Virus record (IMG/VR): IMGVR_UViG_3300045253_000025
Coordinates: 1 to 55,426 of that record
Source of the DNA: a virus
Taxonomy: Duplodnaviria > Caudoviricetes
DNA: 55,426 nucleotides
Reading direction: 5' to 3' (one strand)
Every line of letters starts with the position of its first letter. Position 1 is the first letter of the stretch. A program made the translations under genes and the position numbers. The notes under the pieces are model-generated. The model was given only the letters and a program-made list of their open reading frames with translations. It did no database searches and was not told the origin of the DNA. This document shows positions 1 to 55,426 of the stretch, in pieces.

Positions 1-127
1 TCCCTTCGGCTTGGCTAGCTCAATCAATTCAACGATCCGGGGAGAGCAAGCTTTGGCTTCTTCCTTCGATGGCTCCCGAACGGTACGAGCTTGCAGATCG
101 AGCCAGGGAGCGCAAGCCAGGATGTTC
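1..127. repeat. Terminal direct repeat copy 1 (circular-assembly overlap)
   Basis: 1-127 is identical to 55300-55426 and lies inside a CDS that reads through the junction. Confidence 0.95.
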
Positions 128-483
128 GAGAGAAGATACTTGTACTTGGATGCTACCGGCTTCCGAGGAATGATAACCCGGAGTGGGCTAGACTCAATCC
201 GCATCGGGCTAGACTCAATCAGCAGCCGATCCATTAGCTTCCCGGCTGGTCCAATCATAACCTCCCCTAAAGCGTCCTCACTCGATCCGGGAGCCTCTGC
301 AATGTACAGCACATCACAGGGGATATCCCCTCTCGCTAAGACGTGATTCGAGGCAGTCGCGTTTAATGGGCAGCGGGCGCAATAGAGCCACTCCTTGACG
401 TGAGCCGCCCAGCGATCTGCAACCGCTCGACCACCTGAGACGCGGACGATTGGGAACAGAGCGTTGATAGTATCGGTTTTCAT
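1..483 (-). CDS. udg: Uracil-DNA glycosylase family 4, N-terminal part (continues across the junction into 55299-55126)
   Basis: Manual translation from ATG 483: ...CARCPLNATASNHVLARGDIPCDVLYIAEAPGSSEDALGEVMIGPAGKLMD..., with the Fe-S Cys pair and EAPG..ED motif of family-4 UDG. Confidence 0.85.
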   Translation of the reverse strand, partial: MKTDTINALFPIVRVSGGRAVADRWAAHVKEWLYCARCPLNATASNHVLARGDIPCDVLYIAEAPGSSEDALGEVMIGPAGKLMDRLLIESSPMRIESSPLRVIIPRKPVASKYKYLLSNILACAPWLDLQARTVREPSKEEAKACSPRIVELIELAKPKG

Positions 484-484
484 C

Positions 485-1099
485 TCAGATTTTTGGGGGT
501 TTAGGGAAATGTTTTCTAACGATATCCGCACATTGAGCATACGTTGATTCTCTGGCGGCATAGGCGGCATCGGCGGCATAGGCGGCATAGGCGGCAACGG
601 CGGCATCGGCGGCAACGGCGGCATCGGCGGCATAGGCGGCAACGGCGGCATAGGCGGCATAGGCGGCAACGGCGGCATCGGCGGCATAGGCGGCAACGGC
701 GGCATAGGCGGCATAGGCGGCATCGGCGGCAGCGGCGGCAGCGGCGGCAGCGGATCGAGCCTCCTTCAATTCTTCAATCGTTGCCTTGCCATTTGCCCAT
801 CGCTCTGAAGTCTCAATGCAATCCCTTACTCGTCTGTCGTTTGGATATCGTTTCTCATAGATCGGTAGAGCAAGCCTTGCGCACTCACAAGCACAAAGGA
901 CTAACTTTTTCCTTCCGTCGCTTTCAGGTTCTCCCGCCAGTTTCCCCAAAATCCAAAGCATCCAATCCCCTCGCTTACAATTCTTCCATGCGGAAGCAGC
1001 GGAGCGTTGCGTATCGAGCCATTCAAGAGGCTCGTCACAAGGTTGGAACTTTCGGACTCGATTCGACAGCTTCATCTTCGTTTTTTCTTTTGCAGCCAT
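485..1099 (-). CDS. Ala-rich phage hypothetical protein
   Basis: 204-aa ORF with W..C.RGDWMLW block and AAY/AAD/AAV repeats. Confidence 0.7.
   Translation of the reverse strand: MAAKEKTKMKLSNRVRKFQPCDEPLEWLDTQRSAASAWKNCKRGDWMLWILGKLAGEPESDGRKKLVLCACECARLALPIYEKRYPNDRRVRDCIETSERWANGKATIEELKEARSAAAAAAAAADAAYAAYAAVAAYAADAAVAAYAAYAAVAAYAADAAVAADAAVAAYAAYAADAAYAARESTYAQCADIVRKHFPKPPKI
555..751. repeat. Tandem 9-nt units GGCGGCA(TA/TC/AC/GC) encoding Ala-Ala-X
   Basis: Directly visible; in frame within 485..1099. Confidence 0.9.
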
Positions 1100-1257
1100 C
1101 TCAACATCTCCTTAGATTTCTTCTTCCGGCAGGATTGACAATATATCTTTGACTCTCCGTCACGCTTCTTCCCGCAACGGATGCAGCAACCAGATTTCTT
1201 CCGTCTCGCCTGATAGGCGAGCGAAGCGCGGATATGGGATTGCTGCATCCGTTTCAT
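1072..1257 (-). CDS. Small Zn-finger protein
   Basis: CIRC...CQSC, basic. Confidence 0.55.
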   Translation of the reverse strand: MKRMQQSHIRASLAYQARRKKSGCCIRCGKKRDGESKIYCQSCRKKKSKEMLRWLQKKKRR

Positions 1258-1260
1258 AAT

Positions 1261-2169
1261 TCAGGATTTCCCGTTAGAAAGAAAAGAAGCTACATCCTCC
1301 CAACGATTAGACGCTTCGCTGAGCAATTCCCGATGAGTTTCCTCCTCTAAAACAGCATCACCCCATTCATCCTCATCTCGAAGATGTTTAATCGCGTTCT
1401 CAATAATTCCGGCGAGTGTTGTAGGATCGAGAGCATCTAGTTCCCAACTCTCATCGCCGTATTCAGCGATATAACCGGCATACCGGCTATCAGTGGTCTT
1501 TGCCGGGTTTGGAGGAGGCGAGTATTCCTCAACCTGATCCATATTGAGAGCAAGACGATCAACTTTCAGGGTAAGACCGAAGATCGCTAACCGATCTCGA
1601 ATATCTCTAGTCATGTCAATCCCGCTAGGATCATGGTCTCCGAAGTGGAGAATGATCGGCGTTTGACCAGCTTTTTTATATCGAAGAAGACGTTGAGCGG
1701 CAGACCACATCTCCGACTGACTCGTATATCCACGACAAGAAAAGTAAGAGACATCGAGCGGAGTACAAGCCCTTTCAATGACATTTCGTAAAGCATCCTT
1801 CTCAACCCAGACTTCAGGTCTATAAGTTTGACCGGCCCATTTGTCGATACGAAACTGACGCGCACATGTTCCAACAATGTCCGATGGATCATCCCAATGA
1901 GCAACGCTTCGTAACTCTCGTGTCAAATCGCTAATCCGGTCCCAATCAATCAGACCGGCAAGGCGAGCATCATTCACTACAGAACCGAGTCGCTTATACT
2001 CGGCTTGCTTGTTAGCAATAATGTCACGTGAGACCATCTGATAGTACAATTGGCGGAGAGTTAACTCGTACCCCATCTCCTCGTACTCGTTAATGATCTC
2101 GTTAGCTTTGTCGATCAAGCCTTGAGATATAGCAGAGAAAGAGCGAGGAACATAACAGATTTTTGGCAT
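1261..2169 (-). CDS. wHTH + TOPRIM protein (topoisomerase VI A/JetD-like fold)
   Basis: TLRQLYY, WVEKDAL, RGY.S and GDHDPSG motifs. Confidence 0.7.
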   Translation of the reverse strand: MPKICYVPRSFSAISQGLIDKANEIINEYEEMGYELTLRQLYYQMVSRDIIANKQAEYKRLGSVVNDARLAGLIDWDRISDLTRELRSVAHWDDPSDIVGTCARQFRIDKWAGQTYRPEVWVEKDALRNVIERACTPLDVSYFSCRGYTSQSEMWSAAQRLLRYKKAGQTPIILHFGDHDPSGIDMTRDIRDRLAIFGLTLKVDRLALNMDQVEEYSPPPNPAKTTDSRYAGYIAEYGDESWELDALDPTTLAGIIENAIKHLRDEDEWGDAVLEEETHRELLSEASNRWEDVASFLSNGKS

Positions 2170-2173
2170 CTCG

Positions 2174-2485
2174 TTACCTCGCTACGATCTTGACGGTCGT
2201 CTGTTCCGTCTTAGTGGTATTAGAATTGATTAAACGGGAAAGGGTCGGGGTCATTTTCTGAGAAGAAACAACACACTTCCAATCCGTGCGATCGACCTCG
2301 AACTTCGAGACCGTTGCTCGGAACAAATCACCTTCGACTTCAGATTCGCCGGAATCGGCTAACTCGTCGCGGAGAGCCGTCTCCTTCGCTTTGAGATCAG
2401 CGATCTGAGCTTTGACATCGCCAAGCTGATCGACGATCTCGGACAGAGGACGGACGGGCTTTCTGATCTTGAGGGTTGCGGACAT
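2174..2485 (-). CDS. Coiled-coil phage hypothetical protein
   Basis: 103-aa ORF with SD-like AGGAG upstream. Confidence 0.7.
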   Translation of the reverse strand: MSATLKIRKPVRPLSEIVDQLGDVKAQIADLKAKETALRDELADSGESEVEGDLFRATVSKFEVDRTDWKCVVSSQKMTPTLSRLINSNTTKTEQTTVKIVAR

Positions 2486-2515
2486 CTCTTTTCTCCTTGA
2501 ATGAAACGGGTGTAA

Positions 2516-2707
2516 CTAATTGACCTCTGCTTCACGAACAGACTCAAGCCTTTCGTTCAAACAGTTACAGATATGGCAAGCGATATCAGAGTATCGCGTT
2601 TCGGCATAGGTCAAATCGTCATCGCCTTTAATGGCGAAAATCACGATTGCCATACCGAGAGAATTTCGAACGAACTCCTCGCAAACCCGAAATTGTTTTA
2701 CGTTCAT
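2516..2707 (-). CDS. Hypothetical protein, first gene after the leftward promoter
   Basis: SD AAGGAG upstream. Confidence 0.55.
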   Translation of the reverse strand: MNVKQFRVCEEFVRNSLGMAIVIFAIKGDDDLTYAETRYSDIACHICNCLNERLESVREAEVN

Positions 2708-2749
2708 CTCATCATCTCCTTGCTTGGGTGTTTGGTCCTGACACTCATC

Positions 2750-2778
2750 AATATATGTCGGTTCAATACGGGTGTCAA
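2750..2778 (-). promoter_or_regulatory. Sigma70-type leftward promoter
   Basis: TTGACA-17 bp-TATATT on the minus strand. Confidence 0.75.
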
Positions 2779-2801
2779 GGTCAATAATCTAGAAGTCTCA
2801 A

Positions 2802-2832
2802 AATAATTCTTCTCATAGAACTCATGGGGGTA
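2802..2832 (+). promoter_or_regulatory. Motif A copy (AATAATTCTTCTCA..AACTCA..GGGG); other copies near 5757, 15642, 21805, 23376, 29805, 29927, 39188, 45883, 49577
   Basis: Ten similar 25-30-bp copies at gene boundaries, in both orientations. Confidence 0.8.
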
Positions 2833-2839
2833 CGGGGGC

Positions 2840-2868
2840 TAGCCTGTTTTGAGACTTTCAGCCATAAT
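2840..2868 (+). promoter_or_regulatory. Rightward promoter with motif C (TTTTGAGACTT) in its spacer
   Basis: TAGCCT-17 bp-CATAAT; ATG begins 6 nt after the -10 box. Confidence 0.55.
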
Positions 2869-2874
2869 ACCCCC

Positions 2875-3273
2875 ATGCCAGCCAAAGGCCAAAAGATGCG
2901 TAATCCCCGGCCTCCCTACCGGATTATCGCTAAGAGCCGGGGAGTCTCGATACGGGGCGGGGTTTGCGCCTATGTCGCTAATCTCTTAGAGGCTAACGAG
3001 ACCCTTCCCAGGCGGCGGAAGCTGACCGACAAGCGGCTGGAGGCTCTGATTAAGGTCGAATACCCGGAAGCCAGATCAGTGAAGCGATTGCTCAAAGGGG
3101 AGATCACGATCGGCTACTGGCGAGCGTTGTATAACTCCGGCTTGCTCTCTAAAGACCTCGTGACCGGGAAATATCAGAAGCCGAAAGTCAGAAGCCGACA
3201 GTACGATCAGAAGGGAAGGATTCTCAATCCTTGGAATGGAAAACCGTATGACGATCAAAATCAGAGCGGCTAA
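2875..3273 (+). CDS. Basic hypothetical protein, candidate transcriptional regulator (leaderless)
   Basis: 132-aa basic ORF, divergent from the leftward operon, no SD; regulator role is inferred from position. Confidence 0.5.
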   Translation: MPAKGQKMRNPRPPYRIIAKSRGVSIRGGVCAYVANLLEANETLPRRRKLTDKRLEALIKVEYPEARSVKRLLKGEITIGYWRALYNSGLLSKDLVTGKYQKPKVRSRQYDQKGRILNPWNGKPYDDQNQSG

Positions 3274-3646
3274 GCGAAGGAAACCTGCGGTTTCTCTGGA
3301 AGAAAAATTCCTGAAGGCTTGGAGGAGCCAAGATAACTGGCTGGCTCCGATGCGGGAATACCGATTCGACGAAGATCGAAAATGGAGATTCGATTTTGCT
3401 TGGATCATTCCACAAAGAGATTCCAACGGAAATATCGTCAGGGCAGATATTCAAGTCGCGGTTGAGATCGAAGGCGGAGTCTTTCGACGCGGAAGGCATA
3501 CTCGCGGGAAGGGATTCTCGAATGATTGCGACAAGTATAATGCTGCGGTTTCCCAAGGATGGAGAATCTTGAGATACACCGACAAGCACCTGACGAAGAA
3601 GCGGATCAAGGAGACGATCCGGCAAGTGGCTTGGCTCTTGTCTTAG
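3236..3646 (+). CDS. PD-(D/E)XK endonuclease (DUF559/Vsr-like)
   Basis: EYRF..RKWRFDFAW, VAVEIEGG, RH.RG.GF..DC.KYN.A...GW.ILRY. Confidence 0.8.
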   Translation: MENRMTIKIRAAKRRKPAVSLEEKFLKAWRSQDNWLAPMREYRFDEDRKWRFDFAWIIPQRDSNGNIVRADIQVAVEIEGGVFRRGRHTRGKGFSNDCDKYNAAVSQGWRILRYTDKHLTKKRIKETIRQVAWLLS

Positions 3647-5751
3647 TCCAGAGCGATAATCATCACCTGACATTGCCCAGAGACGTTCGCGTTGACGGCA
3701 CTGGTATTTCCTAATGCTAGAGCAATCTCATCTCCAGCATAGAGAGCGATCCGGTACATCGAGGTTACATGGAAGTGCATGTTTGTCATCGTAACTTGAG
3801 TGACCGTGATCGTCTCCGCTCCTTGAGCGCCCGCGACGGAGAAGGTTCCGCCAGAAGGATATTTGACGAGGTTGATATTATTAGGCCATACCGTTCCATC
3901 CATTCCGCCAGAGTCATTACTTCCCGTTCCTGCAACCGAAGTGGACTTCCAGGAATCTCCTGAGCGTTTACAGACGATATCGAAGTTGACGAGGATCGGT
4001 CCCGTAAGAGTGTCGGCTCCTCCAGCGTGTGACAGAGAAGCAGCCGCCCAGATCAGATAATTGCCGGGAGAGCGGACGATGAACGACCCTCCGGAATCTG
4101 GATTGCCGGAGTCGTTGTAATCCAGATCGACCATGAACGCGACAGCCGAAGCGAAGTTGAAGTAGGAGATCGGATCGCTGCTCGTCATATCACATTCGTA
4201 TCCTGCATGGAACGTACTGAACCGCTGCACGTCGAGCGTCGTCGCAAAGATCGTTGGGAAGTCCGCATCCGAGTCGTCGATCCCTCCCAATAGAACAAAC
4301 CCACTCGTAGCCGTTACATCTCCAGCCGTTCCGGTTGCATAGGACTTGATTAGCTGCCAGCTACCGTAGCTCGGTCCCCAGACATCCATTGCAGCGGGAG
4401 TAGGGAAACCGGGATCATAAGCAGCGCGGCAGGGGAACTCCGTTGAGCAGTAACCGATGGCGTTCTGAGCAACCTCGTCACCCTTATTGAAGTAATAAAC
4501 TTGTCCAGTACGAGAGCCACGAGCAAGACCCGTATCGGAGCTACGAGTCGTTCGACGACCGAGAAGATAATCCCCATCCCCATCCGTATCAGAGCCGTAG
4601 ATTTCAATGCAGCCGTAGGGGATACAAGTCGATGCCGACGTATTCTTCCATCGGGTCGGAGGAGCAGCTTGCGGAGGACGATATGGAGGACGAGAGACAG
4701 GGAACTGACGAGCCTCGAAGAACTCCGTCGAAGGACCAGCGGCATCTCCATAATCCCGCCATGTGACGGAATGGATTCCCGTACCGGGAAGGATCGTCTT
4801 GGGGAAGCCGCGATACAGACGGCGGGTCGTCTTGGAACATTCTTGCAGGCGAATAGCAGCTAGAGCGGAGAGTTGCGTAGCTCGATCTGCAATATTAGTC
4901 GATGTACCGGGGTACTCCAGATTCTCCCAGATCGTGAAGTAGGTTCCTGCTACGGCTCCTGATAGGCCGGAGGAAGTCGAGACGGAATGATAATCCTGAT
5001 AGCCTTTGGTGTAGGAATCCGTGATTGGGAAATTGATGATGATCTTCTCCGGCAGATTTCCGGCACTGGCGGAGGAAGGAGCGTAGGAGGAGATGAAACG
5101 GGAATTGAGAGCGGAGAAGTCGATCGCTCCATACTCGACGATCGAGAAAGCATCCGTGATCGGATTGTAGACGAGCGTACATTCCAGTAGCTCCAGGATG
5201 TCGTTGTAGGCTTCCCAAGCCGTTCGATCTCCGAGATAGACGATGGGAGGAGTCCCGGTCGGAGTGTAAGGCAGGGCTGGAGCGGAGATCAACGTCGGGA
5301 AGGTAGACCAGAGATCGGAGAGGACTCCTCCGTAAGTCGTGGCTTGGTAGGGAGCGGTAATCGCCTTAGACATTATGAAGTTGACACGACGATCTGAGAC
5401 TTCAACCAGATACGGGCAGTTGTCGGAAGGGGTATCAGGATCGTTGGCGTAGAGAGCCGTGATCGAACATACGATCAAACGAGTCAAGATCGTTGTATCG
5501 TTGTTGACCGGCTTATCGGCAACAATCTTGAACGAAGCTGAGACGTTTGAAGAATCCGCCAGCGTTACCGCATCGGATTTTCTGAGAAGAAAATACCCCT
5601 TACCCGGTTCTCGTCCACGAGTCAGACAGAAGGAGTTCGCCTTCCCGAACCAGTGAGCCGTCTGCCAGCCTTTGCGAGTCGCTTCCTTCCATAAGTTAGC
5701 GGCGTCGAGGCATTGCAGACCCCCCAAAGTAATGGAGACGATATTCGACAC
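3643..5751 (-). CDS. Putative tail tip/baseplate structural protein
   Basis: 702 aa, Ser/Thr/Gly beta-rich, last gene of the structural run; function inferred. Confidence 0.5.
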   Translation of the reverse strand: MSNIVSITLGGLQCLDAANLWKEATRKGWQTAHWFGKANSFCLTRGREPGKGYFLLRKSDAVTLADSSNVSASFKIVADKPVNNDTTILTRLIVCSITALYANDPDTPSDNCPYLVEVSDRRVNFIMSKAITAPYQATTYGGVLSDLWSTFPTLISAPALPYTPTGTPPIVYLGDRTAWEAYNDILELLECTLVYNPITDAFSIVEYGAIDFSALNSRFISSYAPSSASAGNLPEKIIINFPITDSYTKGYQDYHSVSTSSGLSGAVAGTYFTIWENLEYPGTSTNIADRATQLSALAAIRLQECSKTTRRLYRGFPKTILPGTGIHSVTWRDYGDAAGPSTEFFEARQFPVSRPPYRPPQAAPPTRWKNTSASTCIPYGCIEIYGSDTDGDGDYLLGRRTTRSSDTGLARGSRTGQVYYFNKGDEVAQNAIGYCSTEFPCRAAYDPGFPTPAAMDVWGPSYGSWQLIKSYATGTAGDVTATSGFVLLGGIDDSDADFPTIFATTLDVQRFSTFHAGYECDMTSSDPISYFNFASAVAFMVDLDYNDSGNPDSGGSFIVRSPGNYLIWAAASLSHAGGADTLTGPILVNFDIVCKRSGDSWKSTSVAGTGSNDSGGMDGTVWPNNINLVKYPSGGTFSVAGAQGAETITVTQVTMTNMHFHVTSMYRIALYAGDEIALALGNTSAVNANVSGQCQVMIIALD

Positions 5752-5781
5752 ATAGATACCCCTTGAGTTTTTTGAGAAGAA

Positions 5782-6051
5782 TTATTTAGAGTTAATTAAA
5801 TCTTTGAATCGTTCTTTCCCTTCTTCACTTTTGTAATAATCATCGACAGCCTGCTGGATTGCTTCCACTAGCTTTTCATCCTGCATGAAACCATTGAGTA
5901 ATAGGAAGCTACTAGCAACACGATGATCTTCTCCAAACCTCACATCAAAACCCCGAATTAGCATCACAAGTGATCCCTTCCAAGAACGACCGTAAAGGGT
6001 CGTCTCAAAGGGTCTCAACAGATTCATCCTATCCTCATAAGTCGCACTCAC
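5782..6051 (-). CDS. Hypothetical protein
   Basis: 89-aa ORF overlapping the upstream stop. Confidence 0.55.
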   Translation of the reverse strand: MSATYEDRMNLLRPFETTLYGRSWKGSLVMLIRGFDVRFGEDHRVASSFLLLNGFMQDEKLVEAIQQAVDDYYKSEEGKERFKDLINSK

Positions 6052-6338
6052 TTCAACCTCCTAGCGATGAACGCTAATTTCTTCTTGAGCGAGAGATTGG
6101 AGGATGGCCGGACTCCCGCTCTCGTCCCAGCCATCTGAATCGGTTTATGATCTCCGCCTACGATTTTGTGGTCATACCTCCAGCTAGCCAAATGCCTTAA
6201 TCGAAGCGGTAGAGCAGAGAATACTTTTGAGAGCGTAGGTTTCTTTTTGTGACGATGATCATAGATCGTGCGGACTCCCTTGAGTTCTGCAACTGCGCCC
6301 CACCTGCGAGACTTCGAGAATCGTTGGCGAAGGCTCAT
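6048..6338 (-). CDS. Small very basic protein without the N-terminal tag
   Basis: MSLRQRFSKSRRW..., ATGA-coupled to 6335..6553. Confidence 0.6.
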   Translation of the reverse strand: MSLRQRFSKSRRWGAVAELKGVRTIYDHRHKKKPTLSKVFSALPLRLRHLASWRYDHKIVGGDHKPIQMAGTRAGVRPSSNLSLKKKLAFIARRLK

Positions 6339-6553
6339 TTGGCTTTGACAATCTTGAGACTGGGTTTGAACTTGCTTCGCTTTGGCTTGAGCGTTTTTCG
6401 TCCGAGTAAATGCTCTCGGTAATTTTTTGCTCCGTAGAGTCCTCGCATCTGCTTCCATCCAGCGGCTTGAGATTTGACACTAGAACCCATATGTGTGTTG
6501 TAGTTCCGCTGCCCTTGAAGGATGCTATGAAGTTTGCGGGTTGAGTCTTTCAT
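6335..6553 (-). CDS. Small basic tagged-family protein (MKDSTRKLHSIL)
   Basis: 72 aa, degenerate tag. Confidence 0.7.
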   Translation of the reverse strand: MKDSTRKLHSILQGQRNYNTHMGSSVKSQAAGWKQMRGLYGAKNYREHLLGRKTLKPKRSKFKPSLKIVKAK

Positions 6554-6610
6554 CTTTCTTCTCCAGAAAAAACCCGGAGGGTTTCAATAAAGGTTCGGTC
6601 AAAGACCGCT

Positions 6611-6787
6611 TCAGTCGTAGTAATTCGTGAGAATCTGGCGATACTTTTTGCTACCGACTCGCTTCCGTTCTTCTCGTCGATATAAAGCGAGAGTTTTTCT
6701 TCCTGACTTCCCGGCAAAGGTAGTTCCATGCTTGGCTTGTCTTGTCAAGACGTGGAGTAGCTTATGAGTGTTCCGCTTGAGCGTCAT
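6611..6787 (-). CDS. Small basic tagged-family protein (MTLKRNTHKLLHVL)
   Basis: 58 aa by manual translation; ATGA overlap with the portal stop; degenerate tag. Confidence 0.65.
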   Translation of the reverse strand: MTLKRNTHKLLHVLTRQAKHGTTFAGKSGRKTLALYRREERKRVGSKKYRQILTNYYD

Positions 6788-8025
6788 GCGACTTTCCTTT
6801 TCAAACCGATTTGTAATGCTAGTTGTGATCCCGGTTCCGGCTCGTCTGCAACTAACGAAGGCTTCCCGTCCGAAGTCGGAGACATGGCCGGGGGAGCTTC
6901 GCTGGCAGGAATGTCCAAGAGCGAAAAGGGGATGATCTCGTATTGGTCGTCTCCGAAATTCATCTTTGAGCCGATCTTGAAAACGAACTTATCAGCATCT
7001 CCGATCAGCCGGTTGACTTCCTCCTGCAAGATCGAGAAGAAAGCTTCTTGAGCGATGGATCGCCCGTTACCGCCTCCCATCGGGCCTGTCGCTTCAGGAC
7101 GAGCCATCTCAGGCGGGATACCCATCCCCTTGAGTTCTTCGTCGGATAAGAGGTTGCCTAGCTCCATGAGGCTCTCAGGGATCGGCTGGACGGTCGGGGG
7201 GATGACTTCCCATTGACGAGTACCAGCAGCGTCGGTGGTATTGGGCATTGCCCAGCTACCCCCGGTCTTCATCTTATCCAGGATTTCCCGCATCATATCC
7301 TTTGCCTGTCTTATCTCATACTGGCCTGGACCGATCTCGACCTTCTGAGGACCAGGGGGATAATAGCCGCCTCCGCCCTGGAAAGCGTACTTATGGAAGA
7401 ACAGCCTACGGGCATCCCGGTAGCCACCGTCCGTCCAGGCTTCGAGCCAGGGAAGGTATGCCCCCTTCAATCGGCTCTCGCCGTACCAAGGATGGACTTC
7501 CCGGCTATGGACGTGCCAGAAGACTTTCGGAGTCAGGAGTTTGAGCTTAGCAACTCCCTGAGAGCCGTAGCCACGGTTATTACGGATATTCGCTCCGACC
7601 AGCATCCCGTTGACCGTCAGGGCGCGACAGTCAAGGAAGTGCAGGTACTTGAGATCGTCGAAGTCTACCGTCCCTTTGGTCTCGTCCATTTTCCAAAGGA
7701 TTTCACAGCAGGAAGCTCCCCATTCGAGAGCTTTTAATGCTCGGATGGAAGCGTTGCGCCAGAAGCGGGAGACGTTATCGACGAGCCATTGCTTGACCTC
7801 CGGCTGGTTGCATTTGATGTAGAAGCGGGACTTCGCCAAGATCGGGCCTTTGATGAGCCAGAGACCAAAGCGGATCGTCGGATCGGAGAGCATCTCGACG
7901 ATGGTACGGACGGTGAACAAGGGAGCGCGGCGATAGACCTCGTAGGGGTACAAGTAAGCAGCCGGGAGATAGTCACGAGTGACTGGCGGCTGATCGGCCT
8001 GGAAGGGGAGAAGGTTCTGATCCAT
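6784..8025 (-). CDS. Portal protein (Mu gp29/DUF935-like)
   Basis: ALEWGASCCEILW, HPWYGESRL...Y.PW, F..KYA pattern; 413 aa. Confidence 0.8.
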   Translation of the reverse strand: MDQNLLPFQADQPPVTRDYLPAAYLYPYEVYRRAPLFTVRTIVEMLSDPTIRFGLWLIKGPILAKSRFYIKCNQPEVKQWLVDNVSRFWRNASIRALKALEWGASCCEILWKMDETKGTVDFDDLKYLHFLDCRALTVNGMLVGANIRNNRGYGSQGVAKLKLLTPKVFWHVHSREVHPWYGESRLKGAYLPWLEAWTDGGYRDARRLFFHKYAFQGGGGYYPPGPQKVEIGPGQYEIRQAKDMMREILDKMKTGGSWAMPNTTDAAGTRQWEVIPPTVQPIPESLMELGNLLSDEELKGMGIPPEMARPEATGPMGGGNGRSIAQEAFFSILQEEVNRLIGDADKFVFKIGSKMNFGDDQYEIIPFSLLDIPASEAPPAMSPTSDGKPSLVADEPEPGSQLALQIGLKRKVA

Positions 8026-8027
8026 GA

Positions 8028-8264
8028 CTACAATCCAAATTTGTTGCTGAGACGCTGATACTCGGAGCCTGACGGAAGCGATTTGACTCCGCGTCCTCCG
8101 GTCATCGCTCGGCCTGTTCGGATACGAGCAGCAATCATCTTCCGGGTGTATGTCCCCTTCGGATTATTCATCAGCCTAGATGCTCGATTCCCTTTGAGAT
8201 TGAAATGCTCCTTCGCGTATTTCCGAGTTGCTGACTGAACTCGTTTGACGAGAGTCTTGCTCAT
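8028..8264 (-). CDS. Small very basic protein (tag weak or absent)
   Basis: 78 aa, R/K-rich, ATGA-coupled. Confidence 0.65.
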   Translation of the reverse strand: MSKTLVKRVQSATRKYAKEHFNLKGNRASRLMNNPKGTYTRKMIAARIRTGRAMTGGRGVKSLPSGSEYQRLSNKFGL

Positions 8265-8793
8265 TTGGTTTGCTTCGCTCTTAAAAATTCCGCAGCGATC
8301 CGATCCGCCTGATCTTCTGATTCACCGAGAACCAGCATCCTCATTTGCTTGTATTCTAGCTCGGACATCGAATTGATTGAACCGTGATAATAGCGGTGGG
8401 TTAAGCGGATTTGAGGAAGGGATTCCAGCAGCAGGAATTGCTCGATACGGGTTAGCTGGAAGGGGTTGAGTCCATACCAAAAACCGACTTCAAATAGGGA
8501 TCGAATTTTTTTTTAAAGTAGTCGTAGGCGGAGTCGATAGTGAGGATGAACTGCCAAATTTGGGAGACGGATAGATCGACTCCCCCATAGCCGACTTTGA
8601 GCCACTCGTGAGTCTTGGCGGCTCGCTCGACTCGATCTTCTGTCTCCTTATAGAGGCGGTCGAGGAATAGACGGGCTTCGATGACATCGACTGTGATCGG
8701 TTCTTTGCCTTCTCCCAGACCGAACTCGATTAGCATTTCGGGGATCGAGACGGAGAATTTTTCAGGAGCAAGCGTGCTAGCGTTATCAGGCAT
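8261..8793 (-). CDS. Tail assembly chaperone G (8452..8793) with -1 frameshift extension GT to 8261
   Basis: TTT AAA AAA AAA slippery run at 8506-8517; the -1 frame is open (KIRSLFEVGFWYGLNPF...RAKQTK) and ends at the next start codon. Confidence 0.75.
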
Positions 8794-8796
8794 GAT

Positions 8797-10680
8797 TTAA
8801 TTCTCCGGGACTTGAACTAATGCGGTATGGCCGGGAGGAACCGTCTTGGTATCGAATTGGACGGATAAATTTCCCCGATTGGGAATGTCGGAGATGTCAT
8901 ACAGGTAATACCATGCAGAACCATAAACGGCAATCCCGCCGATCGTTCCGACTCGCTTCGAGGGGACCAGCGACCAGCGGAGGAGATGCGGCTCGTAAGA
9001 ACCGTCTCCGACTGTCTTGATTTTGGGGATCGGACAAGGATATCCAATTCGCAGGGCTCGCCCTCGCATCACGAGATAGATCGGGGAAGGACCACGAGAG
9101 TAGACGTGAGCAAAAGTCTGACCAGCGACAGCGGTCGATCCTCCGGTCGGAGTCGATAGCTGGAATGATTTTCCGTTGAGGTCGATTGTCGGGGGTTTGG
9201 TATCGTCTTGTGTTCCAGGGACAGTGACAGAAACAGCTTGAGTATCGGCAGAACATTCAATAGAGTTTTCAAAGAGCGTCCAAGAGGATTTTTCTGGAGG
9301 AGAAGTAGGAGCAAAGGAGACCGGAAGGGTCGTAACGCGAGCGGGATTAGGAAGCGGTGGGACTTGGACGGTTCCGATATTGCTGGTATCGGAGCGGCAG
9401 AAGTCTACGATTGGAGAGTCGTTAGTGTTATCGACCAGACCGGCGAAGCCGCGAGGACCGATCACGCTTTTGATCGAGTTGACCCAGCGAGGCCATGACC
9501 AGCCTGTCCCAGCGGAACCGGCAATCCCTGGATCAATGAACATCCGGCTTGTAACCAGGAATTGAGAGTAGGTCGTGCTGAATTCGATTGCTAGCTGGAA
9601 AGAAAACTGGCGGGCATAGATGGATTCGCGGACGCGAAGCGATCGGATGATCGGCTTGGTTACGAAATTGGTCTGGCCGATAAAACCCAGACGACCAGCA
9701 GCAACCATCTGGAAGATTTGCCAGGGCAGACCACGGCTCTGATTGGGATACATGCGGATCACGACTGAGAGCGAAGTCACCCAACGAGTTGTAGGGTAAG
9801 CTTTCTGATCGTCGTATTCGCCGGGAGAGTGCAGGGGAGCGATTGAGGGAGCGGAGCCTTTGGAAGTCAGAGAGCCTTGCGGGTTGACGGGAGAGATTTC
9901 CTGATCGGCCTGGATGTTCTCGACACCATCGGGGTAAGCAAACTCAGAGTCGATCTCTTTATCGACAATCACGAAGTTCATCAGCTTGCGATCTTCGGAG
10001 ACTTGATAATTGTCGGAGCGTTTGAAGCCGCCAGGGACGGGAAAGCTGAGTACGTCGCGGGCAGCTTCCGCCGTGGCGGTGATTCGACGACCGTTGCGAG
10101 CGACTCGAATCTGTAGCTGGCCGCGAATCGTGCGCGTCGTAAGACGGCGCTCATCGAGCGACCAGACGACTCCGAAAGCGAACTCTCCGAAGGGACCGGG
10201 TGAAGCTCCGGTTGGATCGCCCTGACAGTCGATCAGAGTAAAGGAGCAGGACCAGATCAATTGCAGAGCTTTGTTATCTCCAACCGGCTCCAGAGTCTCG
10301 ATATGTGGCTTAGGACCGAAGTCGATATCGTAGACCAGCGTCGTTCCGGCAGCGGGAGTATTGAGGGTGGTATCGGAAGTGATCGTCATGTTTCCGAAAC
10401 CGACTTGATTGAGAACAAGGTAAGAGCCGTAGGTCGAGAGCCGGGTACGGAGAGCCGGAATGTAAGCCGACATATCCAGCGAAGCGGTAGGAGCAGAGCC
10501 AGCGTCGAAAGCCATGACTTCGGAGGTCAGGATGGCCTGGACGGTTAGAGTGTACTTTCGCTTCGTAACCGTCCGACCGGAGATATCGGGAATTTCCTGC
10601 TGAGTAATTGACCAATGCGACTGAGCCGGAAAGACGAATCCGTTGTAGGCGATCTGGGATGTAGCAGGTAGGCGAGGCAT
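8797..10680 (-). CDS. Putative tail/baseplate protein
   Basis: 627 aa, directly after the tape-measure candidate, beta-rich. Confidence 0.5.
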   Translation of the reverse strand: MPRLPATSQIAYNGFVFPAQSHWSITQQEIPDISGRTVTKRKYTLTVQAILTSEVMAFDAGSAPTASLDMSAYIPALRTRLSTYGSYLVLNQVGFGNMTITSDTTLNTPAAGTTLVYDIDFGPKPHIETLEPVGDNKALQLIWSCSFTLIDCQGDPTGASPGPFGEFAFGVVWSLDERRLTTRTIRGQLQIRVARNGRRITATAEAARDVLSFPVPGGFKRSDNYQVSEDRKLMNFVIVDKEIDSEFAYPDGVENIQADQEISPVNPQGSLTSKGSAPSIAPLHSPGEYDDQKAYPTTRWVTSLSVVIRMYPNQSRGLPWQIFQMVAAGRLGFIGQTNFVTKPIIRSLRVRESIYARQFSFQLAIEFSTTYSQFLVTSRMFIDPGIAGSAGTGWSWPRWVNSIKSVIGPRGFAGLVDNTNDSPIVDFCRSDTSNIGTVQVPPLPNPARVTTLPVSFAPTSPPEKSSWTLFENSIECSADTQAVSVTVPGTQDDTKPPTIDLNGKSFQLSTPTGGSTAVAGQTFAHVYSRGPSPIYLVMRGRALRIGYPCPIPKIKTVGDGSYEPHLLRWSLVPSKRVGTIGGIAVYGSAWYYLYDISDIPNRGNLSVQFDTKTVPPGHTALVQVPEN

Positions 10681-10692
10681 ATAGCAAAGCGA

Positions 10693-11832
10693 TCAAAATA
10701 CTCCAGGTGGAATCGCTCCTTGAGGATTGAACGTCGAAGGACCGACCGGATTGAATTGCAGGGTATTAGGATTAGGAGTCAGGAGGTTGAGCAGAGCATC
10801 GAAGCCGCCTTTGTCATTCTCATTTACATCGACCAGTTTACCTAAGAGGATCAGAATCTCAGAGAGTCCCCAGGTGAAATAAGCCAGAGCAGCACGGAAG
10901 ACCACTTCCCAAAATTCGGGAGGAAGTTGGGAGAGCAAGCGACCTAGCAGCTTGAGCGGAGCGAGGATGCCCTTGAGAATTTCGATGATCGTCTCGAAGG
11001 CAGGACCGAAGACGTTAACGAAGTCGGCCAGGATTTCTTGAATCTCCTGGAGGATGTCTGTCACCTTCTGCATGATCTGAGCGAGTTCGGGACCGGCAGT
11101 CTCTGCGACGTACTGACCCGTCTGGACTTGAGTGACCTCTCGCTCGGCTAGAGCTTGCTGGATATCGCCGGAGTAAGTCTCCGCAATATCGGTGAGCTTG
11201 GAGAGGGCTTCCCCGGCTGCGACGGCTCCGACGATCAAGGCTCCGAAAGGTCCAGTTGCTTCGACAGCGGCTCCGGCTGCGATGCCTGCTCCGGCTCCCA
11301 GAACGGACGAGCCGGTTGCAGAGCCGACTCCAGCAGCAGCGGCGGTTCCCACGACTTCGGGGGTCAGGAGGCTCTTGAGCTTGGCAAATAAGCCGTCTGG
11401 TTCTTTGGCTTCCTTATTCCCCTTACGCATGATCTTTTCCAGATCATCCATATGCTCCTTGAAGTCTTTAACAGCCTTAGCTTCAGCCTCAAAGTCGGGC
11501 AGAGACCCTAGCGGGTCTTCTGAAGAAGAAGATGAACCGGCTTTGGCTCCGCCGAAGAAGTCGGCGGGAGACATCCGTTCTTGTTCTTCAGGGCTGCTTT
11601 TTTTGTTCTTCTTGCCTCGACCCATCGGATCGGCATTTGCGCCAGCCCAAGGCTCCATAGGCGGAGCAGCGAAGGGACCGTAAGAGCCGGAGGGCTGCTG
11701 GAAGGCAGCTTGCCCCTTGGGATCGAGATGCGGGTAGCGGCGATAGAACCGCTTGGACTCCTCCTCCAGATTGGACGGGCCTTTGTCGCCGGAATCGACT
11801 AACTCAATTTTGAGGCGGGCTTCTTCGGCCAT
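10693..11832 (-). CDS. Putative short tape measure protein
   Basis: Ala/Gly-rich and amphipathic helical segments; follows the tail tube; only 379 aa. Confidence 0.55.
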   Translation of the reverse strand: MAEEARLKIELVDSGDKGPSNLEEESKRFYRRYPHLDPKGQAAFQQPSGSYGPFAAPPMEPWAGANADPMGRGKKNKKSSPEEQERMSPADFFGGAKAGSSSSSEDPLGSLPDFEAEAKAVKDFKEHMDDLEKIMRKGNKEAKEPDGLFAKLKSLLTPEVVGTAAAAGVGSATGSSVLGAGAGIAAGAAVEATGPFGALIVGAVAAGEALSKLTDIAETYSGDIQQALAEREVTQVQTGQYVAETAGPELAQIMQKVTDILQEIQEILADFVNVFGPAFETIIEILKGILAPLKLLGRLLSQLPPEFWEVVFRAALAYFTWGLSEILILLGKLVDVNENDKGGFDALLNLLTPNPNTLQFNPVGPSTFNPQGAIPPGVF

Positions 11833-11847
11833 AGGAGAAGAATCCTC

Positions 11848-12366
11848 CTATGCGAGAGTGAAGAACTTGTTGACCGACGAAGCGGTAAAGGGGAGAGCTA
11901 CAAATTGCAGCGGGATACGCCGGAGACGGGGAGCCAGTAGATGCGAGACATTGAATCCGGGAGCAAGGACAGCGTTAGTAAACGTAGCGGTCGTAAAGCT
12001 GGGAGCGCCAGCGGCAGCGGGCGTATTGGCGACGGCAGTCAAAACTAACGCGGCGGATTTGGTAGAGAGCAGCGAGCCGATAATCCCAGCGTCCATCACT
12101 CCGAAGACGGTCCCCAAGAACCAGTACGAGGAAAGGACTTTGCCCCATTCCGTGAGCGTGAAGTCGATTGTCATGTAGCCGGAGACTCCTCGCATGACGG
12201 CATCCTGAGTCGTGTCTCCGAAATTGTCTCCCCGGATTTCCTCGACGGCTTTGGAATAAGAGAAGCGAATCCCGTCCTCGATCTGACCGAGAGACGTACC
12301 TCCCAGAGTTACGGTATAACCGCCTGAGATGAACGTGAAATTGAGTTGGTCAACGGCGACGGACAT
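11848..12366 (-). CDS. Major tail (tube) protein
   Basis: LGQIEDGIRFSY...I.GD..G...D pattern; size and position fit. Confidence 0.7.
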   Translation of the reverse strand: MSVAVDQLNFTFISGGYTVTLGGTSLGQIEDGIRFSYSKAVEEIRGDNFGDTTQDAVMRGVSGYMTIDFTLTEWGKVLSSYWFLGTVFGVMDAGIIGSLLSTKSAALVLTAVANTPAAAGAPSFTTATFTNAVLAPGFNVSHLLAPRLRRIPLQFVALPFTASSVNKFFTLA

Positions 12367-12369
12367 TGT

Positions 12370-12558
12370 TTACTTTCCAAATTCTTTCGGGAATCGCTTG
12401 TAGGAATTGCGGAGCCATTTTGCGCCCTTGGTTCCTAGATGGGATCGAGTTTGGCGGAGGTCTTTAGCGAATGATTTTCGATCGAAGCCGCGATACTTCG
12501 CGTGATACTCCCTTCGAGCTTTGAGACCTTTTATCAGTCGCTTGGTTCCAGTCTTCAT
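12370..12558 (-). CDS. Small basic tagged-family protein (MKTGTKRLIKGL)
   Basis: 62 aa, canonical tag, ATGA overlap. Confidence 0.85.
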   Translation of the reverse strand: MKTGTKRLIKGLKARREYHAKYRGFDRKSFAKDLRQTRSHLGTKGAKWLRNSYKRFPKEFGK

Positions 12559-12929
12559 TCTTCTTCCTCCGCTTCAGTGTCTTTGATCGTCTGAGAGCAG
12601 TCGTAGCAGGTGCAGGCGACCGGCTCTGCCGTCAGATGCTTAACCTTGGCTCGCTTCCGTCCGCAAGCGATGGAGAACGCTTTATGCGGCTGGAGATTGG
12701 AGCCGTCGATCTCGCCAGCAGGATCGGGTACGAGCAGATGGATGATCTCCAGACGAGTCAGGTGTTCGGTGGACTTACACTTCGGGCATTGGTGGGAATC
12801 AGGAGCGTCGATGTCGAGGAAGAAGCAAGTCTTCCGCCAGTAATCGGCAGCGAGACATTCCGGGGAATCGCAGCGGAACGGTCGGAGACGTTTGCCGGTT
12901 GCTTCGATAGTGGCTTGTTCGGTGGTCAT
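12555..12929 (-). CDS. Cys-rich Zn-binding protein
   Basis: CDSPEC, CPKC, CTCYDC. Confidence 0.65.
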   Translation of the reverse strand: MTTEQATIEATGKRLRPFRCDSPECLAADYWRKTCFFLDIDAPDSHQCPKCKSTEHLTRLEIIHLLVPDPAGEIDGSNLQPHKAFSIACGRKRAKVKHLTAEPVACTCYDCSQTIKDTEAEEEE

Positions 12930-13099
12930 ACTTTTGCAAAGGGAGATCGACCCTCTCGTTTAATCGAGTCTCGATAAGATTTTTTCCCTACTCGGAATTG
13001 AGACTCCCGATGATACCGATTTTGACCCTTGCGATCTCCTTTTCGACGAGATAGCTGCCATCGGAATCCCTTCATCAGCCTTTTCGTTCCGGTTCTCAT
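12926..13099 (-). CDS. Small basic tagged-family protein (MRTGTKRLMKGF)
   Basis: 57 aa by manual translation; ATGA overlaps at both ends. Confidence 0.85.
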   Translation of the reverse strand: MRTGTKRLMKGFRWQLSRRKGDRKGQNRYHRESQFRVGKKSYRDSIKREGRSPFAKV

Positions 13100-13653
13100 T
13101 CTTCCTCCGTTATGTCGGCTCCGACTGCCTGGATTCTTCTTGCTCCGCCAAAATAAGCGGTCATCGTCCAGGCGGCAATGGATTCTGATTGTGCGGTGCT
13201 AAATATCCAATCGCCGGTACGAGGGACGGGAGCGGGATCGTTCCCCTGCCAGCGGAGGTATTCGATGATTGGTCTCGTGTCGAAGTCAGGTAGGAGAGCA
13301 TTGGCTTGTTGGATCAGTTCAGGGCGTTTGTGCAGGGCGATGATGATCTTTCGCAGGAGTGGCTCGAAGCCTTTGAGGTTCTTGAGGAATAGCTCCTTCA
13401 TCTTGACATCTTCAGGAGCGATCGGGGCACGAAGCGTAATCGTGACTCCGATATCGTAGACCTCGTCTAAAATCTCCATCCCGTCAGGGATGTCTCCGGG
13501 TTTCCAAGCCAGCGGGTGGATTGCCACGAATCGCTTGCCGAAATTGGGATTAGGTTGACCATCTTCTTGGCACTGACACTCGTTATCGGTAAAGCCTACG
13601 TCCGGCTGGCGCAGGCGGTCTTGAACGGCTTGGAGGACGGCGGCTAAGGACAT
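13096..13653 (-). CDS. Putative tail terminator/completion protein
   Basis: Position and size between neck genes and tail tube. Confidence 0.55.
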   Translation of the reverse strand: MSLAAVLQAVQDRLRQPDVGFTDNECQCQEDGQPNPNFGKRFVAIHPLAWKPGDIPDGMEILDEVYDIGVTITLRAPIAPEDVKMKELFLKNLKGFEPLLRKIIIALHKRPELIQQANALLPDFDTRPIIEYLRWQGNDPAPVPRTGDWIFSTAQSESIAAWTMTAYFGGARRIQAVGADITEEE

Positions 13654-13660
13654 TCATTCT

Positions 13661-14404
13661 CTACTTCCCTAACCTCTCGGCAAAGTATTTGACGGTGGAC
13701 TTCCCCGCTTCGACCAGAGCTTCATTGAGCCAAGGGCGGATTCGAGATTGGGGAGGCCAGAAGGGACGCATCTTGTGTTGATACCCGGCATAAGGGACTT
13801 TCGAGCCAATGGAAATTTCGCTCTGACTGACCTCGAAAATCTGATCTTGTGGGAAGGTGTAGCTGACTTCGTTTATCCTGCCAGGGGTCAGGGATTTAAT
13901 CAAGCGGTCGGAGACTCGCATAATATCGACTTTCCGATTGCCCAGGGTCTCCAGCCGGGTTTTGGCTCCCATCGACTTCAGGACTGCCCAGGCGATTTGG
14001 GAGGCTTGAGCTTTGGCTTTGGCTTCTCCGATCTTGGAAGCGAGGCGCTTGAGATTGGAGAAGAAAATCCCCCGCCATAATTTGTCTTCCCCCGGAGTGA
14101 GCAGACCGCGTACCCTCTTGCCAACGATCCCAACTCGCTTGAGTTCGCCCTTAGTGATGGGCCTAGCGGCGATGGTTTCCCGCTTGAGCGGTCTCCAGGA
14201 GTATCCCAGATCGTCGGTTCCTCCTTTGCTCTTGATGAGCCACTGGCGGTAGATTTTCTGAAGAAGAAAGTAGGCTAAGTGAGTGCGGAAGAATTGGCCG
14301 ATTTTGTATTCGTCGGGGAGTCGTCCATCGAGGATGCCGGGGAGCTTGTGCAGGAGGGCTTTGAGTTGACGCTTGGAGCCTCGATATTTTACGGCTGTCT
14401 CCAT
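13661..14404 (-). CDS. Virion morphogenesis protein (Mu gpG-like)
   Basis: W.PL...T, L..SL, IGSKVPYAGYQH..RPF motifs. Confidence 0.7.
   Translation of the reverse strand: METAVKYRGSKRQLKALLHKLPGILDGRLPDEYKIGQFFRTHLAYFLLQKIYRQWLIKSKGGTDDLGYSWRPLKRETIAARPITKGELKRVGIVGKRVRGLLTPGEDKLWRGIFFSNLKRLASKIGEAKAKAQASQIAWAVLKSMGAKTRLETLGNRKVDIMRVSDRLIKSLTPGRINEVSYTFPQDQIFEVSQSEISIGSKVPYAGYQHKMRPFWPPQSRIRPWLNEALVEAGKSTVKYFAERLGK
14255..14269. promoter_or_regulatory. Motif B palindrome TTTCT-N5-AGAAA; exact copies also at 3291, 6555, 19020, 27087, 29682, 30084, 40955, 53206
   Basis: Nine exact copies found by eye, plus near-matches. Confidence 0.7.
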
Positions 14405-14415
14405 ACCCTAATGTA

Positions 14416-14934
14416 CTATCGGAAGAGGTTATCGTATCCGAGCCATTGCGGGTCGTTGTCTTGACGGTCGTAAGTTCCACCGACCTGAGTTACAGGCTGG
14501 ACTCTGACCTTAGCCGTCGTGAAGTGATCGTCAATTCTGTAGTTCGAGAGCGAGGGACACATATTGCCACGGTTCGCTAGACCGGGGACTTGCAACTGAC
14601 CGGCTTGGATTCGCTCCAGGATTGCTAGGACTCGCTGATACTCGTCCTCGTACTGGCCTGGATCGCCCCGACGCTTGGAGAGGAAGTAGCAACCGACTTT
14701 CGTTGCCCAGCGGCGGACGATCTTGGAAGCTTTGAGATCGACCGGCTCATACCAGTTTTCCAGGTACAGGTAGATCGTCTGGGAAGCTTCGTCGATTACG
14801 TCTTGCAGGGAATCGGTCTGATCGTCTCCGGTTCCGTCGTCATCCAGCCGGAGATCGACGCCGGTACGAGACCAGACCCGCTCCAATTCGGCGCGTGTCG
14901 TTAAGTCGTAGAGTGTCGGATCGGCGACGGACAT
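14416..14934 (-). CDS. Head-tail adaptor (Mu gp36/DUF1320-like)
   Basis: IDEAS..I..YL...Y, Y.L..RR, Y......LE.I..G pattern. Confidence 0.75.
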   Translation of the reverse strand: MSVADPTLYDLTTRAELERVWSRTGVDLRLDDDGTGDDQTDSLQDVIDEASQTIYLYLENWYEPVDLKASKIVRRWATKVGCYFLSKRRGDPGQYEDEYQRVLAILERIQAGQLQVPGLANRGNMCPSLSNYRIDDHFTTAKVRVQPVTQVGGTYDRQDNDPQWLGYDNLFR

Positions 14935-15110
14935 TATAGCGGCAAGTCTCCATGACTCTTAAGACGTTGTTTCGTTTGTCGTGGTCGTAGCTTTCTCGAC
15001 CCTCGAAGGAATTTTGCTAATACCCGGCGATGAGTTCCGGGATGATATGCGGCTTGGTCTTGTTTCCAATTCTTCAAACCAGCGATTAGCCTAGATGTTC
15101 CTTTTCTCAT
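14934..15110 (-). CDS. Small basic tagged-family protein (MRKGTSRLIAGL)
   Basis: 58 aa from ATG 15110. Confidence 0.85.
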   Translation of the reverse strand: MRKGTSRLIAGLKNWKQDQAAYHPGTHRRVLAKFLRGSRKLRPRQTKQRLKSHGDLPL

Positions 15111-15112
15111 CT

Positions 15113-15448
15113 TCAAACTCCGAAAGGCCGGTTCGAGGCTGGGAACACCCGCTCCCACTTGATCGCGTAATTCGATGCACTGACTACAATCTTATACCTG
15201 CTGCCATCAGATAAAGAAACGGCTGATAAGTCAACAGTCCCTCGGTAATGCCCATTGTCGATGGAGATTCCCCCGTCTCCGACATGAGGCATCGAGACTG
15301 CCGTTGCGCCGGAGAGAGCATTCCCGCTCGAATCGTAGATTGTGAAAGTCAAGATGGCATCGGTAACAGCAACATTCGTCAGAGCGTTCTTGAGCGGCTC
15401 CGTCGTGAATACGTCGAGCGAGTTGTCGAGGGGGATGAAGTCGATCAT
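15113..15448 (-). CDS. Small beta-rich structural protein
   Basis: Ig-like composition, structural region. Confidence 0.55.
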   Translation of the reverse strand: MIDFIPLDNSLDVFTTEPLKNALTNVAVTDAILTFTIYDSSGNALSGATAVSMPHVGDGGISIDNGHYRGTVDLSAVSLSDGSRYKIVVSASNYAIKWERVFPASNRPFGV

Positions 15449-15451
15449 GCG

Positions 15452-15640
15452 TCAATCATCGAGAGCTAGCTTGGCCTGATAATGCGGCTCGATCGAGAGC
15501 TTGGATTGGTAATGCGGTTCAATGGCAAAATGAGACAGGAGGGAGATGCCGGGGGGAGTGGGACCGGCAGACTCGTAACCTTGGGTGATTGGAAACCCGG
15601 ACAGGAAGCCTTGCGTGATGATCGTATCGGAAGGAAGCAT
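15452..15640 (-). CDS. Small hypothetical protein with internal repeats
   Basis: ITQG twice and IEPHYQ twice; preceded by motif A with SD. Confidence 0.6.
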   Translation of the reverse strand: MLPSDTIITQGFLSGFPITQGYESAGPTPPGISLLSHFAIEPHYQSKLSIEPHYQAKLALDD

Positions 15641-15667
15641 ATACCCCTTTGAGTTTTGTGAGAAGTA

Positions 15668-15841
15668 TTATCGGGTAGTTTTCAGGGAACGGACCAGCTT
15701 TCGGTAACGGCCTGCATTTCCTCCTCGACGTTCGGAGCGGTGCATCCTAGAAACCTCTGAACGACTATGACCGATCCCGCCAACATATTTATTGCGGATC
15801 GAGCGAAGATTTTTTATCAGCTTTTTGGTTCCCGATCTCAT
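15668..15841 (-). CDS. Small basic tagged-family protein (MRSGTKKLIKNL)
   Basis: 57 aa by manual translation; ATGA overlap. Confidence 0.85.
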   Translation of the reverse strand: MRSGTKKLIKNLRSIRNKYVGGIGHSRSEVSRMHRSERRGGNAGRYRKLVRSLKTTR

Positions 15842-16413
15842 TGCGGAGTCCTCGTGGATGGAGCGGTTACGGAATCGAGCAAGAAGGAAGTCACGACAGT
15901 CACGTTATCAGAAGCGTAGAGAGTCAAGACTTTGGTTGTACGGTTGATCGCCCATTTGCCGAAGCCTTGAGCGCGGGCAGCGTTGAGACAGTCAGCCAGA
16001 GTATGGGCAACGTTTCCCGTCGAAGGGATAGCGAGGTCTTTGATGGCGAAGTTGTCGTAAGCATCGACGATCCGAGTCCCATTGCAGAATAAAATTTGGG
16101 GTGGGATGTCTACGCGGTGGGCGTTAGGAGCGGGAGTCGCATCGTAAGCCAGGACGAAGTAGGTTCCAGCACTCGCCAAGAGAGCGGCAGGGAAGGTTGC
16201 TCGGAACAGGCCGGTTCCGGTTCCGTTGGTCATGGTCGTCTCTTGAGTGAGCGTGATCGCTCCGGCTGGGAATTGGGCGTCAGTTGTAGCGGAGAGCAAA
16301 GTCAGGGTTGCTCCTGAACCACGATAGACTCCTAGACCGCCTGACAAGGTTCCGAAGATCAGAGCCTTGGTAATCGTCTTGTTGGCGTCGATAAATTGAA
16401 TTTCGTTTGCCAC
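15838..16413 (-). CDS. Putative structural protein
   Basis: 191 aa, Thr/Ala-rich. Confidence 0.55.
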   Translation of the reverse strand: MANEIQFIDANKTITKALIFGTLSGGLGVYRGSGATLTLLSATTDAQFPAGAITLTQETTMTNGTGTGLFRATFPAALLASAGTYFVLAYDATPAPNAHRVDIPPQILFCNGTRIVDAYDNFAIKDLAIPSTGNVAHTLADCLNAARAQGFGKWAINRTTKVLTLYASDNVTVVTSFLLDSVTAPSTRTPQ

Positions 16414-16425
16414 GACTGATTAAAT

Positions 16426-16764
16426 TTAAAACACCTTTGCGAGTTGTATTGCTACATTGATGCTGGCACTGTTCCAAGCGACCACAGCTTGCAGATAGAG
16501 CGTCGTATCCGCCGACGTACTGAAAATTCGTTTGAGTAGAGTAGCATCGGGAATAAATCCTAGAAGATTTGCACCGATAGTCAGAGCTACTACAACGTCT
16601 ACTCCTCCGTCCGTCGTGCCGATCCTCAATCCGCCAGTGATGGCGTTGCCGGTGGTGTTATTGATGTAGATGCCGGTAATGGCATGGTTCTTTGGGACCG
16701 TGACCGTACCGTTTGCGGCAAGCGTGGCTTGAATCGTTTTAGTGGCGTAAGGATCATAACCCAT
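16426..16764 (-). CDS. Putative fibre-associated structural protein
   Basis: 112 aa, beta-rich, downstream of the fibre gene. Confidence 0.55.
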   Translation of the reverse strand: MGYDPYATKTIQATLAANGTVTVPKNHAITGIYINNTTGNAITGGLRIGTTDGGVDVVVALTIGANLLGFIPDATLLKRIFSTSADTTLYLQAVVAWNSASINVAIQLAKVF

Positions 16765-16782
16765 ATTTTCACAGACTCCGAT

Positions 16783-19617
16783 CTATTGCACATTCCAATT
16801 CGTACCGTCCCAAACAAATTCCTTATAATCTCCCGCTGACATATTGACGGTCGTAACTGCTGATGCGTCGAAGATATTGTCGCTTCCAGCGCGAGAAATA
16901 ACCAGCGTGCCGCTGCCAGCGTGCTTCACACCAACCCAAGCTCCTGACGCTCCAGCCGGTAGTGTCCAGGTAGTTCCGCTGCCGGTGTAGACGTAGGGCG
17001 TGTTATTGGTAAGCGTAGCACTAGCAGTATTGATGCGTGAGATTGCGGCGCGAGCAGTGGACAGTGTTCCGCTGGTCGGCAGCGTTACATTGGTCGCACC
17101 CGTCGTTGTTAGCGTAAGAGCGTTCGCGCCGGAAGTCGTAAAGGCTGCTGCCGTCGTTATGTTGCCCCCAAGATCAATCGTCTTGTTGGCGTCGTTCAGC
17201 TTGAAATTCAGCGTGCGCTCGTCGTTATTGCTGGCGTCGGGAAATGCGAGGATGATGTTGAAGCCCGAACTGCAGCTAAACCCGGCAGACCCATCGACTG
17301 AGAAATTACCGCCAATGGCTAAATCACTCGCTACGGTCATTCCGCCATCGGCTGTGACAGCCCCATGCAGTGTAGATGTCCCAGTAACGTAAAGATTGCC
17401 ATCGGTCTTGATTGTGCTTGCGGCGGAGCGGTAGAGGTTGGCCGTAGCATCGCTGTCGGAGAATCGAATTTTGTTCGCTACGATCTCTTGCGCGCCATTG
17501 CCAAGCACGAGCCGGTCGCTGGCGTTGAGTTTTGCCAGAGCGATGTAGCCGTTACCGGCGAAGTTCAACTGTTTGAGAGCATCGCTGTTGTTAAGAGTAT
17601 TGACCAACGGGCCAGGCAAGAAAAACACACCACTCTGGAGCGTAGCATAGGTGCTGTTACCAGCCTCGTTCGTCCATGTGAATTGCGTAGCGGCAAACGT
17701 GCTACTAATAACGCCAGCTTCTGTACAGGACATGCCCAGTGCTCGTCGCTCTACGTTTGATGGGGTACGGAAAATTATGAATGCTTCGTCTTGGAAAACT
17801 CCAGGGCTTGTCTCGTAGTGATTCTCAAGCTGTACCCAAACACCGCTTTTCGTAATGTCCTTACTCGTACCGACATTCGTACCGATCTGTATAACGTGAT
17901 CCCCACGTGATGCCACTACGTTCGTGCCGACCGTTGATGTAATAGTAAATGGGAGTGAGCCGTCGCTGATACTCGTATGACCTTTAAAGAGATCAATTCC
18001 GCTACCGTCAGTAGTTCCGACTGTAATGAGTGAAAGAAAAGATGGACTCGCGGTTGTACGGATATCCTGAATAGCGTTTAGCACGCTACCGCTTGTGCTG
18101 AGGCTTGTTCCGATTGACGTAGTACCAGTTCCTCCATTAGCGGCAGGTAGCGTGCCGGTGACTCCGGTTGTAAGTGGTAAACCAGTACAGCTTGTCAATG
18201 TACCTGAAGATGGCGTCCCAAGAATGGGCGTCACAAGTGTAGGCGATGTAGCGAATACCACAGCACCACTACCCGTCTCGTTCGTAAGCAAAGTGGCTAG
18301 ATTGGCTGAAGATGGAGTTGCTAAAAATGCAGAAGCTCCAGAAGCCAGTCCACTAACGCCTGTACTAATTGGAAGTCCAGTGCAGTTAGTCAATGTGCCG
18401 GAAGAAGGAGTACCTAGAACTGGGGTAGTAAGAGTTGGAGAAGTCAGAGTCTTATTTGTTAGAGTTGCTGTACCGTCAATCGTATCAAAGCCCCCAGTAG
18501 CGTTGACGTTGTTTCCTAGAGCGGTTGCGACTCCTGTACCGAAAGAGGTAATCCCTGTTCCACCATTAGCGACAGGCAGAGTTCCTGTAATAGCAGAAGT
18601 CAACGAGATATTTGTAAGCGTATTGGATGATCCAGAGATTGTCTTACTTGTGAACGTCTGAACGGTAGAAAGATCAGCGATCGTTCCTGACGGGACTGTC
18701 TTTGTTCCCCAGGAGTCGATAGTCGATCCATTAGTAATCCCGTACCCAACAGCAGTCGTCGGGGTCGATCTGACTTGAGACCAAAGAACTCCGATCTGGG
18801 GACCGGGGCCGGAGGAGAAAGTTCCCGTTCGTGAAGGAGACTTCGAGACTTGCTCGTATATCCAGCGGCCTTGCTCCTTCTTCGCTCGATAGCGATAAAT
18901 AAAGCCGTCGCTCAAAACACCTTCGTATAAATCTTTCTCGACTCGAAACCATTGAATCCAGAAAGGCTGCTTAGGAGTAACCGGGTTTTCGACAACCGCC
19001 TCCGGTCTAACGACCGTATTTTCTGGAGAAGAAAGAGAGAACATCTTCTCGGATTCGGCTTGCGAAGCTCCGGTTGGGAATGGACCGATCCGCTTTTCGT
19101 AAGATGCGATCCAATCGGAAGCGATCTCCTGCTGCGCTTGGCGGAGATCGAGATCGCTGGAGCAGACTAGATCATGAAGCTTGTTCTCCAGCTTGTCTTT
19201 GAGCCTTGCTCCATACCGACCTGCATAGGACTGAGGCCAGAGATTCTTAAGATCGTTGGAACCTCCGAGTTCTAACGGGATTAGATGATCGACTTCGTAC
19301 TGAGACCGATCAGACCAAGGAATGCCGTAAGAGGCAAAGACTTTCTTTTTGAGTGATTCGGGGACGTTACGGACGCGAGCGGTATAGCCGGGACGGGAGA
19401 GGTCATCGACGCCAATCGTGGGGAAGTAAGCCCCTGGAGTTTTAGTAGGGTCGGGGAGGACTCCGGGAGTGGTGACGGATCGAGAATCGGTAGCAGGTCG
19501 GGAAACCGGGGACAGAGCAACGGACGATGAATCATTGATCCAACCGCCATCAGGCGCAGGGGAACAGCCTCCAACGAGGAAGATCGAAAGCAGGATTGGC
19601 AGGAGCCAGCGGTTCAT
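16783..19617 (-). CDS. Fusion of lipoprotein signal + HNH-like domain + tail-fibre-like region
   Basis: Lipobox VGGC; EVDHLIPLELGGSNDLKNLWPQ; GTLP.ANGGTG and TSPTL.TP.LGTPSSGTLT.CTGLP repeats. Confidence 0.7.
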   Translation of the reverse strand: MNRWLLPILLSIFLVGGCSPAPDGGWINDSSSVALSPVSRPATDSRSVTTPGVLPDPTKTPGAYFPTIGVDDLSRPGYTARVRNVPESLKKKVFASYGIPWSDRSQYEVDHLIPLELGGSNDLKNLWPQSYAGRYGARLKDKLENKLHDLVCSSDLDLRQAQQEIASDWIASYEKRIGPFPTGASQAESEKMFSLSSPENTVVRPEAVVENPVTPKQPFWIQWFRVEKDLYEGVLSDGFIYRYRAKKEQGRWIYEQVSKSPSRTGTFSSGPGPQIGVLWSQVRSTPTTAVGYGITNGSTIDSWGTKTVPSGTIADLSTVQTFTSKTISGSSNTLTNISLTSAITGTLPVANGGTGITSFGTGVATALGNNVNATGGFDTIDGTATLTNKTLTSPTLTTPVLGTPSSGTLTNCTGLPISTGVSGLASGASAFLATPSSANLATLLTNETGSGAVVFATSPTLVTPILGTPSSGTLTSCTGLPLTTGVTGTLPAANGGTGTTSIGTSLSTSGSVLNAIQDIRTTASPSFLSLITVGTTDGSGIDLFKGHTSISDGSLPFTITSTVGTNVVASRGDHVIQIGTNVGTSKDITKSGVWVQLENHYETSPGVFQDEAFIIFRTPSNVERRALGMSCTEAGVISSTFAATQFTWTNEAGNSTYATLQSGVFFLPGPLVNTLNNSDALKQLNFAGNGYIALAKLNASDRLVLGNGAQEIVANKIRFSDSDATANLYRSAASTIKTDGNLYVTGTSTLHGAVTADGGMTVASDLAIGGNFSVDGSAGFSCSSGFNIILAFPDASNNDERTLNFKLNDANKTIDLGGNITTAAAFTTSGANALTLTTTGATNVTLPTSGTLSTARAAISRINTASATLTNNTPYVYTGSGTTWTLPAGASGAWVGVKHAGSGTLVISRAGSDNIFDASAVTTVNMSAGDYKEFVWDGTNWNVQ

Positions 19618-19907
19618 TTTCTTCTCAAGAAATAGTGACCAACAAAAGTCTCGATTCGAGGTTTGCCTAGCCGTTTTCGCAGATCATTCTCCCAATTCGT
19701 GAGGATGCAATTTGAGAGCGGATCGGTCGTCATTTGAACCAGCAGCGTACCTAACGGAATCCACACGGCGATACTCATCCAGCCATAACCGGGCCAGACG
19801 CTATCCCAAAGTTTCCACACCACAACCGGCATTGCTAAGCCAGTCACAAGGACAGCGATGCAGCCGATGAAATGAAAAACGACCAAAAACATAAGCAGTA
19901 GTTTCAT
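19614..19907 (-). CDS. Membrane protein (DUF2784-like)
   Basis: 2 TM segments; CILTNWENDLR...G...FV.HY. Confidence 0.6.
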   Translation of the reverse strand: MKLLLMFLVVFHFIGCIAVLVTGLAMPVVVWKLWDSVWPGYGWMSIAVWIPLGTLLVQMTTDPLSNCILTNWENDLRKRLGKPRIETFVGHYFLRRK

Positions 19908-19914
19908 ACCCGGT

Positions 19915-20163
19915 TTATTGGAGACGGATCAAAGGATGACCGATCAGAGCCATCAGCAGGCTGATGAGCAGTACCACGACCAGTATGACGAAGATTACGC
20001 GAATGACCTGAAAGGCCAAAGGCGGTCCCCAGCCTTGCTTTTCGATATAGCCGATCAAGAACCAGAGCAAGCCCAACACGACGGCTCCAATCAGCAGCCC
20101 CAGAATCGTTGAGACAATTCCAGCCAAGCTTACGTCGATCACGGCCAGAGAGAGAGTAATCAT
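19915..20163 (-). CDS. Holin-like membrane protein
   Basis: 82 aa with two long hydrophobic segments. Confidence 0.55.
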   Translation of the reverse strand: MITLSLAVIDVSLAGIVSTILGLLIGAVVLGLLWFLIGYIEKQGWGPPLAFQVIRVIFVILVVVLLISLLMALIGHPLIRLQ

Positions 20164-20214
20164 ATTATTTTCCTTTCCAGAAAAATGTACCCGGACGGTA
20201 ATCCGTCAGGGGTG

Positions 20215-20451
20215 TTAGTCGTCGCTGTAGATTTCTTCCCAGCGGTGATTCTTCTTGTAGTCCTTGGAGAAGTCAGTTTCGGGGAACGCTCCGACGTAGG
20301 CCCAATTACGGAGGTACTTGAGTTGGCGATGGTCTCCGCTGATGACTTGCTTGATCTCGAATAACTGAATCGTAGCAGTCACGAGAGAGCAAGCCAGGAA
20401 GACAGCGGTCCCGATGCCGATGCCGAAGCGTGTGTTTTCGTTGATGGTCAT
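20215..20451 (-). CDS. Single-TM small protein
   Basis: N-terminal hydrophobic helix. Confidence 0.55.
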   Translation of the reverse strand: MTINENTRFGIGIGTAVFLACSLVTATIQLFEIKQVISGDHRQLKYLRNWAYVGAFPETDFSKDYKKNHRWEEIYSDD

Positions 20452-20996
20452 TGATGCAACTTTGCTAATTGTACGATCAGACTGGCGAGACCGAGAACGA
20501 CTGAGATAGCAACTCCGATCCAGAGAGCCGTGGTTGCTTGACCTCTTTCTTGTGCTGTGTCCTTGCCAAGCAATGAGCTACGATACTTTTCTAACTCGGC
20601 TACCTTGTTCTTGACTTCCTCCAATCGCTCCGCTTCGGAATTGAATCGGGACTCGACTTCCTGACGCGGCATCGTTGCCTTGTTCTGCTCATCCAGCTTG
20701 CGGGAGAGATCGTTGTGCGTTTGATTATAGGACTTCTGCGCTTCTTCGGCTTTGGTGATCGCTTTCTCGGAGGCGGCAAAGGCAGCGTCGGTAAGTTTCT
20801 GCTGAGCGGCTAACGCAGCGTTGACTGCAACCTCTGCTGATTTAAATTGCTGATCGTATCTGCGATCTCGCTCCTCATAGCGTTTGTCTCGCTCGTCATA
20901 ACGGCGGTCTCGCTCGTCGAGCTTGGTCTCGATGATCTCACGAGTCAGGGCGATCAAACCGTTTTCTCTGCTCGTAAGTTGGGGTTGTTCACTCAT
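20448..20996 (-). CDS. Coiled-coil protein with C-terminal TM anchor
   Basis: Long heptad region and hydrophobic tail. Confidence 0.65.
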   Translation of the reverse strand: MSEQPQLTSRENGLIALTREIIETKLDERDRRYDERDKRYEERDRRYDQQFKSAEVAVNAALAAQQKLTDAAFAASEKAITKAEEAQKSYNQTHNDLSRKLDEQNKATMPRQEVESRFNSEAERLEEVKNKVAELEKYRSSLLGKDTAQERGQATTALWIGVAISVVLGLASLIVQLAKLHQ

Positions 20997-21023
20997 GTAT
21001 CCGGCTTGTACTCAGGCAGGATT
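20996..21023. repeat. 28-bp hairpin-forming dispersed repeat, copy 1
   Basis: TGTATCCGGC(T/C)TGTACTCAGGCAGGATT; second copy at 51879-51906. Confidence 0.85.
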
Positions 21024-21031
21024 AGGTCAAT

Positions 21032-21070
21032 AAAAAAGCCGGGTCGAAGGCGTATTCATCCGACCCGGCT
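21032..21070 (-). terminator. Intrinsic terminator
   Basis: AGCCGGGTCG...CGACCCGGCT stem followed by a T run. Confidence 0.85.
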
Positions 21071-21151
21071 CCTCAAGGAGACTCCCGGTGAGCATCAGAC
21101 CGGGATCAGAGATTATTCATAACGGAAGTAGACTCCGCTGGTTTGGTTGCT

Positions 21152-21799
21152 CTATGTCCGGCCAACGTAATCGGCGGTTACGAGATCGAACGTACCCGCT
21201 GCCGTACCGTTGGTGGAGTGCAGGATCAAAGGCTGGTTGATGTCGGGCGTGACGAATAGCGGCTTACCGCCACTGGAGTAGGTGTTACGGACGGAGACCG
21301 TGGGAGTCAGGTTCCAAAGGGCTTGCTCGGTATCAGCAGCGACTCCGAAGAACCAGACATCCTGACCGATATTGAATCCGCCTGTCGGGACGTTGGCCGT
21401 CAAGGTGATTGCTAGCGTTGCTACCGACGAGACGACGTACAGGTTGTAGATACCCGTCGTCGGATTCTTGATGACGAGGTAGTCGTTCGCAGCGATGGCG
21501 TTGACGGCGGCAGGTATCTCCCCGTAGGGGCTGGCGAGCATGGAGCTAGCCGGAGTGCCGGGATCGGCTGTAAGATTGATGACCGCCTGGGCAGCGGCAG
21601 CGGCGGTGGAGAGCGTTGTATGGCCCAACGGACGCATGACCGTGATCGTGTGAGCCGTCGAGCCTAGAGAATAGGCAAGATAGGTTAAGGCGGTACGATA
21701 GCCGGAATAGGGCGGGATCACAACGTCAATGACCGTGTTCGCGCTTTGCGTCTTACCGGCTGCTCTGTAGGAAGCCACTGAGTTGAAGAAGAAGCCCAT
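21152..21799 (-). CDS. Putative capsid-associated structural protein
   Basis: 215 aa, Thr/Ala-rich, downstream of the major capsid gene. Confidence 0.55.
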   Translation of the reverse strand: MGFFFNSVASYRAAGKTQSANTVIDVVIPPYSGYRTALTYLAYSLGSTAHTITVMRPLGHTTLSTAAAAAQAVINLTADPGTPASSMLASPYGEIPAAVNAIAANDYLVIKNPTTGIYNLYVVSSVATLAITLTANVPTGGFNIGQDVWFFGVAADTEQALWNLTPTVSVRNTYSSGGKPLFVTPDINQPLILHSTNGTAAGTFDLVTADYVGRT

Positions 21800-21830
21800 A
21801 GGGATACCTGTCTGAGTTTTGTGAGAAGAA

Positions 21831-21950
21831 TTATTTGCGTTTTCGAGGCTTGCGTTTTGGTTTTCCGCCGTAAGCTTCAGGATGGTTTCGACGGGATACC
21901 TTTTCCCAGAAGTCAGCAGAGCTTTTGTTAAGTTTGATGAGGCGAGTCAT
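21831..21950 (-). CDS. 39-aa basic peptide (MTRLIKL...KPKRKPRKRK)
   Basis: TGATG-coupled to the capsid gene stop. Confidence 0.55.
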   Translation of the reverse strand: MTRLIKLNKSSADFWEKVSRRNHPEAYGGKPKRKPRKRK

Positions 21951-23092
21951 CAGTAAATGACCGTGGGGCTGAAGACGCAATTCGGGACGTACAAAGCCGG
22001 GAGGCCGTTGAGGACTGCTTTTAAGTCCCAGCCTGCCGGGTCGATGACCTGAGTCGTCCAGGCGGCGAAGCCGAATCGCTCCGTCCCTTGATCGAGAAGG
22101 TTTTCCATGACAAGCTCGGAGCCGTTCATCCAGGAACACCAATCGAAATCGACGGCGGGCAGGATCACGGCTCGGTTGTCCGGGATGACCTTGATGTTGT
22201 TTCCGGCGTAATCGACGAGCAAGGCGTCGTAGGAGTGGAAGGCCATGTAGGGGATGCCCTTGAATACAACTTCCAAGCCGGTGTCTTGAACGCCATCGGG
22301 ACCACGGAACTCCGTCCGCTCGAAGCGAGACCAGACGGTATTGGCGATGCCAGCAGCTTCGAGGAGTCCGGTGTTTTTGAACAAAGGAGCCATCGTCACG
22401 GAGTTGACCCAGACATCGCGGATCGGTCGTCCAGTAAGAGCTTCCTGAGCCGCGTTCATCTTGAAGAACTGGCCGATAATGTCGGCGGCAGGATCGTTCC
22501 AGGGGCGTTCGATGATCGCAGCGTCAGTTGAATTGACCGTAGCCGCCATCTGGTTCTTGTTGCCTGCTGGAATCTGGAAGTTGACCGTGAAGTTGCCGGA
22601 GCCGGTTTCGACCGGGTTGACATCATCGCCGGAGATCAGGAAGTCATGGGAGCCTAAGAGCATCCGGGAACACATGAACTCACGAGCGTTGACAAACTTC
22701 TGAGCTAGGAAGCGTTCCTGCTTGGTGATGTAGGACTGGCCGGAAGCATCGACGGCTCCCCAATTCTGACCGAGAGGACGAGTACGAAAAACCTTCTCCG
22801 CTAGGATCGGAATCTTCTCATGGAAGCGAGCCATCGTCATGGCGACGTGGCCGATGACCTGCGGAGCGGAGGTTGCCGGGCCGACTGCCGGAGCGCGTCC
22901 TTTTGCCATCGTGCGCGTGCGGTTGAACTGATCGTAACCGGCGACGTGACCGCCAGGGCTTTCGACGTTGCGACCGTCCATCCCCATGCCGAGATAATCC
23001 TGGACGCGGGATTGCGGTTGCTTGATCGTCGAGATGACCCTCGTCACCTGATAAGTCGAGAGCAGTTGTTCGAGGGAGACGTTAGTTGCCAT
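21950..23092 (-). CDS. Major capsid protein (lambda E-like, HK97 fold)
   Basis: 380 aa, REFMCSRML..G and LPALY.PN patterns, follows protease and decoration genes. Confidence 0.8.
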   Translation of the reverse strand: MATNVSLEQLLSTYQVTRVISTIKQPQSRVQDYLGMGMDGRNVESPGGHVAGYDQFNRTRTMAKGRAPAVGPATSAPQVIGHVAMTMARFHEKIPILAEKVFRTRPLGQNWGAVDASGQSYITKQERFLAQKFVNAREFMCSRMLLGSHDFLISGDDVNPVETGSGNFTVNFQIPAGNKNQMAATVNSTDAAIIERPWNDPAADIIGQFFKMNAAQEALTGRPIRDVWVNSVTMAPLFKNTGLLEAAGIANTVWSRFERTEFRGPDGVQDTGLEVVFKGIPYMAFHSYDALLVDYAGNNIKVIPDNRAVILPAVDFDWCSWMNGSELVMENLLDQGTERFGFAAWTTQVIDPAGWDLKAVLNGLPALYVPNCVFSPTVIY

Positions 23093-23125
23093 GATCGGTT
23101 ATCCGGTGAGGGTTAGGTTACTTCG

Positions 23126-23377
23126 TTACTTTCCATCAGGTCGTTTGTCGAGACCTTTTTCCTTCAAAATTGCGGCTACGTCGTCAACGTGCAGCATATC
23201 GCAAATGCATGCGCCAGTATCGTTCGTGATCGGTGCAATACTGCCGTTGCAAGTGTCATTGCCCGGCACAGCACTATGCAAGACACCAAACGAAACAATT
23301 TTTGCTCCGTCGCCGTAGCCACCGAGTTTCACACAGATGTCCCCATTCTTCGCTTCTCGTCCGTTTCTGTAGTGCAT
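23126..23377 (-). CDS. Hypothetical protein (MHYRNGREAKNGD...)
   Basis: 83 aa, inserted between decoration and capsid genes. Confidence 0.65.
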   Translation of the reverse strand: MHYRNGREAKNGDICVKLGGYGDGAKIVSFGVLHSAVPGNDTCNGSIAPITNDTGACICDMLHVDDVAAILKEKGLDKRPDGK

Positions 23378-23419
23378 AATTCTTCTCAGGAAACTCAAAG
23401 GGATGTACTGGATTACGGA

Positions 23420-24415
23420 TTAGCTCACGATCGTCGCAGGCTGGATCAGGGCGTACAGGGCGTTGAGTTGGGCGTTGAGCGTGGCGAAATTGTTGTTGAT
23501 ACCAGGGGCGGTATTGGAAGCAGCGGTATTGCCGATAGCGACCAAGGCGGCTCCTGCCGTACCCGTCGTGTTGTCAGTCAAGGAAGTCAGCAAGGTCGAG
23601 CCTGCAACCCAGGCATGGGAGATGACCAGAGCTTCTCCGGTCGAAAGACCGATGACCTCGAAGTAGGCTCCGATCTTGGCTCCTGTCGTCAGGGCAGCAA
23701 TCGAGTCAGCTGCCTTATCACCGTTGACGACCAGCGTATCGGCGGGAGATGCCGTGAGGGTCATGTTCTGAGCTTCCATGTTGTAGAAGCCAAAACGGAG
23801 ACCATCCTGCATAACTGGTAGAGTGAAGTTGACCGCTCCAACTGTCCCGCGTGTCGTAAACAGCGTGTTGTTGTCTGCGACCATGACCGTGTAGTCGGCA
23901 GTCTTAGCAACCACTCGCTGCCAGCCGCCAAAGCAAGCGCCTTGGACTTGATCGTCGATGATGAAGCGACCCGTCTGAGTGAGCAAAGCTCGGATTAGAT
24001 ACTCATGGGTTGCACCGGAGAGGCCGATCGACGTAGCGCCCGGCTGGAGGATGCCGGTTGCCTTGAGTGTTCCGCCGACGATCGCGTAACCCATAAAGCG
24101 ATCCGCATCGGAGCCAGCGGCTTGCATCTTCTGCGAGTACATCAGCACGCCAGCGATATGCTGGGAGCCGTCCGTCGCGGTCGGAGACCATGTGGTCCAT
24201 TTGCCAGTAGACGTGACTTTGCCTAGCAGCAGACCAGGCCGGAGCAGATCGGTCGGGGTATTCGCGGAGTCGCGGGTTGCTCCGTCCAGGAAAACGTTGA
24301 CGACTTTCTGATCTTCCTTGCGACCCCACCAAACGATTCCCTCAACCGTCTGGAGAGCGGTTCCAATACCGGGAAGTTGCCAGCCACCTGTAAAGCCAAC
24401 GTCGATACCTTGCAT
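23420..24415 (-). CDS. Head decoration protein with C-terminal extension
   Basis: LRPGLLLGKVTSTGKW...ATDGSQ..AGVL, lambda D-like N-terminus. Confidence 0.7.
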   Translation of the reverse strand: MQGIDVGFTGGWQLPGIGTALQTVEGIVWWGRKEDQKVVNVFLDGATRDSANTPTDLLRPGLLLGKVTSTGKWTTWSPTATDGSQHIAGVLMYSQKMQAAGSDADRFMGYAIVGGTLKATGILQPGATSIGLSGATHEYLIRALLTQTGRFIIDDQVQGACFGGWQRVVAKTADYTVMVADNNTLFTTRGTVGAVNFTLPVMQDGLRFGFYNMEAQNMTLTASPADTLVVNGDKAADSIAALTTGAKIGAYFEVIGLSTGEALVISHAWVAGSTLLTSLTDNTTGTAGAALVAIGNTAASNTAPGINNNFATLNAQLNALYALIQPATIVS

Positions 24416-24439
24416 GATCTTATACCTTCAAAGTGAGGT

Positions 24440-24590
24440 TGTACGGTCCTTTGCAGGACTGAACGTGCGACTCGAAAGAGGCGAGCAAACGAAAAAAGGC
24501 CCAATGGTATCGGCGCGCCGTTGAGCCTTGAGTGTGCTGGTTTCGATCCGGGTAATTAAGCCGAACCGTCGCCTCTATCGAGTTGTACGT
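24440..24590 (-). ncRNA. Candidate structured leader RNA of the decoration/capsid genes
   Basis: Long closing stem, two internal hairpins, GNRA hairpin (folded by eye). Confidence 0.45.
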
Positions 24591-24630
24591 TCTTACTTGA
24601 TTGTCAAAACCTCGTGGATTCTTTCAAGAC

Positions 24631-25902
24631 CTACTTTGCCGGAGCATAGCCGGAGTTTGCAAGTTGAGCAGCGACCATATCGTCGAAGCCTTCGTCGCCT
24701 TCGTTCAGGACGGTTGAGCCTTCCAGACCTTCGGGAAGGTCAGCCTCGACGGCGACGGACATTTGAGAGCCGTTGGATTTCTTGCCCTGTCCTTTGCCTT
24801 GGCCGCTGACTTGCTTGAGCAAGCCGTTCTCCGGGAGCGCTTCGAGCGAATCGAGTAGCTCGTCCAGGAGTGTCGGCAAGGGTTTCCCGGATTCGCTGTC
24901 CAGCGAAAGCTGGAAGCCTTCGAGCTTGGGCAGAAGCTTTTTCTTGGCATAGTCGGGAGTGATCCGACCGGAGGCGACGAGCAGCTTGATCCGGTTCGAG
25001 TAGCCGCCTTTGGCTTGAGTGGTCGCCAGATCGAGGAGAGCCTGATTGACTTCGGGCATGAGATTACCTTCGGTATCGGTAAGGGACATTGCGATCGGTG
25101 TTGGAAGCTCTTTAACTTTCGTATCGTTGGTTCCGTCTCCCTGATTCTGCCCCATGATGGCAATACATGCAATACAGACCCGCTCCAGGAAATTATCCCC
25201 GGTCGTATCGTCGGGGAGATCGAGCGGAGGAGTCATCTTGCGGAGATAGGCCAGAGCATCCTTGACGGCATAGGCTCCCCTAACCCCTTCGTCCCGTTGA
25301 GCATTGGGATCAGAACCTTCCTCGACGGTCTTCTTCTTGCCACCTCCCTGCTCTGATTGCTCAAGCTCATCGTTCGCCAATCCGAGAAGAACGTCGTCGG
25401 AGACTTCGACTCCCAGCGGAGCCATGTAGAGCGAAAGAGCGATTGCGGACTGATCGGCTTCGACTTTAGGAGTGAAGTTTAATTGACCAGCCTGGACCGG
25501 ATGGACGACGGCAGCGATATGGACCGGGACATCTTTCCATTCCCGGCCAGAGCCATCAGTCCACTTCGGTTTGATGAACGGCGAGACTTCGCGGACAGTT
25601 GCGCCCAGCTTCTCCGCATCGGCGGCTATAGGGACATCGACTTCGCCGTAGAGACACTGATCGAGCGGATCGACGAAGAACTTATCCCAAAAGCCCGCGT
25701 TATTTTGCGGGTTGAACTCGGTAGGTGTGGCCCCATCGTGACCCCAGGGAAGCGGAATCTTGATTCCAGCAGCGATCATCTCCGTCAGCGTATCGCCTTG
25801 CTTCTTGATCCGCTCCGGGGTGAAGACCTCAATCTTCCGCTTCTTATCAGGAGTGGTAGCGAGGACGCGACCAGGGCGGAGAATTTGCTTGATGAATCGC
25901 AT
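24631..25902 (-). CDS. Prohead protease/scaffold (Mu gpI-like)
   Basis: PLPWGH, NAGFW, EVSP, HIAAV.HPV motifs followed by a helical scaffold-like tail. Confidence 0.8.
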   Translation of the reverse strand: MRFIKQILRPGRVLATTPDKKRKIEVFTPERIKKQGDTLTEMIAAGIKIPLPWGHDGATPTEFNPQNNAGFWDKFFVDPLDQCLYGEVDVPIAADAEKLGATVREVSPFIKPKWTDGSGREWKDVPVHIAAVVHPVQAGQLNFTPKVEADQSAIALSLYMAPLGVEVSDDVLLGLANDELEQSEQGGGKKKTVEEGSDPNAQRDEGVRGAYAVKDALAYLRKMTPPLDLPDDTTGDNFLERVCIACIAIMGQNQGDGTNDTKVKELPTPIAMSLTDTEGNLMPEVNQALLDLATTQAKGGYSNRIKLLVASGRITPDYAKKKLLPKLEGFQLSLDSESGKPLPTLLDELLDSLEALPENGLLKQVSGQGKGQGKKSNGSQMSVAVEADLPEGLEGSTVLNEGDEGFDDMVAAQLANSGYAPAK

Positions 25903-25905
25903 TGG

Positions 25906-26070
25906 TTATTTACTATTGACGAGCGGAGAATACTGCCGCTTAATACCACGACGGATCGAAGCTCTGCCTAATGGATTGTTTCGGTAGTAGCTATTGAGCC
26001 AGCCCTTATCCCAATGCTGCCTCGCTTTGCGAAAACCTCGCATCAGCTTTTTTGTTCCCGCTCGCATCAT
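25906..26070 (-). CDS. Small basic tagged-family protein (MMRAGTKKLMRGF)
   Basis: 54 aa by manual translation; TAATG coupling. Confidence 0.85.
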   Translation of the reverse strand: MMRAGTKKLMRGFRKARQHWDKGWLNSYYRNNPLGRASIRRGIKRQYSPLVNSK

Positions 26071-26249
26071 TACTTTCCAGTCTTGTAGCTCTTGAGTTCT
26101 TTTCGAGCGAACTGCTTTAGCTTGGTTCGATGGGCTTTCCCGTAACCTGTCGCTCTCGCGTACTTGTGCGAGTTGAGAGCATCCTGACGACCAAAAGCGA
26201 GACGTGAATGTCTCAATGCCTGCATCAGTCGAACAGTTCCACGTTTCAT
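26070..26249 (-). CDS. Small basic tagged-family protein (MKRGTVRLMQAL)
   Basis: 59 aa by manual translation; TGATG coupling. Confidence 0.85.
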   Translation of the reverse strand: MKRGTVRLMQALRHSRLAFGRQDALNSHKYARATGYGKAHRTKLKQFARKELKSYKTGK

Positions 26250-26413
26250 CAGAAGTTCCGTTTGATCCGCTCTCGAAGGAGTTTTGAGCCGTGAGTCTTC
26301 TTCAGGAATTTAAGGTATCGGCCTTGATCTTTCCAGCCTCCGCCTTCTCTTACGGAACGGCTGAATCTCCGTCTAGCAAACGATCCGATCAGTTGTCGCG
26401 TGGAGCCTTTCAT
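26249..26413 (-). CDS. Small basic tagged-family protein (MKGSTRQLIGSF)
   Basis: 54 aa by manual translation; ATGA coupling. Confidence 0.8.
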   Translation of the reverse strand: MKGSTRQLIGSFARRRFSRSVREGGGWKDQGRYLKFLKKTHGSKLLRERIKRNF

Positions 26414-26580
26414 CCCGAATAGTAATGCTGCTTGACTTTCTCCCGCCGTTCGCTGGCTTGAGTTCGGCCCTTCGCTCGAATCCCTTTCTCACGCTTCGCC
26501 AAGTCAGAACGATTCCAGTGACCGAACTTCCTTTTTCGATTACGAAAAGAAGCAATCAGTCGCTTGGTTCCGTATTTCAT
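26410..26580 (-). CDS. Small basic tagged-family protein (MKYGTKRLIASF)
   Basis: 56 aa by manual translation. Confidence 0.85.
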   Translation of the reverse strand: MKYGTKRLIASFRNRKRKFGHWNRSDLAKREKGIRAKGRTQASERREKVKQHYYSG

Positions 26581-26770
26581 TTCAAGGAGAACGAAGGATT
26601 AAGTCAAGAGTTACGAGATAATCGACGGTAAAACTTTCGGCTTAAAGTCGGTCTTCCTCGTTGTCTCTTACTACAAAGAGTTGTTTTCTTTAGATCATTC
26701 CCAGAGGGAGTTGTAATCGGAAGTGATCCGAATCCTTTACGAGACATTCGCTCAATCCAATCAATCCGCA

Positions 26771-27019
26771 TCACTCCCCTCGCTGTCGAAGGTCTTCACG
26801 GATCGCATAAGACAGACCGCATAGCACCATCGAAAAGAATCCCGCTACGAGTCCTTCACCCCACCCCAATTCTTCAATCTCGATTCCGATGGGGAGATGC
26901 AACAGGAGATAAATATCGGCAACCAGACCAGCAACTCCCAGCACCATGACCGCTGCCCAGAAGGCGCGGCGGAGGAAGCGGTAGAGATGGATGAGGGGAT
27001 GATGAGGATTCATTACCAC
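26771..27019 (-). CDS. Small membrane protein
   Basis: Two hydrophobic segments. Confidence 0.55.
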   Translation of the reverse strand: MVMNPHHPLIHLYRFLRRAFWAAVMVLGVAGLVADIYLLLHLPIGIEIEELGWGEGLVAGFFSMVLCGLSYAIREDLRQRGE

Positions 27020-27109
27020 AATCCTTACCCATCACTCGGATACATTCAATAGGGATTTTCGAGTAAGCTGGGAGAAACCTGCGGTTTTTCTAAAGAAGAA
27101 AGGGATAAC

Positions 27110-28453
27110 ATGGCGATCAACTATACGACTCTATTTCAAGACTTAGGCGAATTCCTCGAAGGGATCAACGAGAAATACACTTGGATGACAACGACGCTTC
27201 CGGCTCGGTACTCGGAGATCGGAGTCCAGTTATCGGGGAATGGTCGCTACGATACGCTCGATGGGCTGGAGCCGCTGTATGAGTCCTTCCAGGACCAGAC
27301 ACTCGGCTGGATCGGGATTCTGCAATCGTATGCGTCCAGGCGGTTGACCCATCTGACGACGATCATCGAGCAGTTGCCTTTGCCGATCGGAGCCGGGATC
27401 AGTCAAGTGCTGGCGGAATTGATTCGGGATATGATCGCTAACTCCCAGACGATCAATAAATCGACCGTGACGCTGGGATCGGTTACGGCCAATGGAACGA
27501 ACATCGGGGATACCACGATTCTGACGACTAAGCTCCTGGATGGAGTCACTCCGCCTTGGCAGCAGGCAAACGCGATCCCGCAGTATGCGAATGTGAACAG
27601 TGAACTGGTGGTAGCGTCGGAGACGATCACGCTGACTTGTACTCGTGACTCGGAGACGGATGGGGTCAGTGAGGGGTCGGAGTCGTGGGACTGGCAGGGA
27701 GGAGCGTCGGGAGGGAATCTCTACGACTGGCGGGGAGAGGGGTCGGGGTCAGGACCGTCGATCCAGACAGCGAACGCGGCAGGGATCGTGACCAATGGCG
27801 AGTTCGAGAATTTCACTGTCGCCAATACGCCGGATAACTGGGCGGTTGATAATGGGACGGTAGGGACAACGATCTTGAAAGATGCTTCCGATTTTAAGAG
27901 AGGGGCGGCGTCATTGAAGTTTACCGGGAATGGAGCGGAGGCGACTCAGCAGATCAGCCAGCCGATCACGACGCTGACTCCGCTGCGATGCTATGGAGTC
28001 GCGTTATGGGTCAAAGGGCAATCGGGAATTGCAGCAGGAGCCTTGACGATCTCGTTTACCGGGACGGGATATTCCGCTTCCTCGACGGAGAAGATCAGTC
28101 TCAATGCGGCGGCTCTAGCGGCTCTGACTAGCTGGACGCTGAAGAATTTCTTCGTCGTCTTACCGGCGACGTTGCCTTCGGATTGGAAGCTCGTGATCTC
28201 AGTCGGCTCGACGTTGACTAATGCAAAGTCGGTTCGGTTCGATGGGCTGGTCGTCAAGCCAGTGGACTATCATGGCGGATTTGGAGTAATCGCGGTTGCA
28301 GGCGCAACTCCGGCCCTGAGACGGGATCGGTATACGTTTACCGTGGCGAACAATGACGCGGGAGTCTTCCAGAAATTCATGCGGAAGACTTACTTGACCC
28401 AGCTACCTTCTTCCGCTTCGTCTTCGATTGATGACGCTCTGGCAAGCGATTGA
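27110..28453 (+). CDS. Putative virion protein with a carbohydrate-binding-like domain
   Basis: NGEFE....PDNW, GAASLKF, FDGL pattern of CBM4/9-like jelly rolls; SD AGGGA. Confidence 0.6.
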   Translation: MAINYTTLFQDLGEFLEGINEKYTWMTTTLPARYSEIGVQLSGNGRYDTLDGLEPLYESFQDQTLGWIGILQSYASRRLTHLTTIIEQLPLPIGAGISQVLAELIRDMIANSQTINKSTVTLGSVTANGTNIGDTTILTTKLLDGVTPPWQQANAIPQYANVNSELVVASETITLTCTRDSETDGVSEGSESWDWQGGASGGNLYDWRGEGSGSGPSIQTANAAGIVTNGEFENFTVANTPDNWAVDNGTVGTTILKDASDFKRGAASLKFTGNGAEATQQISQPITTLTPLRCYGVALWVKGQSGIAAGALTISFTGTGYSASSTEKISLNAAALAALTSWTLKNFFVVLPATLPSDWKLVISVGSTLTNAKSVRFDGLVVKPVDYHGGFGVIAVAGATPALRRDRYTFTVANNDAGVFQKFMRKTYLTQLPSSASSSIDDALASD

Positions 28454-28560
28454 TCTCGTGATGAGTTGCATCGAGCCAGGAGGACCAGCGAGTCTTTCTT
28501 AGAATCGCATCCGTTGGGGTCAGAGCTACCGCAGACTTGATGAACGGTCGGAGCGGATAG

Positions 28561-28788
28561 TCAACAGAAGCAGCCGTATTGGTGCAGGATTTCATGGATG
28601 GGGACTCCAGTAACATCGACTTCAATCTCATCGAATTGCTCGACGGCTAACTCGTGAAGCTCAAGAGAGCCGGGCTGAGACTTAGCAGCGAATTGGATTG
28701 GGCCGAAGGGGACGATCCGACCGAGAGCATCCGACCAGTGAGCTTTGCGGAAGTAGCGGACGCGGCGGGGAGTCTGGACGGGGATCAT
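28561..28788 (-). CDS. Hypothetical protein
   Basis: ATGA-coupled to the ACP gene. Confidence 0.5.
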   Translation of the reverse strand: MIPVQTPRRVRYFRKAHWSDALGRIVPFGPIQFAAKSQPGSLELHELAVEQFDEIEVDVTGVPIHEILHQYGCFC

Positions 28789-29036
28789 GGTTTGGCCTGC
28801 TCCTTCCTGATCCAATCGACTAGCTGGCCGACTGTCTCGATACGATGGCCGTTGCTCTCGCTGCCTATCACATCATCGGGAATCGAGAGGTTTAACTCCT
28901 CCTCCAGATTCATCACGATCTCCACGATGTCCAGGGAATCCATTTGCAGGTCACGGATGAAGTCAGTATCGGGAGTGACATCGACTCCCATCTGCTGCTT
29001 GAAGATATCGGCTACGCGAGTGAACAGATCATCCAT
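28785..29036 (-). CDS. acpP: Acyl carrier protein
   Basis: Acidic 83 aa; DLQMDSLDIVEIVMNLEEE phosphopantetheine site. Confidence 0.9.
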   Translation of the reverse strand: MDDLFTRVADIFKQQMGVDVTPDTDFIRDLQMDSLDIVEIVMNLEEELNLSIPDDVIGSESNGHRIETVGQLVDWIRKEQAKP

Positions 29037-29038
29037 GA

Positions 29039-29305
29039 CTAGGTTTCCTTGTCGGAAGTCGAAGGGGCGAAGTGCGGAGTCCCTTGCTCGATGGCCGGAA
29101 GTGGACGACTAGGGATTGGCAGGATGCGATCCAGGGAATCGTGGTCTAAGGAACGGAGGAACTTCTGCTTGACGATCTCGCCTTCGAGAACTAGCTGGCG
29201 GGAATGAAGCGATTGAATCTCCGTCTCCAGGTTTGTCGTGATATGCTCCCAAACGACATTGGAGACGGCGAAGCAGACGGCGAGGATTAAGGCTAAGGCT
29301 TTCAT
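29039..29305 (-). CDS. Secreted or membrane-anchored small protein
   Basis: N-terminal hydrophobic signal plus short coiled coil. Confidence 0.55.
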   Translation of the reverse strand: MKALALILAVCFAVSNVVWEHITTNLETEIQSLHSRQLVLEGEIVKQKFLRSLDHDSLDRILPIPSRPLPAIEQGTPHFAPSTSDKET

Positions 29306-29353
29306 TTGGAAGTGATCCTAAACGGGTGTGAAAATAGAATCAATACCAGATAT

Positions 29354-29382
29354 ACCCTAGCTGAAGTCTCAAAAACTGTCAA
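29354..29382 (-). promoter_or_regulatory. Sigma70-type promoter with motif C in its spacer
   Basis: TTGACA-gtttttgagacttcagc-TAGGGT. Confidence 0.65.
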
Positions 29383-29388
29383 GGTCAA

Positions 29389-29784
29389 TTATCTCCCGAA
29401 CCAGCCCCAGCCTTTCGGTTTCCCCGGCTTCTTGACTTTCTTCCCCCGGAAATAACGAAGCCCTTCCTTAGCCTTGATCTTGAGCTTCTTCTTCAGGCTT
29501 GCGCAGGCCCTCCGCTCCCTGTCGGCTTGCTTGTGACAGGATTCGCAGAGGAACTCGATGTCCTCGTCCCGCTCGCGTCCTAGCGTCAGGTAATGCTTGT
29601 GATGGGCAAACAGGGGATGCTTCTTGCTGGATCGCTTATAGCAGCGTTCGCAATAGCTAACCGGACGACGCCCGTCCGGTTTTTCTGAAGAAGAAAGGAA
29701 TCTACGATCGCGGATTGCGTTCCGCCTCTGTCGCCAGGATTCGGAGTTCAGGTAGCGGACGTACTGGCGGGAGCGTTTAGCCAT
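29389..29784 (-). CDS. HNH endonuclease
   Basis: YL.S..W, CERC, HHKHY...LCESCH. Confidence 0.85.
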   Translation of the reverse strand: MAKRSRQYVRYLNSESWRQRRNAIRDRRFLSSSEKPDGRRPVSYCERCYKRSSKKHPLFAHHKHYLTLGRERDEDIEFLCESCHKQADRERRACASLKKKLKIKAKEGLRYFRGKKVKKPGKPKGWGWFGR

Positions 29785-30100
29785 ATACCCCTCCTTTGGC
29801 TGCTAATAATACTTCTCAGAATACTCAGAGGGTCTGTAGGTGGAAGGATGACTCTAGAGTTTCGTAGACTGAACATATGTATATACTATACAACTACTGT
29901 ATTAGCTTTCTAGGAAGGGGTACTCTCCCCCTGAGTTTTTTGAGAAGAATTATTACTCTTTTCAACGATATCAATAATCTCCTTAAAGTCTTCCATCGGA
30001 ATTTCAATATAATGTTCCTGATCTGTTTTGAGGGTGACGGCCAGCTTTCCGACGATGATATCAACAACCCGGATAATCATTTCTTTCTCCTTCAGAAAAA

Positions 30101-30685
30101 CTACGCTGTCCAGATCGTTCCGACAGGATTCTTAGCGTTTGGGATTAGCTCTAGGACTGCTTGCCTGACTCTCGGTTCCTGGAAGTCGTGACCGCAGAGC
30201 AAGCCGTCAGGAGTCAGCAGATTCCGCCAGAGCATGATATCCCGATAGACCTCCTCGAAGTGATGATCCCCGTCGATAAAGACCAGATCAAGATGATCGA
30301 GCTGATTGCTTCTGATTCGCTTAGCGACTTCGATTGCTCCTTCTGCTGATGTCATGCGCAAGAGGACCAGCTTCCCAGAGTCGAGATACGTCTGGAGATT
30401 CTTCTTGGCTTCTGCTTCCAGCCAATCAGGACCACGGACGATCGAGTCCAGCATCGGATAGACGGCTCCATCGGACGAAGGGCAATCGTCTCCGGGATTC
30501 CCGATGAATGGATCGACTCCGATCACATAGCCATAGACGTGCTGAGCCAGGGCCGATGTTGAGCGTCCTTTCCAGACTCCGATCTCAGCGATGTACTTGC
30601 AGCAGGAGGCTTGCTGAGCTAGCCAGCGAAGCTCTTTGTCGGACATCCAGCCTTGAATGGTCTGGGAGTAGGAGATGTCGATCAT
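30101..30685 (-). CDS. Class I SAM methyltransferase (Methyltransf_24-like)
   Basis: EIGVWKGRST, DLVFIDGDH, GLLCGHDF. Confidence 0.85.
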   Translation of the reverse strand: MIDISYSQTIQGWMSDKELRWLAQQASCCKYIAEIGVWKGRSTSALAQHVYGYVIGVDPFIGNPGDDCPSSDGAVYPMLDSIVRGPDWLEAEAKKNLQTYLDSGKLVLLRMTSAEGAIEVAKRIRSNQLDHLDLVFIDGDHHFEEVYRDIMLWRNLLTPDGLLCGHDFQEPRVRQAVLELIPNAKNPVGTIWTA

Positions 30686-31629
30686 CGCTTCTCCTTGTAG
30701 GCTAGCGGCTCATCGTGATCGAGCGTTCCCCACTTCCCGCGATTCGGATATCGCATCTCTCCAACGTGATCCAAGAAGACCTTCTTAGTAGCGTAGACCT
30801 TGCACTTCCAATCCCAGAGCATCCAGGAGAATCGCCAGTCTTCCGAGTCGTGATCGACGTAATACTTCTCCCCGGTTCGGTTGTTGGGATGAGGTCGGTT
30901 TTCCGGTTCCCACGGTTCTCCAAATGAAACTTCTTTCTTCTCAACAGCAGGAGCGTAGATATGCGAGATGCAGTTGAAGGAAACCTTGAGTCTTTGCTGT
31001 GGGTAATTCGATGAGCCTTGAGGCGGATCGTAATACTCCGTAGCTGAGCACCAATCCTTGCGGAGATCAGCGATCCAACAGCCGGTATTGACCGTCAGGG
31101 GATGCTTGGGATAGCCGGTATCAGCGGAGGAGAAAGTATCTGGGGTCTGGATATCAAGCCCACCGTAGATACCGGGATGGTTCTTGGCAAGGATTCCTTC
31201 CTCCAATTCCTTGAGCGTGAATCGAAACAGCGGATTGATCCTGTCTTTGTGATCTCCGATCCCGCAAGAGGTCAGACCGTGAGCAGACTTCAAAGGACTG
31301 ATGGCGCTTACCACGTCTGCGCCTAGCCGCTCACACTCATCGACCAGTATATCGAGCCAGAAGACGACGGGAGCGATGTCGGTATGAAGCATAGCGAAGT
31401 GAGTAATCTCTCCTCGATCCCGATACTCCAGAGCTTCCGCCCAGAGGCGGTTGAAGCAGTTGCCCAGCATCGAGTCGGAATGATCCCGGACGAGGATCGG
31501 CTGCTTGTGATAGAAGTCGGGAGGGATGTAGTTCTTCGAGGTCGCAGTCAGGATTCCCGATAGCACTCCGCGATGGAGCCATGAGTCATACATCGGGATC
31601 GCCAGATAGACGCGGGGACGATCAGTCAT
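30682..31629 (-). CDS. GT-A fold glycosyltransferase
   Basis: VYLAIP, FAMLHTDI, SEDWRFS, LDHVG. Confidence 0.75.
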   Translation of the reverse strand: MTDRPRVYLAIPMYDSWLHRGVLSGILTATSKNYIPPDFYHKQPILVRDHSDSMLGNCFNRLWAEALEYRDRGEITHFAMLHTDIAPVVFWLDILVDECERLGADVVSAISPLKSAHGLTSCGIGDHKDRINPLFRFTLKELEEGILAKNHPGIYGGLDIQTPDTFSSADTGYPKHPLTVNTGCWIADLRKDWCSATEYYDPPQGSSNYPQQRLKVSFNCISHIYAPAVEKKEVSFGEPWEPENRPHPNNRTGEKYYVDHDSEDWRFSWMLWDWKCKVYATKKVFLDHVGEMRYPNRGKWGTLDHDEPLAYKEKR

Positions 31630-31674
31630 AGAAGCCTCCTTGAGTTATCGGAAGGCTACCACATTTTGAGACTT

Positions 31675-33162
31675 CTATCTACCCCAGACTCCAGGTATCG
31701 AAGAAGCTCCCCAAGCGGAAGGAACTGAATCAGAGGAGAGCGGGTTATCAGCAGAGCTATAGTTCGCTACTTCCAGGGCCGCATAAGCCAGCGTATCGAC
31801 GATATCGTCCTGCTGGCGGGGATGACCGATCCAGGCGAAGATTTCCGTCTCAGCGTCAGCCAGAGCCGAATCAGGCTGGGTAAATCGGTTGTCCGTGTTC
31901 TCGTGAATGTATTCCGGGAACCAGATTCTCCCGGCTTTCATCTGCACCATCGCGGGAGTCGCACGAGTAACCTTATCCGCTGCGCGTGGATTGAGACCGC
32001 GAATCGGAAGTCCCTTGCGTTGAGCGATCTGGAAGACTCCCAGATTCGCTCCATTGGATTCGATGGCAATGTAGTCTGGTCTCCAAAGCTGGTACGCTTC
32101 GTTGAGATGTGGAAAGATATCGGGAATCTCCTTTTGGAAGCGGACCATATCCCAAAAGATCAGATCGTTGTCGGGAGTGACGAACCACGTCGAGATGACC
32201 GTCCAGGACGGCTCGTCATTCTTGTAGACGGAAGCGCCTCCAGGCATCTCTCGAAGCGAAGCAGCGGGATCGACCGTCTGAAAGCATCTACAGGCGGCTC
32301 GGTGGATCGTCTTGCCGGTACGGCCAGGACCGAGATAGATGTAGTCGCCATGTAGGGAGTACCGCTTGACCCAATCGTACTTGAACCGACCAGCTTCCTG
32401 CACGTCCCAATTCCCGGCCAGCATTTGTTCCCTGGTTACGGGATCAAGTTCTTGCAAGGATTCGATGTAGCCTTCCTGATCGACGTGAGGGTTATCAGTG
32501 ACGAAGGAGGGAAGGTACAGACGGGAAGGATGAGTCCCTAAGAATTTCCCATTGACGTTTTTGATCTGGAACCGCTTCTTGAGCCAGCCGGAAGTAGCAG
32601 GGTCATTTCTCTTAGGCGGATTGGAAGCGCATCGCATCCGAAGCGGAGCGTTGATCTCGTTCCGCCTCCGCAAGCGAGTGAACAGGTACAGGTAGTCTTG
32701 CTCGTTGAAGTGTGACACCTCATCGAAGCCGACGTACTGGAACTCGGAGGAGTCGTATCGTGCATAGACATTGAAGTCTCCTAAGTAGCCGAACTGGAGG
32801 GAAGCTCCAGAGGGAAACGTAAAGCGGTTGTCTTGAGGGCTGAACTTTGCGTCGGTATCAGCAAGCCAAGTCAGAGCAACATTGAAGATCGAGGAGGACA
32901 TCTTCCCAGCGGTTAGCTCAGTACGGAAGATGATCGCGGAGTAACCTGGGACATCAACGTATTGCAAAGCGCCCATCAGGAGCCAGATCGACTTGCCTCC
33001 GCCAGCGGCTCCTCCAAATAGAATCTCTCGATTGGGGAGTGTCAGTCCGACGAGTTGCTTCGATGTCGGCTCGTAGGGGATATACTTCGTCCACTTAAGC
33101 GAGAAGCGATCCCGGAAGGATGAGAGCGATACGTTAAGAGGAGTAGAAGCGGCTCGGATCAT
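31675..33162 (-). CDS. terL: Terminase large subunit
   Basis: Walker A GGAAGGGKS, Walker B VGFDE, ASNP, nuclease DPA...DDIVD. Confidence 0.95.
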   Translation of the reverse strand: MIRAASTPLNVSLSSFRDRFSLKWTKYIPYEPTSKQLVGLTLPNREILFGGAAGGGKSIWLLMGALQYVDVPGYSAIIFRTELTAGKMSSSIFNVALTWLADTDAKFSPQDNRFTFPSGASLQFGYLGDFNVYARYDSSEFQYVGFDEVSHFNEQDYLYLFTRLRRRNEINAPLRMRCASNPPKRNDPATSGWLKKRFQIKNVNGKFLGTHPSRLYLPSFVTDNPHVDQEGYIESLQELDPVTREQMLAGNWDVQEAGRFKYDWVKRYSLHGDYIYLGPGRTGKTIHRAACRCFQTVDPAASLREMPGGASVYKNDEPSWTVISTWFVTPDNDLIFWDMVRFQKEIPDIFPHLNEAYQLWRPDYIAIESNGANLGVFQIAQRKGLPIRGLNPRAADKVTRATPAMVQMKAGRIWFPEYIHENTDNRFTQPDSALADAETEIFAWIGHPRQQDDIVDTLAYAALEVANYSSADNPLSSDSVPSAWGASSIPGVWGR

Positions 33163-33171
33163 GCTTCTATT

Positions 33172-33942
33172 CTACCGCATTACCTGCCAAGCTCGCTGGA
33201 TGGCTGCTGAGACTCGATTCGCATAGACCCCTTGCATCGAATACTGGAAGGGATGATCGGAGAGCTTGCGCAGGCAGACGAACAAGCAAGTAGATTCGGA
33301 AACGTAATTGAACTGTCGAGCTAGTTCGAGTACTCGCTCACGAGATTCGACTCCGAAATACTCTCCTTTATTCGTCGCATACATCGCCTCGATCTTGTAA
33401 TCATTCTCGACAGCCAGATCGAAGTACAACGTCGGTTGCAGATTGTAGAAGCCATGCTCGATCCATCCCGTCCAAGGAGACTCGTGGATCATCAGCCCTC
33501 CGGCTTTGCAGTAGTCGTGCATCGTCTTGAAGACTTGGCCGATGTTGAAGATATGCTCGGCAGTTCCATGATTGATAATCAGATCAATAGGGATCGTCCT
33601 ATCGGGAGGCTGATCGGGAGGCTCGTTCAAATTCATCCTTAAAGCTTTCTCATCTCCATGCAAATCAATCGAGACGATCTGCTTCGGAGAAAGGAATATC
33701 TCGTAGACGATCTCGGCTAGACGGCGGAGAGTTCGAGAAGTGGCACTCGATAGATTGCTGAGCGACTTGACTTCCTGCTGGAGACGATCAGGGAAGATAT
33801 CATCGAGCATCTCGCAAGGACTCATATCCCCATACCAAGTCGCCTGACCGATCTCTAGGATCGAGCCTCCCTTCGCAGTCTTCAGGACTCCGCTATTGGC
33901 TAGCTCCCGGAAGATTCGATACCAATCTTTAGTGATTGCCAT
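33172..33942 (-). CDS. Class I SAM methyltransferase-like protein
   Basis: ILEIG, IDL, NHGTAEHIFN, GGLMIH, HGFYN. Confidence 0.75.
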   Translation of the reverse strand: MAITKDWYRIFRELANSGVLKTAKGGSILEIGQATWYGDMSPCEMLDDIFPDRLQQEVKSLSNLSSATSRTLRRLAEIVYEIFLSPKQIVSIDLHGDEKALRMNLNEPPDQPPDRTIPIDLIINHGTAEHIFNIGQVFKTMHDYCKAGGLMIHESPWTGWIEHGFYNLQPTLYFDLAVENDYKIEAMYATNKGEYFGVESRERVLELARQFNYVSESTCLFVCLRKLSDHPFQYSMQGVYANRVSAAIQRAWQVMR

Positions 33943-33946
33943 AGGA

Positions 33947-34105
33947 CTACTCCTCCTCGTTGATGCAGGCTAACTCGTATTCCTTACGCTCGATCTGCTT
34001 CTCCAAATCCAGGATCGTATTGTCGAGAGCCTCCCGCGATCGCTCGGCTTGAGTCAGCCGGGTACGGAGATCGTCTAGCTCTTGGCGGATTTGAGTAGCG
34101 GTCAT
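33947..34105 (-). CDS. 52-aa coiled-coil protein
   Basis: Manual translation MTATQIRQELDDLR...; fills the gap between neighbours. Confidence 0.5.
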   Translation of the reverse strand: MTATQIRQELDDLRTRLTQAERSREALDNTILDLEKQIERKEYELACINEEE

Positions 34106-34107
34106 TG

Positions 34108-34473
34108 CTATTTCTTTCCGACCGTAATCCCCATCGTCTGCATCCAGGCGGAAGCATACATATTCGCGGCTTCGGCTACGGCGACGACGTTGCAGGGGAT
34201 GACGGTATCCCGCTGGTTGATAAGCCTCTCTAGCTCGGCTTCTTCGTCATCGGAGCAGCCGATTCCCTTGGCTTCCAGTTCCGCAATCCGATAGTTGTTG
34301 ACTCCTGACCCCTGACGAGCAAAGCCGAAGTCGATGGCGGCTAGCTGAGCGAGGCAAGCGATTGAGGCTTGATGAAACAGAGCGAACGCTTGAGCTTCCA
34401 GCATTTGCTTTTGAGCAATGGGATCGGTTGCCATTGCTCGTAGCATATCGGGAGTAAGAACCGGACCGGGCAT
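34108..34473 (-). CDS. Hypothetical protein
   Basis: SD AAGGAGG upstream. Confidence 0.65.
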   Translation of the reverse strand: MPGPVLTPDMLRAMATDPIAQKQMLEAQAFALFHQASIACLAQLAAIDFGFARQGSGVNNYRIAELEAKGIGCSDDEEAELERLINQRDTVIPCNVVAVAEAANMYASAWMQTMGITVGKK

Positions 34474-34490
34474 GGAGACCTCCTTGAGTT

Positions 34491-34835
34491 TTAGACGACT
34501 TCGTATCGAGCTTCTTCTTCAGCCAGCATGTATTCGGCCATGTCGAACGCATTACGGCGGTAAGCGGCTAGCTGCTCCCGCTGGAAGCAGCGAGGGTCAA
34601 TCAGCCCTAAGCGAGCGCAGAAGCCGGAGATGATTCCTGAAGCATAGATGCGGATCGCCTGGACTTGAGCCATTGTCATCGGCTGATCTCCGGGAGCAGG
34701 CTCTTTCGGGAGATCACGCTCCGGGAGTACCTGGAGATGGGAGAGATCGTGACCCTTCCGCTTGGCTTCCGCGATATCTTGTTCAGTTGGAGGATCAATC
34801 TTCGGTCTTGGTCCGATCTGATGATTTCTCCCCAT
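34491..34835 (-). CDS. Hypothetical protein
   Basis: 114-aa ORF in the operon run. Confidence 0.6.
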   Translation of the reverse strand: MGRNHQIGPRPKIDPPTEQDIAEAKRKGHDLSHLQVLPERDLPKEPAPGDQPMTMAQVQAIRIYASGIISGFCARLGLIDPRCFQREQLAAYRRNAFDMAEYMLAEEEARYEVV

Positions 34836-34898
34836 GATTCGCTCCGTCGTTTAGCTTCGTGCTGATTGGGGAAAGCGTAGCAGTAGAGGGGAAGCTTG

Positions 34899-36404
34899 TC
34901 AAACTGACTTGCTAGCAACCTTGCTCTGGGATGCTATCGCACGACGGAGATCGCCAACTAAAATGCGTACGCCAAAGCTCGAAGTGACTACCACATCATC
35001 GCTCCATAGGCGAGTCGATTCGTAGTCGATAGCCCACTCCGCAAACGGTTTCAGCGCCTCCCGTGCCGCGTCCCGCTCTCTTTGGAGCGTAGAGAAGGCG
35101 GCGCGAATGGCGTCAACTGCCCGGGCAATATCTGCCGGATGTGTCGTCTTGCCCCATCGTTTTTCGAGGATTTCGCACAATATGCTTTCGATTTCGCCCG
35201 GGCATTCCCCCGTCCCTTGTGGCTGTTGGGATTCCAGTTCGGTGAGTTTCTTCTCGGCCGCAACCCATCGTCGCACAATTTCAGGTCGCACCAATACGTT
35301 GCAGGTCAGCGAATCAGGTCCATCGTTACCGTCATCCATCCAGTTCCAATACTCCCCGATTGATTCTGTGCGATGAAGGCCATGCAGTTCTGATCTTGCC
35401 ACATCCAACTCCTGCCGCGTTTTATATTCCAGTTTGTTCGCCTCTCTCCGAAGATTATCCAGCCGTTCATTGCACGCTTTCGCCCGTTCCAGTTCCCCCC
35501 TCAGCCGCGCAACTTCGCTGCTGTCGTCGGCGGGGCGGGCCTCGGCTATCGACAATATCTTTTCGTATCTGTCCGTCCTTACCAACGTCCACTCGCCATC
35601 GTGCAACTTCCTGAGAATATCGCCAAGCGGGGTTATCGGCTCTGTCGGCGCGCTGGGGGGCGGGGTGATGGGTGGCATCGTGATATGCTCTGTCGCCACG
35701 CATCCCGGCATTTGACATCCCATCACATATTCCGCCTCTGCCTTGCAATCGTATTTTCTCGCTTCGTTGGCGTCGGTCGTCCACCGCTCCGGCAGCATGG
35801 CGTCTCCGTATTGGCCGTATTGCCGCTTCCACCAATGCGGCACGCCTTCAATGGTGCGCTCGATAAGCCAATACGGTTCACCCGGTATCGCTTGTTTGGA
35901 GCCAGCGGGGTCGTCCTTCGGCTCTGGTGGCATATAGCGAATGTCCGCGTTTTCTGGTCCGCTCGCTGGCACATTGTTCGGTTCGACGCGGCGAAAGCGG
36001 GAAGCTAAAAGCGGCTGCTCATCGTCGCCGATCAGGAAGCCTTCAAGTTGGACGAGCTTCATTTCGTCGTCAGTCCACGCGCGGGCAATCTTGTAATAAC
36101 ATCCATGCACGACTTTGCCAGCGAAATACTCGTCGATGTATGTGTCGTCCGTACAGATTGCCACATCGCCCGGCTTGAAGTCCCCGACTTTCAACTCCTG
36201 CGGCTCAGAGGCGCGGAGTGTGGAGAGGACGACTTTCTTTCGTTCTTGATATTCGCGTTGTGCTTCGACTGCTTTCTCCCACGGCAGGTTCTTGGTGTAT
36301 GCCGTGGCTTCTTTCAACAGCCACTCGATCTCATCTACGGTTGCTTGTGGTAGGATGGGCATGGAGTTTAGTCCGGTTAGAAGTAAAGGCTCGCTAGGTG
36401 CCAA
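34899..36404 (-). CDS. Mosaic phage hypothetical protein
   Basis: About 500 aa of short modules and coiled coils; start uncertain. Confidence 0.6.
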   Translation of the reverse strand: MAPSEPLLLTGLNSMPILPQATVDEIEWLLKEATAYTKNLPWEKAVEAQREYQERKKVVLSTLRASEPQELKVGDFKPGDVAICTDDTYIDEYFAGKVVHGCYYKIARAWTDDEMKLVQLEGFLIGDDEQPLLASRFRRVEPNNVPASGPENADIRYMPPEPKDDPAGSKQAIPGEPYWLIERTIEGVPHWWKRQYGQYGDAMLPERWTTDANEARKYDCKAEAEYVMGCQMPGCVATEHITMPPITPPPSAPTEPITPLGDILRKLHDGEWTLVRTDRYEKILSIAEARPADDSSEVARLRGELERAKACNERLDNLRREANKLEYKTRQELDVARSELHGLHRTESIGEYWNWMDDGNDGPDSLTCNVLVRPEIVRRWVAAEKKLTELESQQPQGTGECPGEIESILCEILEKRWGKTTHPADIARAVDAIRAAFSTLQRERDAAREALKPFAEWAIDYESTRLWSDDVVVTSSFGVRILVGDLRRAIASQSKVASKSV

Positions 36405-36811
36405 GTCGGCGGTACGTAGGGCAAATCAAACTGATTGCAGAACTTTTCAATCCACTTGTCGGCATCGGGCTGCTGCGACAGGTGTCTATGTCCAAGGTCT
36501 ATTTGTTCGTCGTACTCGACTCGCATTTCAAGGCAACAGCAATGGACGACGAACCGCTCGCAATCCTCCGCGCCGAACCAACGCATCTCGACGTGCTCTG
36601 GCGTAGCTTCGTATGCTCGCAGCTTGATCCGCCATTCGTCCCATTCCGGCGATTTGTAATCAGTGCTAGTCGGCCGCGTCGGTTGATGCTCTGAATCCCA
36701 CTTGTCATTTATGCCGTGATAGTCGTAATCGACAACGCGATATTTCTCGCTAGCGATTTTTCCAATGTCGATTCCGTAGTAAATGATTCCGTGCGGGTCT
36801 GTGCTCATCAC
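36377..36811 (-). CDS. Hypothetical protein
   Basis: SD GGAGG upstream. Confidence 0.6.
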   Translation of the reverse strand: MMSTDPHGIIYYGIDIGKIASEKYRVVDYDYHGINDKWDSEHQPTRPTSTDYKSPEWDEWRIKLRAYEATPEHVEMRWFGAEDCERFVVHCCCLEMRVEYDEQIDLGHRHLSQQPDADKWIEKFCNQFDLPYVPPTWHLASLYF

Positions 36812-37217
36812 CCACCTCCCCCAGCAGCGGACAGCGCGGCAGAGAGGGTCGGGCCATAAAACTCGCGCGAATCTTCGTCGGGATGTTCCCCGGCCATACT
36901 CGGATCAAACTCAACTTCTATTTCTTCGCCGCGCCAAGATGCCAAGATGCAGCCGGTATCGTGGGATTCCTCTCAGATTCAATCATCGTGTTTCTCTCCC
37001 CATTGGACTAACGACATTTGCCACAGATTCAGCGGCAGCGATTGTTCGTCAACTGACAAGCCTCGATAGTCCACCGTCAACGTATATCTCGTAATCCAGT
37101 CACGACTCGGCAGCAATTCGCAAGAGGCAATCGTACAACTACGTGGCGTGGGAAACTCAAGGCCGCCGATTTCAACCAACCGTGGGCATATCAGCATCAG
37201 GTTTAGCAGGAAAGTTA

Positions 37218-37409
37218 TCATGTGAAAAACACAAGAATCAGTAGTTTGAGCACGCCGAATCCACCTACGAAACCAGCCAGCGGAAACAGAACAATACCCA
37301 CGCATCCGGCAGGCGCACGGAGACAACCAGGCAGCGTCAGGATCAGCGTCAAGGCGGCACACACGAATCCGAATATTGATGATATTAGGTTGGGCATGGG
37401 GTTAACCAA
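37218..37409 (-). CDS. Small membrane protein
   Basis: Two hydrophobic segments. Confidence 0.4.
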   Translation of the reverse strand: MVNPMPNLISSIFGFVCAALTLILTLPGCLRAPAGCVGIVLFPLAGFVGGFGVLKLLILVFFT

Positions 37410-37603
37410 AAATACCTTTTTCGGTGAATGTAACCAAAAAGAAAGCGATTGCTACTATAACTCCGAATGTCAATCCCAGATTCGATCCGGTATCGAGCCA
37501 TAGATCAAGGGCAATGCACCCTATTCCGCATCCCCATGTACAAGCACAAACTAAATTTCTTCTCATTGCGGTTTCTTCCCTCTAAGTTTGGTGGGCATAA
37601 ATT

Positions 37604-38275
37604 TTATTCTCCTTCCTCAAGAATCTCCTCATCCTGAATTTCATTCACCTGCTTATTTTTCTGAAAAGAAAGAGCCAGGGCTTTACCCGCTTCCGTCATC
37701 TGTACCAAACCTAACTCCTCCATCACCCCTAACGCTTCCAGGATCGTCTCATCGGCTGGAATCACTTTCCCAGCTACGATCATCTGACCATTGACTTCGA
37801 TCGGATTCTCCCCGCCTTCGATCACATGCTCAATCTTCTCCGAATCCCATCCTGGTTCGTTGACCTTCGAGCGATGCTTAACGCGAAGGAACGTCGTGGG
37901 ATTCGTTTTCTTAACTTCGATCTCCGCCGTCAAGCGAGCAATCGCCGTTGCACGTCGTACATCCCGGTAGAAACGACTGTACGGAGATTCCTTATTGATT
38001 TGCGTCTCATCCCGTCCTCGATTCATCCATTCCGTAAATGTATCAGGGTGTACACCCATACAGGAAGCCGCTACATGGTCCCACGCGCCTGCTCGGATGT
38101 AGCCTAGCATCCTCGTATAAATTTCTTCCGGCATCAATTCCAGCGTAGGGCGTCTGCCATTCGATTTCCGCATTACGGAAACGGGACCGGAAGGCAATTC
38201 GTACTCCGGCGAATCCTGCTTAGCCGGTCGAGAGACGGGCTTCGATCGAGATCGCTTATTTTGAGACTTACGCAT
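37604..38275 (-). CDS. Putative terminase small subunit
   Basis: IRAG....AA..MGV...TF.EW..RG HTH-like block; adjacent to a ParB-like gene. Confidence 0.65.
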   Translation of the reverse strand: MRKSQNKRSRSKPVSRPAKQDSPEYELPSGPVSVMRKSNGRRPTLELMPEEIYTRMLGYIRAGAWDHVAASCMGVHPDTFTEWMNRGRDETQINKESPYSRFYRDVRRATAIARLTAEIEVKKTNPTTFLRVKHRSKVNEPGWDSEKIEHVIEGGENPIEVNGQMIVAGKVIPADETILEALGVMEELGLVQMTEAGKALALSFQKNKQVNEIQDEEILEEGE

Positions 38276-38312
38276 CCCTGCACCTTAACGATTCTAAGAG
38301 CCGATGTCAAAC

Positions 38313-38561
38313 TCAACCGTTGATCTCATAATGCTGGGTTGCGGGAATGATCTGAGTGGTTCTTACATCCCTTATAGCTGTCTTCGGATTCTCTCGAATA
38401 ATGACAAGAGCTAGACTTCGAGCGGCTCTGATTTCCGTCAATCGCTTCTCGAAGAAAGCTATCCCTTCCTTAACTGTCGAGAACTCAGCAATTGCTTTGA
38501 AAGCTTGCTTGAGACATTCCTGATATGCTTCCTCGATCACGTCCTCATCGGTCGATGTCAT
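38313..38561 (-). CDS. Hypothetical protein
   Basis: 82-aa ORF with SD. Confidence 0.5.
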   Translation of the reverse strand: MTSTDEDVIEEAYQECLKQAFKAIAEFSTVKEGIAFFEKRLTEIRAARSLALVIIRENPKTAIRDVRTTQIIPATQHYEING

Positions 38562-38562
38562 C

Positions 38563-39186
38563 TCATTTACTCCTGATTAGAGTTACCTTGTCGAGATTCA
38601 ATCCACCATCCTTACTCGATCGCTCCTTCTTCCGGCCTGCTCGATCCAGCTTCCCCTCAATCTCCGCATACGTCCGGGAGGAGACTTCCATGACAGAGAA
38701 GGTACGCTTCCGGGAAGGCTTATCCTGAGACTCATCACGGAGATCATTGAGCATCGCTTCCGTCGCTTCATTCGTCTCGTCCACGAGCTTCCCAATCCGC
38801 TGGTCTTCTTCCTCGATCAATGCAGCTAGCTTGATGTTATCCGCTCGTGCTAGCTCTCCCAGGGGATCGAGCGTCAAAACCAGGCTTCGCTCCTGGTCTA
38901 CTGTCCAGCGTCCGGTAATAACGGGGACAATCGCTTCAGGATCAAGCCCCTTACGAGCATGGCCGTCTATCAGGCGATTAGTCGTCAGATTGTAGAGCAA
39001 GGCTCCAGCCCAGCCATTGCGTCTAATCCCGTCCCTCAATGCGTTAAGCTGCTTAGATGGGTGAGTTTTCCAGTTCTGGGGATGATCGGTAAGAGAGGCA
39101 GCTTTGACCCAGACCAGGGACTCGATCCCAGGCATCCCTTCTGGTCGGGGAAAGACCTCCAGTCGTGGCTTCCTTACCTTCCCCAT
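38563..39186 (-). CDS. ParB/Srx N-terminal domain protein
   Basis: HPQNWKTH, GI...GW, LIDGHAR. Confidence 0.8.
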   Translation of the reverse strand: MGKVRKPRLEVFPRPEGMPGIESLVWVKAASLTDHPQNWKTHPSKQLNALRDGIRRNGWAGALLYNLTTNRLIDGHARKGLDPEAIVPVITGRWTVDQERSLVLTLDPLGELARADNIKLAALIEEEDQRIGKLVDETNEATEAMLNDLRDESQDKPSRKRTFSVMEVSSRTYAEIEGKLDRAGRKKERSSKDGGLNLDKVTLIRSK

Positions 39187-39213
39187 ATACCCCTCTGAGT
39201 TCTGTGAGAAGAA

Positions 39214-39456
39214 TTATTCCCCTTCTTCATCCTCTAAAGTATCGTTATCGAGAGCCATGATTCCGACTTGCTGCGCCAAACCGGCACAAGTATGACAACA
39301 GCCATCCCAAAATAGAACACGGTTCATAATCCCCGTTCGATGATTGTCCTTCTCATTTTTAGCCATCACTACAATCCCCGCAATAACGATATGATCGAAG
39401 CGATCCTTCAACTCCGCGATCAATTCAGCAGTAGTAGCAGATTCTAAATCTGTCAT
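39214..39456 (-). CDS. Hypothetical protein
   Basis: DL..ATT.ELI.EL..R pattern common in phage small proteins. Confidence 0.6.
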   Translation of the reverse strand: MTDLESATTAELIAELKDRFDHIVIAGIVVMAKNEKDNHRTGIMNRVLFWDGCCHTCAGLAQQVGIMALDNDTLEDEEGE

Positions 39457-39620
39457 TTATGCTTCTCATGAATCCCTAGCTGGAAGCACATCAGGAGCGA
39501 GATGGCTTCGTACATCCCGTAGAGTCTGGCGATCTCGATTAGCTGATCCAGTTCGGCCAACTTGCGGGAGCGAGCATCCTTCATCCAATTCGCGTAGACC
39601 ATTCCATTATCCTTTTTCAT
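39453..39620 (-). CDS. Hypothetical protein
   Basis: SD AAGGAGG before MKKDNG. Confidence 0.55.
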   Translation of the reverse strand: MKKDNGMVYANWMKDARSRKLAELDQLIEIARLYGMYEAISLLMCFQLGIHEKHK

Positions 39621-39766
39621 CTCGAATCTCCTCCTTGAATGAAGAATAAAAATTGAGAATCGCGGAAGTCGGAAGCCCCAGCAGGCACGGATACGGTGGT
39701 TCTGCCAGGGACTCCCGCGACTCTCACTCCCATCCGAGACAGGCAAGTATCCCGGATGGAATTTCC

Positions 39767-40459
39767 TTAGACTTGGCCGATGACTTCCGCTCCAACCTCT
39801 CCCGGCTCCGGGGGCGCAATCGAATCGGAGAGGACGATATCGAACGGACGGGGATCGGAGGGATTGCCGGAAGCATCGGTATCAACCAGCGTCCCGATGA
39901 TATGCTGGGCAGCGTCTCCCGTCAGGATCGCTCCGCTATCATCGGCTTCAACGGGTACGGGAGTATCCGACTGGACTTGAGCCGGATCGTTGAGCGTAGC
40001 GACGTAGGAAGCCGGGGACGAGACAGTCAGAGTTCGAGTCGCTACGTCCTTGGTACGAGGATTGGTCTTGTCAAGCGGGGGAACGTTCAAACGGTACTGG
40101 AGCATGGTTTCACCTATTTGGTTGATGACAGTGAGAGTTACCAAACCGGGTAACGGCGGAGCTTGTTGATTCGCATCATCGAGCGTTTCTTGTAGCTTGT
40201 CGATCTTAGGATCAGTTCTCTCTAGCTGCAAGATCAAAGCATCGTCAGACTCGATCTCTTTGTTGATCTTCAAAGCCAGGAAGTCTATAGCTCCCGGACT
40301 TGTGGGAGTCCCTAATAGGGAATCGAGCTTGGGAGCGATCTCATTGAGCTTTGCCAGAACAAGATCGAGCTTATGCTGAGTCCGCTGAAGTTCGATGATG
40401 ATGCCCATCGGCCAGAATCCCTTTAGCCAGCGTAAGAACCGTCTCCATGACAGACGCAT
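39767..40459 (-). CDS. Coiled-coil plus acidic Ig-like domain protein
   Basis: D.SGNPS...D..AP..P C-terminal pattern. Confidence 0.55.
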   Translation of the reverse strand: MRLSWRRFLRWLKGFWPMGIIIELQRTQHKLDLVLAKLNEIAPKLDSLLGTPTSPGAIDFLALKINKEIESDDALILQLERTDPKIDKLQETLDDANQQAPPLPGLVTLTVINQIGETMLQYRLNVPPLDKTNPRTKDVATRTLTVSSPASYVATLNDPAQVQSDTPVPVEADDSGAILTGDAAQHIIGTLVDTDASGNPSDPRPFDIVLSDSIAPPEPGEVGAEVIGQV

Positions 40460-40518
40460 GAATTAAATCCGCTGGAGGAGGGGCCGCGACACCCTTTCCC
40501 CCAGCGGCAGAGAAAAGA

Positions 40519-40938
40519 CTAGTGGAAAACTGCCGTTGCTCTTGTTCGGCCAAGGATGCCGGTATGGACTCGTACCTTTGAAGCACCCTGAGCGGAGAAG
40601 CTAAAGCTACCCCCGGAGCTACTGAATGATCTTGATCCCCCAGAGGAGAAGACTACGAACGAAGGATTCGCATAAAGTACCGGCTGACCGACGATTGCAA
40701 ACGATTGACCTACGAAAGCCTGATTCGAGCAGGAGCAACCGCCATCAAACGTCTGGAACGACTGGAAGCCGACAGCAGGACCGCAAGCCATCACTGGCGA
40801 AGCCAGAGCCAGGACCGTCAGACCGACCAGCAAGACGGCGCAGACCTTGGCGGCATGGTGCAAAACGTGATGAGCGTGATGGTGAAACAAATGGAAGCAA
40901 ATGGCAAAGAACGACAGAAGTGAGGCGAAGCGATACAT
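40519..40938 (-). CDS. Secreted small protein with His-rich N-terminus
   Basis: HLFHHHAHHVLHH, signal-like segment, Cys/Ser/Gly-rich. Confidence 0.6.
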   Translation of the reverse strand: MYRFASLLSFFAICFHLFHHHAHHVLHHAAKVCAVLLVGLTVLALASPVMACGPAVGFQSFQTFDGGCSCSNQAFVGQSFAIVGQPVLYANPSFVVFSSGGSRSFSSSGGSFSFSAQGASKVRVHTGILGRTRATAVFH

Positions 40939-40979
40939 GGTTAAACCTCCGGTTTTTCTGAGAAAGAAAGAACTGCTAA

Positions 40980-42053
40980 TCAGCCACCAAGTATCCTAGC
41001 AATCAAAGCGGATTTTTCCAATCCCGATAATTCCCCGCCGTTCTTAGGCATATGCCTAGCTGGATCATGGGAGTTGATCCGATCTTGAACCTTACCGGCA
41101 ATATCTCTCCGCTCATCAGGAGCAAACGTATCAATCGCCAGGAAATTGAGATCACCTTTCGGCTTCTCGTTCCCGTGACAGTTAGCACATTTGTTGTTGA
41201 TGACTACTTGGCCTAATAACTGTTGATTGCGGTTAAGAGTTCGAGACTGTGGGTTGACTGGAGCCGGAGGGGGCTGAGACGGGTTATCCTGGTATCCCTG
41301 ATCCGGTTGCTGATTCTGCTGCGGTTGCTCGGCAGGCTGTTGCTGAGGAATCGGTGGCGGAGTAATGATCGTCTTGCGATTAAGTGATGGCTCCGAATGA
41401 CTCATCCTGATTTCCGACTGAGCCGGATAGGCTGCTGAGACGGCAGAGACATAACCATCAGCAACGGCTCTAACGGTAGCGATCCTTTCATTAGACCCTT
41501 GCTCCTGCGAGGCGAGAGCTTGCGCGCCTCCCAGAGCGGCGGAGTGCAGGTTATCGACGCGACCAATCGCTCGGAAATATTCATGAACGGCGAGATTGTA
41601 ATCGGGCGTAGCGGCTGGATACGAAGCAAGGCCGTAAGCGGTACTCCCGATCTGAACTCCGGGGAAGGCTTGCGAGATGTAAGTCAGAGTATCCGTGACG
41701 GCTCCAGTATAACCGTTGGCATAATTCCCGTTTCCGTAGTTGTACCCATTAGCGGCTTTGATTCCTAATGAACGGAGCAAGTCTAAGCGATCGGCTCTCC
41801 GTTCCCGCTGCTCCGCGAAGCGGAGTACATCCTTCTCGAACGAGTCCGACTCGACATTGATCCGTGAGTCGATCCGCTGGAGTTGGGTGTAACACCAATC
41901 CCCATAGCAATTACGGTAAGCACGATACAACCAAGAACCATTATCAGTGTCGTAGCGATAGAGATTATTACCGAGAGGAGTCCAGTCGTTTGCATAGATC
42001 GTCCCTCCAATCGAAAGCGTGAGCAGAGCCAGAGCCAACAGAATCCTTTTCAT
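40980..42053 (-). CDS. Secreted protein with C-terminal class I cytochrome c domain (planctomycete type)
   Basis: Sec signal; CANCHG...KGDL and distal HMP. Confidence 0.8.
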   Translation of the reverse strand: MKRILLALALLTLSIGGTIYANDWTPLGNNLYRYDTDNGSWLYRAYRNCYGDWCYTQLQRIDSRINVESDSFEKDVLRFAEQRERRADRLDLLRSLGIKAANGYNYGNGNYANGYTGAVTDTLTYISQAFPGVQIGSTAYGLASYPAATPDYNLAVHEYFRAIGRVDNLHSAALGGAQALASQEQGSNERIATVRAVADGYVSAVSAAYPAQSEIRMSHSEPSLNRKTIITPPPIPQQQPAEQPQQNQQPDQGYQDNPSQPPPAPVNPQSRTLNRNQQLLGQVVINNKCANCHGNEKPKGDLNFLAIDTFAPDERRDIAGKVQDRINSHDPARHMPKNGGELSGLEKSALIARILGG

Positions 42054-43996
42054 TTTTGTACCTCGTCGGGGAATAAGCCTTTGACCTTACTAGCTGCTGC
42101 CCAATCACCTTGTCGATGGCGATTGTTCCAAAGCAGATCGTTCGGCTTTAATTTGCCGGAGGAGGCTAATTCTTGCAAGTCCGCGTAAGTAAGCGGTCCT
42201 CGCTGGCGAGTTGTACCCTCTGTGATGTACCACCATTTCGGCTCGTTCTTATCCGATTCGAGAGGTTTTACATCCGACTTATCGGGACTCTCAAAATCAG
42301 GGATTACGATCTCATCGGTAGAGGGTCGAGGAGACGTAACCGATTGCGGGAGTTCGATTTTCGTCGGATTCATCTCAACAGTAGGCTTGGGCTTGTCTAC
42401 CAGCTTAGGCTTGATGATTCCCAGCGTTGGCATCACAAGGGACTGGAGAGCAGGGTAGAGCGGCTCGAACTGACGACGAGTGATTTTGAGACTCTTCTTG
42501 TCGGCTCCCTTCGGCCAGTCCCATCTCTTCTCTTCGACTAACCATTTCACCATCGGATCAGCGGGAGTCAGAAGCAAGGCAATACGAGCATCTGTTGCTA
42601 TAAGATTTCCCTGGTTGGGAGCAGGTAAAATCTTCGTCAGGACTGCAATCGGGTCTCCGTCAGGATCAACCCCTAGCTCATCACAAGCGGAAGCAGCATC
42701 AAGATATTTGTACTCGTAATTGTTGTAGGCTAATGTCATCGCCTCGCAGACATCTTTGGCCGTGAGTCCACCAGTGACGAAGGTAAACGTATCGAAGGAA
42801 TCTCTTGCATCTCCGAGTACCTTATCGAGTTGAGACTGGCGAGCGCCATAGAGAAACTGGATTTGGCGGATTGCCTCGAATTGCTTTTGATCGTTATTGA
42901 TCGTGACATCGCCTAGGACGCGAAGACGACCATCGAGCAGTTGCTTGACCTGATTCGTTGCTGGTTGCCAGAGACCGTTAGGACCGTGACAACGGATGCA
43001 GGAGATCATCGGTTGAAGACGATCTGTAAACGGTTCTGGAATTAAACTATCTCTAACCAGATTCGGAGGAGCTTCCGAAACGAGGATTCCATCCCCATTC
43101 CAAAGTGTACATTCGATGGCTCCATTGCGAAGCTTGGCGAGAGATTCCTGTCCTTGGGATTTGGAATTGCGTAGGGAGAGGAAAGCGTCAAATCCGGGAT
43201 CGGTCTGATCGTCGAAGATGTCTTGCGTCACGACGACGATCGACGGACCTTCGGAGGGAGGAACGTCGGAAGATTCGTACATCTCGATGCCACGAGCCTT
43301 GCCAGTGACTTTCGAGATCGTAACTAGACGGTTGAAGGAGTTATGCTGGCGAATCCGTTCCAGTGGAACTCCTCGCTCCGCCAAGTAGTCGGCAAGCTTC
43401 GTCTTGCCAGGAACCAGACCACGGAAGGCATAGTAAGAGCCGCCATCGGCGGAAGTTCCTCCCTGCTTGATAAGCCAATCGTAGCGGTAGCAGAGACCGA
43501 CCGGGAAAGCCGTATCGAGATGCGGAGCGGATTCGACGATCGTCTTTTTGGATTTGGAATCAGTTTGAGAGATGTAGAAGTAGGGGTCTTTTTCTGAAAG
43601 AGAATCCCATATCCGCATTTGCTCCTTGACTTGCTCGATCGTGTCTCCATACCGCCAACCTTCGACCCGTATCAAAGCTCCTCCAGCGACTAGCGGCGGT
43701 TGGACAGGGACGGAGGAGCGATTGACTACGGAGTTGAGGAATAACGTAACAGCAGCGTAGGTCTGCTTGGATGAGTCTCGCAGCCAGACGTAGCGGACAG
43801 AAGGCTGGAGCAATGGAGAGATCGTCTCCAGATCGGCTAAGCAGAGAGTAGCGGCGGTTGCCGGAACACGAGGAGGCGGTTTGAGGACCGGCATCGGATT
43901 AGGATGCTGGATAGGCGGGAGATTCGATGGGCCTTGAGCGGAAGCTGAGACAGCAACCAGCAGCAGCACGCAGGCCAGTATCCTATGGGCAGTCAT
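42050..43996 (-). CDS. Secreted CxxCH protein with C-terminal GYF_2-like domain
   Basis: Signal peptide ending ASA; SCIRCHG; WWY....QRGP....L..L...GKL...DLLW...W. Confidence 0.75.
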   Translation of the reverse strand: MTAHRILACVLLLVAVSASAQGPSNLPPIQHPNPMPVLKPPPRVPATAATLCLADLETISPLLQPSVRYVWLRDSSKQTYAAVTLFLNSVVNRSSVPVQPPLVAGGALIRVEGWRYGDTIEQVKEQMRIWDSLSEKDPYFYISQTDSKSKKTIVESAPHLDTAFPVGLCYRYDWLIKQGGTSADGGSYYAFRGLVPGKTKLADYLAERGVPLERIRQHNSFNRLVTISKVTGKARGIEMYESSDVPPSEGPSIVVVTQDIFDDQTDPGFDAFLSLRNSKSQGQESLAKLRNGAIECTLWNGDGILVSEAPPNLVRDSLIPEPFTDRLQPMISCIRCHGPNGLWQPATNQVKQLLDGRLRVLGDVTINNDQKQFEAIRQIQFLYGARQSQLDKVLGDARDSFDTFTFVTGGLTAKDVCEAMTLAYNNYEYKYLDAASACDELGVDPDGDPIAVLTKILPAPNQGNLIATDARIALLLTPADPMVKWLVEEKRWDWPKGADKKSLKITRRQFEPLYPALQSLVMPTLGIIKPKLVDKPKPTVEMNPTKIELPQSVTSPRPSTDEIVIPDFESPDKSDVKPLESDKNEPKWWYITEGTTRQRGPLTYADLQELASSGKLKPNDLLWNNRHRQGDWAAASKVKGLFPDEVQK

Positions 43997-44034
43997 TGCC
44001 TTCTCCTTGGATTATGGGATTCCTGAACTAACTT

Positions 44035-45015
44035 TTAACCGACTCCGAACGTCTCTCCGCCTATCGCCGGAACATTGACCCCCATTAGCTGACCCTTGAC
44101 TGCCGGGCTGTGCAGACCATGTGGACTCGGCGGAAGTGGTCCCGGAGGAACTGGACCAGGAGGAGGAACTGGAACCGGGATCGGAGGCGTAGGCGGGGCT
44201 GGAGGCGGCGGCAGGACTCCACCGGGGACCGCGTTGATCGCCCAGCAGTCCGAAGCCAGATTCGGATTCGTAGCGTAGTCGTAAGGAATCCAGCCGTAGC
44301 CGTTCTCGCCCCAGGGATGGCTGGGACCGTTCATCCAGTGATTGCGGAATTTGAACATCCCGCGCTTCTTGCTCCAGCCGACTAGCGATACGTCATGACC
44401 GCCAATCGGAGTCTCTCCGGGGGAGGGAACCGTCAAAACTCCGGTCGTCGAGGCTTGCTGGGATTCGATCTGACGAAAGACATCGAAGCCGAACAAGATC
44501 GGACGGCGGGTAGTGTACAGGATACCTTGCATCTGCGAGAGCGAGATTTGCACCGCATCGTAGGATACGATCCGGTTAGCGACAGCGGCGTCGAAGCAAG
44601 CTTGTGGCGGCTGCTGGCGGAACTTGACAGGATCGTCGGAGTAAGGCCAGAGCGATTCCTTGCAGAAGCCGTACTTGTTCAAAGCTTTGAGCATCGTCCG
44701 GTTATTGACCCCGGAGTCCTGCGGGATAGTTCCCATCAGCAGGCGGGTGATGTAATAGATGAACAAGCGGGATGCAGATTCGAGGACGAGACCCTGCTTG
44801 ATCTGATCTTCCATGATGCACTCATCAGCGGTATTAGGACCGCACGATCCGAGACCTCCCTGGTCTAACTGCGGAACCTTGTCGAAGTAATCCGAGACGG
44901 AGAGATCGAACTCATCCGGCAGAGCATCGGTAATCCTGCGAGGAGAGAACAGCTTGTGATCGCGGTCGAGAGTCTCCGGCTTTTGTCTTAGTAACCCGAA
45001 AGCATGGACTGCCAT
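44035..45015 (-). CDS. Papain-family (C1) cysteine protease with Pro-rich tail
   Basis: DQGGLGSC, GGH, FRNHW, WGENGY. Confidence 0.9.
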   Translation of the reverse strand: MAVHAFGLLRQKPETLDRDHKLFSPRRITDALPDEFDLSVSDYFDKVPQLDQGGLGSCGPNTADECIMEDQIKQGLVLESASRLFIYYITRLLMGTIPQDSGVNNRTMLKALNKYGFCKESLWPYSDDPVKFRQQPPQACFDAAVANRIVSYDAVQISLSQMQGILYTTRRPILFGFDVFRQIESQQASTTGVLTVPSPGETPIGGHDVSLVGWSKKRGMFKFRNHWMNGPSHPWGENGYGWIPYDYATNPNLASDCWAINAVPGGVLPPPPAPPTPPIPVPVPPPGPVPPGPLPPSPHGLHSPAVKGQLMGVNVPAIGGETFGVG

Positions 45016-45377
45016 TGTCGAAGCTCCTCTAAGATTTTTGGTTCCAAGATATCCCAATCAACGCAAGGCTTACCATTTGGTCCGATCAGCGTCGGACAAC
45101 CTTCCGCCCGATCATCGACCAGCTTATCGTAATAAATCTTGCGAGCAAACCACCACCATTCCTTAGCGAAGTGAACTCCTCGATCCTTACAAAACTTTTC
45201 CGCCCACCATAGCAGCGGTCCTACTCGATTCGTCCAAAGTACAATTGTGGCTCCAGCAGCTACGAATTTCTTGATTGAGTCCGTCGCCTTCGTTCCCTTC
45301 GATCCTACAACCTCGACTTGAGAGAACGGGAAGACATAACAGGCTATCGTACAATCAAAATCGAGGGCGAGGATCAT
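44988..45377 (-). CDS. HAD-superfamily phosphatase
   Basis: LALDFDCTI, LWTNR, K..YD.LVDDRA. Confidence 0.8.
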   Translation of the reverse strand: MILALDFDCTIACYVFPFSQVEVVGSKGTKATDSIKKFVAAGATIVLWTNRVGPLLWWAEKFCKDRGVHFAKEWWWFARKIYYDKLVDDRAEGCPTLIGPNGKPCVDWDILEPKILEELRQWQSMLSGY

Positions 45378-45381
45378 CGGA

Positions 45382-45858
45382 CTACTTCTTGTGCGCATGG
45401 CCTCCGTGACCGTGATCCGCTTTCTTGTGCGGAGCTTCTTCCTCGTCTTCGGCGTCCTTCCCCTTCTTCGCGTGAGCCGTCTCCGTGGCGGGAGTCGGGC
45501 CTGATCCGGCCAGCCCACCGAGGATCGCCAGGATCGCGTCAATGATCGGCTTGAACTGCTGATACAAAGCTAGCAGTTGCTTGAATACGTCGATCAGACC
45601 GGCACGATTGTACTCGCCTTCGATCTCCACTCCTTGCCGCTCGGCTTCACCAGCCGATAGACGGGCGGTGAGTGGGGTCAGGGCGTCAAGGTCTTGAGCG
45701 ATCGGCAGGAGCGTGAGTTCGATATCGGAGATCGCTTGCAGCTTCGCAGCGTAGCCGACAGCCGTTTGCAGCTTGCCGAAAGCAGCCTGGAACTGACCCA
45801 GGACAGCGGCGTCTTTCATCAAGATACGGAGTAGCTGGATGAAGGTGATCGTTCGCAT
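45382..45858 (-). CDS. Hypothetical amphipathic protein with His/charged tail
   Basis: SD AAGGAGG upstream of ATG 45858. Confidence 0.65.
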   Translation of the reverse strand: MRTITFIQLLRILMKDAAVLGQFQAAFGKLQTAVGYAAKLQAISDIELTLLPIAQDLDALTPLTARLSAGEAERQGVEIEGEYNRAGLIDVFKQLLALYQQFKPIIDAILAILGGLAGSGPTPATETAHAKKGKDAEDEEEAPHKKADHGHGGHAHKK

Positions 45859-45957
45859 GGATTTTTCCTCCTTCGAGAGTCGAATACTTCTTAGAAAACT
45901 CAGATAGGGGTAGTGACTCGCAAGGGTCAGGTTAGCCATTTTGAGAATTAGAGTCAA

Positions 45958-46683
45958 CTAGGGACCGACCCGTCCATTCTTAACAAATGCAGCGTATGTA
46001 AGCGGCCATCCAGTCGCTAGTGATTGCTCGGCTGCTCGTGCGGCAACCTCAATTTCATACAGCGGATAGCTGACAAACTTTGCGTCCGGCTCATGTGTCC
46101 GCAACGACAGAAACGCCATTAGCGAACGCGGATTGCATGTAACCCAGCAAGACGAGTAAATACCTACTCCAAGGGCAGTACGAGCAATGCCCGGATCAAA
46201 CCCCTCCGCTAGCGATTGCTCATAATCGTCATAGGCAATTTGATATGCCCGCTTTTTTCGATCGCAGAACTTGGCATAGAGTTCGTCGTCATCGCAAAGC
46301 GTGAATTTCGGACGACCGGGCTTCCAGCCGTCAACTTTCATCATCGGTCGATCACGCGGCGGCAGATAGAATAGTGGAGCAAGTTGTTTGTATCTTGCCG
46401 ATTCTTCGTTGTAGGAAAATCCAATCCTATGCCGATGCCACTCCCGCCAGACAAAGATTGGAGCATGGACAAAGAACGTCAAGGCAGAATGTTCAAACGG
46501 TGTACCGTGACGATGCAACATCAAATAGTTAATCAGACCCGCATTGCCTTCAGCACTTTCCGGCTTAGCAAACTCCGCAGCCATCTCACCCGATGTTGAC
46601 ACTTTTGCGGCAGCAACAACCATATGGTCTCCGCCAGCTTTGTCTATCAGTCGTACCGTGACTACACTCGTTGTCTCAATCAT
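45958..46683 (-). CDS. thyX: FAD-dependent thymidylate synthase
   Basis: HGTPFEH, RHRIGFSYNEESARY, NPRSL..FL.LR. Confidence 0.95.
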   Translation of the reverse strand: MIETTSVVTVRLIDKAGGDHMVVAAAKVSTSGEMAAEFAKPESAEGNAGLINYLMLHRHGTPFEHSALTFFVHAPIFVWREWHRHRIGFSYNEESARYKQLAPLFYLPPRDRPMMKVDGWKPGRPKFTLCDDDELYAKFCDRKKRAYQIAYDDYEQSLAEGFDPGIARTALGVGIYSSCWVTCNPRSLMAFLSLRTHEPDAKFVSYPLYEIEVAARAAEQSLATGWPLTYAAFVKNGRVGP

Positions 46684-46886
46684 TTTTTTCTTCCTTTCTA
46701 TCTTTCCCCGAACAAGACCAGCATCTTCCCTCGATCAGATTCTCCTCCGGGATCAAAACGGAACAGTAGATACAGGCGGCGACTCCGGCTCAATCCAGCT
46801 TCTCGTTGACCATCTCGACGCGCTGATCGGGATGGAGGGCAAGGTATTCGTAATTGACGATTTCGCCGGTTCGGATGTCAACGAAC

Positions 46887-47156
46887 TCAACCCCCAGCTT
46901 CGCCGTCTCCGCGAAAGCGACTTCCAGGAGCAGCTTCGCCTTTTCGATCGGGAGCAGCTTGGATGCGGTCATGGCGATTCCTTTCTTCGCGTTGGATGGC
47001 GTCGTAGACCTCTGAGCGATTGATCGAGATCGACGGATCACATTCGATATGCAGTCGAACCTTGTCACCACGAATATCAGCGACGGTAATTTTAATATCC
47101 GCGTTCTTACCGATGTAGATTTTTTCGTTTCGCTTACGGGAAAGGACGAGACCCAT
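46887..47156 (-). CDS. csrA: Carbon storage regulator CsrA-like RNA-binding protein
   Basis: LVLSRKRNEKIYIG...ITV..IRGDKVRL.I......I.R.EV. Confidence 0.9.
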   Translation of the reverse strand: MGLVLSRKRNEKIYIGKNADIKITVADIRGDKVRLHIECDPSISINRSEVYDAIQREERNRHDRIQAAPDRKGEAAPGSRFRGDGEAGG

Positions 47157-47171
47157 TGGAGAGATTCCTTT

Positions 47172-49316
47172 CTATTTAGAGACCTTATGCACCTTCGCCT
47201 TGGCTCGCTTCCATAACGAGAGTAGAGGCGGAGAGAGGGAATAAACGAATGCGGGCTGGCCCGGTTTCTCAAACTTGGATTTTGGCTTGTGTTCCTGACG
47301 AGATCGAAAAGCAATCTTTAGCTCAACCAAGTCTCCGAGTTTTCTCTGGAGAGAAGAATGAGGGATGCCCATCTCTCCCGTTAGCTCGTCGATCGTGACT
47401 CCCTTCGGATAGCCAACCAGGATTCTCACGATGTCCAGATGGAATCCGTAAGCGGTATCGAAGGCTAGCTTCTCCGCAATCCGGTAACATCGCTCATCGA
47501 CGGAGCGGAGGCGGAAGACAATCGCTAAGGCTTGAGCGGTTTTGATAATCTGCTTGCACAAGCGAGAACCAATTTCCGATTGAGGACGATAACGGATATC
47601 CTGCTTATGGTCTCGATCTACGGTTGCCCGCAAGCAAGCGATCACTTGCGCCAAAGGGATGATCCGCTCCGCTAGCGAGATCGGAACTGTAGGCAGGCGG
47701 GGGAGGTCTTGCTCCACGAAGTCGGCTAGCCGCTCCTGGAGTCGGAGACGATCCTTATCGAATTGCTGGGGATGTCGAGCGTGCTTCTGCTCCAGCTTGA
47801 GGACTTCCCGGACGTGCTTCTCTCGATCGTAGTCGTGCGGAATAAATTCCCATTTGAGGAACCGCTCGCCTAACGAAGCATGGGATTCCTTGTGAATGAT
47901 GTGAGTCACTCCAGCCAGCGTACCGAAAGTTCCTTCATACGTCCGGCGCTTGACGGTGTTCCCATAAGAGCAAGTAATCAGGCCATCGTAAGCATCACGG
48001 AGAATCGAATAGATTTCCTCCTGAGTCATCCAAGGTTGCTTCATCAGCCAAGTATAGTCCTTAATGATGAGCAGCTTTCCCGTATCGGGATTTGGCTTCC
48101 CGCTCGGATCAATCCCGTCATGGATCAGTTGCGGGATGAGGGAGGGATCGGAACCGTCTTCTAGTTCCATCCCGGAGATCAGCGAGTGCGGGCGAAGCGT
48201 GGATTCGTAATGGCATTGCTCCGAGTGACTGACGGTACGAAGCATCAGGGTCTTCCCCGACGACGGAGGACCGACAATGAATACCCAGATTGGGTCTCCG
48301 CTCCAGCGAGAGGCGATGACTACTGCCAGCATGATCGCCAAGGAGTTTTCCATCTCCTTCGGCAGGTAATAGATCTTCCGATACTCAGCAAGCAAGCGAT
48401 CGAAGGAGAGGGGCTTCCCCTTCACTCTCAGCGGCTTCTCAGGTTGAGCCTCTTTCTCCTTCTCCGGCCCCGGTTTCCCCTCTGCCTTCGACGCTTGGCG
48501 GGTAATAGTTACTTCCTCGCACATCTTCAGTAACTCAGCCCAAGCCTTCTTAGGAGCCTTGGCATGGGCTGATACGAAGTCATTGAGATCGTAGCCTTTT
48601 TTGAGCTTCTTCGGCCAGCGGATACGATGGATCGACTTGGCGACGGGAGAGAGCATCTTAATTGCCCTGTCCATCCCTTTTACCCCAGCTTCGTCATTAT
48701 CGTAGAGTAGCCAGATATCCCGATCACGGAAGGACTCGACCCAATCGGCCTTGAACGTGCTAGCGCCTGGAGCGCCTAGAACCGCTCCCGACGCTCCTGC
48801 CTTCGACCGAAGCCAGTCCAAGGCAAAGCGATCCCAATCGCCTTCCGCGATATAGACAGTCTCAGCCATCGGCAGGGAGTGGACTCCCAAGAGATGCAGC
48901 GGCGTCGGTTGCATGACCGGGCCTTTGCCGTCCCAGGAGCGGACTCCGGCAAACTTCCCTTCGAGGTTGTAGACCGGGAATAAAAAGGCTCCGTCTCGAA
49001 CTCCGAATTTGACCAGCTTTGGGGAGAACGCTTCAGCCGGAAGATTACGAGCTTTTGCTAATCGCTTAAGATCGAAACCTTCCTTAGCTTTCTCAGCCGA
49101 CTCGTATATTTTCTGAAGAAAAGAGGAGGTATTGCCCTGCTCTCCACAAGCGCCAGCGTGGCACTTCCATTGCCCCGTATCCGGGTTGACGTGAAAATGC
49201 TTTTCCTTGAAGCAGAAGGGGCAGTCTCCGACCGCTTCGCCTGAGCCGTTGATCGAGAAGTCGAGACCGAAGAACTCGAACGGGCCTAGCTTGGATTCCT
49301 TGGCTTTGGCAGTCAT
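47172..49316 (-). CDS. Primase-helicase: Zn finger + TOPRIM + MCM-like AAA+ + wHTH
   Basis: CPFC..H..C..C, AEG..D, YDND.AG, GPPSSGKT, LIIKD, LRDAYDG, ERF. Confidence 0.85.
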   Translation of the reverse strand: MTAKAKESKLGPFEFFGLDFSINGSGEAVGDCPFCFKEKHFHVNPDTGQWKCHAGACGEQGNTSSFLQKIYESAEKAKEGFDLKRLAKARNLPAEAFSPKLVKFGVRDGAFLFPVYNLEGKFAGVRSWDGKGPVMQPTPLHLLGVHSLPMAETVYIAEGDWDRFALDWLRSKAGASGAVLGAPGASTFKADWVESFRDRDIWLLYDNDEAGVKGMDRAIKMLSPVAKSIHRIRWPKKLKKGYDLNDFVSAHAKAPKKAWAELLKMCEEVTITRQASKAEGKPGPEKEKEAQPEKPLRVKGKPLSFDRLLAEYRKIYYLPKEMENSLAIMLAVVIASRWSGDPIWVFIVGPPSSGKTLMLRTVSHSEQCHYESTLRPHSLISGMELEDGSDPSLIPQLIHDGIDPSGKPNPDTGKLLIIKDYTWLMKQPWMTQEEIYSILRDAYDGLITCSYGNTVKRRTYEGTFGTLAGVTHIIHKESHASLGERFLKWEFIPHDYDREKHVREVLKLEQKHARHPQQFDKDRLRLQERLADFVEQDLPRLPTVPISLAERIIPLAQVIACLRATVDRDHKQDIRYRPQSEIGSRLCKQIIKTAQALAIVFRLRSVDERCYRIAEKLAFDTAYGFHLDIVRILVGYPKGVTIDELTGEMGIPHSSLQRKLGDLVELKIAFRSRQEHKPKSKFEKPGQPAFVYSLSPPLLSLWKRAKAKVHKVSK

Positions 49317-49385
49317 CGCCTAGCCTTCCTTTCCCGTAGTAAATCGTGGGTGAGCGTTCCGTTGTAGAGAGACCTCCAAATTGAG

Positions 49386-49574
49386 TCAAGACAACTTTTT
49401 CCCACAAAACGGGCAATGAGAAGCTATCAATCGTTTCGGTCGTATGCCTCGATGCTTCTCACTAAGAATTGTCGAGATAAAGATTTGATCCTTTCTAAAT
49501 AGGTTTGATTCGATCTCTGTATTAAATTCCGCTAGCTTCTTATTGACCTCTTTGAAACATTCATGCTCAAGCAT
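49386..49574 (-). CDS. Small Zn-ribbon protein
   Basis: HCPFCGKK; preceded by motif A with SD. Confidence 0.6.
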   Translation of the reverse strand: MLEHECFKEVNKKLAEFNTEIESNLFRKDQIFISTILSEKHRGIRPKRLIASHCPFCGKKLS

Positions 49575-49603
49575 AGACCCTCCCTTGAGTTTTGTGAGAA
49601 GAA

Positions 49604-49831
49604 TTATTTGGCTTTCTGCTGATCGGTTCTTCGCAATGCTTCGGCAGTCCATAACTCTGGTCCAATCTCATCTCTTAGCTGTACGACATACGACGGCTCT
49701 CCCGGTTCTTCTTGAAATGTCGCCTCAGCTTCTACGCAAGCTTGAATGATCTGCTGGGCATCGTACTCCTGCGGAGGAACGATACAGGGACAACAATATT
49801 GCTCTGAGAAAATTACTCGATGATCGGTCAT
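49604..49831 (-). CDS. Hypothetical protein
   Basis: ATGA-coupled to the polymerase gene. Confidence 0.55.
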   Translation of the reverse strand: MTDHRVIFSEQYCCPCIVPPQEYDAQQIIQACVEAEATFQEEPGEPSYVVQLRDEIGPELWTAEALRRTDQQKAK

Positions 49832-51765
49832 ACCTCGATCTCCTTTGGCTCCGACCATTTCTTCGTAACGACTGAGACGGAAACGGGGGTCGGAATCCCG
49901 TAGCGTTGTCCTGGTTCTTCCATCTGCTCAACGATCCATTCTCGCATTGACTTGTTGGATTTGAGATCGGCAGGTAGCTCCAGGATCAACTCATCGTGTA
50001 CTTGGAGAACGATCTTCGGACGAGGAACAGTCCGAGAGACGTACTGGCATCGCTCGTTATATTTCAGATTCAACATCGCTTCCTTGATGATGTCTCCCGC
50101 TGATCCCTGGATGCGGTTATTGAAAGCGGAGTAGGGACGTTCCCGGTCGATCGGGATTCGATAGCCGGAAAGCGTCGTCGTGTATCCCTTTCGCTTGGCG
50201 TCAGAGATCGTCTCGTCCATCAGCGAGGAGACTCCCACGAACCGCTGGCGGAATCGCTGGTAGGCTCCGGCCATACCCGCCGTATCGTCTCCGCGCTTCT
50301 CGCCTGCTCCATAGGGTACGGCAAAGTCAAAATTCTTGGTCCGCTTGTACTTCCAATGATGTGGGGAACATTTGTCCTTCAGTTGATCGCCGGGGAGATT
50401 CCACATCTCCATCGCTACGGCCAGATGGATCGACTCACCCCGCTCGAAAGCAGCGATCAGCTTCTCCTCTTTGGCGAGGTAAGCCATGATCCGCCATTCG
50501 AGATTGGAGTAGTCGATATCGTACCAGAAGCAACCGGAGCGAGGACCAAATAGCATCCGTAGCGGCATCTCCGCCTTGAGGCTGACGTTCTGCGCGTTGG
50601 GATCGGAGGAGGAATAGCGGGTAGCGACCGTTCCCCATTGGTTGAGCGAAGGATGAATAATCCACTGGCGATCTTCCAGGCGGGAGCCGCGAAGATAATC
50701 GGAGGAGTAATTGACGGCGGAGTTGGCGTTGCGATTTGTCAGGAGCGTATCAATCAGGATCGCTCGGTCTGATTTGTCCTTGACGTACTCCCGCTCTCCA
50801 CCTTCCTCGTTGCACTCATTACCGATTCGCAACCACCATGCCTTGAGGACATCCTTGTCCGTCGAGGGAGCGGACTCTCCAGTCTGCTTATTCGGCTTGC
50901 CGCGTTTGATGACTGGCATCCGTAGCTTGCCGAAAAACAGCTTCGAGAGTTGCTGATGAGAGTTGGGGTTGAACTCGCCATCGAAACCGAACCGCTTGGC
51001 GCAGCGGACGATCTTCTCCTTCGAGCGGGATTGGATTGACTTGTATCGCCTGATCTCTCGATGGAGCATCATCTTGTGAGTGCAGAGACCGGCTTCCTGC
51101 ATCTCGTTAGTGACCGGGATCAATCGTCGCTCCCGCTCGTAGAGAGCGGAGAGACCTTCCAGAGCCAGACATTCCTTGAAGAAGATGTAGAGCCGCATCG
51201 TACGGATCGCATCGTTGACTCCGTAGCGAGACAGGAGCGTTGACTTAGGATCGGCAGCCTTGGGAAGCCAGTAATCCCATTGCCATTCTTCCGCCAAGTT
51301 CCAGCCTGCTTTCTTGGCGACTGATCCGACGCGGCGGAGACGCTGGACTTCTTTCGCTAGCTCTCGCTCGTCGTCATCCGGGAAGTCGAGATACTTGAGA
51401 GCGAGGTCTTTCAGGTTGTGGGATTCGCGGGAGTTCAAGACGTGCGACATTCCCAGCGTATCATCGAGCTTGTCCCAGAGAGGATTCTTGGCGAAATAAT
51501 TCTGAAACTCGTAGCCGATATTCGAGAGAGCTTTGATATCGAAGGTTGCATTATGAAAGATCAGCCGATCAGCGGAGCCGATCAAGTCGATGATCTCGTG
51601 ACGATCCAGGCAGGGGATAGCAACGGAGCGGGTGAACGGATCGACCTTCCACTCCCACCAACAGGTATTTCCCTTGTCATCACAAGTCGAGACAGCGAAG
51701 GGACGGCAACCGCTATAGAGAGCAGTTCCGTTTGTCTCACAATCCAGAGCAAGCAGTTTGGGCAT
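49828..51765 (-). CDS. polA: DNA polymerase family A with 3'-5' exonuclease
   Basis: ExoI LDCET, motif A DYSNLE.R, motif B K..DFAVPYG, motif C VHDEL. Confidence 0.95.
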   Translation of the reverse strand: MPKLLALDCETNGTALYSGCRPFAVSTCDDKGNTCWWEWKVDPFTRSVAIPCLDRHEIIDLIGSADRLIFHNATFDIKALSNIGYEFQNYFAKNPLWDKLDDTLGMSHVLNSRESHNLKDLALKYLDFPDDDERELAKEVQRLRRVGSVAKKAGWNLAEEWQWDYWLPKAADPKSTLLSRYGVNDAIRTMRLYIFFKECLALEGLSALYERERRLIPVTNEMQEAGLCTHKMMLHREIRRYKSIQSRSKEKIVRCAKRFGFDGEFNPNSHQQLSKLFFGKLRMPVIKRGKPNKQTGESAPSTDKDVLKAWWLRIGNECNEEGGEREYVKDKSDRAILIDTLLTNRNANSAVNYSSDYLRGSRLEDRQWIIHPSLNQWGTVATRYSSSDPNAQNVSLKAEMPLRMLFGPRSGCFWYDIDYSNLEWRIMAYLAKEEKLIAAFERGESIHLAVAMEMWNLPGDQLKDKCSPHHWKYKRTKNFDFAVPYGAGEKRGDDTAGMAGAYQRFRQRFVGVSSLMDETISDAKRKGYTTTLSGYRIPIDRERPYSAFNNRIQGSAGDIIKEAMLNLKYNERCQYVSRTVPRPKIVLQVHDELILELPADLKSNKSMREWIVEQMEEPGQRYGIPTPVSVSVVTKKWSEPKEIEV

Positions 51766-51784
51766 TGGAATCCTTCCGCGATAG

Positions 51785-51819
51785 AAAACCCGCTCCGCAG
51801 CATCATACTACGGAGCGGG
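51785..51819 (-). terminator. Intrinsic terminator upstream of the polymerase gene
   Basis: CCCGCTCCGTAG...CTGCGGAGCGGG followed by TTTT. Confidence 0.75.
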
Positions 51820-51878
51820 ACACCCGTTACCTAGCGGAGATGAAATGCTAGGCTGCGATCCGATCCTCCTTGAGCCTC

Positions 51879-51906
51879 TGTATCCGGCCTGTACTCAGGC
51901 AGGATT
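51879..51906. repeat. 28-bp hairpin-forming dispersed repeat, copy 2
   Basis: One mismatch to 20996-21023. Confidence 0.85.
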
Positions 51907-51923
51907 TCTATTCCGGTCCCAAC

Positions 51924-52490
51924 CTACTTCTCTTTCCCCCCGCGTCCGTTCGTTTCCACGAGACTCAAGACGTTCAGATTGAGGTACTGGCCGGAGTCTC
52001 CCCCGAATTTAATCCGAATCTTGCAGACCGGCTTTTCCTTGGAGATCGCTTCGGCCAGCTTGGGAAGCTCAGCAGGAGTGATGTCCTCGACGTTGTAACC
52101 GATCGTATCGAGCGTCCGCTGGAAGCGGTTGATCGCTTCGATGGCTTTGGTCTCGTCGGAGTGAGCCAGCGTATCACGGCGATAGGGCTGCATCCCCTTA
52201 GCGTCTCCTGCCGTCTGAACAACGAAGCGGAGAATGAACCAGGGAGTGACCGGCTGAGCCGGGCGATAGCTGGACGAGGAAGGCTTACCGACAGCAGGCT
52301 TGGCTGGGAATAAGCCGGTCTGCGCAGAAACCAGTTGAGCAGTGTAATCGCCTTCGGGAATCTTCGGCTGGTCGAAACCTCCGCCTCCCATATCCTTAGC
52401 TTTCTTCCAGTTCTTTGCCAACGAAGGATCGGACCAAGCTTTCGAATCGACCTTGCCCTTCGTGGCTCCTGACTTCTTCGAGAATGACAT
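51924..52490 (-). CDS. Putative ssDNA-binding protein (DUF669-like)
   Basis: IPEGDYTA pattern; follows the Sak4-like gene. Confidence 0.65.
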   Translation of the reverse strand: MSFSKKSGATKGKVDSKAWSDPSLAKNWKKAKDMGGGGFDQPKIPEGDYTAQLVSAQTGLFPAKPAVGKPSSSSYRPAQPVTPWFILRFVVQTAGDAKGMQPYRRDTLAHSDETKAIEAINRFQRTLDTIGYNVEDITPAELPKLAEAISKEKPVCKIRIKFGGDSGQYLNLNVLSLVETNGRGGKEK

Positions 52491-52529
52491 AACGGGTTAC
52501 TCCTTAAATGAAAAACAAAACTGACAATC

Positions 52530-52616
52530 AAAAAGGGAAGCTGCCGTGTGGTTACTGCTTCACTCCGTTGAACCACCTTCCGGTCACTGCAAAGCAGCCT
52601 ATTTTCGGCAGCCCCC
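52530..52616 (-). ncRNA. Candidate pseudoknotted RNA/terminator
   Basis: About 11-bp closing stem plus U tract; GUGGUU/AACCAC pseudoknot (by eye). Confidence 0.45.
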
Positions 52617-53539
52617 TATTTTTTCTTCCGCTTGAACTTCGAGACTTCGATATCAGAATTATCCGGCTCATCTTCCTCGTCTTCCTCCTCCTCGAATGGA
52701 TCGCGGAGCTTGTTTTGGAAAGCGAGGTTGAGATTCTTCCAAGCTTGCTCCGGGCCTTCGCCAGCGGGGACGCATCGTAAGGGATGGCCGTCTTCGCAAT
52801 CAAGGAAGCAATCCGTCGAGCGAGCATTGCCAATCCAAAGCGACTCGGTTCCCCGGACGAAGATCACCCGCTGAGCTTCCTTGTAGCCGTAGTAAAAAGC
52901 AAAGTCGGTATACATCTTGAGGAACTTGAACATCCGAGGAGTACAGGACGGAGAAGTCTGGTTATATGCAGACTGCGAGTCTTCGACCTCTAGCTCCCGC
53001 TGCTTGGCATGGGAGAGGAACGTCACGATCACTCCGTTGTCCCGGTACGCTTCGCAAAGACCCAAGATGAGCGAATCTACCGCATCCCAATCCTGATGCT
53101 CAAACGCTCCATGATCGGTAATTCCTCGCTGACGACACTGGTACTCACGAGCAAGAACGTACAAAGCATCGGCAGTATCAAAATGAACGCAAGCCGGGCG
53201 GGATTTTTCTGGTAAAGAAAGATACTTCTCCTGGTATTTAATGAGCCGGGCGAATGTCAATTCCGGCTCTCCAGCTTTGCGATCCGGGATCATCATAATC
53301 GGCAGATTCCTCCGGCCTCGCTCCATCTGGAAGTTGACGGAATCTTCGATCTCGGCTAGCAGGGATGACTTGCCGACTCCCTTAGCGCCGTAGATCAGGA
53401 TGATATGTTCGAGCAGCGTCTTGGGCGGCTCATTCTTGTGGGTCGGGAGATGGATTCCAGCGAGGTCTTCCGATTGGCCGTTAGATTCAGATCGCTTGGA
53501 ACGGGTCGATCCACCGCGTTCTTTCTTGACGATGGGCAT
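52616..53539 (-). CDS. Sak4-like AAA ATPase/annealase
   Basis: IYGAKGVGKSS, FDT, LSHAK; lies between exonuclease and SSB. Confidence 0.8.
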   Translation of the reverse strand: MPIVKKERGGSTRSKRSESNGQSEDLAGIHLPTHKNEPPKTLLEHIILIYGAKGVGKSSLLAEIEDSVNFQMERGRRNLPIMMIPDRKAGEPELTFARLIKYQEKYLSLPEKSRPACVHFDTADALYVLAREYQCRQRGITDHGAFEHQDWDAVDSLILGLCEAYRDNGVIVTFLSHAKQRELEVEDSQSAYNQTSPSCTPRMFKFLKMYTDFAFYYGYKEAQRVIFVRGTESLWIGNARSTDCFLDCEDGHPLRCVPAGEGPEQAWKNLNLAFQNKLRDPFEEEEDEEDEPDNSDIEVSKFKRKKK

Positions 53540-53573
53540 CTCAAAAATCCTTTCGATACGAGTGAGAAGTCAA

Positions 53574-53602
53574 AGGGTAGCGAAGTCTCAAAATCCTGTC
53601 AA
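53574..53602 (-). promoter_or_regulatory. Sigma70-type promoter with motif C in its spacer
   Basis: TTGACA-ggattttgagacttcgc-TACCCT. Confidence 0.65.
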
Positions 53603-53606
53603 GTCT

Positions 53607-53725
53607 AAAAATGATAGCTGAATACCGCCTACCGTATTGCACGAGTCTCGGCACACTTCGAGCGTCACGAACTGCATCCTCGCGTCAGATAGCCAACACT
53701 GACAAACCTAGCTATCTCAGCCATC
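53607..53725 (-). ncRNA. Candidate four-way-junction RNA
   Basis: Four stems meeting with 0-2 nt linkers, ending in a U tract (by eye). Confidence 0.5.
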
Positions 53726-53733
53726 TCAGTGAT

Positions 53734-54786
53734 TCAATCCTCCAATTCTGGGAAGGGGATTTTCCGCTTGTATAAGCCGAAGGGTGAGTTTTTTGTAATC
53801 AGATCGAATAGATCGGAGCGGCCTCCGTACCTTGTGAATAGCGACCCCGGCTTGAAGTAATGCTCGGCAGCTTCGGTATGGCCGTAGACTTTGATTGCCT
53901 CGTACCAGCGGACGATCTGAGCAAGGTACTTATCTAGCTGGTCGGTAACGAATCGCTCGATGTCATCGGGTGAAAAGATTACACGGAATCGGATGAAATA
54001 ATGGGCGGGGTCTTTGTCGATATCGGCAGCGATGCGATCGACGAACATCTCAACCGTTTTGTCCTTGAGCGTCATCCGATGCCCAGGCTGACGAACCAGA
54101 TCATAGACGACGCCACGGATCGGCTTGCCTAGCTCCTGCTCTGCGCAGTAGCAGTACATCCCGGTCTGAAGATCAAAGGGAAGTGAATCGCGGATACCGT
54201 CTTCGTCGATACGTCCCTTGGTCTTCATCTCGTGGAGATAGAGACCGGGAGCTTCCTTATACTTGTCGTCGAAGATTCCGTCTTTGCGACCAGTGAGTGG
54301 AATGAAGTAAGTATCATCGGGACTATCTAAGTCTGATATTCTGGTATCGTAAAGCGTCTTGAAGACCCGCTCCCGCTCGACCCATTTTCGTTCCTTGTCG
54401 GTCTTCTTCCAAAATTCGAGATACTTGGGAAGCATCATCTCAACCGTCTTGTGGATGACTTCGAGTTGCTTGATCTCCTTGTCGGTTAGACCGGCTAACT
54501 GGATTGACTTCTTGCGATAGGCTTTGATCGCCGCTTTCGGACCGAGACCATCTGTGTGAATGCGAGCCAGAGCGTCATGGAAACAGGAACCGAACTCGAT
54601 CGGATCGGAAGTAACTTTTTTCGACCAGCCTTCCATGACGTGCAACCGGAAATGTTCCCGATCTTCGAGGAAGGTCTGGATCGAGCCTTGCGTCAGTCCG
54701 TCACGATACAAGTCCCAGATCGGCTCCGACTTGATCGGGCGCTTGCGGGACGGGATCGCGGACGGTTTCTTCTTGGTGAATGGCAT
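53734..54786 (-). CDS. PD-(D/E)XK exonuclease (Cas4/RecB-like)
   Basis: FGSCFH, GRKDG, HEMKTK, QTGMY. Confidence 0.85.
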   Translation of the reverse strand: MPFTKKKPSAIPSRKRPIKSEPIWDLYRDGLTQGSIQTFLEDREHFRLHVMEGWSKKVTSDPIEFGSCFHDALARIHTDGLGPKAAIKAYRKKSIQLAGLTDKEIKQLEVIHKTVEMMLPKYLEFWKKTDKERKWVERERVFKTLYDTRISDLDSPDDTYFIPLTGRKDGIFDDKYKEAPGLYLHEMKTKGRIDEDGIRDSLPFDLQTGMYCYCAEQELGKPIRGVVYDLVRQPGHRMTLKDKTVEMFVDRIAADIDKDPAHYFIRFRVIFSPDDIERFVTDQLDKYLAQIVRWYEAIKVYGHTEAAEHYFKPGSLFTRYGGRSDLFDLITKNSPFGLYKRKIPFPELED

Positions 54787-54788
54787 CG

Positions 54789-54977
54789 TTAAATCTTCCT
54801 GACTTGGGGGTACTTCTGGCAAAGCTCGGTATAGTTCCGCTGGATGACCTTGTATTTTTCTTCGCTCAAGCCGCTGTCTCGGATCGCTTGCGGATCGAAC
54901 ATATCGTAAGCCCCGGACGATCGGATCACTTCGTATCGCTCGAAGTCCTCAATGCGGATTTCTTGCCAATAGATCAT
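54789..54977 (-). CDS. Small hypothetical protein (DUF5049-like)
   Basis: IRSSGAYDMFD motif. Confidence 0.55.
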   Translation of the reverse strand: MIYWQEIRIEDFERYEVIRSSGAYDMFDPQAIRDSGLSEEKYKVIQRNYTELCQKYPQVRKI

Positions 54978-55126
54978 TTTCGCTTCTCTTGTTTTGCTTC
55001 TTCGGTAAGCATCGAATCGTCTAAATAATCGAGTATCTTCCCTAAAACTCCGACTTTGCGAGCCAGAAAACCTACGAGCAATACCCCAGCCAGATAACCG
55101 AGACAGAATCCCTGCCAGAACTCCAT
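54974..55126 (-). CDS. 50-aa single-TM protein
   Basis: Manual translation MEFWQGFCLGYLAGVLLVGFL...; coupled at both ends. Confidence 0.55.
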   Translation of the reverse strand: MEFWQGFCLGYLAGVLLVGFLARKVGVLGKILDYLDDSMLTEEAKQEKRK

Positions 55127-55426
55127 CACAAAATCCTTTCTAAGAATCCTCGCAGCTTCAAGACGTTCCGCTTCCAGTCGAGGACCAAATCCTTGCGGGG
55201 GGAAGTCTCGTGCAGAAAATAAGCCGGGTGAGTGATCTCGATAGTCGGGAGATTCGTATCGGGACCGAACCGCTCCGCGACCCGGCCAACGTAAACGATT
55301 CCCTTCGGCTTGGCTAGCTCAATCAATTCAACGATCCGGGGAGAGCAAGCTTTGGCTTCTTCCTTCGATGGCTCCCGAACGGTACGAGCTTGCAGATCGA
55401 GCCAGGGAGCGCAAGCCAGGATGTTC
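55126..55426 (-). CDS. udg: Uracil-DNA glycosylase family 4, C-terminal part
   Basis: P..IV.VGR.A and THPAY motifs; in frame with 1..483 across the junction. Confidence 0.85.
   Translation of the reverse strand, partial: NILACAPWLDLQARTVREPSKEEAKACSPRIVELIELAKPKGIVYVGRVAERFGPDTNLPTIEITHPAYFLHETSPRKDLVLDWKRNVLKLRGFLERIL
55300..55426. repeat. Terminal direct repeat copy 2
   Basis: Identical to 1-127. Confidence 0.95.

Follow-up and report, generated by a model that had tools for sequence, protein, structure and literature searches.

A family of ten small polycationic proteins encoded among the virion genes of a soil phage

The window, that is the whole stretch of DNA analysed (55,426 nucleotides), is the complete 55-kb genome of an uncultured soil phage in which ten copies of one tiny polycationic protein lie among the virion genes, and the question is what these proteins are and what purpose they could serve. 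The original prediction described ten minus-strand ORFs beginning with a common tag that could not be aligned beyond it, and read them, by analogy with T4, as an address tag followed by variable cargo. ORF calling recovered all ten at the predicted starts, with lengths of 53-72 aa:

26410..26580, minus strand: member 1, 56 aa, net +15, profile E 8.8e-18; starts 23 nt past the stop of the ORF at 26604-26771
26249..26413, minus strand: member 2, 54 aa, net +14; start overlaps the member 1 stop (ATGA)
26070..26249, minus strand: member 3, 59 aa, net +15; start overlaps the member 2 stop by 1 nt
25906..26070, minus strand: member 4, two Mets giving 54 aa from the first and 53 aa from the second (26067, the tag start), net +14; start overlaps the member 3 stop, own stop 3 nt ahead of the start of the protease-scaffold gene
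15668..15841, minus strand: member 5, 57 aa, net +16; start overlaps the stop of a 191-aa ORF upstream (ATGA); the member is followed by a repeated promoter/leader-like motif at 15638-15671
14934..15110, minus strand: member 6, 58 aa, net +14; starts 2 nt past the upstream stop, own stop overlaps the head-tail adaptor start
12926..13099, minus strand: member 7, 57 aa, net +16; ATGA overlaps on both sides; modelled with AlphaFold2
12370..12558, minus strand: member 8, 62 aa, net +17, best profile match (E 1.3e-21); ATGA overlap with an upstream 124-aa Cys-rich ORF
6335..6553, minus strand: member 9, 72 aa with an extra Lys-rich tail, net +17; GGAG-type ribosome-binding site upstream, stop overlaps the ATG (6338) of another basic ORF
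6611..6787, minus strand: member 10, 58 aa, net +13, tag shifted by two residues; ATGA overlap with the portal gene stop

The ten ORFs are real paralogous genes, far beyond chance. A six-frame genome scan for the core motif gave 11 occurrences, ten on the minus strand and one, unrelated, on the plus strand; each of the ten had a Met 2-5 residues before it and a stop 50-69 codons after it. The tag was not equally frequent in shuffled sequence: with a regex fitted post hoc and 200 mononucleotide shuffles as control, the Met-anchored motif was observed 11 times (ten ORFs, one with two Mets) versus a shuffle mean of 0.04 and a maximum of 2, and the unanchored motif 11 times versus a mean of 1.13 and a maximum of 5. 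A tag-only HMM, made from the first 16 alignment columns and run against all stop-to-stop frames of the genome, matched exactly ten sequences at E <= 5e-4, all of them N-termini of the small basic ORFs, while the next-best match had E = 0.24. The family profile likewise gave exactly ten matches in the complete genome (E 1e-15 to 1e-21).

The idea that these are no genes, only reading frames that happen to be open across some repeated regulatory element of the DNA or RNA, is close to refuted. It could draw on the tag Gly codon, which is GGA in 7/7 Gly-bearing copies versus 32% GGA genome-wide, and on the Leu codon, CTG in 7/10 copies. Against it, the Thr codon varies as originally observed (ACC, ACG, ACT and ACA are all used), as do the Lys and Arg codons, nucleotide identity within the tag is only 62-77%, and all ten frames stay open for 53-72 codons. 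No alignable DNA was found between the ten copies 5' of each ATG, so the family is not a repeated DNA cassette; no Rfam family was found within the window, and homologs outside this genome retain both protein motifs described below. Given the GGA preference and the enrichment of A-ending codons in the family coding sequences, some nucleotide-level or translation-initiation constraint may act on these genes.

Most members are read in series with late virion genes, mainly through overlapping stops and starts. The predicted coupling held for 7/10 members, whose starts overlap the upstream stop (ATGA, TGATG or TAATG); the other three start after gaps of 2 nt, 23 nt and 57 nt. Shine-Dalgarno-like GGAG/GAGG sequences were present 5' of members 5-9. 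Neighbours annotated by Pfam and PHROG place all ten within the head/tail gene run, as had been proposed.

The claim that the proteins cannot be aligned after the tag did not survive. MAFFT and HMMER aligned the ten over their full length with two conserved motifs, M-[KR]-x-[GS]-T-[KR]-x-L-[IM]-x-G-[LF]-[KR] at the N-terminus, which is the best-conserved part and in which Thr and Leu are invariant, and h-G-x-K-x-x-R-x-x-h-K near the C-terminus, common to all ten. Pairwise identity was 13-36%. All members consist of a uniform unit of ~55 aa (about 6-8 kDa) without Cys, and their strongly basic character was borne out (net +13 to +17, pI 11-12). The AlphaFold2 model of member 7 (pLDDT 86.9, pTM 0.68) contains helices at residues 3-18, 23-37 and 39-49; here the tag forms helix 1 of a compact three-helix unit, and the conserved Gly38 of the second motif sits at the junction of helices 2 and 3. 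This three-helix fold is predicted to be common to all ten members. We conclude that they form a full-length, previously undescribed protein family rather than a tag on variable cargo, and it is highly probable that this is a real family with the two-motif, three-helix architecture described.

The address-tag reading, in which a T4-like N-terminal signal would load unrelated cargo that the prohead protease then releases inside the capsid, is thus not supported and appears improbable. T4 internal proteins enter the prohead during assembly through a ~10-aa N-terminal sequence, which the head protease removes and which can carry virtually any protein (PMC7697877); IPI, IPII and IPIII resemble the present family in being small late proteins with an N-terminal sequence in common. 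The resemblance extends to the involvement of a head maturation protease, since an assemblin-fold protease gene lies next door here, and the N-terminal motif is indeed the best-conserved part. However, a removable tag of ~10 aa differs from a homologous unit of 55 aa whose supposed cargo is related in all members and in the outside homologs, and whose tag, according to the structure prediction, makes up helix 1. No conserved cleavage-type motif followed the tag in the family alignment, and the tag-only HMM found the tag on no larger or different protein of the genome. T4 internal proteins would also be expected in Pfam and PHROGs, where the present family had no match.

As anticipated, no described family was recovered: searches of Pfam, PHROG, PDB sequences and Foldseek gave no match, and no structural relative pointing to DNA binding was found. 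Exhaustive HMMER searching of 1.84 billion (1.84e9) representative proteins returned 12 matches at E <= 1e-3, three of them the window's own, eight outside homologs of 54-82 aa retaining both motifs together, and one judged spurious, a repetitive 1802-aa protein without any matched stretch. No relative of the phage was found among GenBank phages. For comparison, 53 loci whose capsid protein is 29-52% identical were fetched, and family members occurred only in L001, L014 and L025/L027. Five whole related records held 1, 1, 2, 1 and 0 copies; the ten copies here are therefore an expansion.

The neighbourhood of the family includes the following head genes:

24631..25902, minus strand: protease-scaffold fusion, acidic (net -18), protease at residues 1-145 and a helical scaffold-like region
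23420..24415, minus strand: head decoration protein (PF02924 E 3.3e-8; phrog_3583)
21950..23092, minus strand: major capsid protein (PF03864 E 1.3e-13; phrog_29 E 6.6e-15)
14416..14934, minus strand: head-tail adaptor (phrog_195 E 1.6e-8)
6784..8025, minus strand: portal protein (phrog_113 E 3e-10; PF06074 E 1.8e-5)

The gene at 24631..25902, originally taken for a scaffold, does contain a helical scaffold-like region, and in addition an N-terminal protease; it is an assemblin-fold prohead protease fused to a scaffold. The protein had no Pfam, PHROG or PDB-sequence match. Its N-domain was modelled with pLDDT > 90, and the top Foldseek matches were herpesvirus proteases (5ur3_A, E 2.7e-3, probability 0.99; further matches 4p2t, 1vzv and HCMV). 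His55, Ser107 and His128 were invariant in a 30-sequence alignment, and homologs were present in 46/53 related loci. Members 1-4 lie directly upstream of this acidic gene, and in L001 the only member is placed like member 4, right beside the protease-scaffold gene. Net charges across the late region have a bimodal distribution, with acidic or neutral structural proteins on one side and 15 strongly basic products on the other.

Nucleic-acid binding during head assembly is the most likely purpose of the ten proteins, as a prediction, and we tentatively propose that they are virion-internal and DNA-associated. They would be nucleic-acid-binding polycations made in stoichiometric amounts at head assembly, which could join the acidic core of protease-scaffold inside the procapsid. 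During core processing and DNA entry they would remain bound to the DNA, offsetting part of its charge, and might later be ejected along with it. The purpose of a defined fold with a conserved first helix could be recruitment, or a particular way of touching the DNA. In function the proteins would resemble T4 internal proteins or eukaryotic dsDNA-virus core proteins. The adjacent acidic protease-scaffold offers circumstantial support for capsid-loaded, DNA-associated basic proteins. Small (<15 kDa), very basic viral proteins condense and encapsidate viral DNA (PMC6163548), and protamine-like or core proteins such as baculovirus P6.9 share with the present family small size, strong basicity and late expression, its size (about 6-8 kDa) and charge being comparable. 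The differences are that protamine-like proteins carry low-complexity Arg tracts, whereas the present proteins have two specific motifs and a predicted three-helix structure, and that the present genes are ten diverged paralogs in a tailed phage, with no homology found and with binding predicted. Several points speak against the proposal: a simple counter-ion would not need the degree of constraint seen in a defined fold whose Thr and Leu never vary, the divergence of the ten paralogs (13-36% identity) is more suggestive of specialised partners than of a role in bulk, and a general packaging need is not obvious because the family is rare (eight outside homologs in 1.84e9 representatives).

The conserved fold and motifs would suit a specific RNA or DNA site better than a counter-ion role, and the proteins might be unpackaged RNA- or DNA-binding factors acting in the infected cell, which we consider rather unlikely. 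They could bind mRNA or ribosomes and favour late translation, or compact the host nucleoid or the replicated phage DNA before packaging. Small helical proteins of pI 11-12 are typical nucleic-acid and ribosome binders, and late co-expression is compatible with any late cytoplasmic role. Phages encode some small basic ribosomal proteins of the bL34, bL35, bL36 and bS21 group, which resemble the family in size and charge; yet the family matched no ribosomal or RNA-binding Pfam family (ribosomal families were checked to E <= 1) and no PDB sequence. Also, its head-module site, beside the protease-scaffold or after the capsid gene, recurs in relatives, which is unusual for regulators.

Start/stop coupling to a structural gene in 7/10 members could also mean that the paralogs are assembly cofactors. 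Each would for a time neutralise an acidic structural partner or act as its chaperone, the partner often being encoded next door (protease-scaffold, adaptor, tape measure), and the cofactor would no longer be present once the particle has matured. Acidic neighbours do occur (protease-scaffold -18, adaptor -8, a 185-aa protein -8, a tape-measure-like protein -17), and ten diverged paralogs are compatible with partner-specific roles. However, several neighbours are neutral (portal -1, 191-aa protein 0), four members follow one another in tandem instead of being spread singly among partners, and 0-2 copies suffice in relatives, so that such assembly cofactors appear improbable. The ten might also be membrane-active cationic peptides for lysis or entry, for which the chance seems slight. 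Phage phiKT reportedly has a cationic lysis peptide that disrupts the outer membrane, and size and charge are similar; but the ten copies are scattered through head and tail genes, none lies in the membrane-protein gene run at 19614-20996, and a packed three-helix unit is predicted instead of one amphipathic helix.

With respect to the virion-internal, DNA-associated role, other small basic ORFs of this genome and its relatives were compared:

26604..26771, minus strand: small basic ORF outside the family, 55 aa, net +12, no family-profile match
21831..21950, minus strand: small basic ORF, 39 aa, net +11, start overlaps the capsid gene stop
8028..8264, minus strand: product of 78 aa, net +17, from a second small basic family unrelated to the ten
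6048..6338, minus strand: another basic ORF of 96 aa, net +21, whose start overlaps the member 9 stop (ATGA)

The 8028..8264 product was 39% identical to that of L033 11985-12230 (E 4e-5), and its comparison with the ten-member family gave an hhalign probability of 0.1. In the relatives, other, unrelated small polycationic genes often occupy the same head-module positions, which is further circumstantial support for capsid-loaded basic proteins; they resemble the family in size, charge, strand and position, and differ in having no detectable sequence relationship to it. In 12/47 loci the protease-scaffold gene is adjoined by an ORF of 54-80 aa and net +14 to +19; counting against the proposed role, the adjoining ORF is non-basic in 15/47, and in 19/47 no ORF ends beside the gene. 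The basic ones fall into at least five unrelated sequence groups (separate BLAST clusters), among them L005/L006/L010, L009/L016/L017/L037/L044 and L026. A total of 658 small coding-strand gap ORFs were counted in the relatives, 102 with net >= +10 and 58 with net <= -5; these numbers, like those for the 47 loci, come from a crude ORF heuristic that lets in spurious frames. Runs of 6-7 small basic ORFs were found just after the capsid gene in L014 and L033.

All ten open reading frames of the original prediction were found on the minus strand, between 26580 and 6335 (members 1-4 from 26580 to 25906, member 5 at 15668-15841, member 6 at 14934-15110, member 7 at 12926-13099, member 8 at 12370-12558, member 9 at 6335-6553 and member 10 at 6611-6787). 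A six-frame scan with the core motif gave 10 minus-strand matches, each lying 2-5 residues from a preceding Met with a stop 50-69 codons further on, and one further match in the genome, which lies on the plus strand and is unrelated. The Met-anchored motif was observed 11 times (member 4, with two Mets, was counted twice) versus a mean of 0.04 in 200 shuffles. A profile built from the ten members recognized exactly 10 places in the genome (E 1e-15 to 1e-21), and an HMM of the tag alone, the shared N-terminal motif (first 16 columns), also found exactly 10 at E <= 5e-4, with the next frame at E = 0.24. The translational coupling noticed earlier was borne out, the start overlapping the upstream stop in 7 of the 10 genes and the remaining gaps being 2, 23 and 57 nt; GGAG/GAGG-type sites lie 5' of members 5-9. 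Since the DNA 5' of the start codons could not be aligned between copies and nucleotide identity within the tag is only 62-77%, the family is not a repeated DNA cassette. The Thr codon of the tag varies as reported, and the Lys, Arg and Leu codons vary too; the Gly codon of the tag is GGA in 7/7 copies versus 32% genome-wide, and A-ending codons are preferred in the family. The observation of a ten-ORF family is real and statistically solid. Because most members fall under the usual gene-calling cut-offs, and large protein collections contain called proteins for only 3 of the 10, such families are systematically missed in phage annotation. That the frames are non-coding elements is barely credible.

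The products had been described as unalignable after the tag, which did not hold: all members were aligned over their whole length, and profile matches span model positions 1-55. The second motif of the family, hydrophobic-G-[S/P/x]-K-x-[Y/F/H]-R-x-x-[I/V/L]-K, stands about 35-40 residues past the tag, and at least 90% of 22 sequences have its Arg. AlphaFold2 on the 22-sequence alignment gave, for member 7, a model with pLDDT 86.9 and pTM 0.68 containing helices at residues 3-18, 23-37 and 39-49, in which the tag forms helix 1 and helices 2 and 3 are separated at the conserved Gly38. The members are 53-72 aa long, with 15-21 Lys+Arg, a net charge of +13 to +17 and a pI of 11.1-12.0, and all lack Cys. 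From the whole-length alignment, the second motif and the three-helix model with the tag as helix 1, each product is predicted to fold as a single small unit rather than to be a tag with variable cargo. An address tag on unrelated cargo, as first proposed, is the arrangement of the T4 internal proteins, where otherwise unrelated proteins share a short N-terminal stretch of about 10 aa; the family differs in that the remainder is homologous (second motif, uniform length), and no other protein of the genome bears the tag. The tag-plus-cargo model is quite improbable.

The tag words MK-x-GTKRLI-x-GL by themselves start unrelated proteins in six metagenome and genome loci (L065, L077, L079, L096, L103 and L121), where a hydrophobic segment comes after the words and the words are the charged n-region of a signal anchor. 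Because the same words open these unrelated proteins, the tag by itself does not identify the family. The idea that the C-terminal motif is a helix-turn-helix was dropped, as no Pfam HTH family matched and the hydrophobic residues around the family Gly are spaced differently from the classical pattern. A likeness between the C-terminal motif and the bL20 N-terminal extension was also dropped, with no Pfam match. The family is set apart from small basic ribosomal proteins by having no ribosomal-protein profile match (Pfam, all ten members, E <= 1).

That no described family was recognised earlier agrees with the known-family libraries searched, and the family itself is new. Pfam and PHROGs, searched with all ten members at E <= 1, returned only scattered sub-threshold noise, and the PDB sequence profile search gave 0 matches. 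Foldseek of the three-helix model gave 0 matches in PDB and only E about 7 in BFVD, and ESM Atlas matches were set aside as uninformative (best feature score 0.76, structure rows below the bar). Member 8 had no match at E <= 1 among GenBank phages, and no such family in tailed phages was found in open-access literature text. With the peptide pattern of the N-terminal motif, 15 pattern matches were obtained in IMG/VR and none was confirmed; the degenerate DNA pattern of the tag gave 3 loci in IMG/VR and 26 in GTDB genomes, none holding a member, and 49 in metagenome contigs, none with the C-terminal motif and several being signal-anchor N-termini. Homologs came from searching 1.84 billion representatives exhaustively with HMMER, with 12 matches at E <= 1e-3: 3 window proteins, 8 outside proteins of 54-82 aa, and one 1802-aa repetitive protein judged spurious as it had no matched stretch. 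All 8 outside proteins have the two motifs with order and spacing unchanged, and this is the strongest evidence for protein-level selection. When the family profile was run in a word-indexed search against 5.8e9 proteins, only the window's own proteins were returned; the enlarged profile added P0048-P0051.

Capsid protein homologs have 29-63% identity, and the relatives used were 53 IMG/VR loci whose capsid proteins are 29-52% identical (capsid alignment). Close relatives were absent from IMG/VR by capsid peptide patterns, prophage relatives from GTDB genomes by capsid alignment, and capsid matches from GenBank phages at E <= 1e-5. A profile search of the 53 loci in all frames found family members only in L001, L014 and L025/L027. 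Copy numbers in the whole records of five loci are 1, 1, 2, 1 and 0, one of these records being a complete genome of 52,982 bp that has one copy, so the ten copies here represent an expansion, which is unusual in degree. Pairwise identity among the paralogs is 13-36%, and several members have a higher identity to an outside homolog than to any sibling (member 8 to P0048, 41%; member 3 to P0042, 39%; member 7 to P0044, 38%). Judged by this divergence the paralogs are old; the member sequences are too short to support a tree.

At 55,426 bp the window is a complete genome (CheckV completeness estimate 100%), and it has direct terminal repeats. The repeat is an exact 127-bp sequence at 1-127 and 55300-55426, which is consistent with fixed-length rather than headful packaging. 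No Rfam family and no tRNA was found anywhere in the window. Among sequencing runs a single DNA run in contig form, which may be the source sample, was found, and none of RNA. The minus strand holds nearly all late genes, from about 27019 down to 3643, and the landmark genes are as follows.

Landmark genes of the genome
6784-8025, minus strand, Mu-type portal (Pfam/PHROG)
10693-11832, tape-measure-like protein
14416-14934, minus strand, head-tail adaptor (PHROG)
21950-23092, minus strand, lambda-E-type major capsid protein (Pfam/PHROG)
23420-24415, minus strand, gpD-type decoration protein (Pfam/PHROG)
31675-33162, large terminase
49828-51765, family A DNA polymerase

Directly after member 4 lies the gene at 24631-25902 on the minus strand, originally called the scaffold. 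Its scaffold-like part stood, and the gene is read not as a scaffold alone but as a fusion with a protease N-domain. The product has 423 aa and a net charge of -18, with homologs in 46/53 loci; sequence profiles gave no match for it. In a 30-sequence alignment His55, Ser107 and His128 are invariant. In the AlphaFold2 model, residues 1-145 form a beta-rich N-domain with pLDDT mostly above 90, and the helices that come after it are separated by low-confidence linkers. The top four Foldseek PDB matches of the N-domain are herpesvirus proteases (KSHV 5ur3_A, then 4p2t, VZV 1vzv and HCMV), the best, 5ur3_A, having an E of only 2.7e-3, a probability of 0.99 and a target-normalised TM of 0.40. With moderate confidence, the model suggests an assemblin-fold prohead protease, of HK97/herpesvirus type, fused to a scaffold, with His55, Ser107 and His128 as candidate catalytic residues. 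The alignment consensus of the linker contains conserved A-M-S, L-S-L and M-S-V, which may be self-cleavage sites.

The ten members are late genes in the head and tail operon, four of them directly before this acidic putative protease-scaffold gene, and analogous polycationic genes stand at the same head-module positions in relatives. The members would bind nucleic acid, be made in amounts comparable to structural proteins, join the acidic core of the procapsid, and stay with the DNA once the core is processed, like T4 internal or protamine-like proteins. This role of nucleic-acid-binding procapsid polycations is a tentative candidate, somewhat short of even probability. The original capsid-loading idea survives in its general form, capsid-associated polycations being plausible, and fails as an address tag on unalignable cargo. 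By arithmetic only, the ten members together carry +151 charges per set, and about 70 sets would neutralise about one-tenth of the 110,852 phosphates.

For genes placed in the head module, nucleic-acid binding in the cytoplasm without packaging is considered unlikely, with some weight left to it. Charge-matching assembly cofactors, which would pair the members with acidic structural partners, are improbable. A predicted complex from the protease-scaffold and family alignments scored 0.01, with controls not folded, and speaks neither for nor against binding. Lysis or entry peptides, a reading that has the small size and charge of the products for it and their spread through head and tail genes against it, are very improbable.

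The candidate role of procapsid polycations can be compared with two known systems. T4 internal proteins enter at prohead assembly, as stated in PMC7697877, and their tag is removed by the prohead protease. A protease of predicted assemblin fold is encoded next to the family genes. No conserved cleavage-like motif follows the tag in the family, and the family has no sequence match to T4 internal proteins (Pfam and PHROG at E <= 1; PDB sequences). Protamine-like proteins of eukaryotic dsDNA viruses, which compact the viral DNA (PMC6163548), would be a functional parallel. They resemble the family in small size, high Lys+Arg and high net positive charge, but are low-complexity Arg/Lys tracts, whereas the family has two specific motifs and a confident three-helix model.

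Small strongly basic coding-strand ORFs often stand at two head-module positions in the related phages. In L014, one of the relatives, six separate the capsid gene from the next large gene; in L033, another, seven separate it from the adaptor homolog. The ORF abutting the start of the 24631-25902 homolog has 54-80 aa and a net charge of +14 to +19 in 12/47 loci (the window counted, near-duplicates included); it is non-basic in 15/47, none ends there in 19/47, and 1/47 is not assessable. These basic ORFs at the protease-scaffold start form at least 5 BLAST-unrelated groups. A crude call of coding-strand ORFs between large ORFs in 54 sequences gave 658 distinct small ORFs, 102 with a net charge of at least +10 and 58 with -5 or below, and three or more strongly basic ones occur in 16/54 sequences; this heuristic includes spurious frames, and its counts are indicative only. 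It is possible, if rather doubtful, that an uncultured tailed-phage clade packages its DNA with dedicated small polycations recruited by an acidic protease-scaffold core, one three-helix unit having been expanded here to ten specialised paralogs.

In the textbook picture, the DNA in tailed-phage heads is essentially naked and its charge is neutralised by small ions and polyamines. A protein-coated phage chromosome, if true, would break this picture, and members that travel with the DNA would make up a new class of phage chromatin or internal proteins, defined by sequence. This would also bear on packaged-DNA neutralisation, on ejection pressure and on how the incoming genome is shielded from host defences, and would provide a compact 55-aa DNA-binding module. 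Even with no function assigned, the results have practical value, in the gap revealed in phage annotation and in the neighbour re-annotated as a probable protease-scaffold fusion.

Basic products of the window outside the family are four of 55, 39, 78 and 96 aa and a 247-aa protein. The 78-aa ORF at 8028-8264 (minus strand) was rejected as a family relative, being unrelated by hhalign; with 11985-12230 of the distant relative L033, to which it is 39% identical, it makes a second small basic family with the N-terminus MSK-x-VKRVQS. The 247-aa late protein (13661-14404, minus strand) has a net charge of +27 and a pI of 10.4, unusual for a structural-module protein, and no match in Pfam and PHROG. 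Pfam and PHROG also gave no match for a 944-aa fibre-like protein (16783-19617, minus strand), which has a lipoprotein-type N-terminus (…LVGGCSP…) and contains the segment DHLIPLELGGSNDLKNLWPQ, presumably resembling an HNH-type nuclease motif. The 204-aa ORF at 485-1099 (minus strand) has about 22 tandem 9-nt units at 509-794, which encode an Ala-Ala-x repeat (AAYAAYAAVAAYAADAAV...). The genes at 40980-42053 and 42050-43996 (minus strand) showed weak PSCyt1 (planctomycete cytochrome c) similarity, at E 6e-4 and under its cut-off, plus a GYF_2 domain, which gives a faint hint of a planctomycete host.

An intergenic repeat motif of 27-34 nt, ATAATTCTTCTCA-n-AAACTCA-n-n-GGG(G), ends a few bases 5' of a start codon.

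Copies of the intergenic repeat motif
5752-5785, minus-strand sense
15638-15671, minus-strand sense
21801-21834, minus-strand sense
29920-29953, minus-strand sense
39184-39217, minus-strand sense
49574-49607, minus-strand sense
2803-2829, plus-strand sense
23376-23402, plus-strand sense
29806-29832, plus-strand sense

The motif is probably a phage promoter or a leader with its ribosome-binding site, dividing the late region into several units. Because the copy at 23376-23402 is opposite in orientation to the surrounding head genes and has only a 6-codon ORF downstream, it may drive an antisense transcript.
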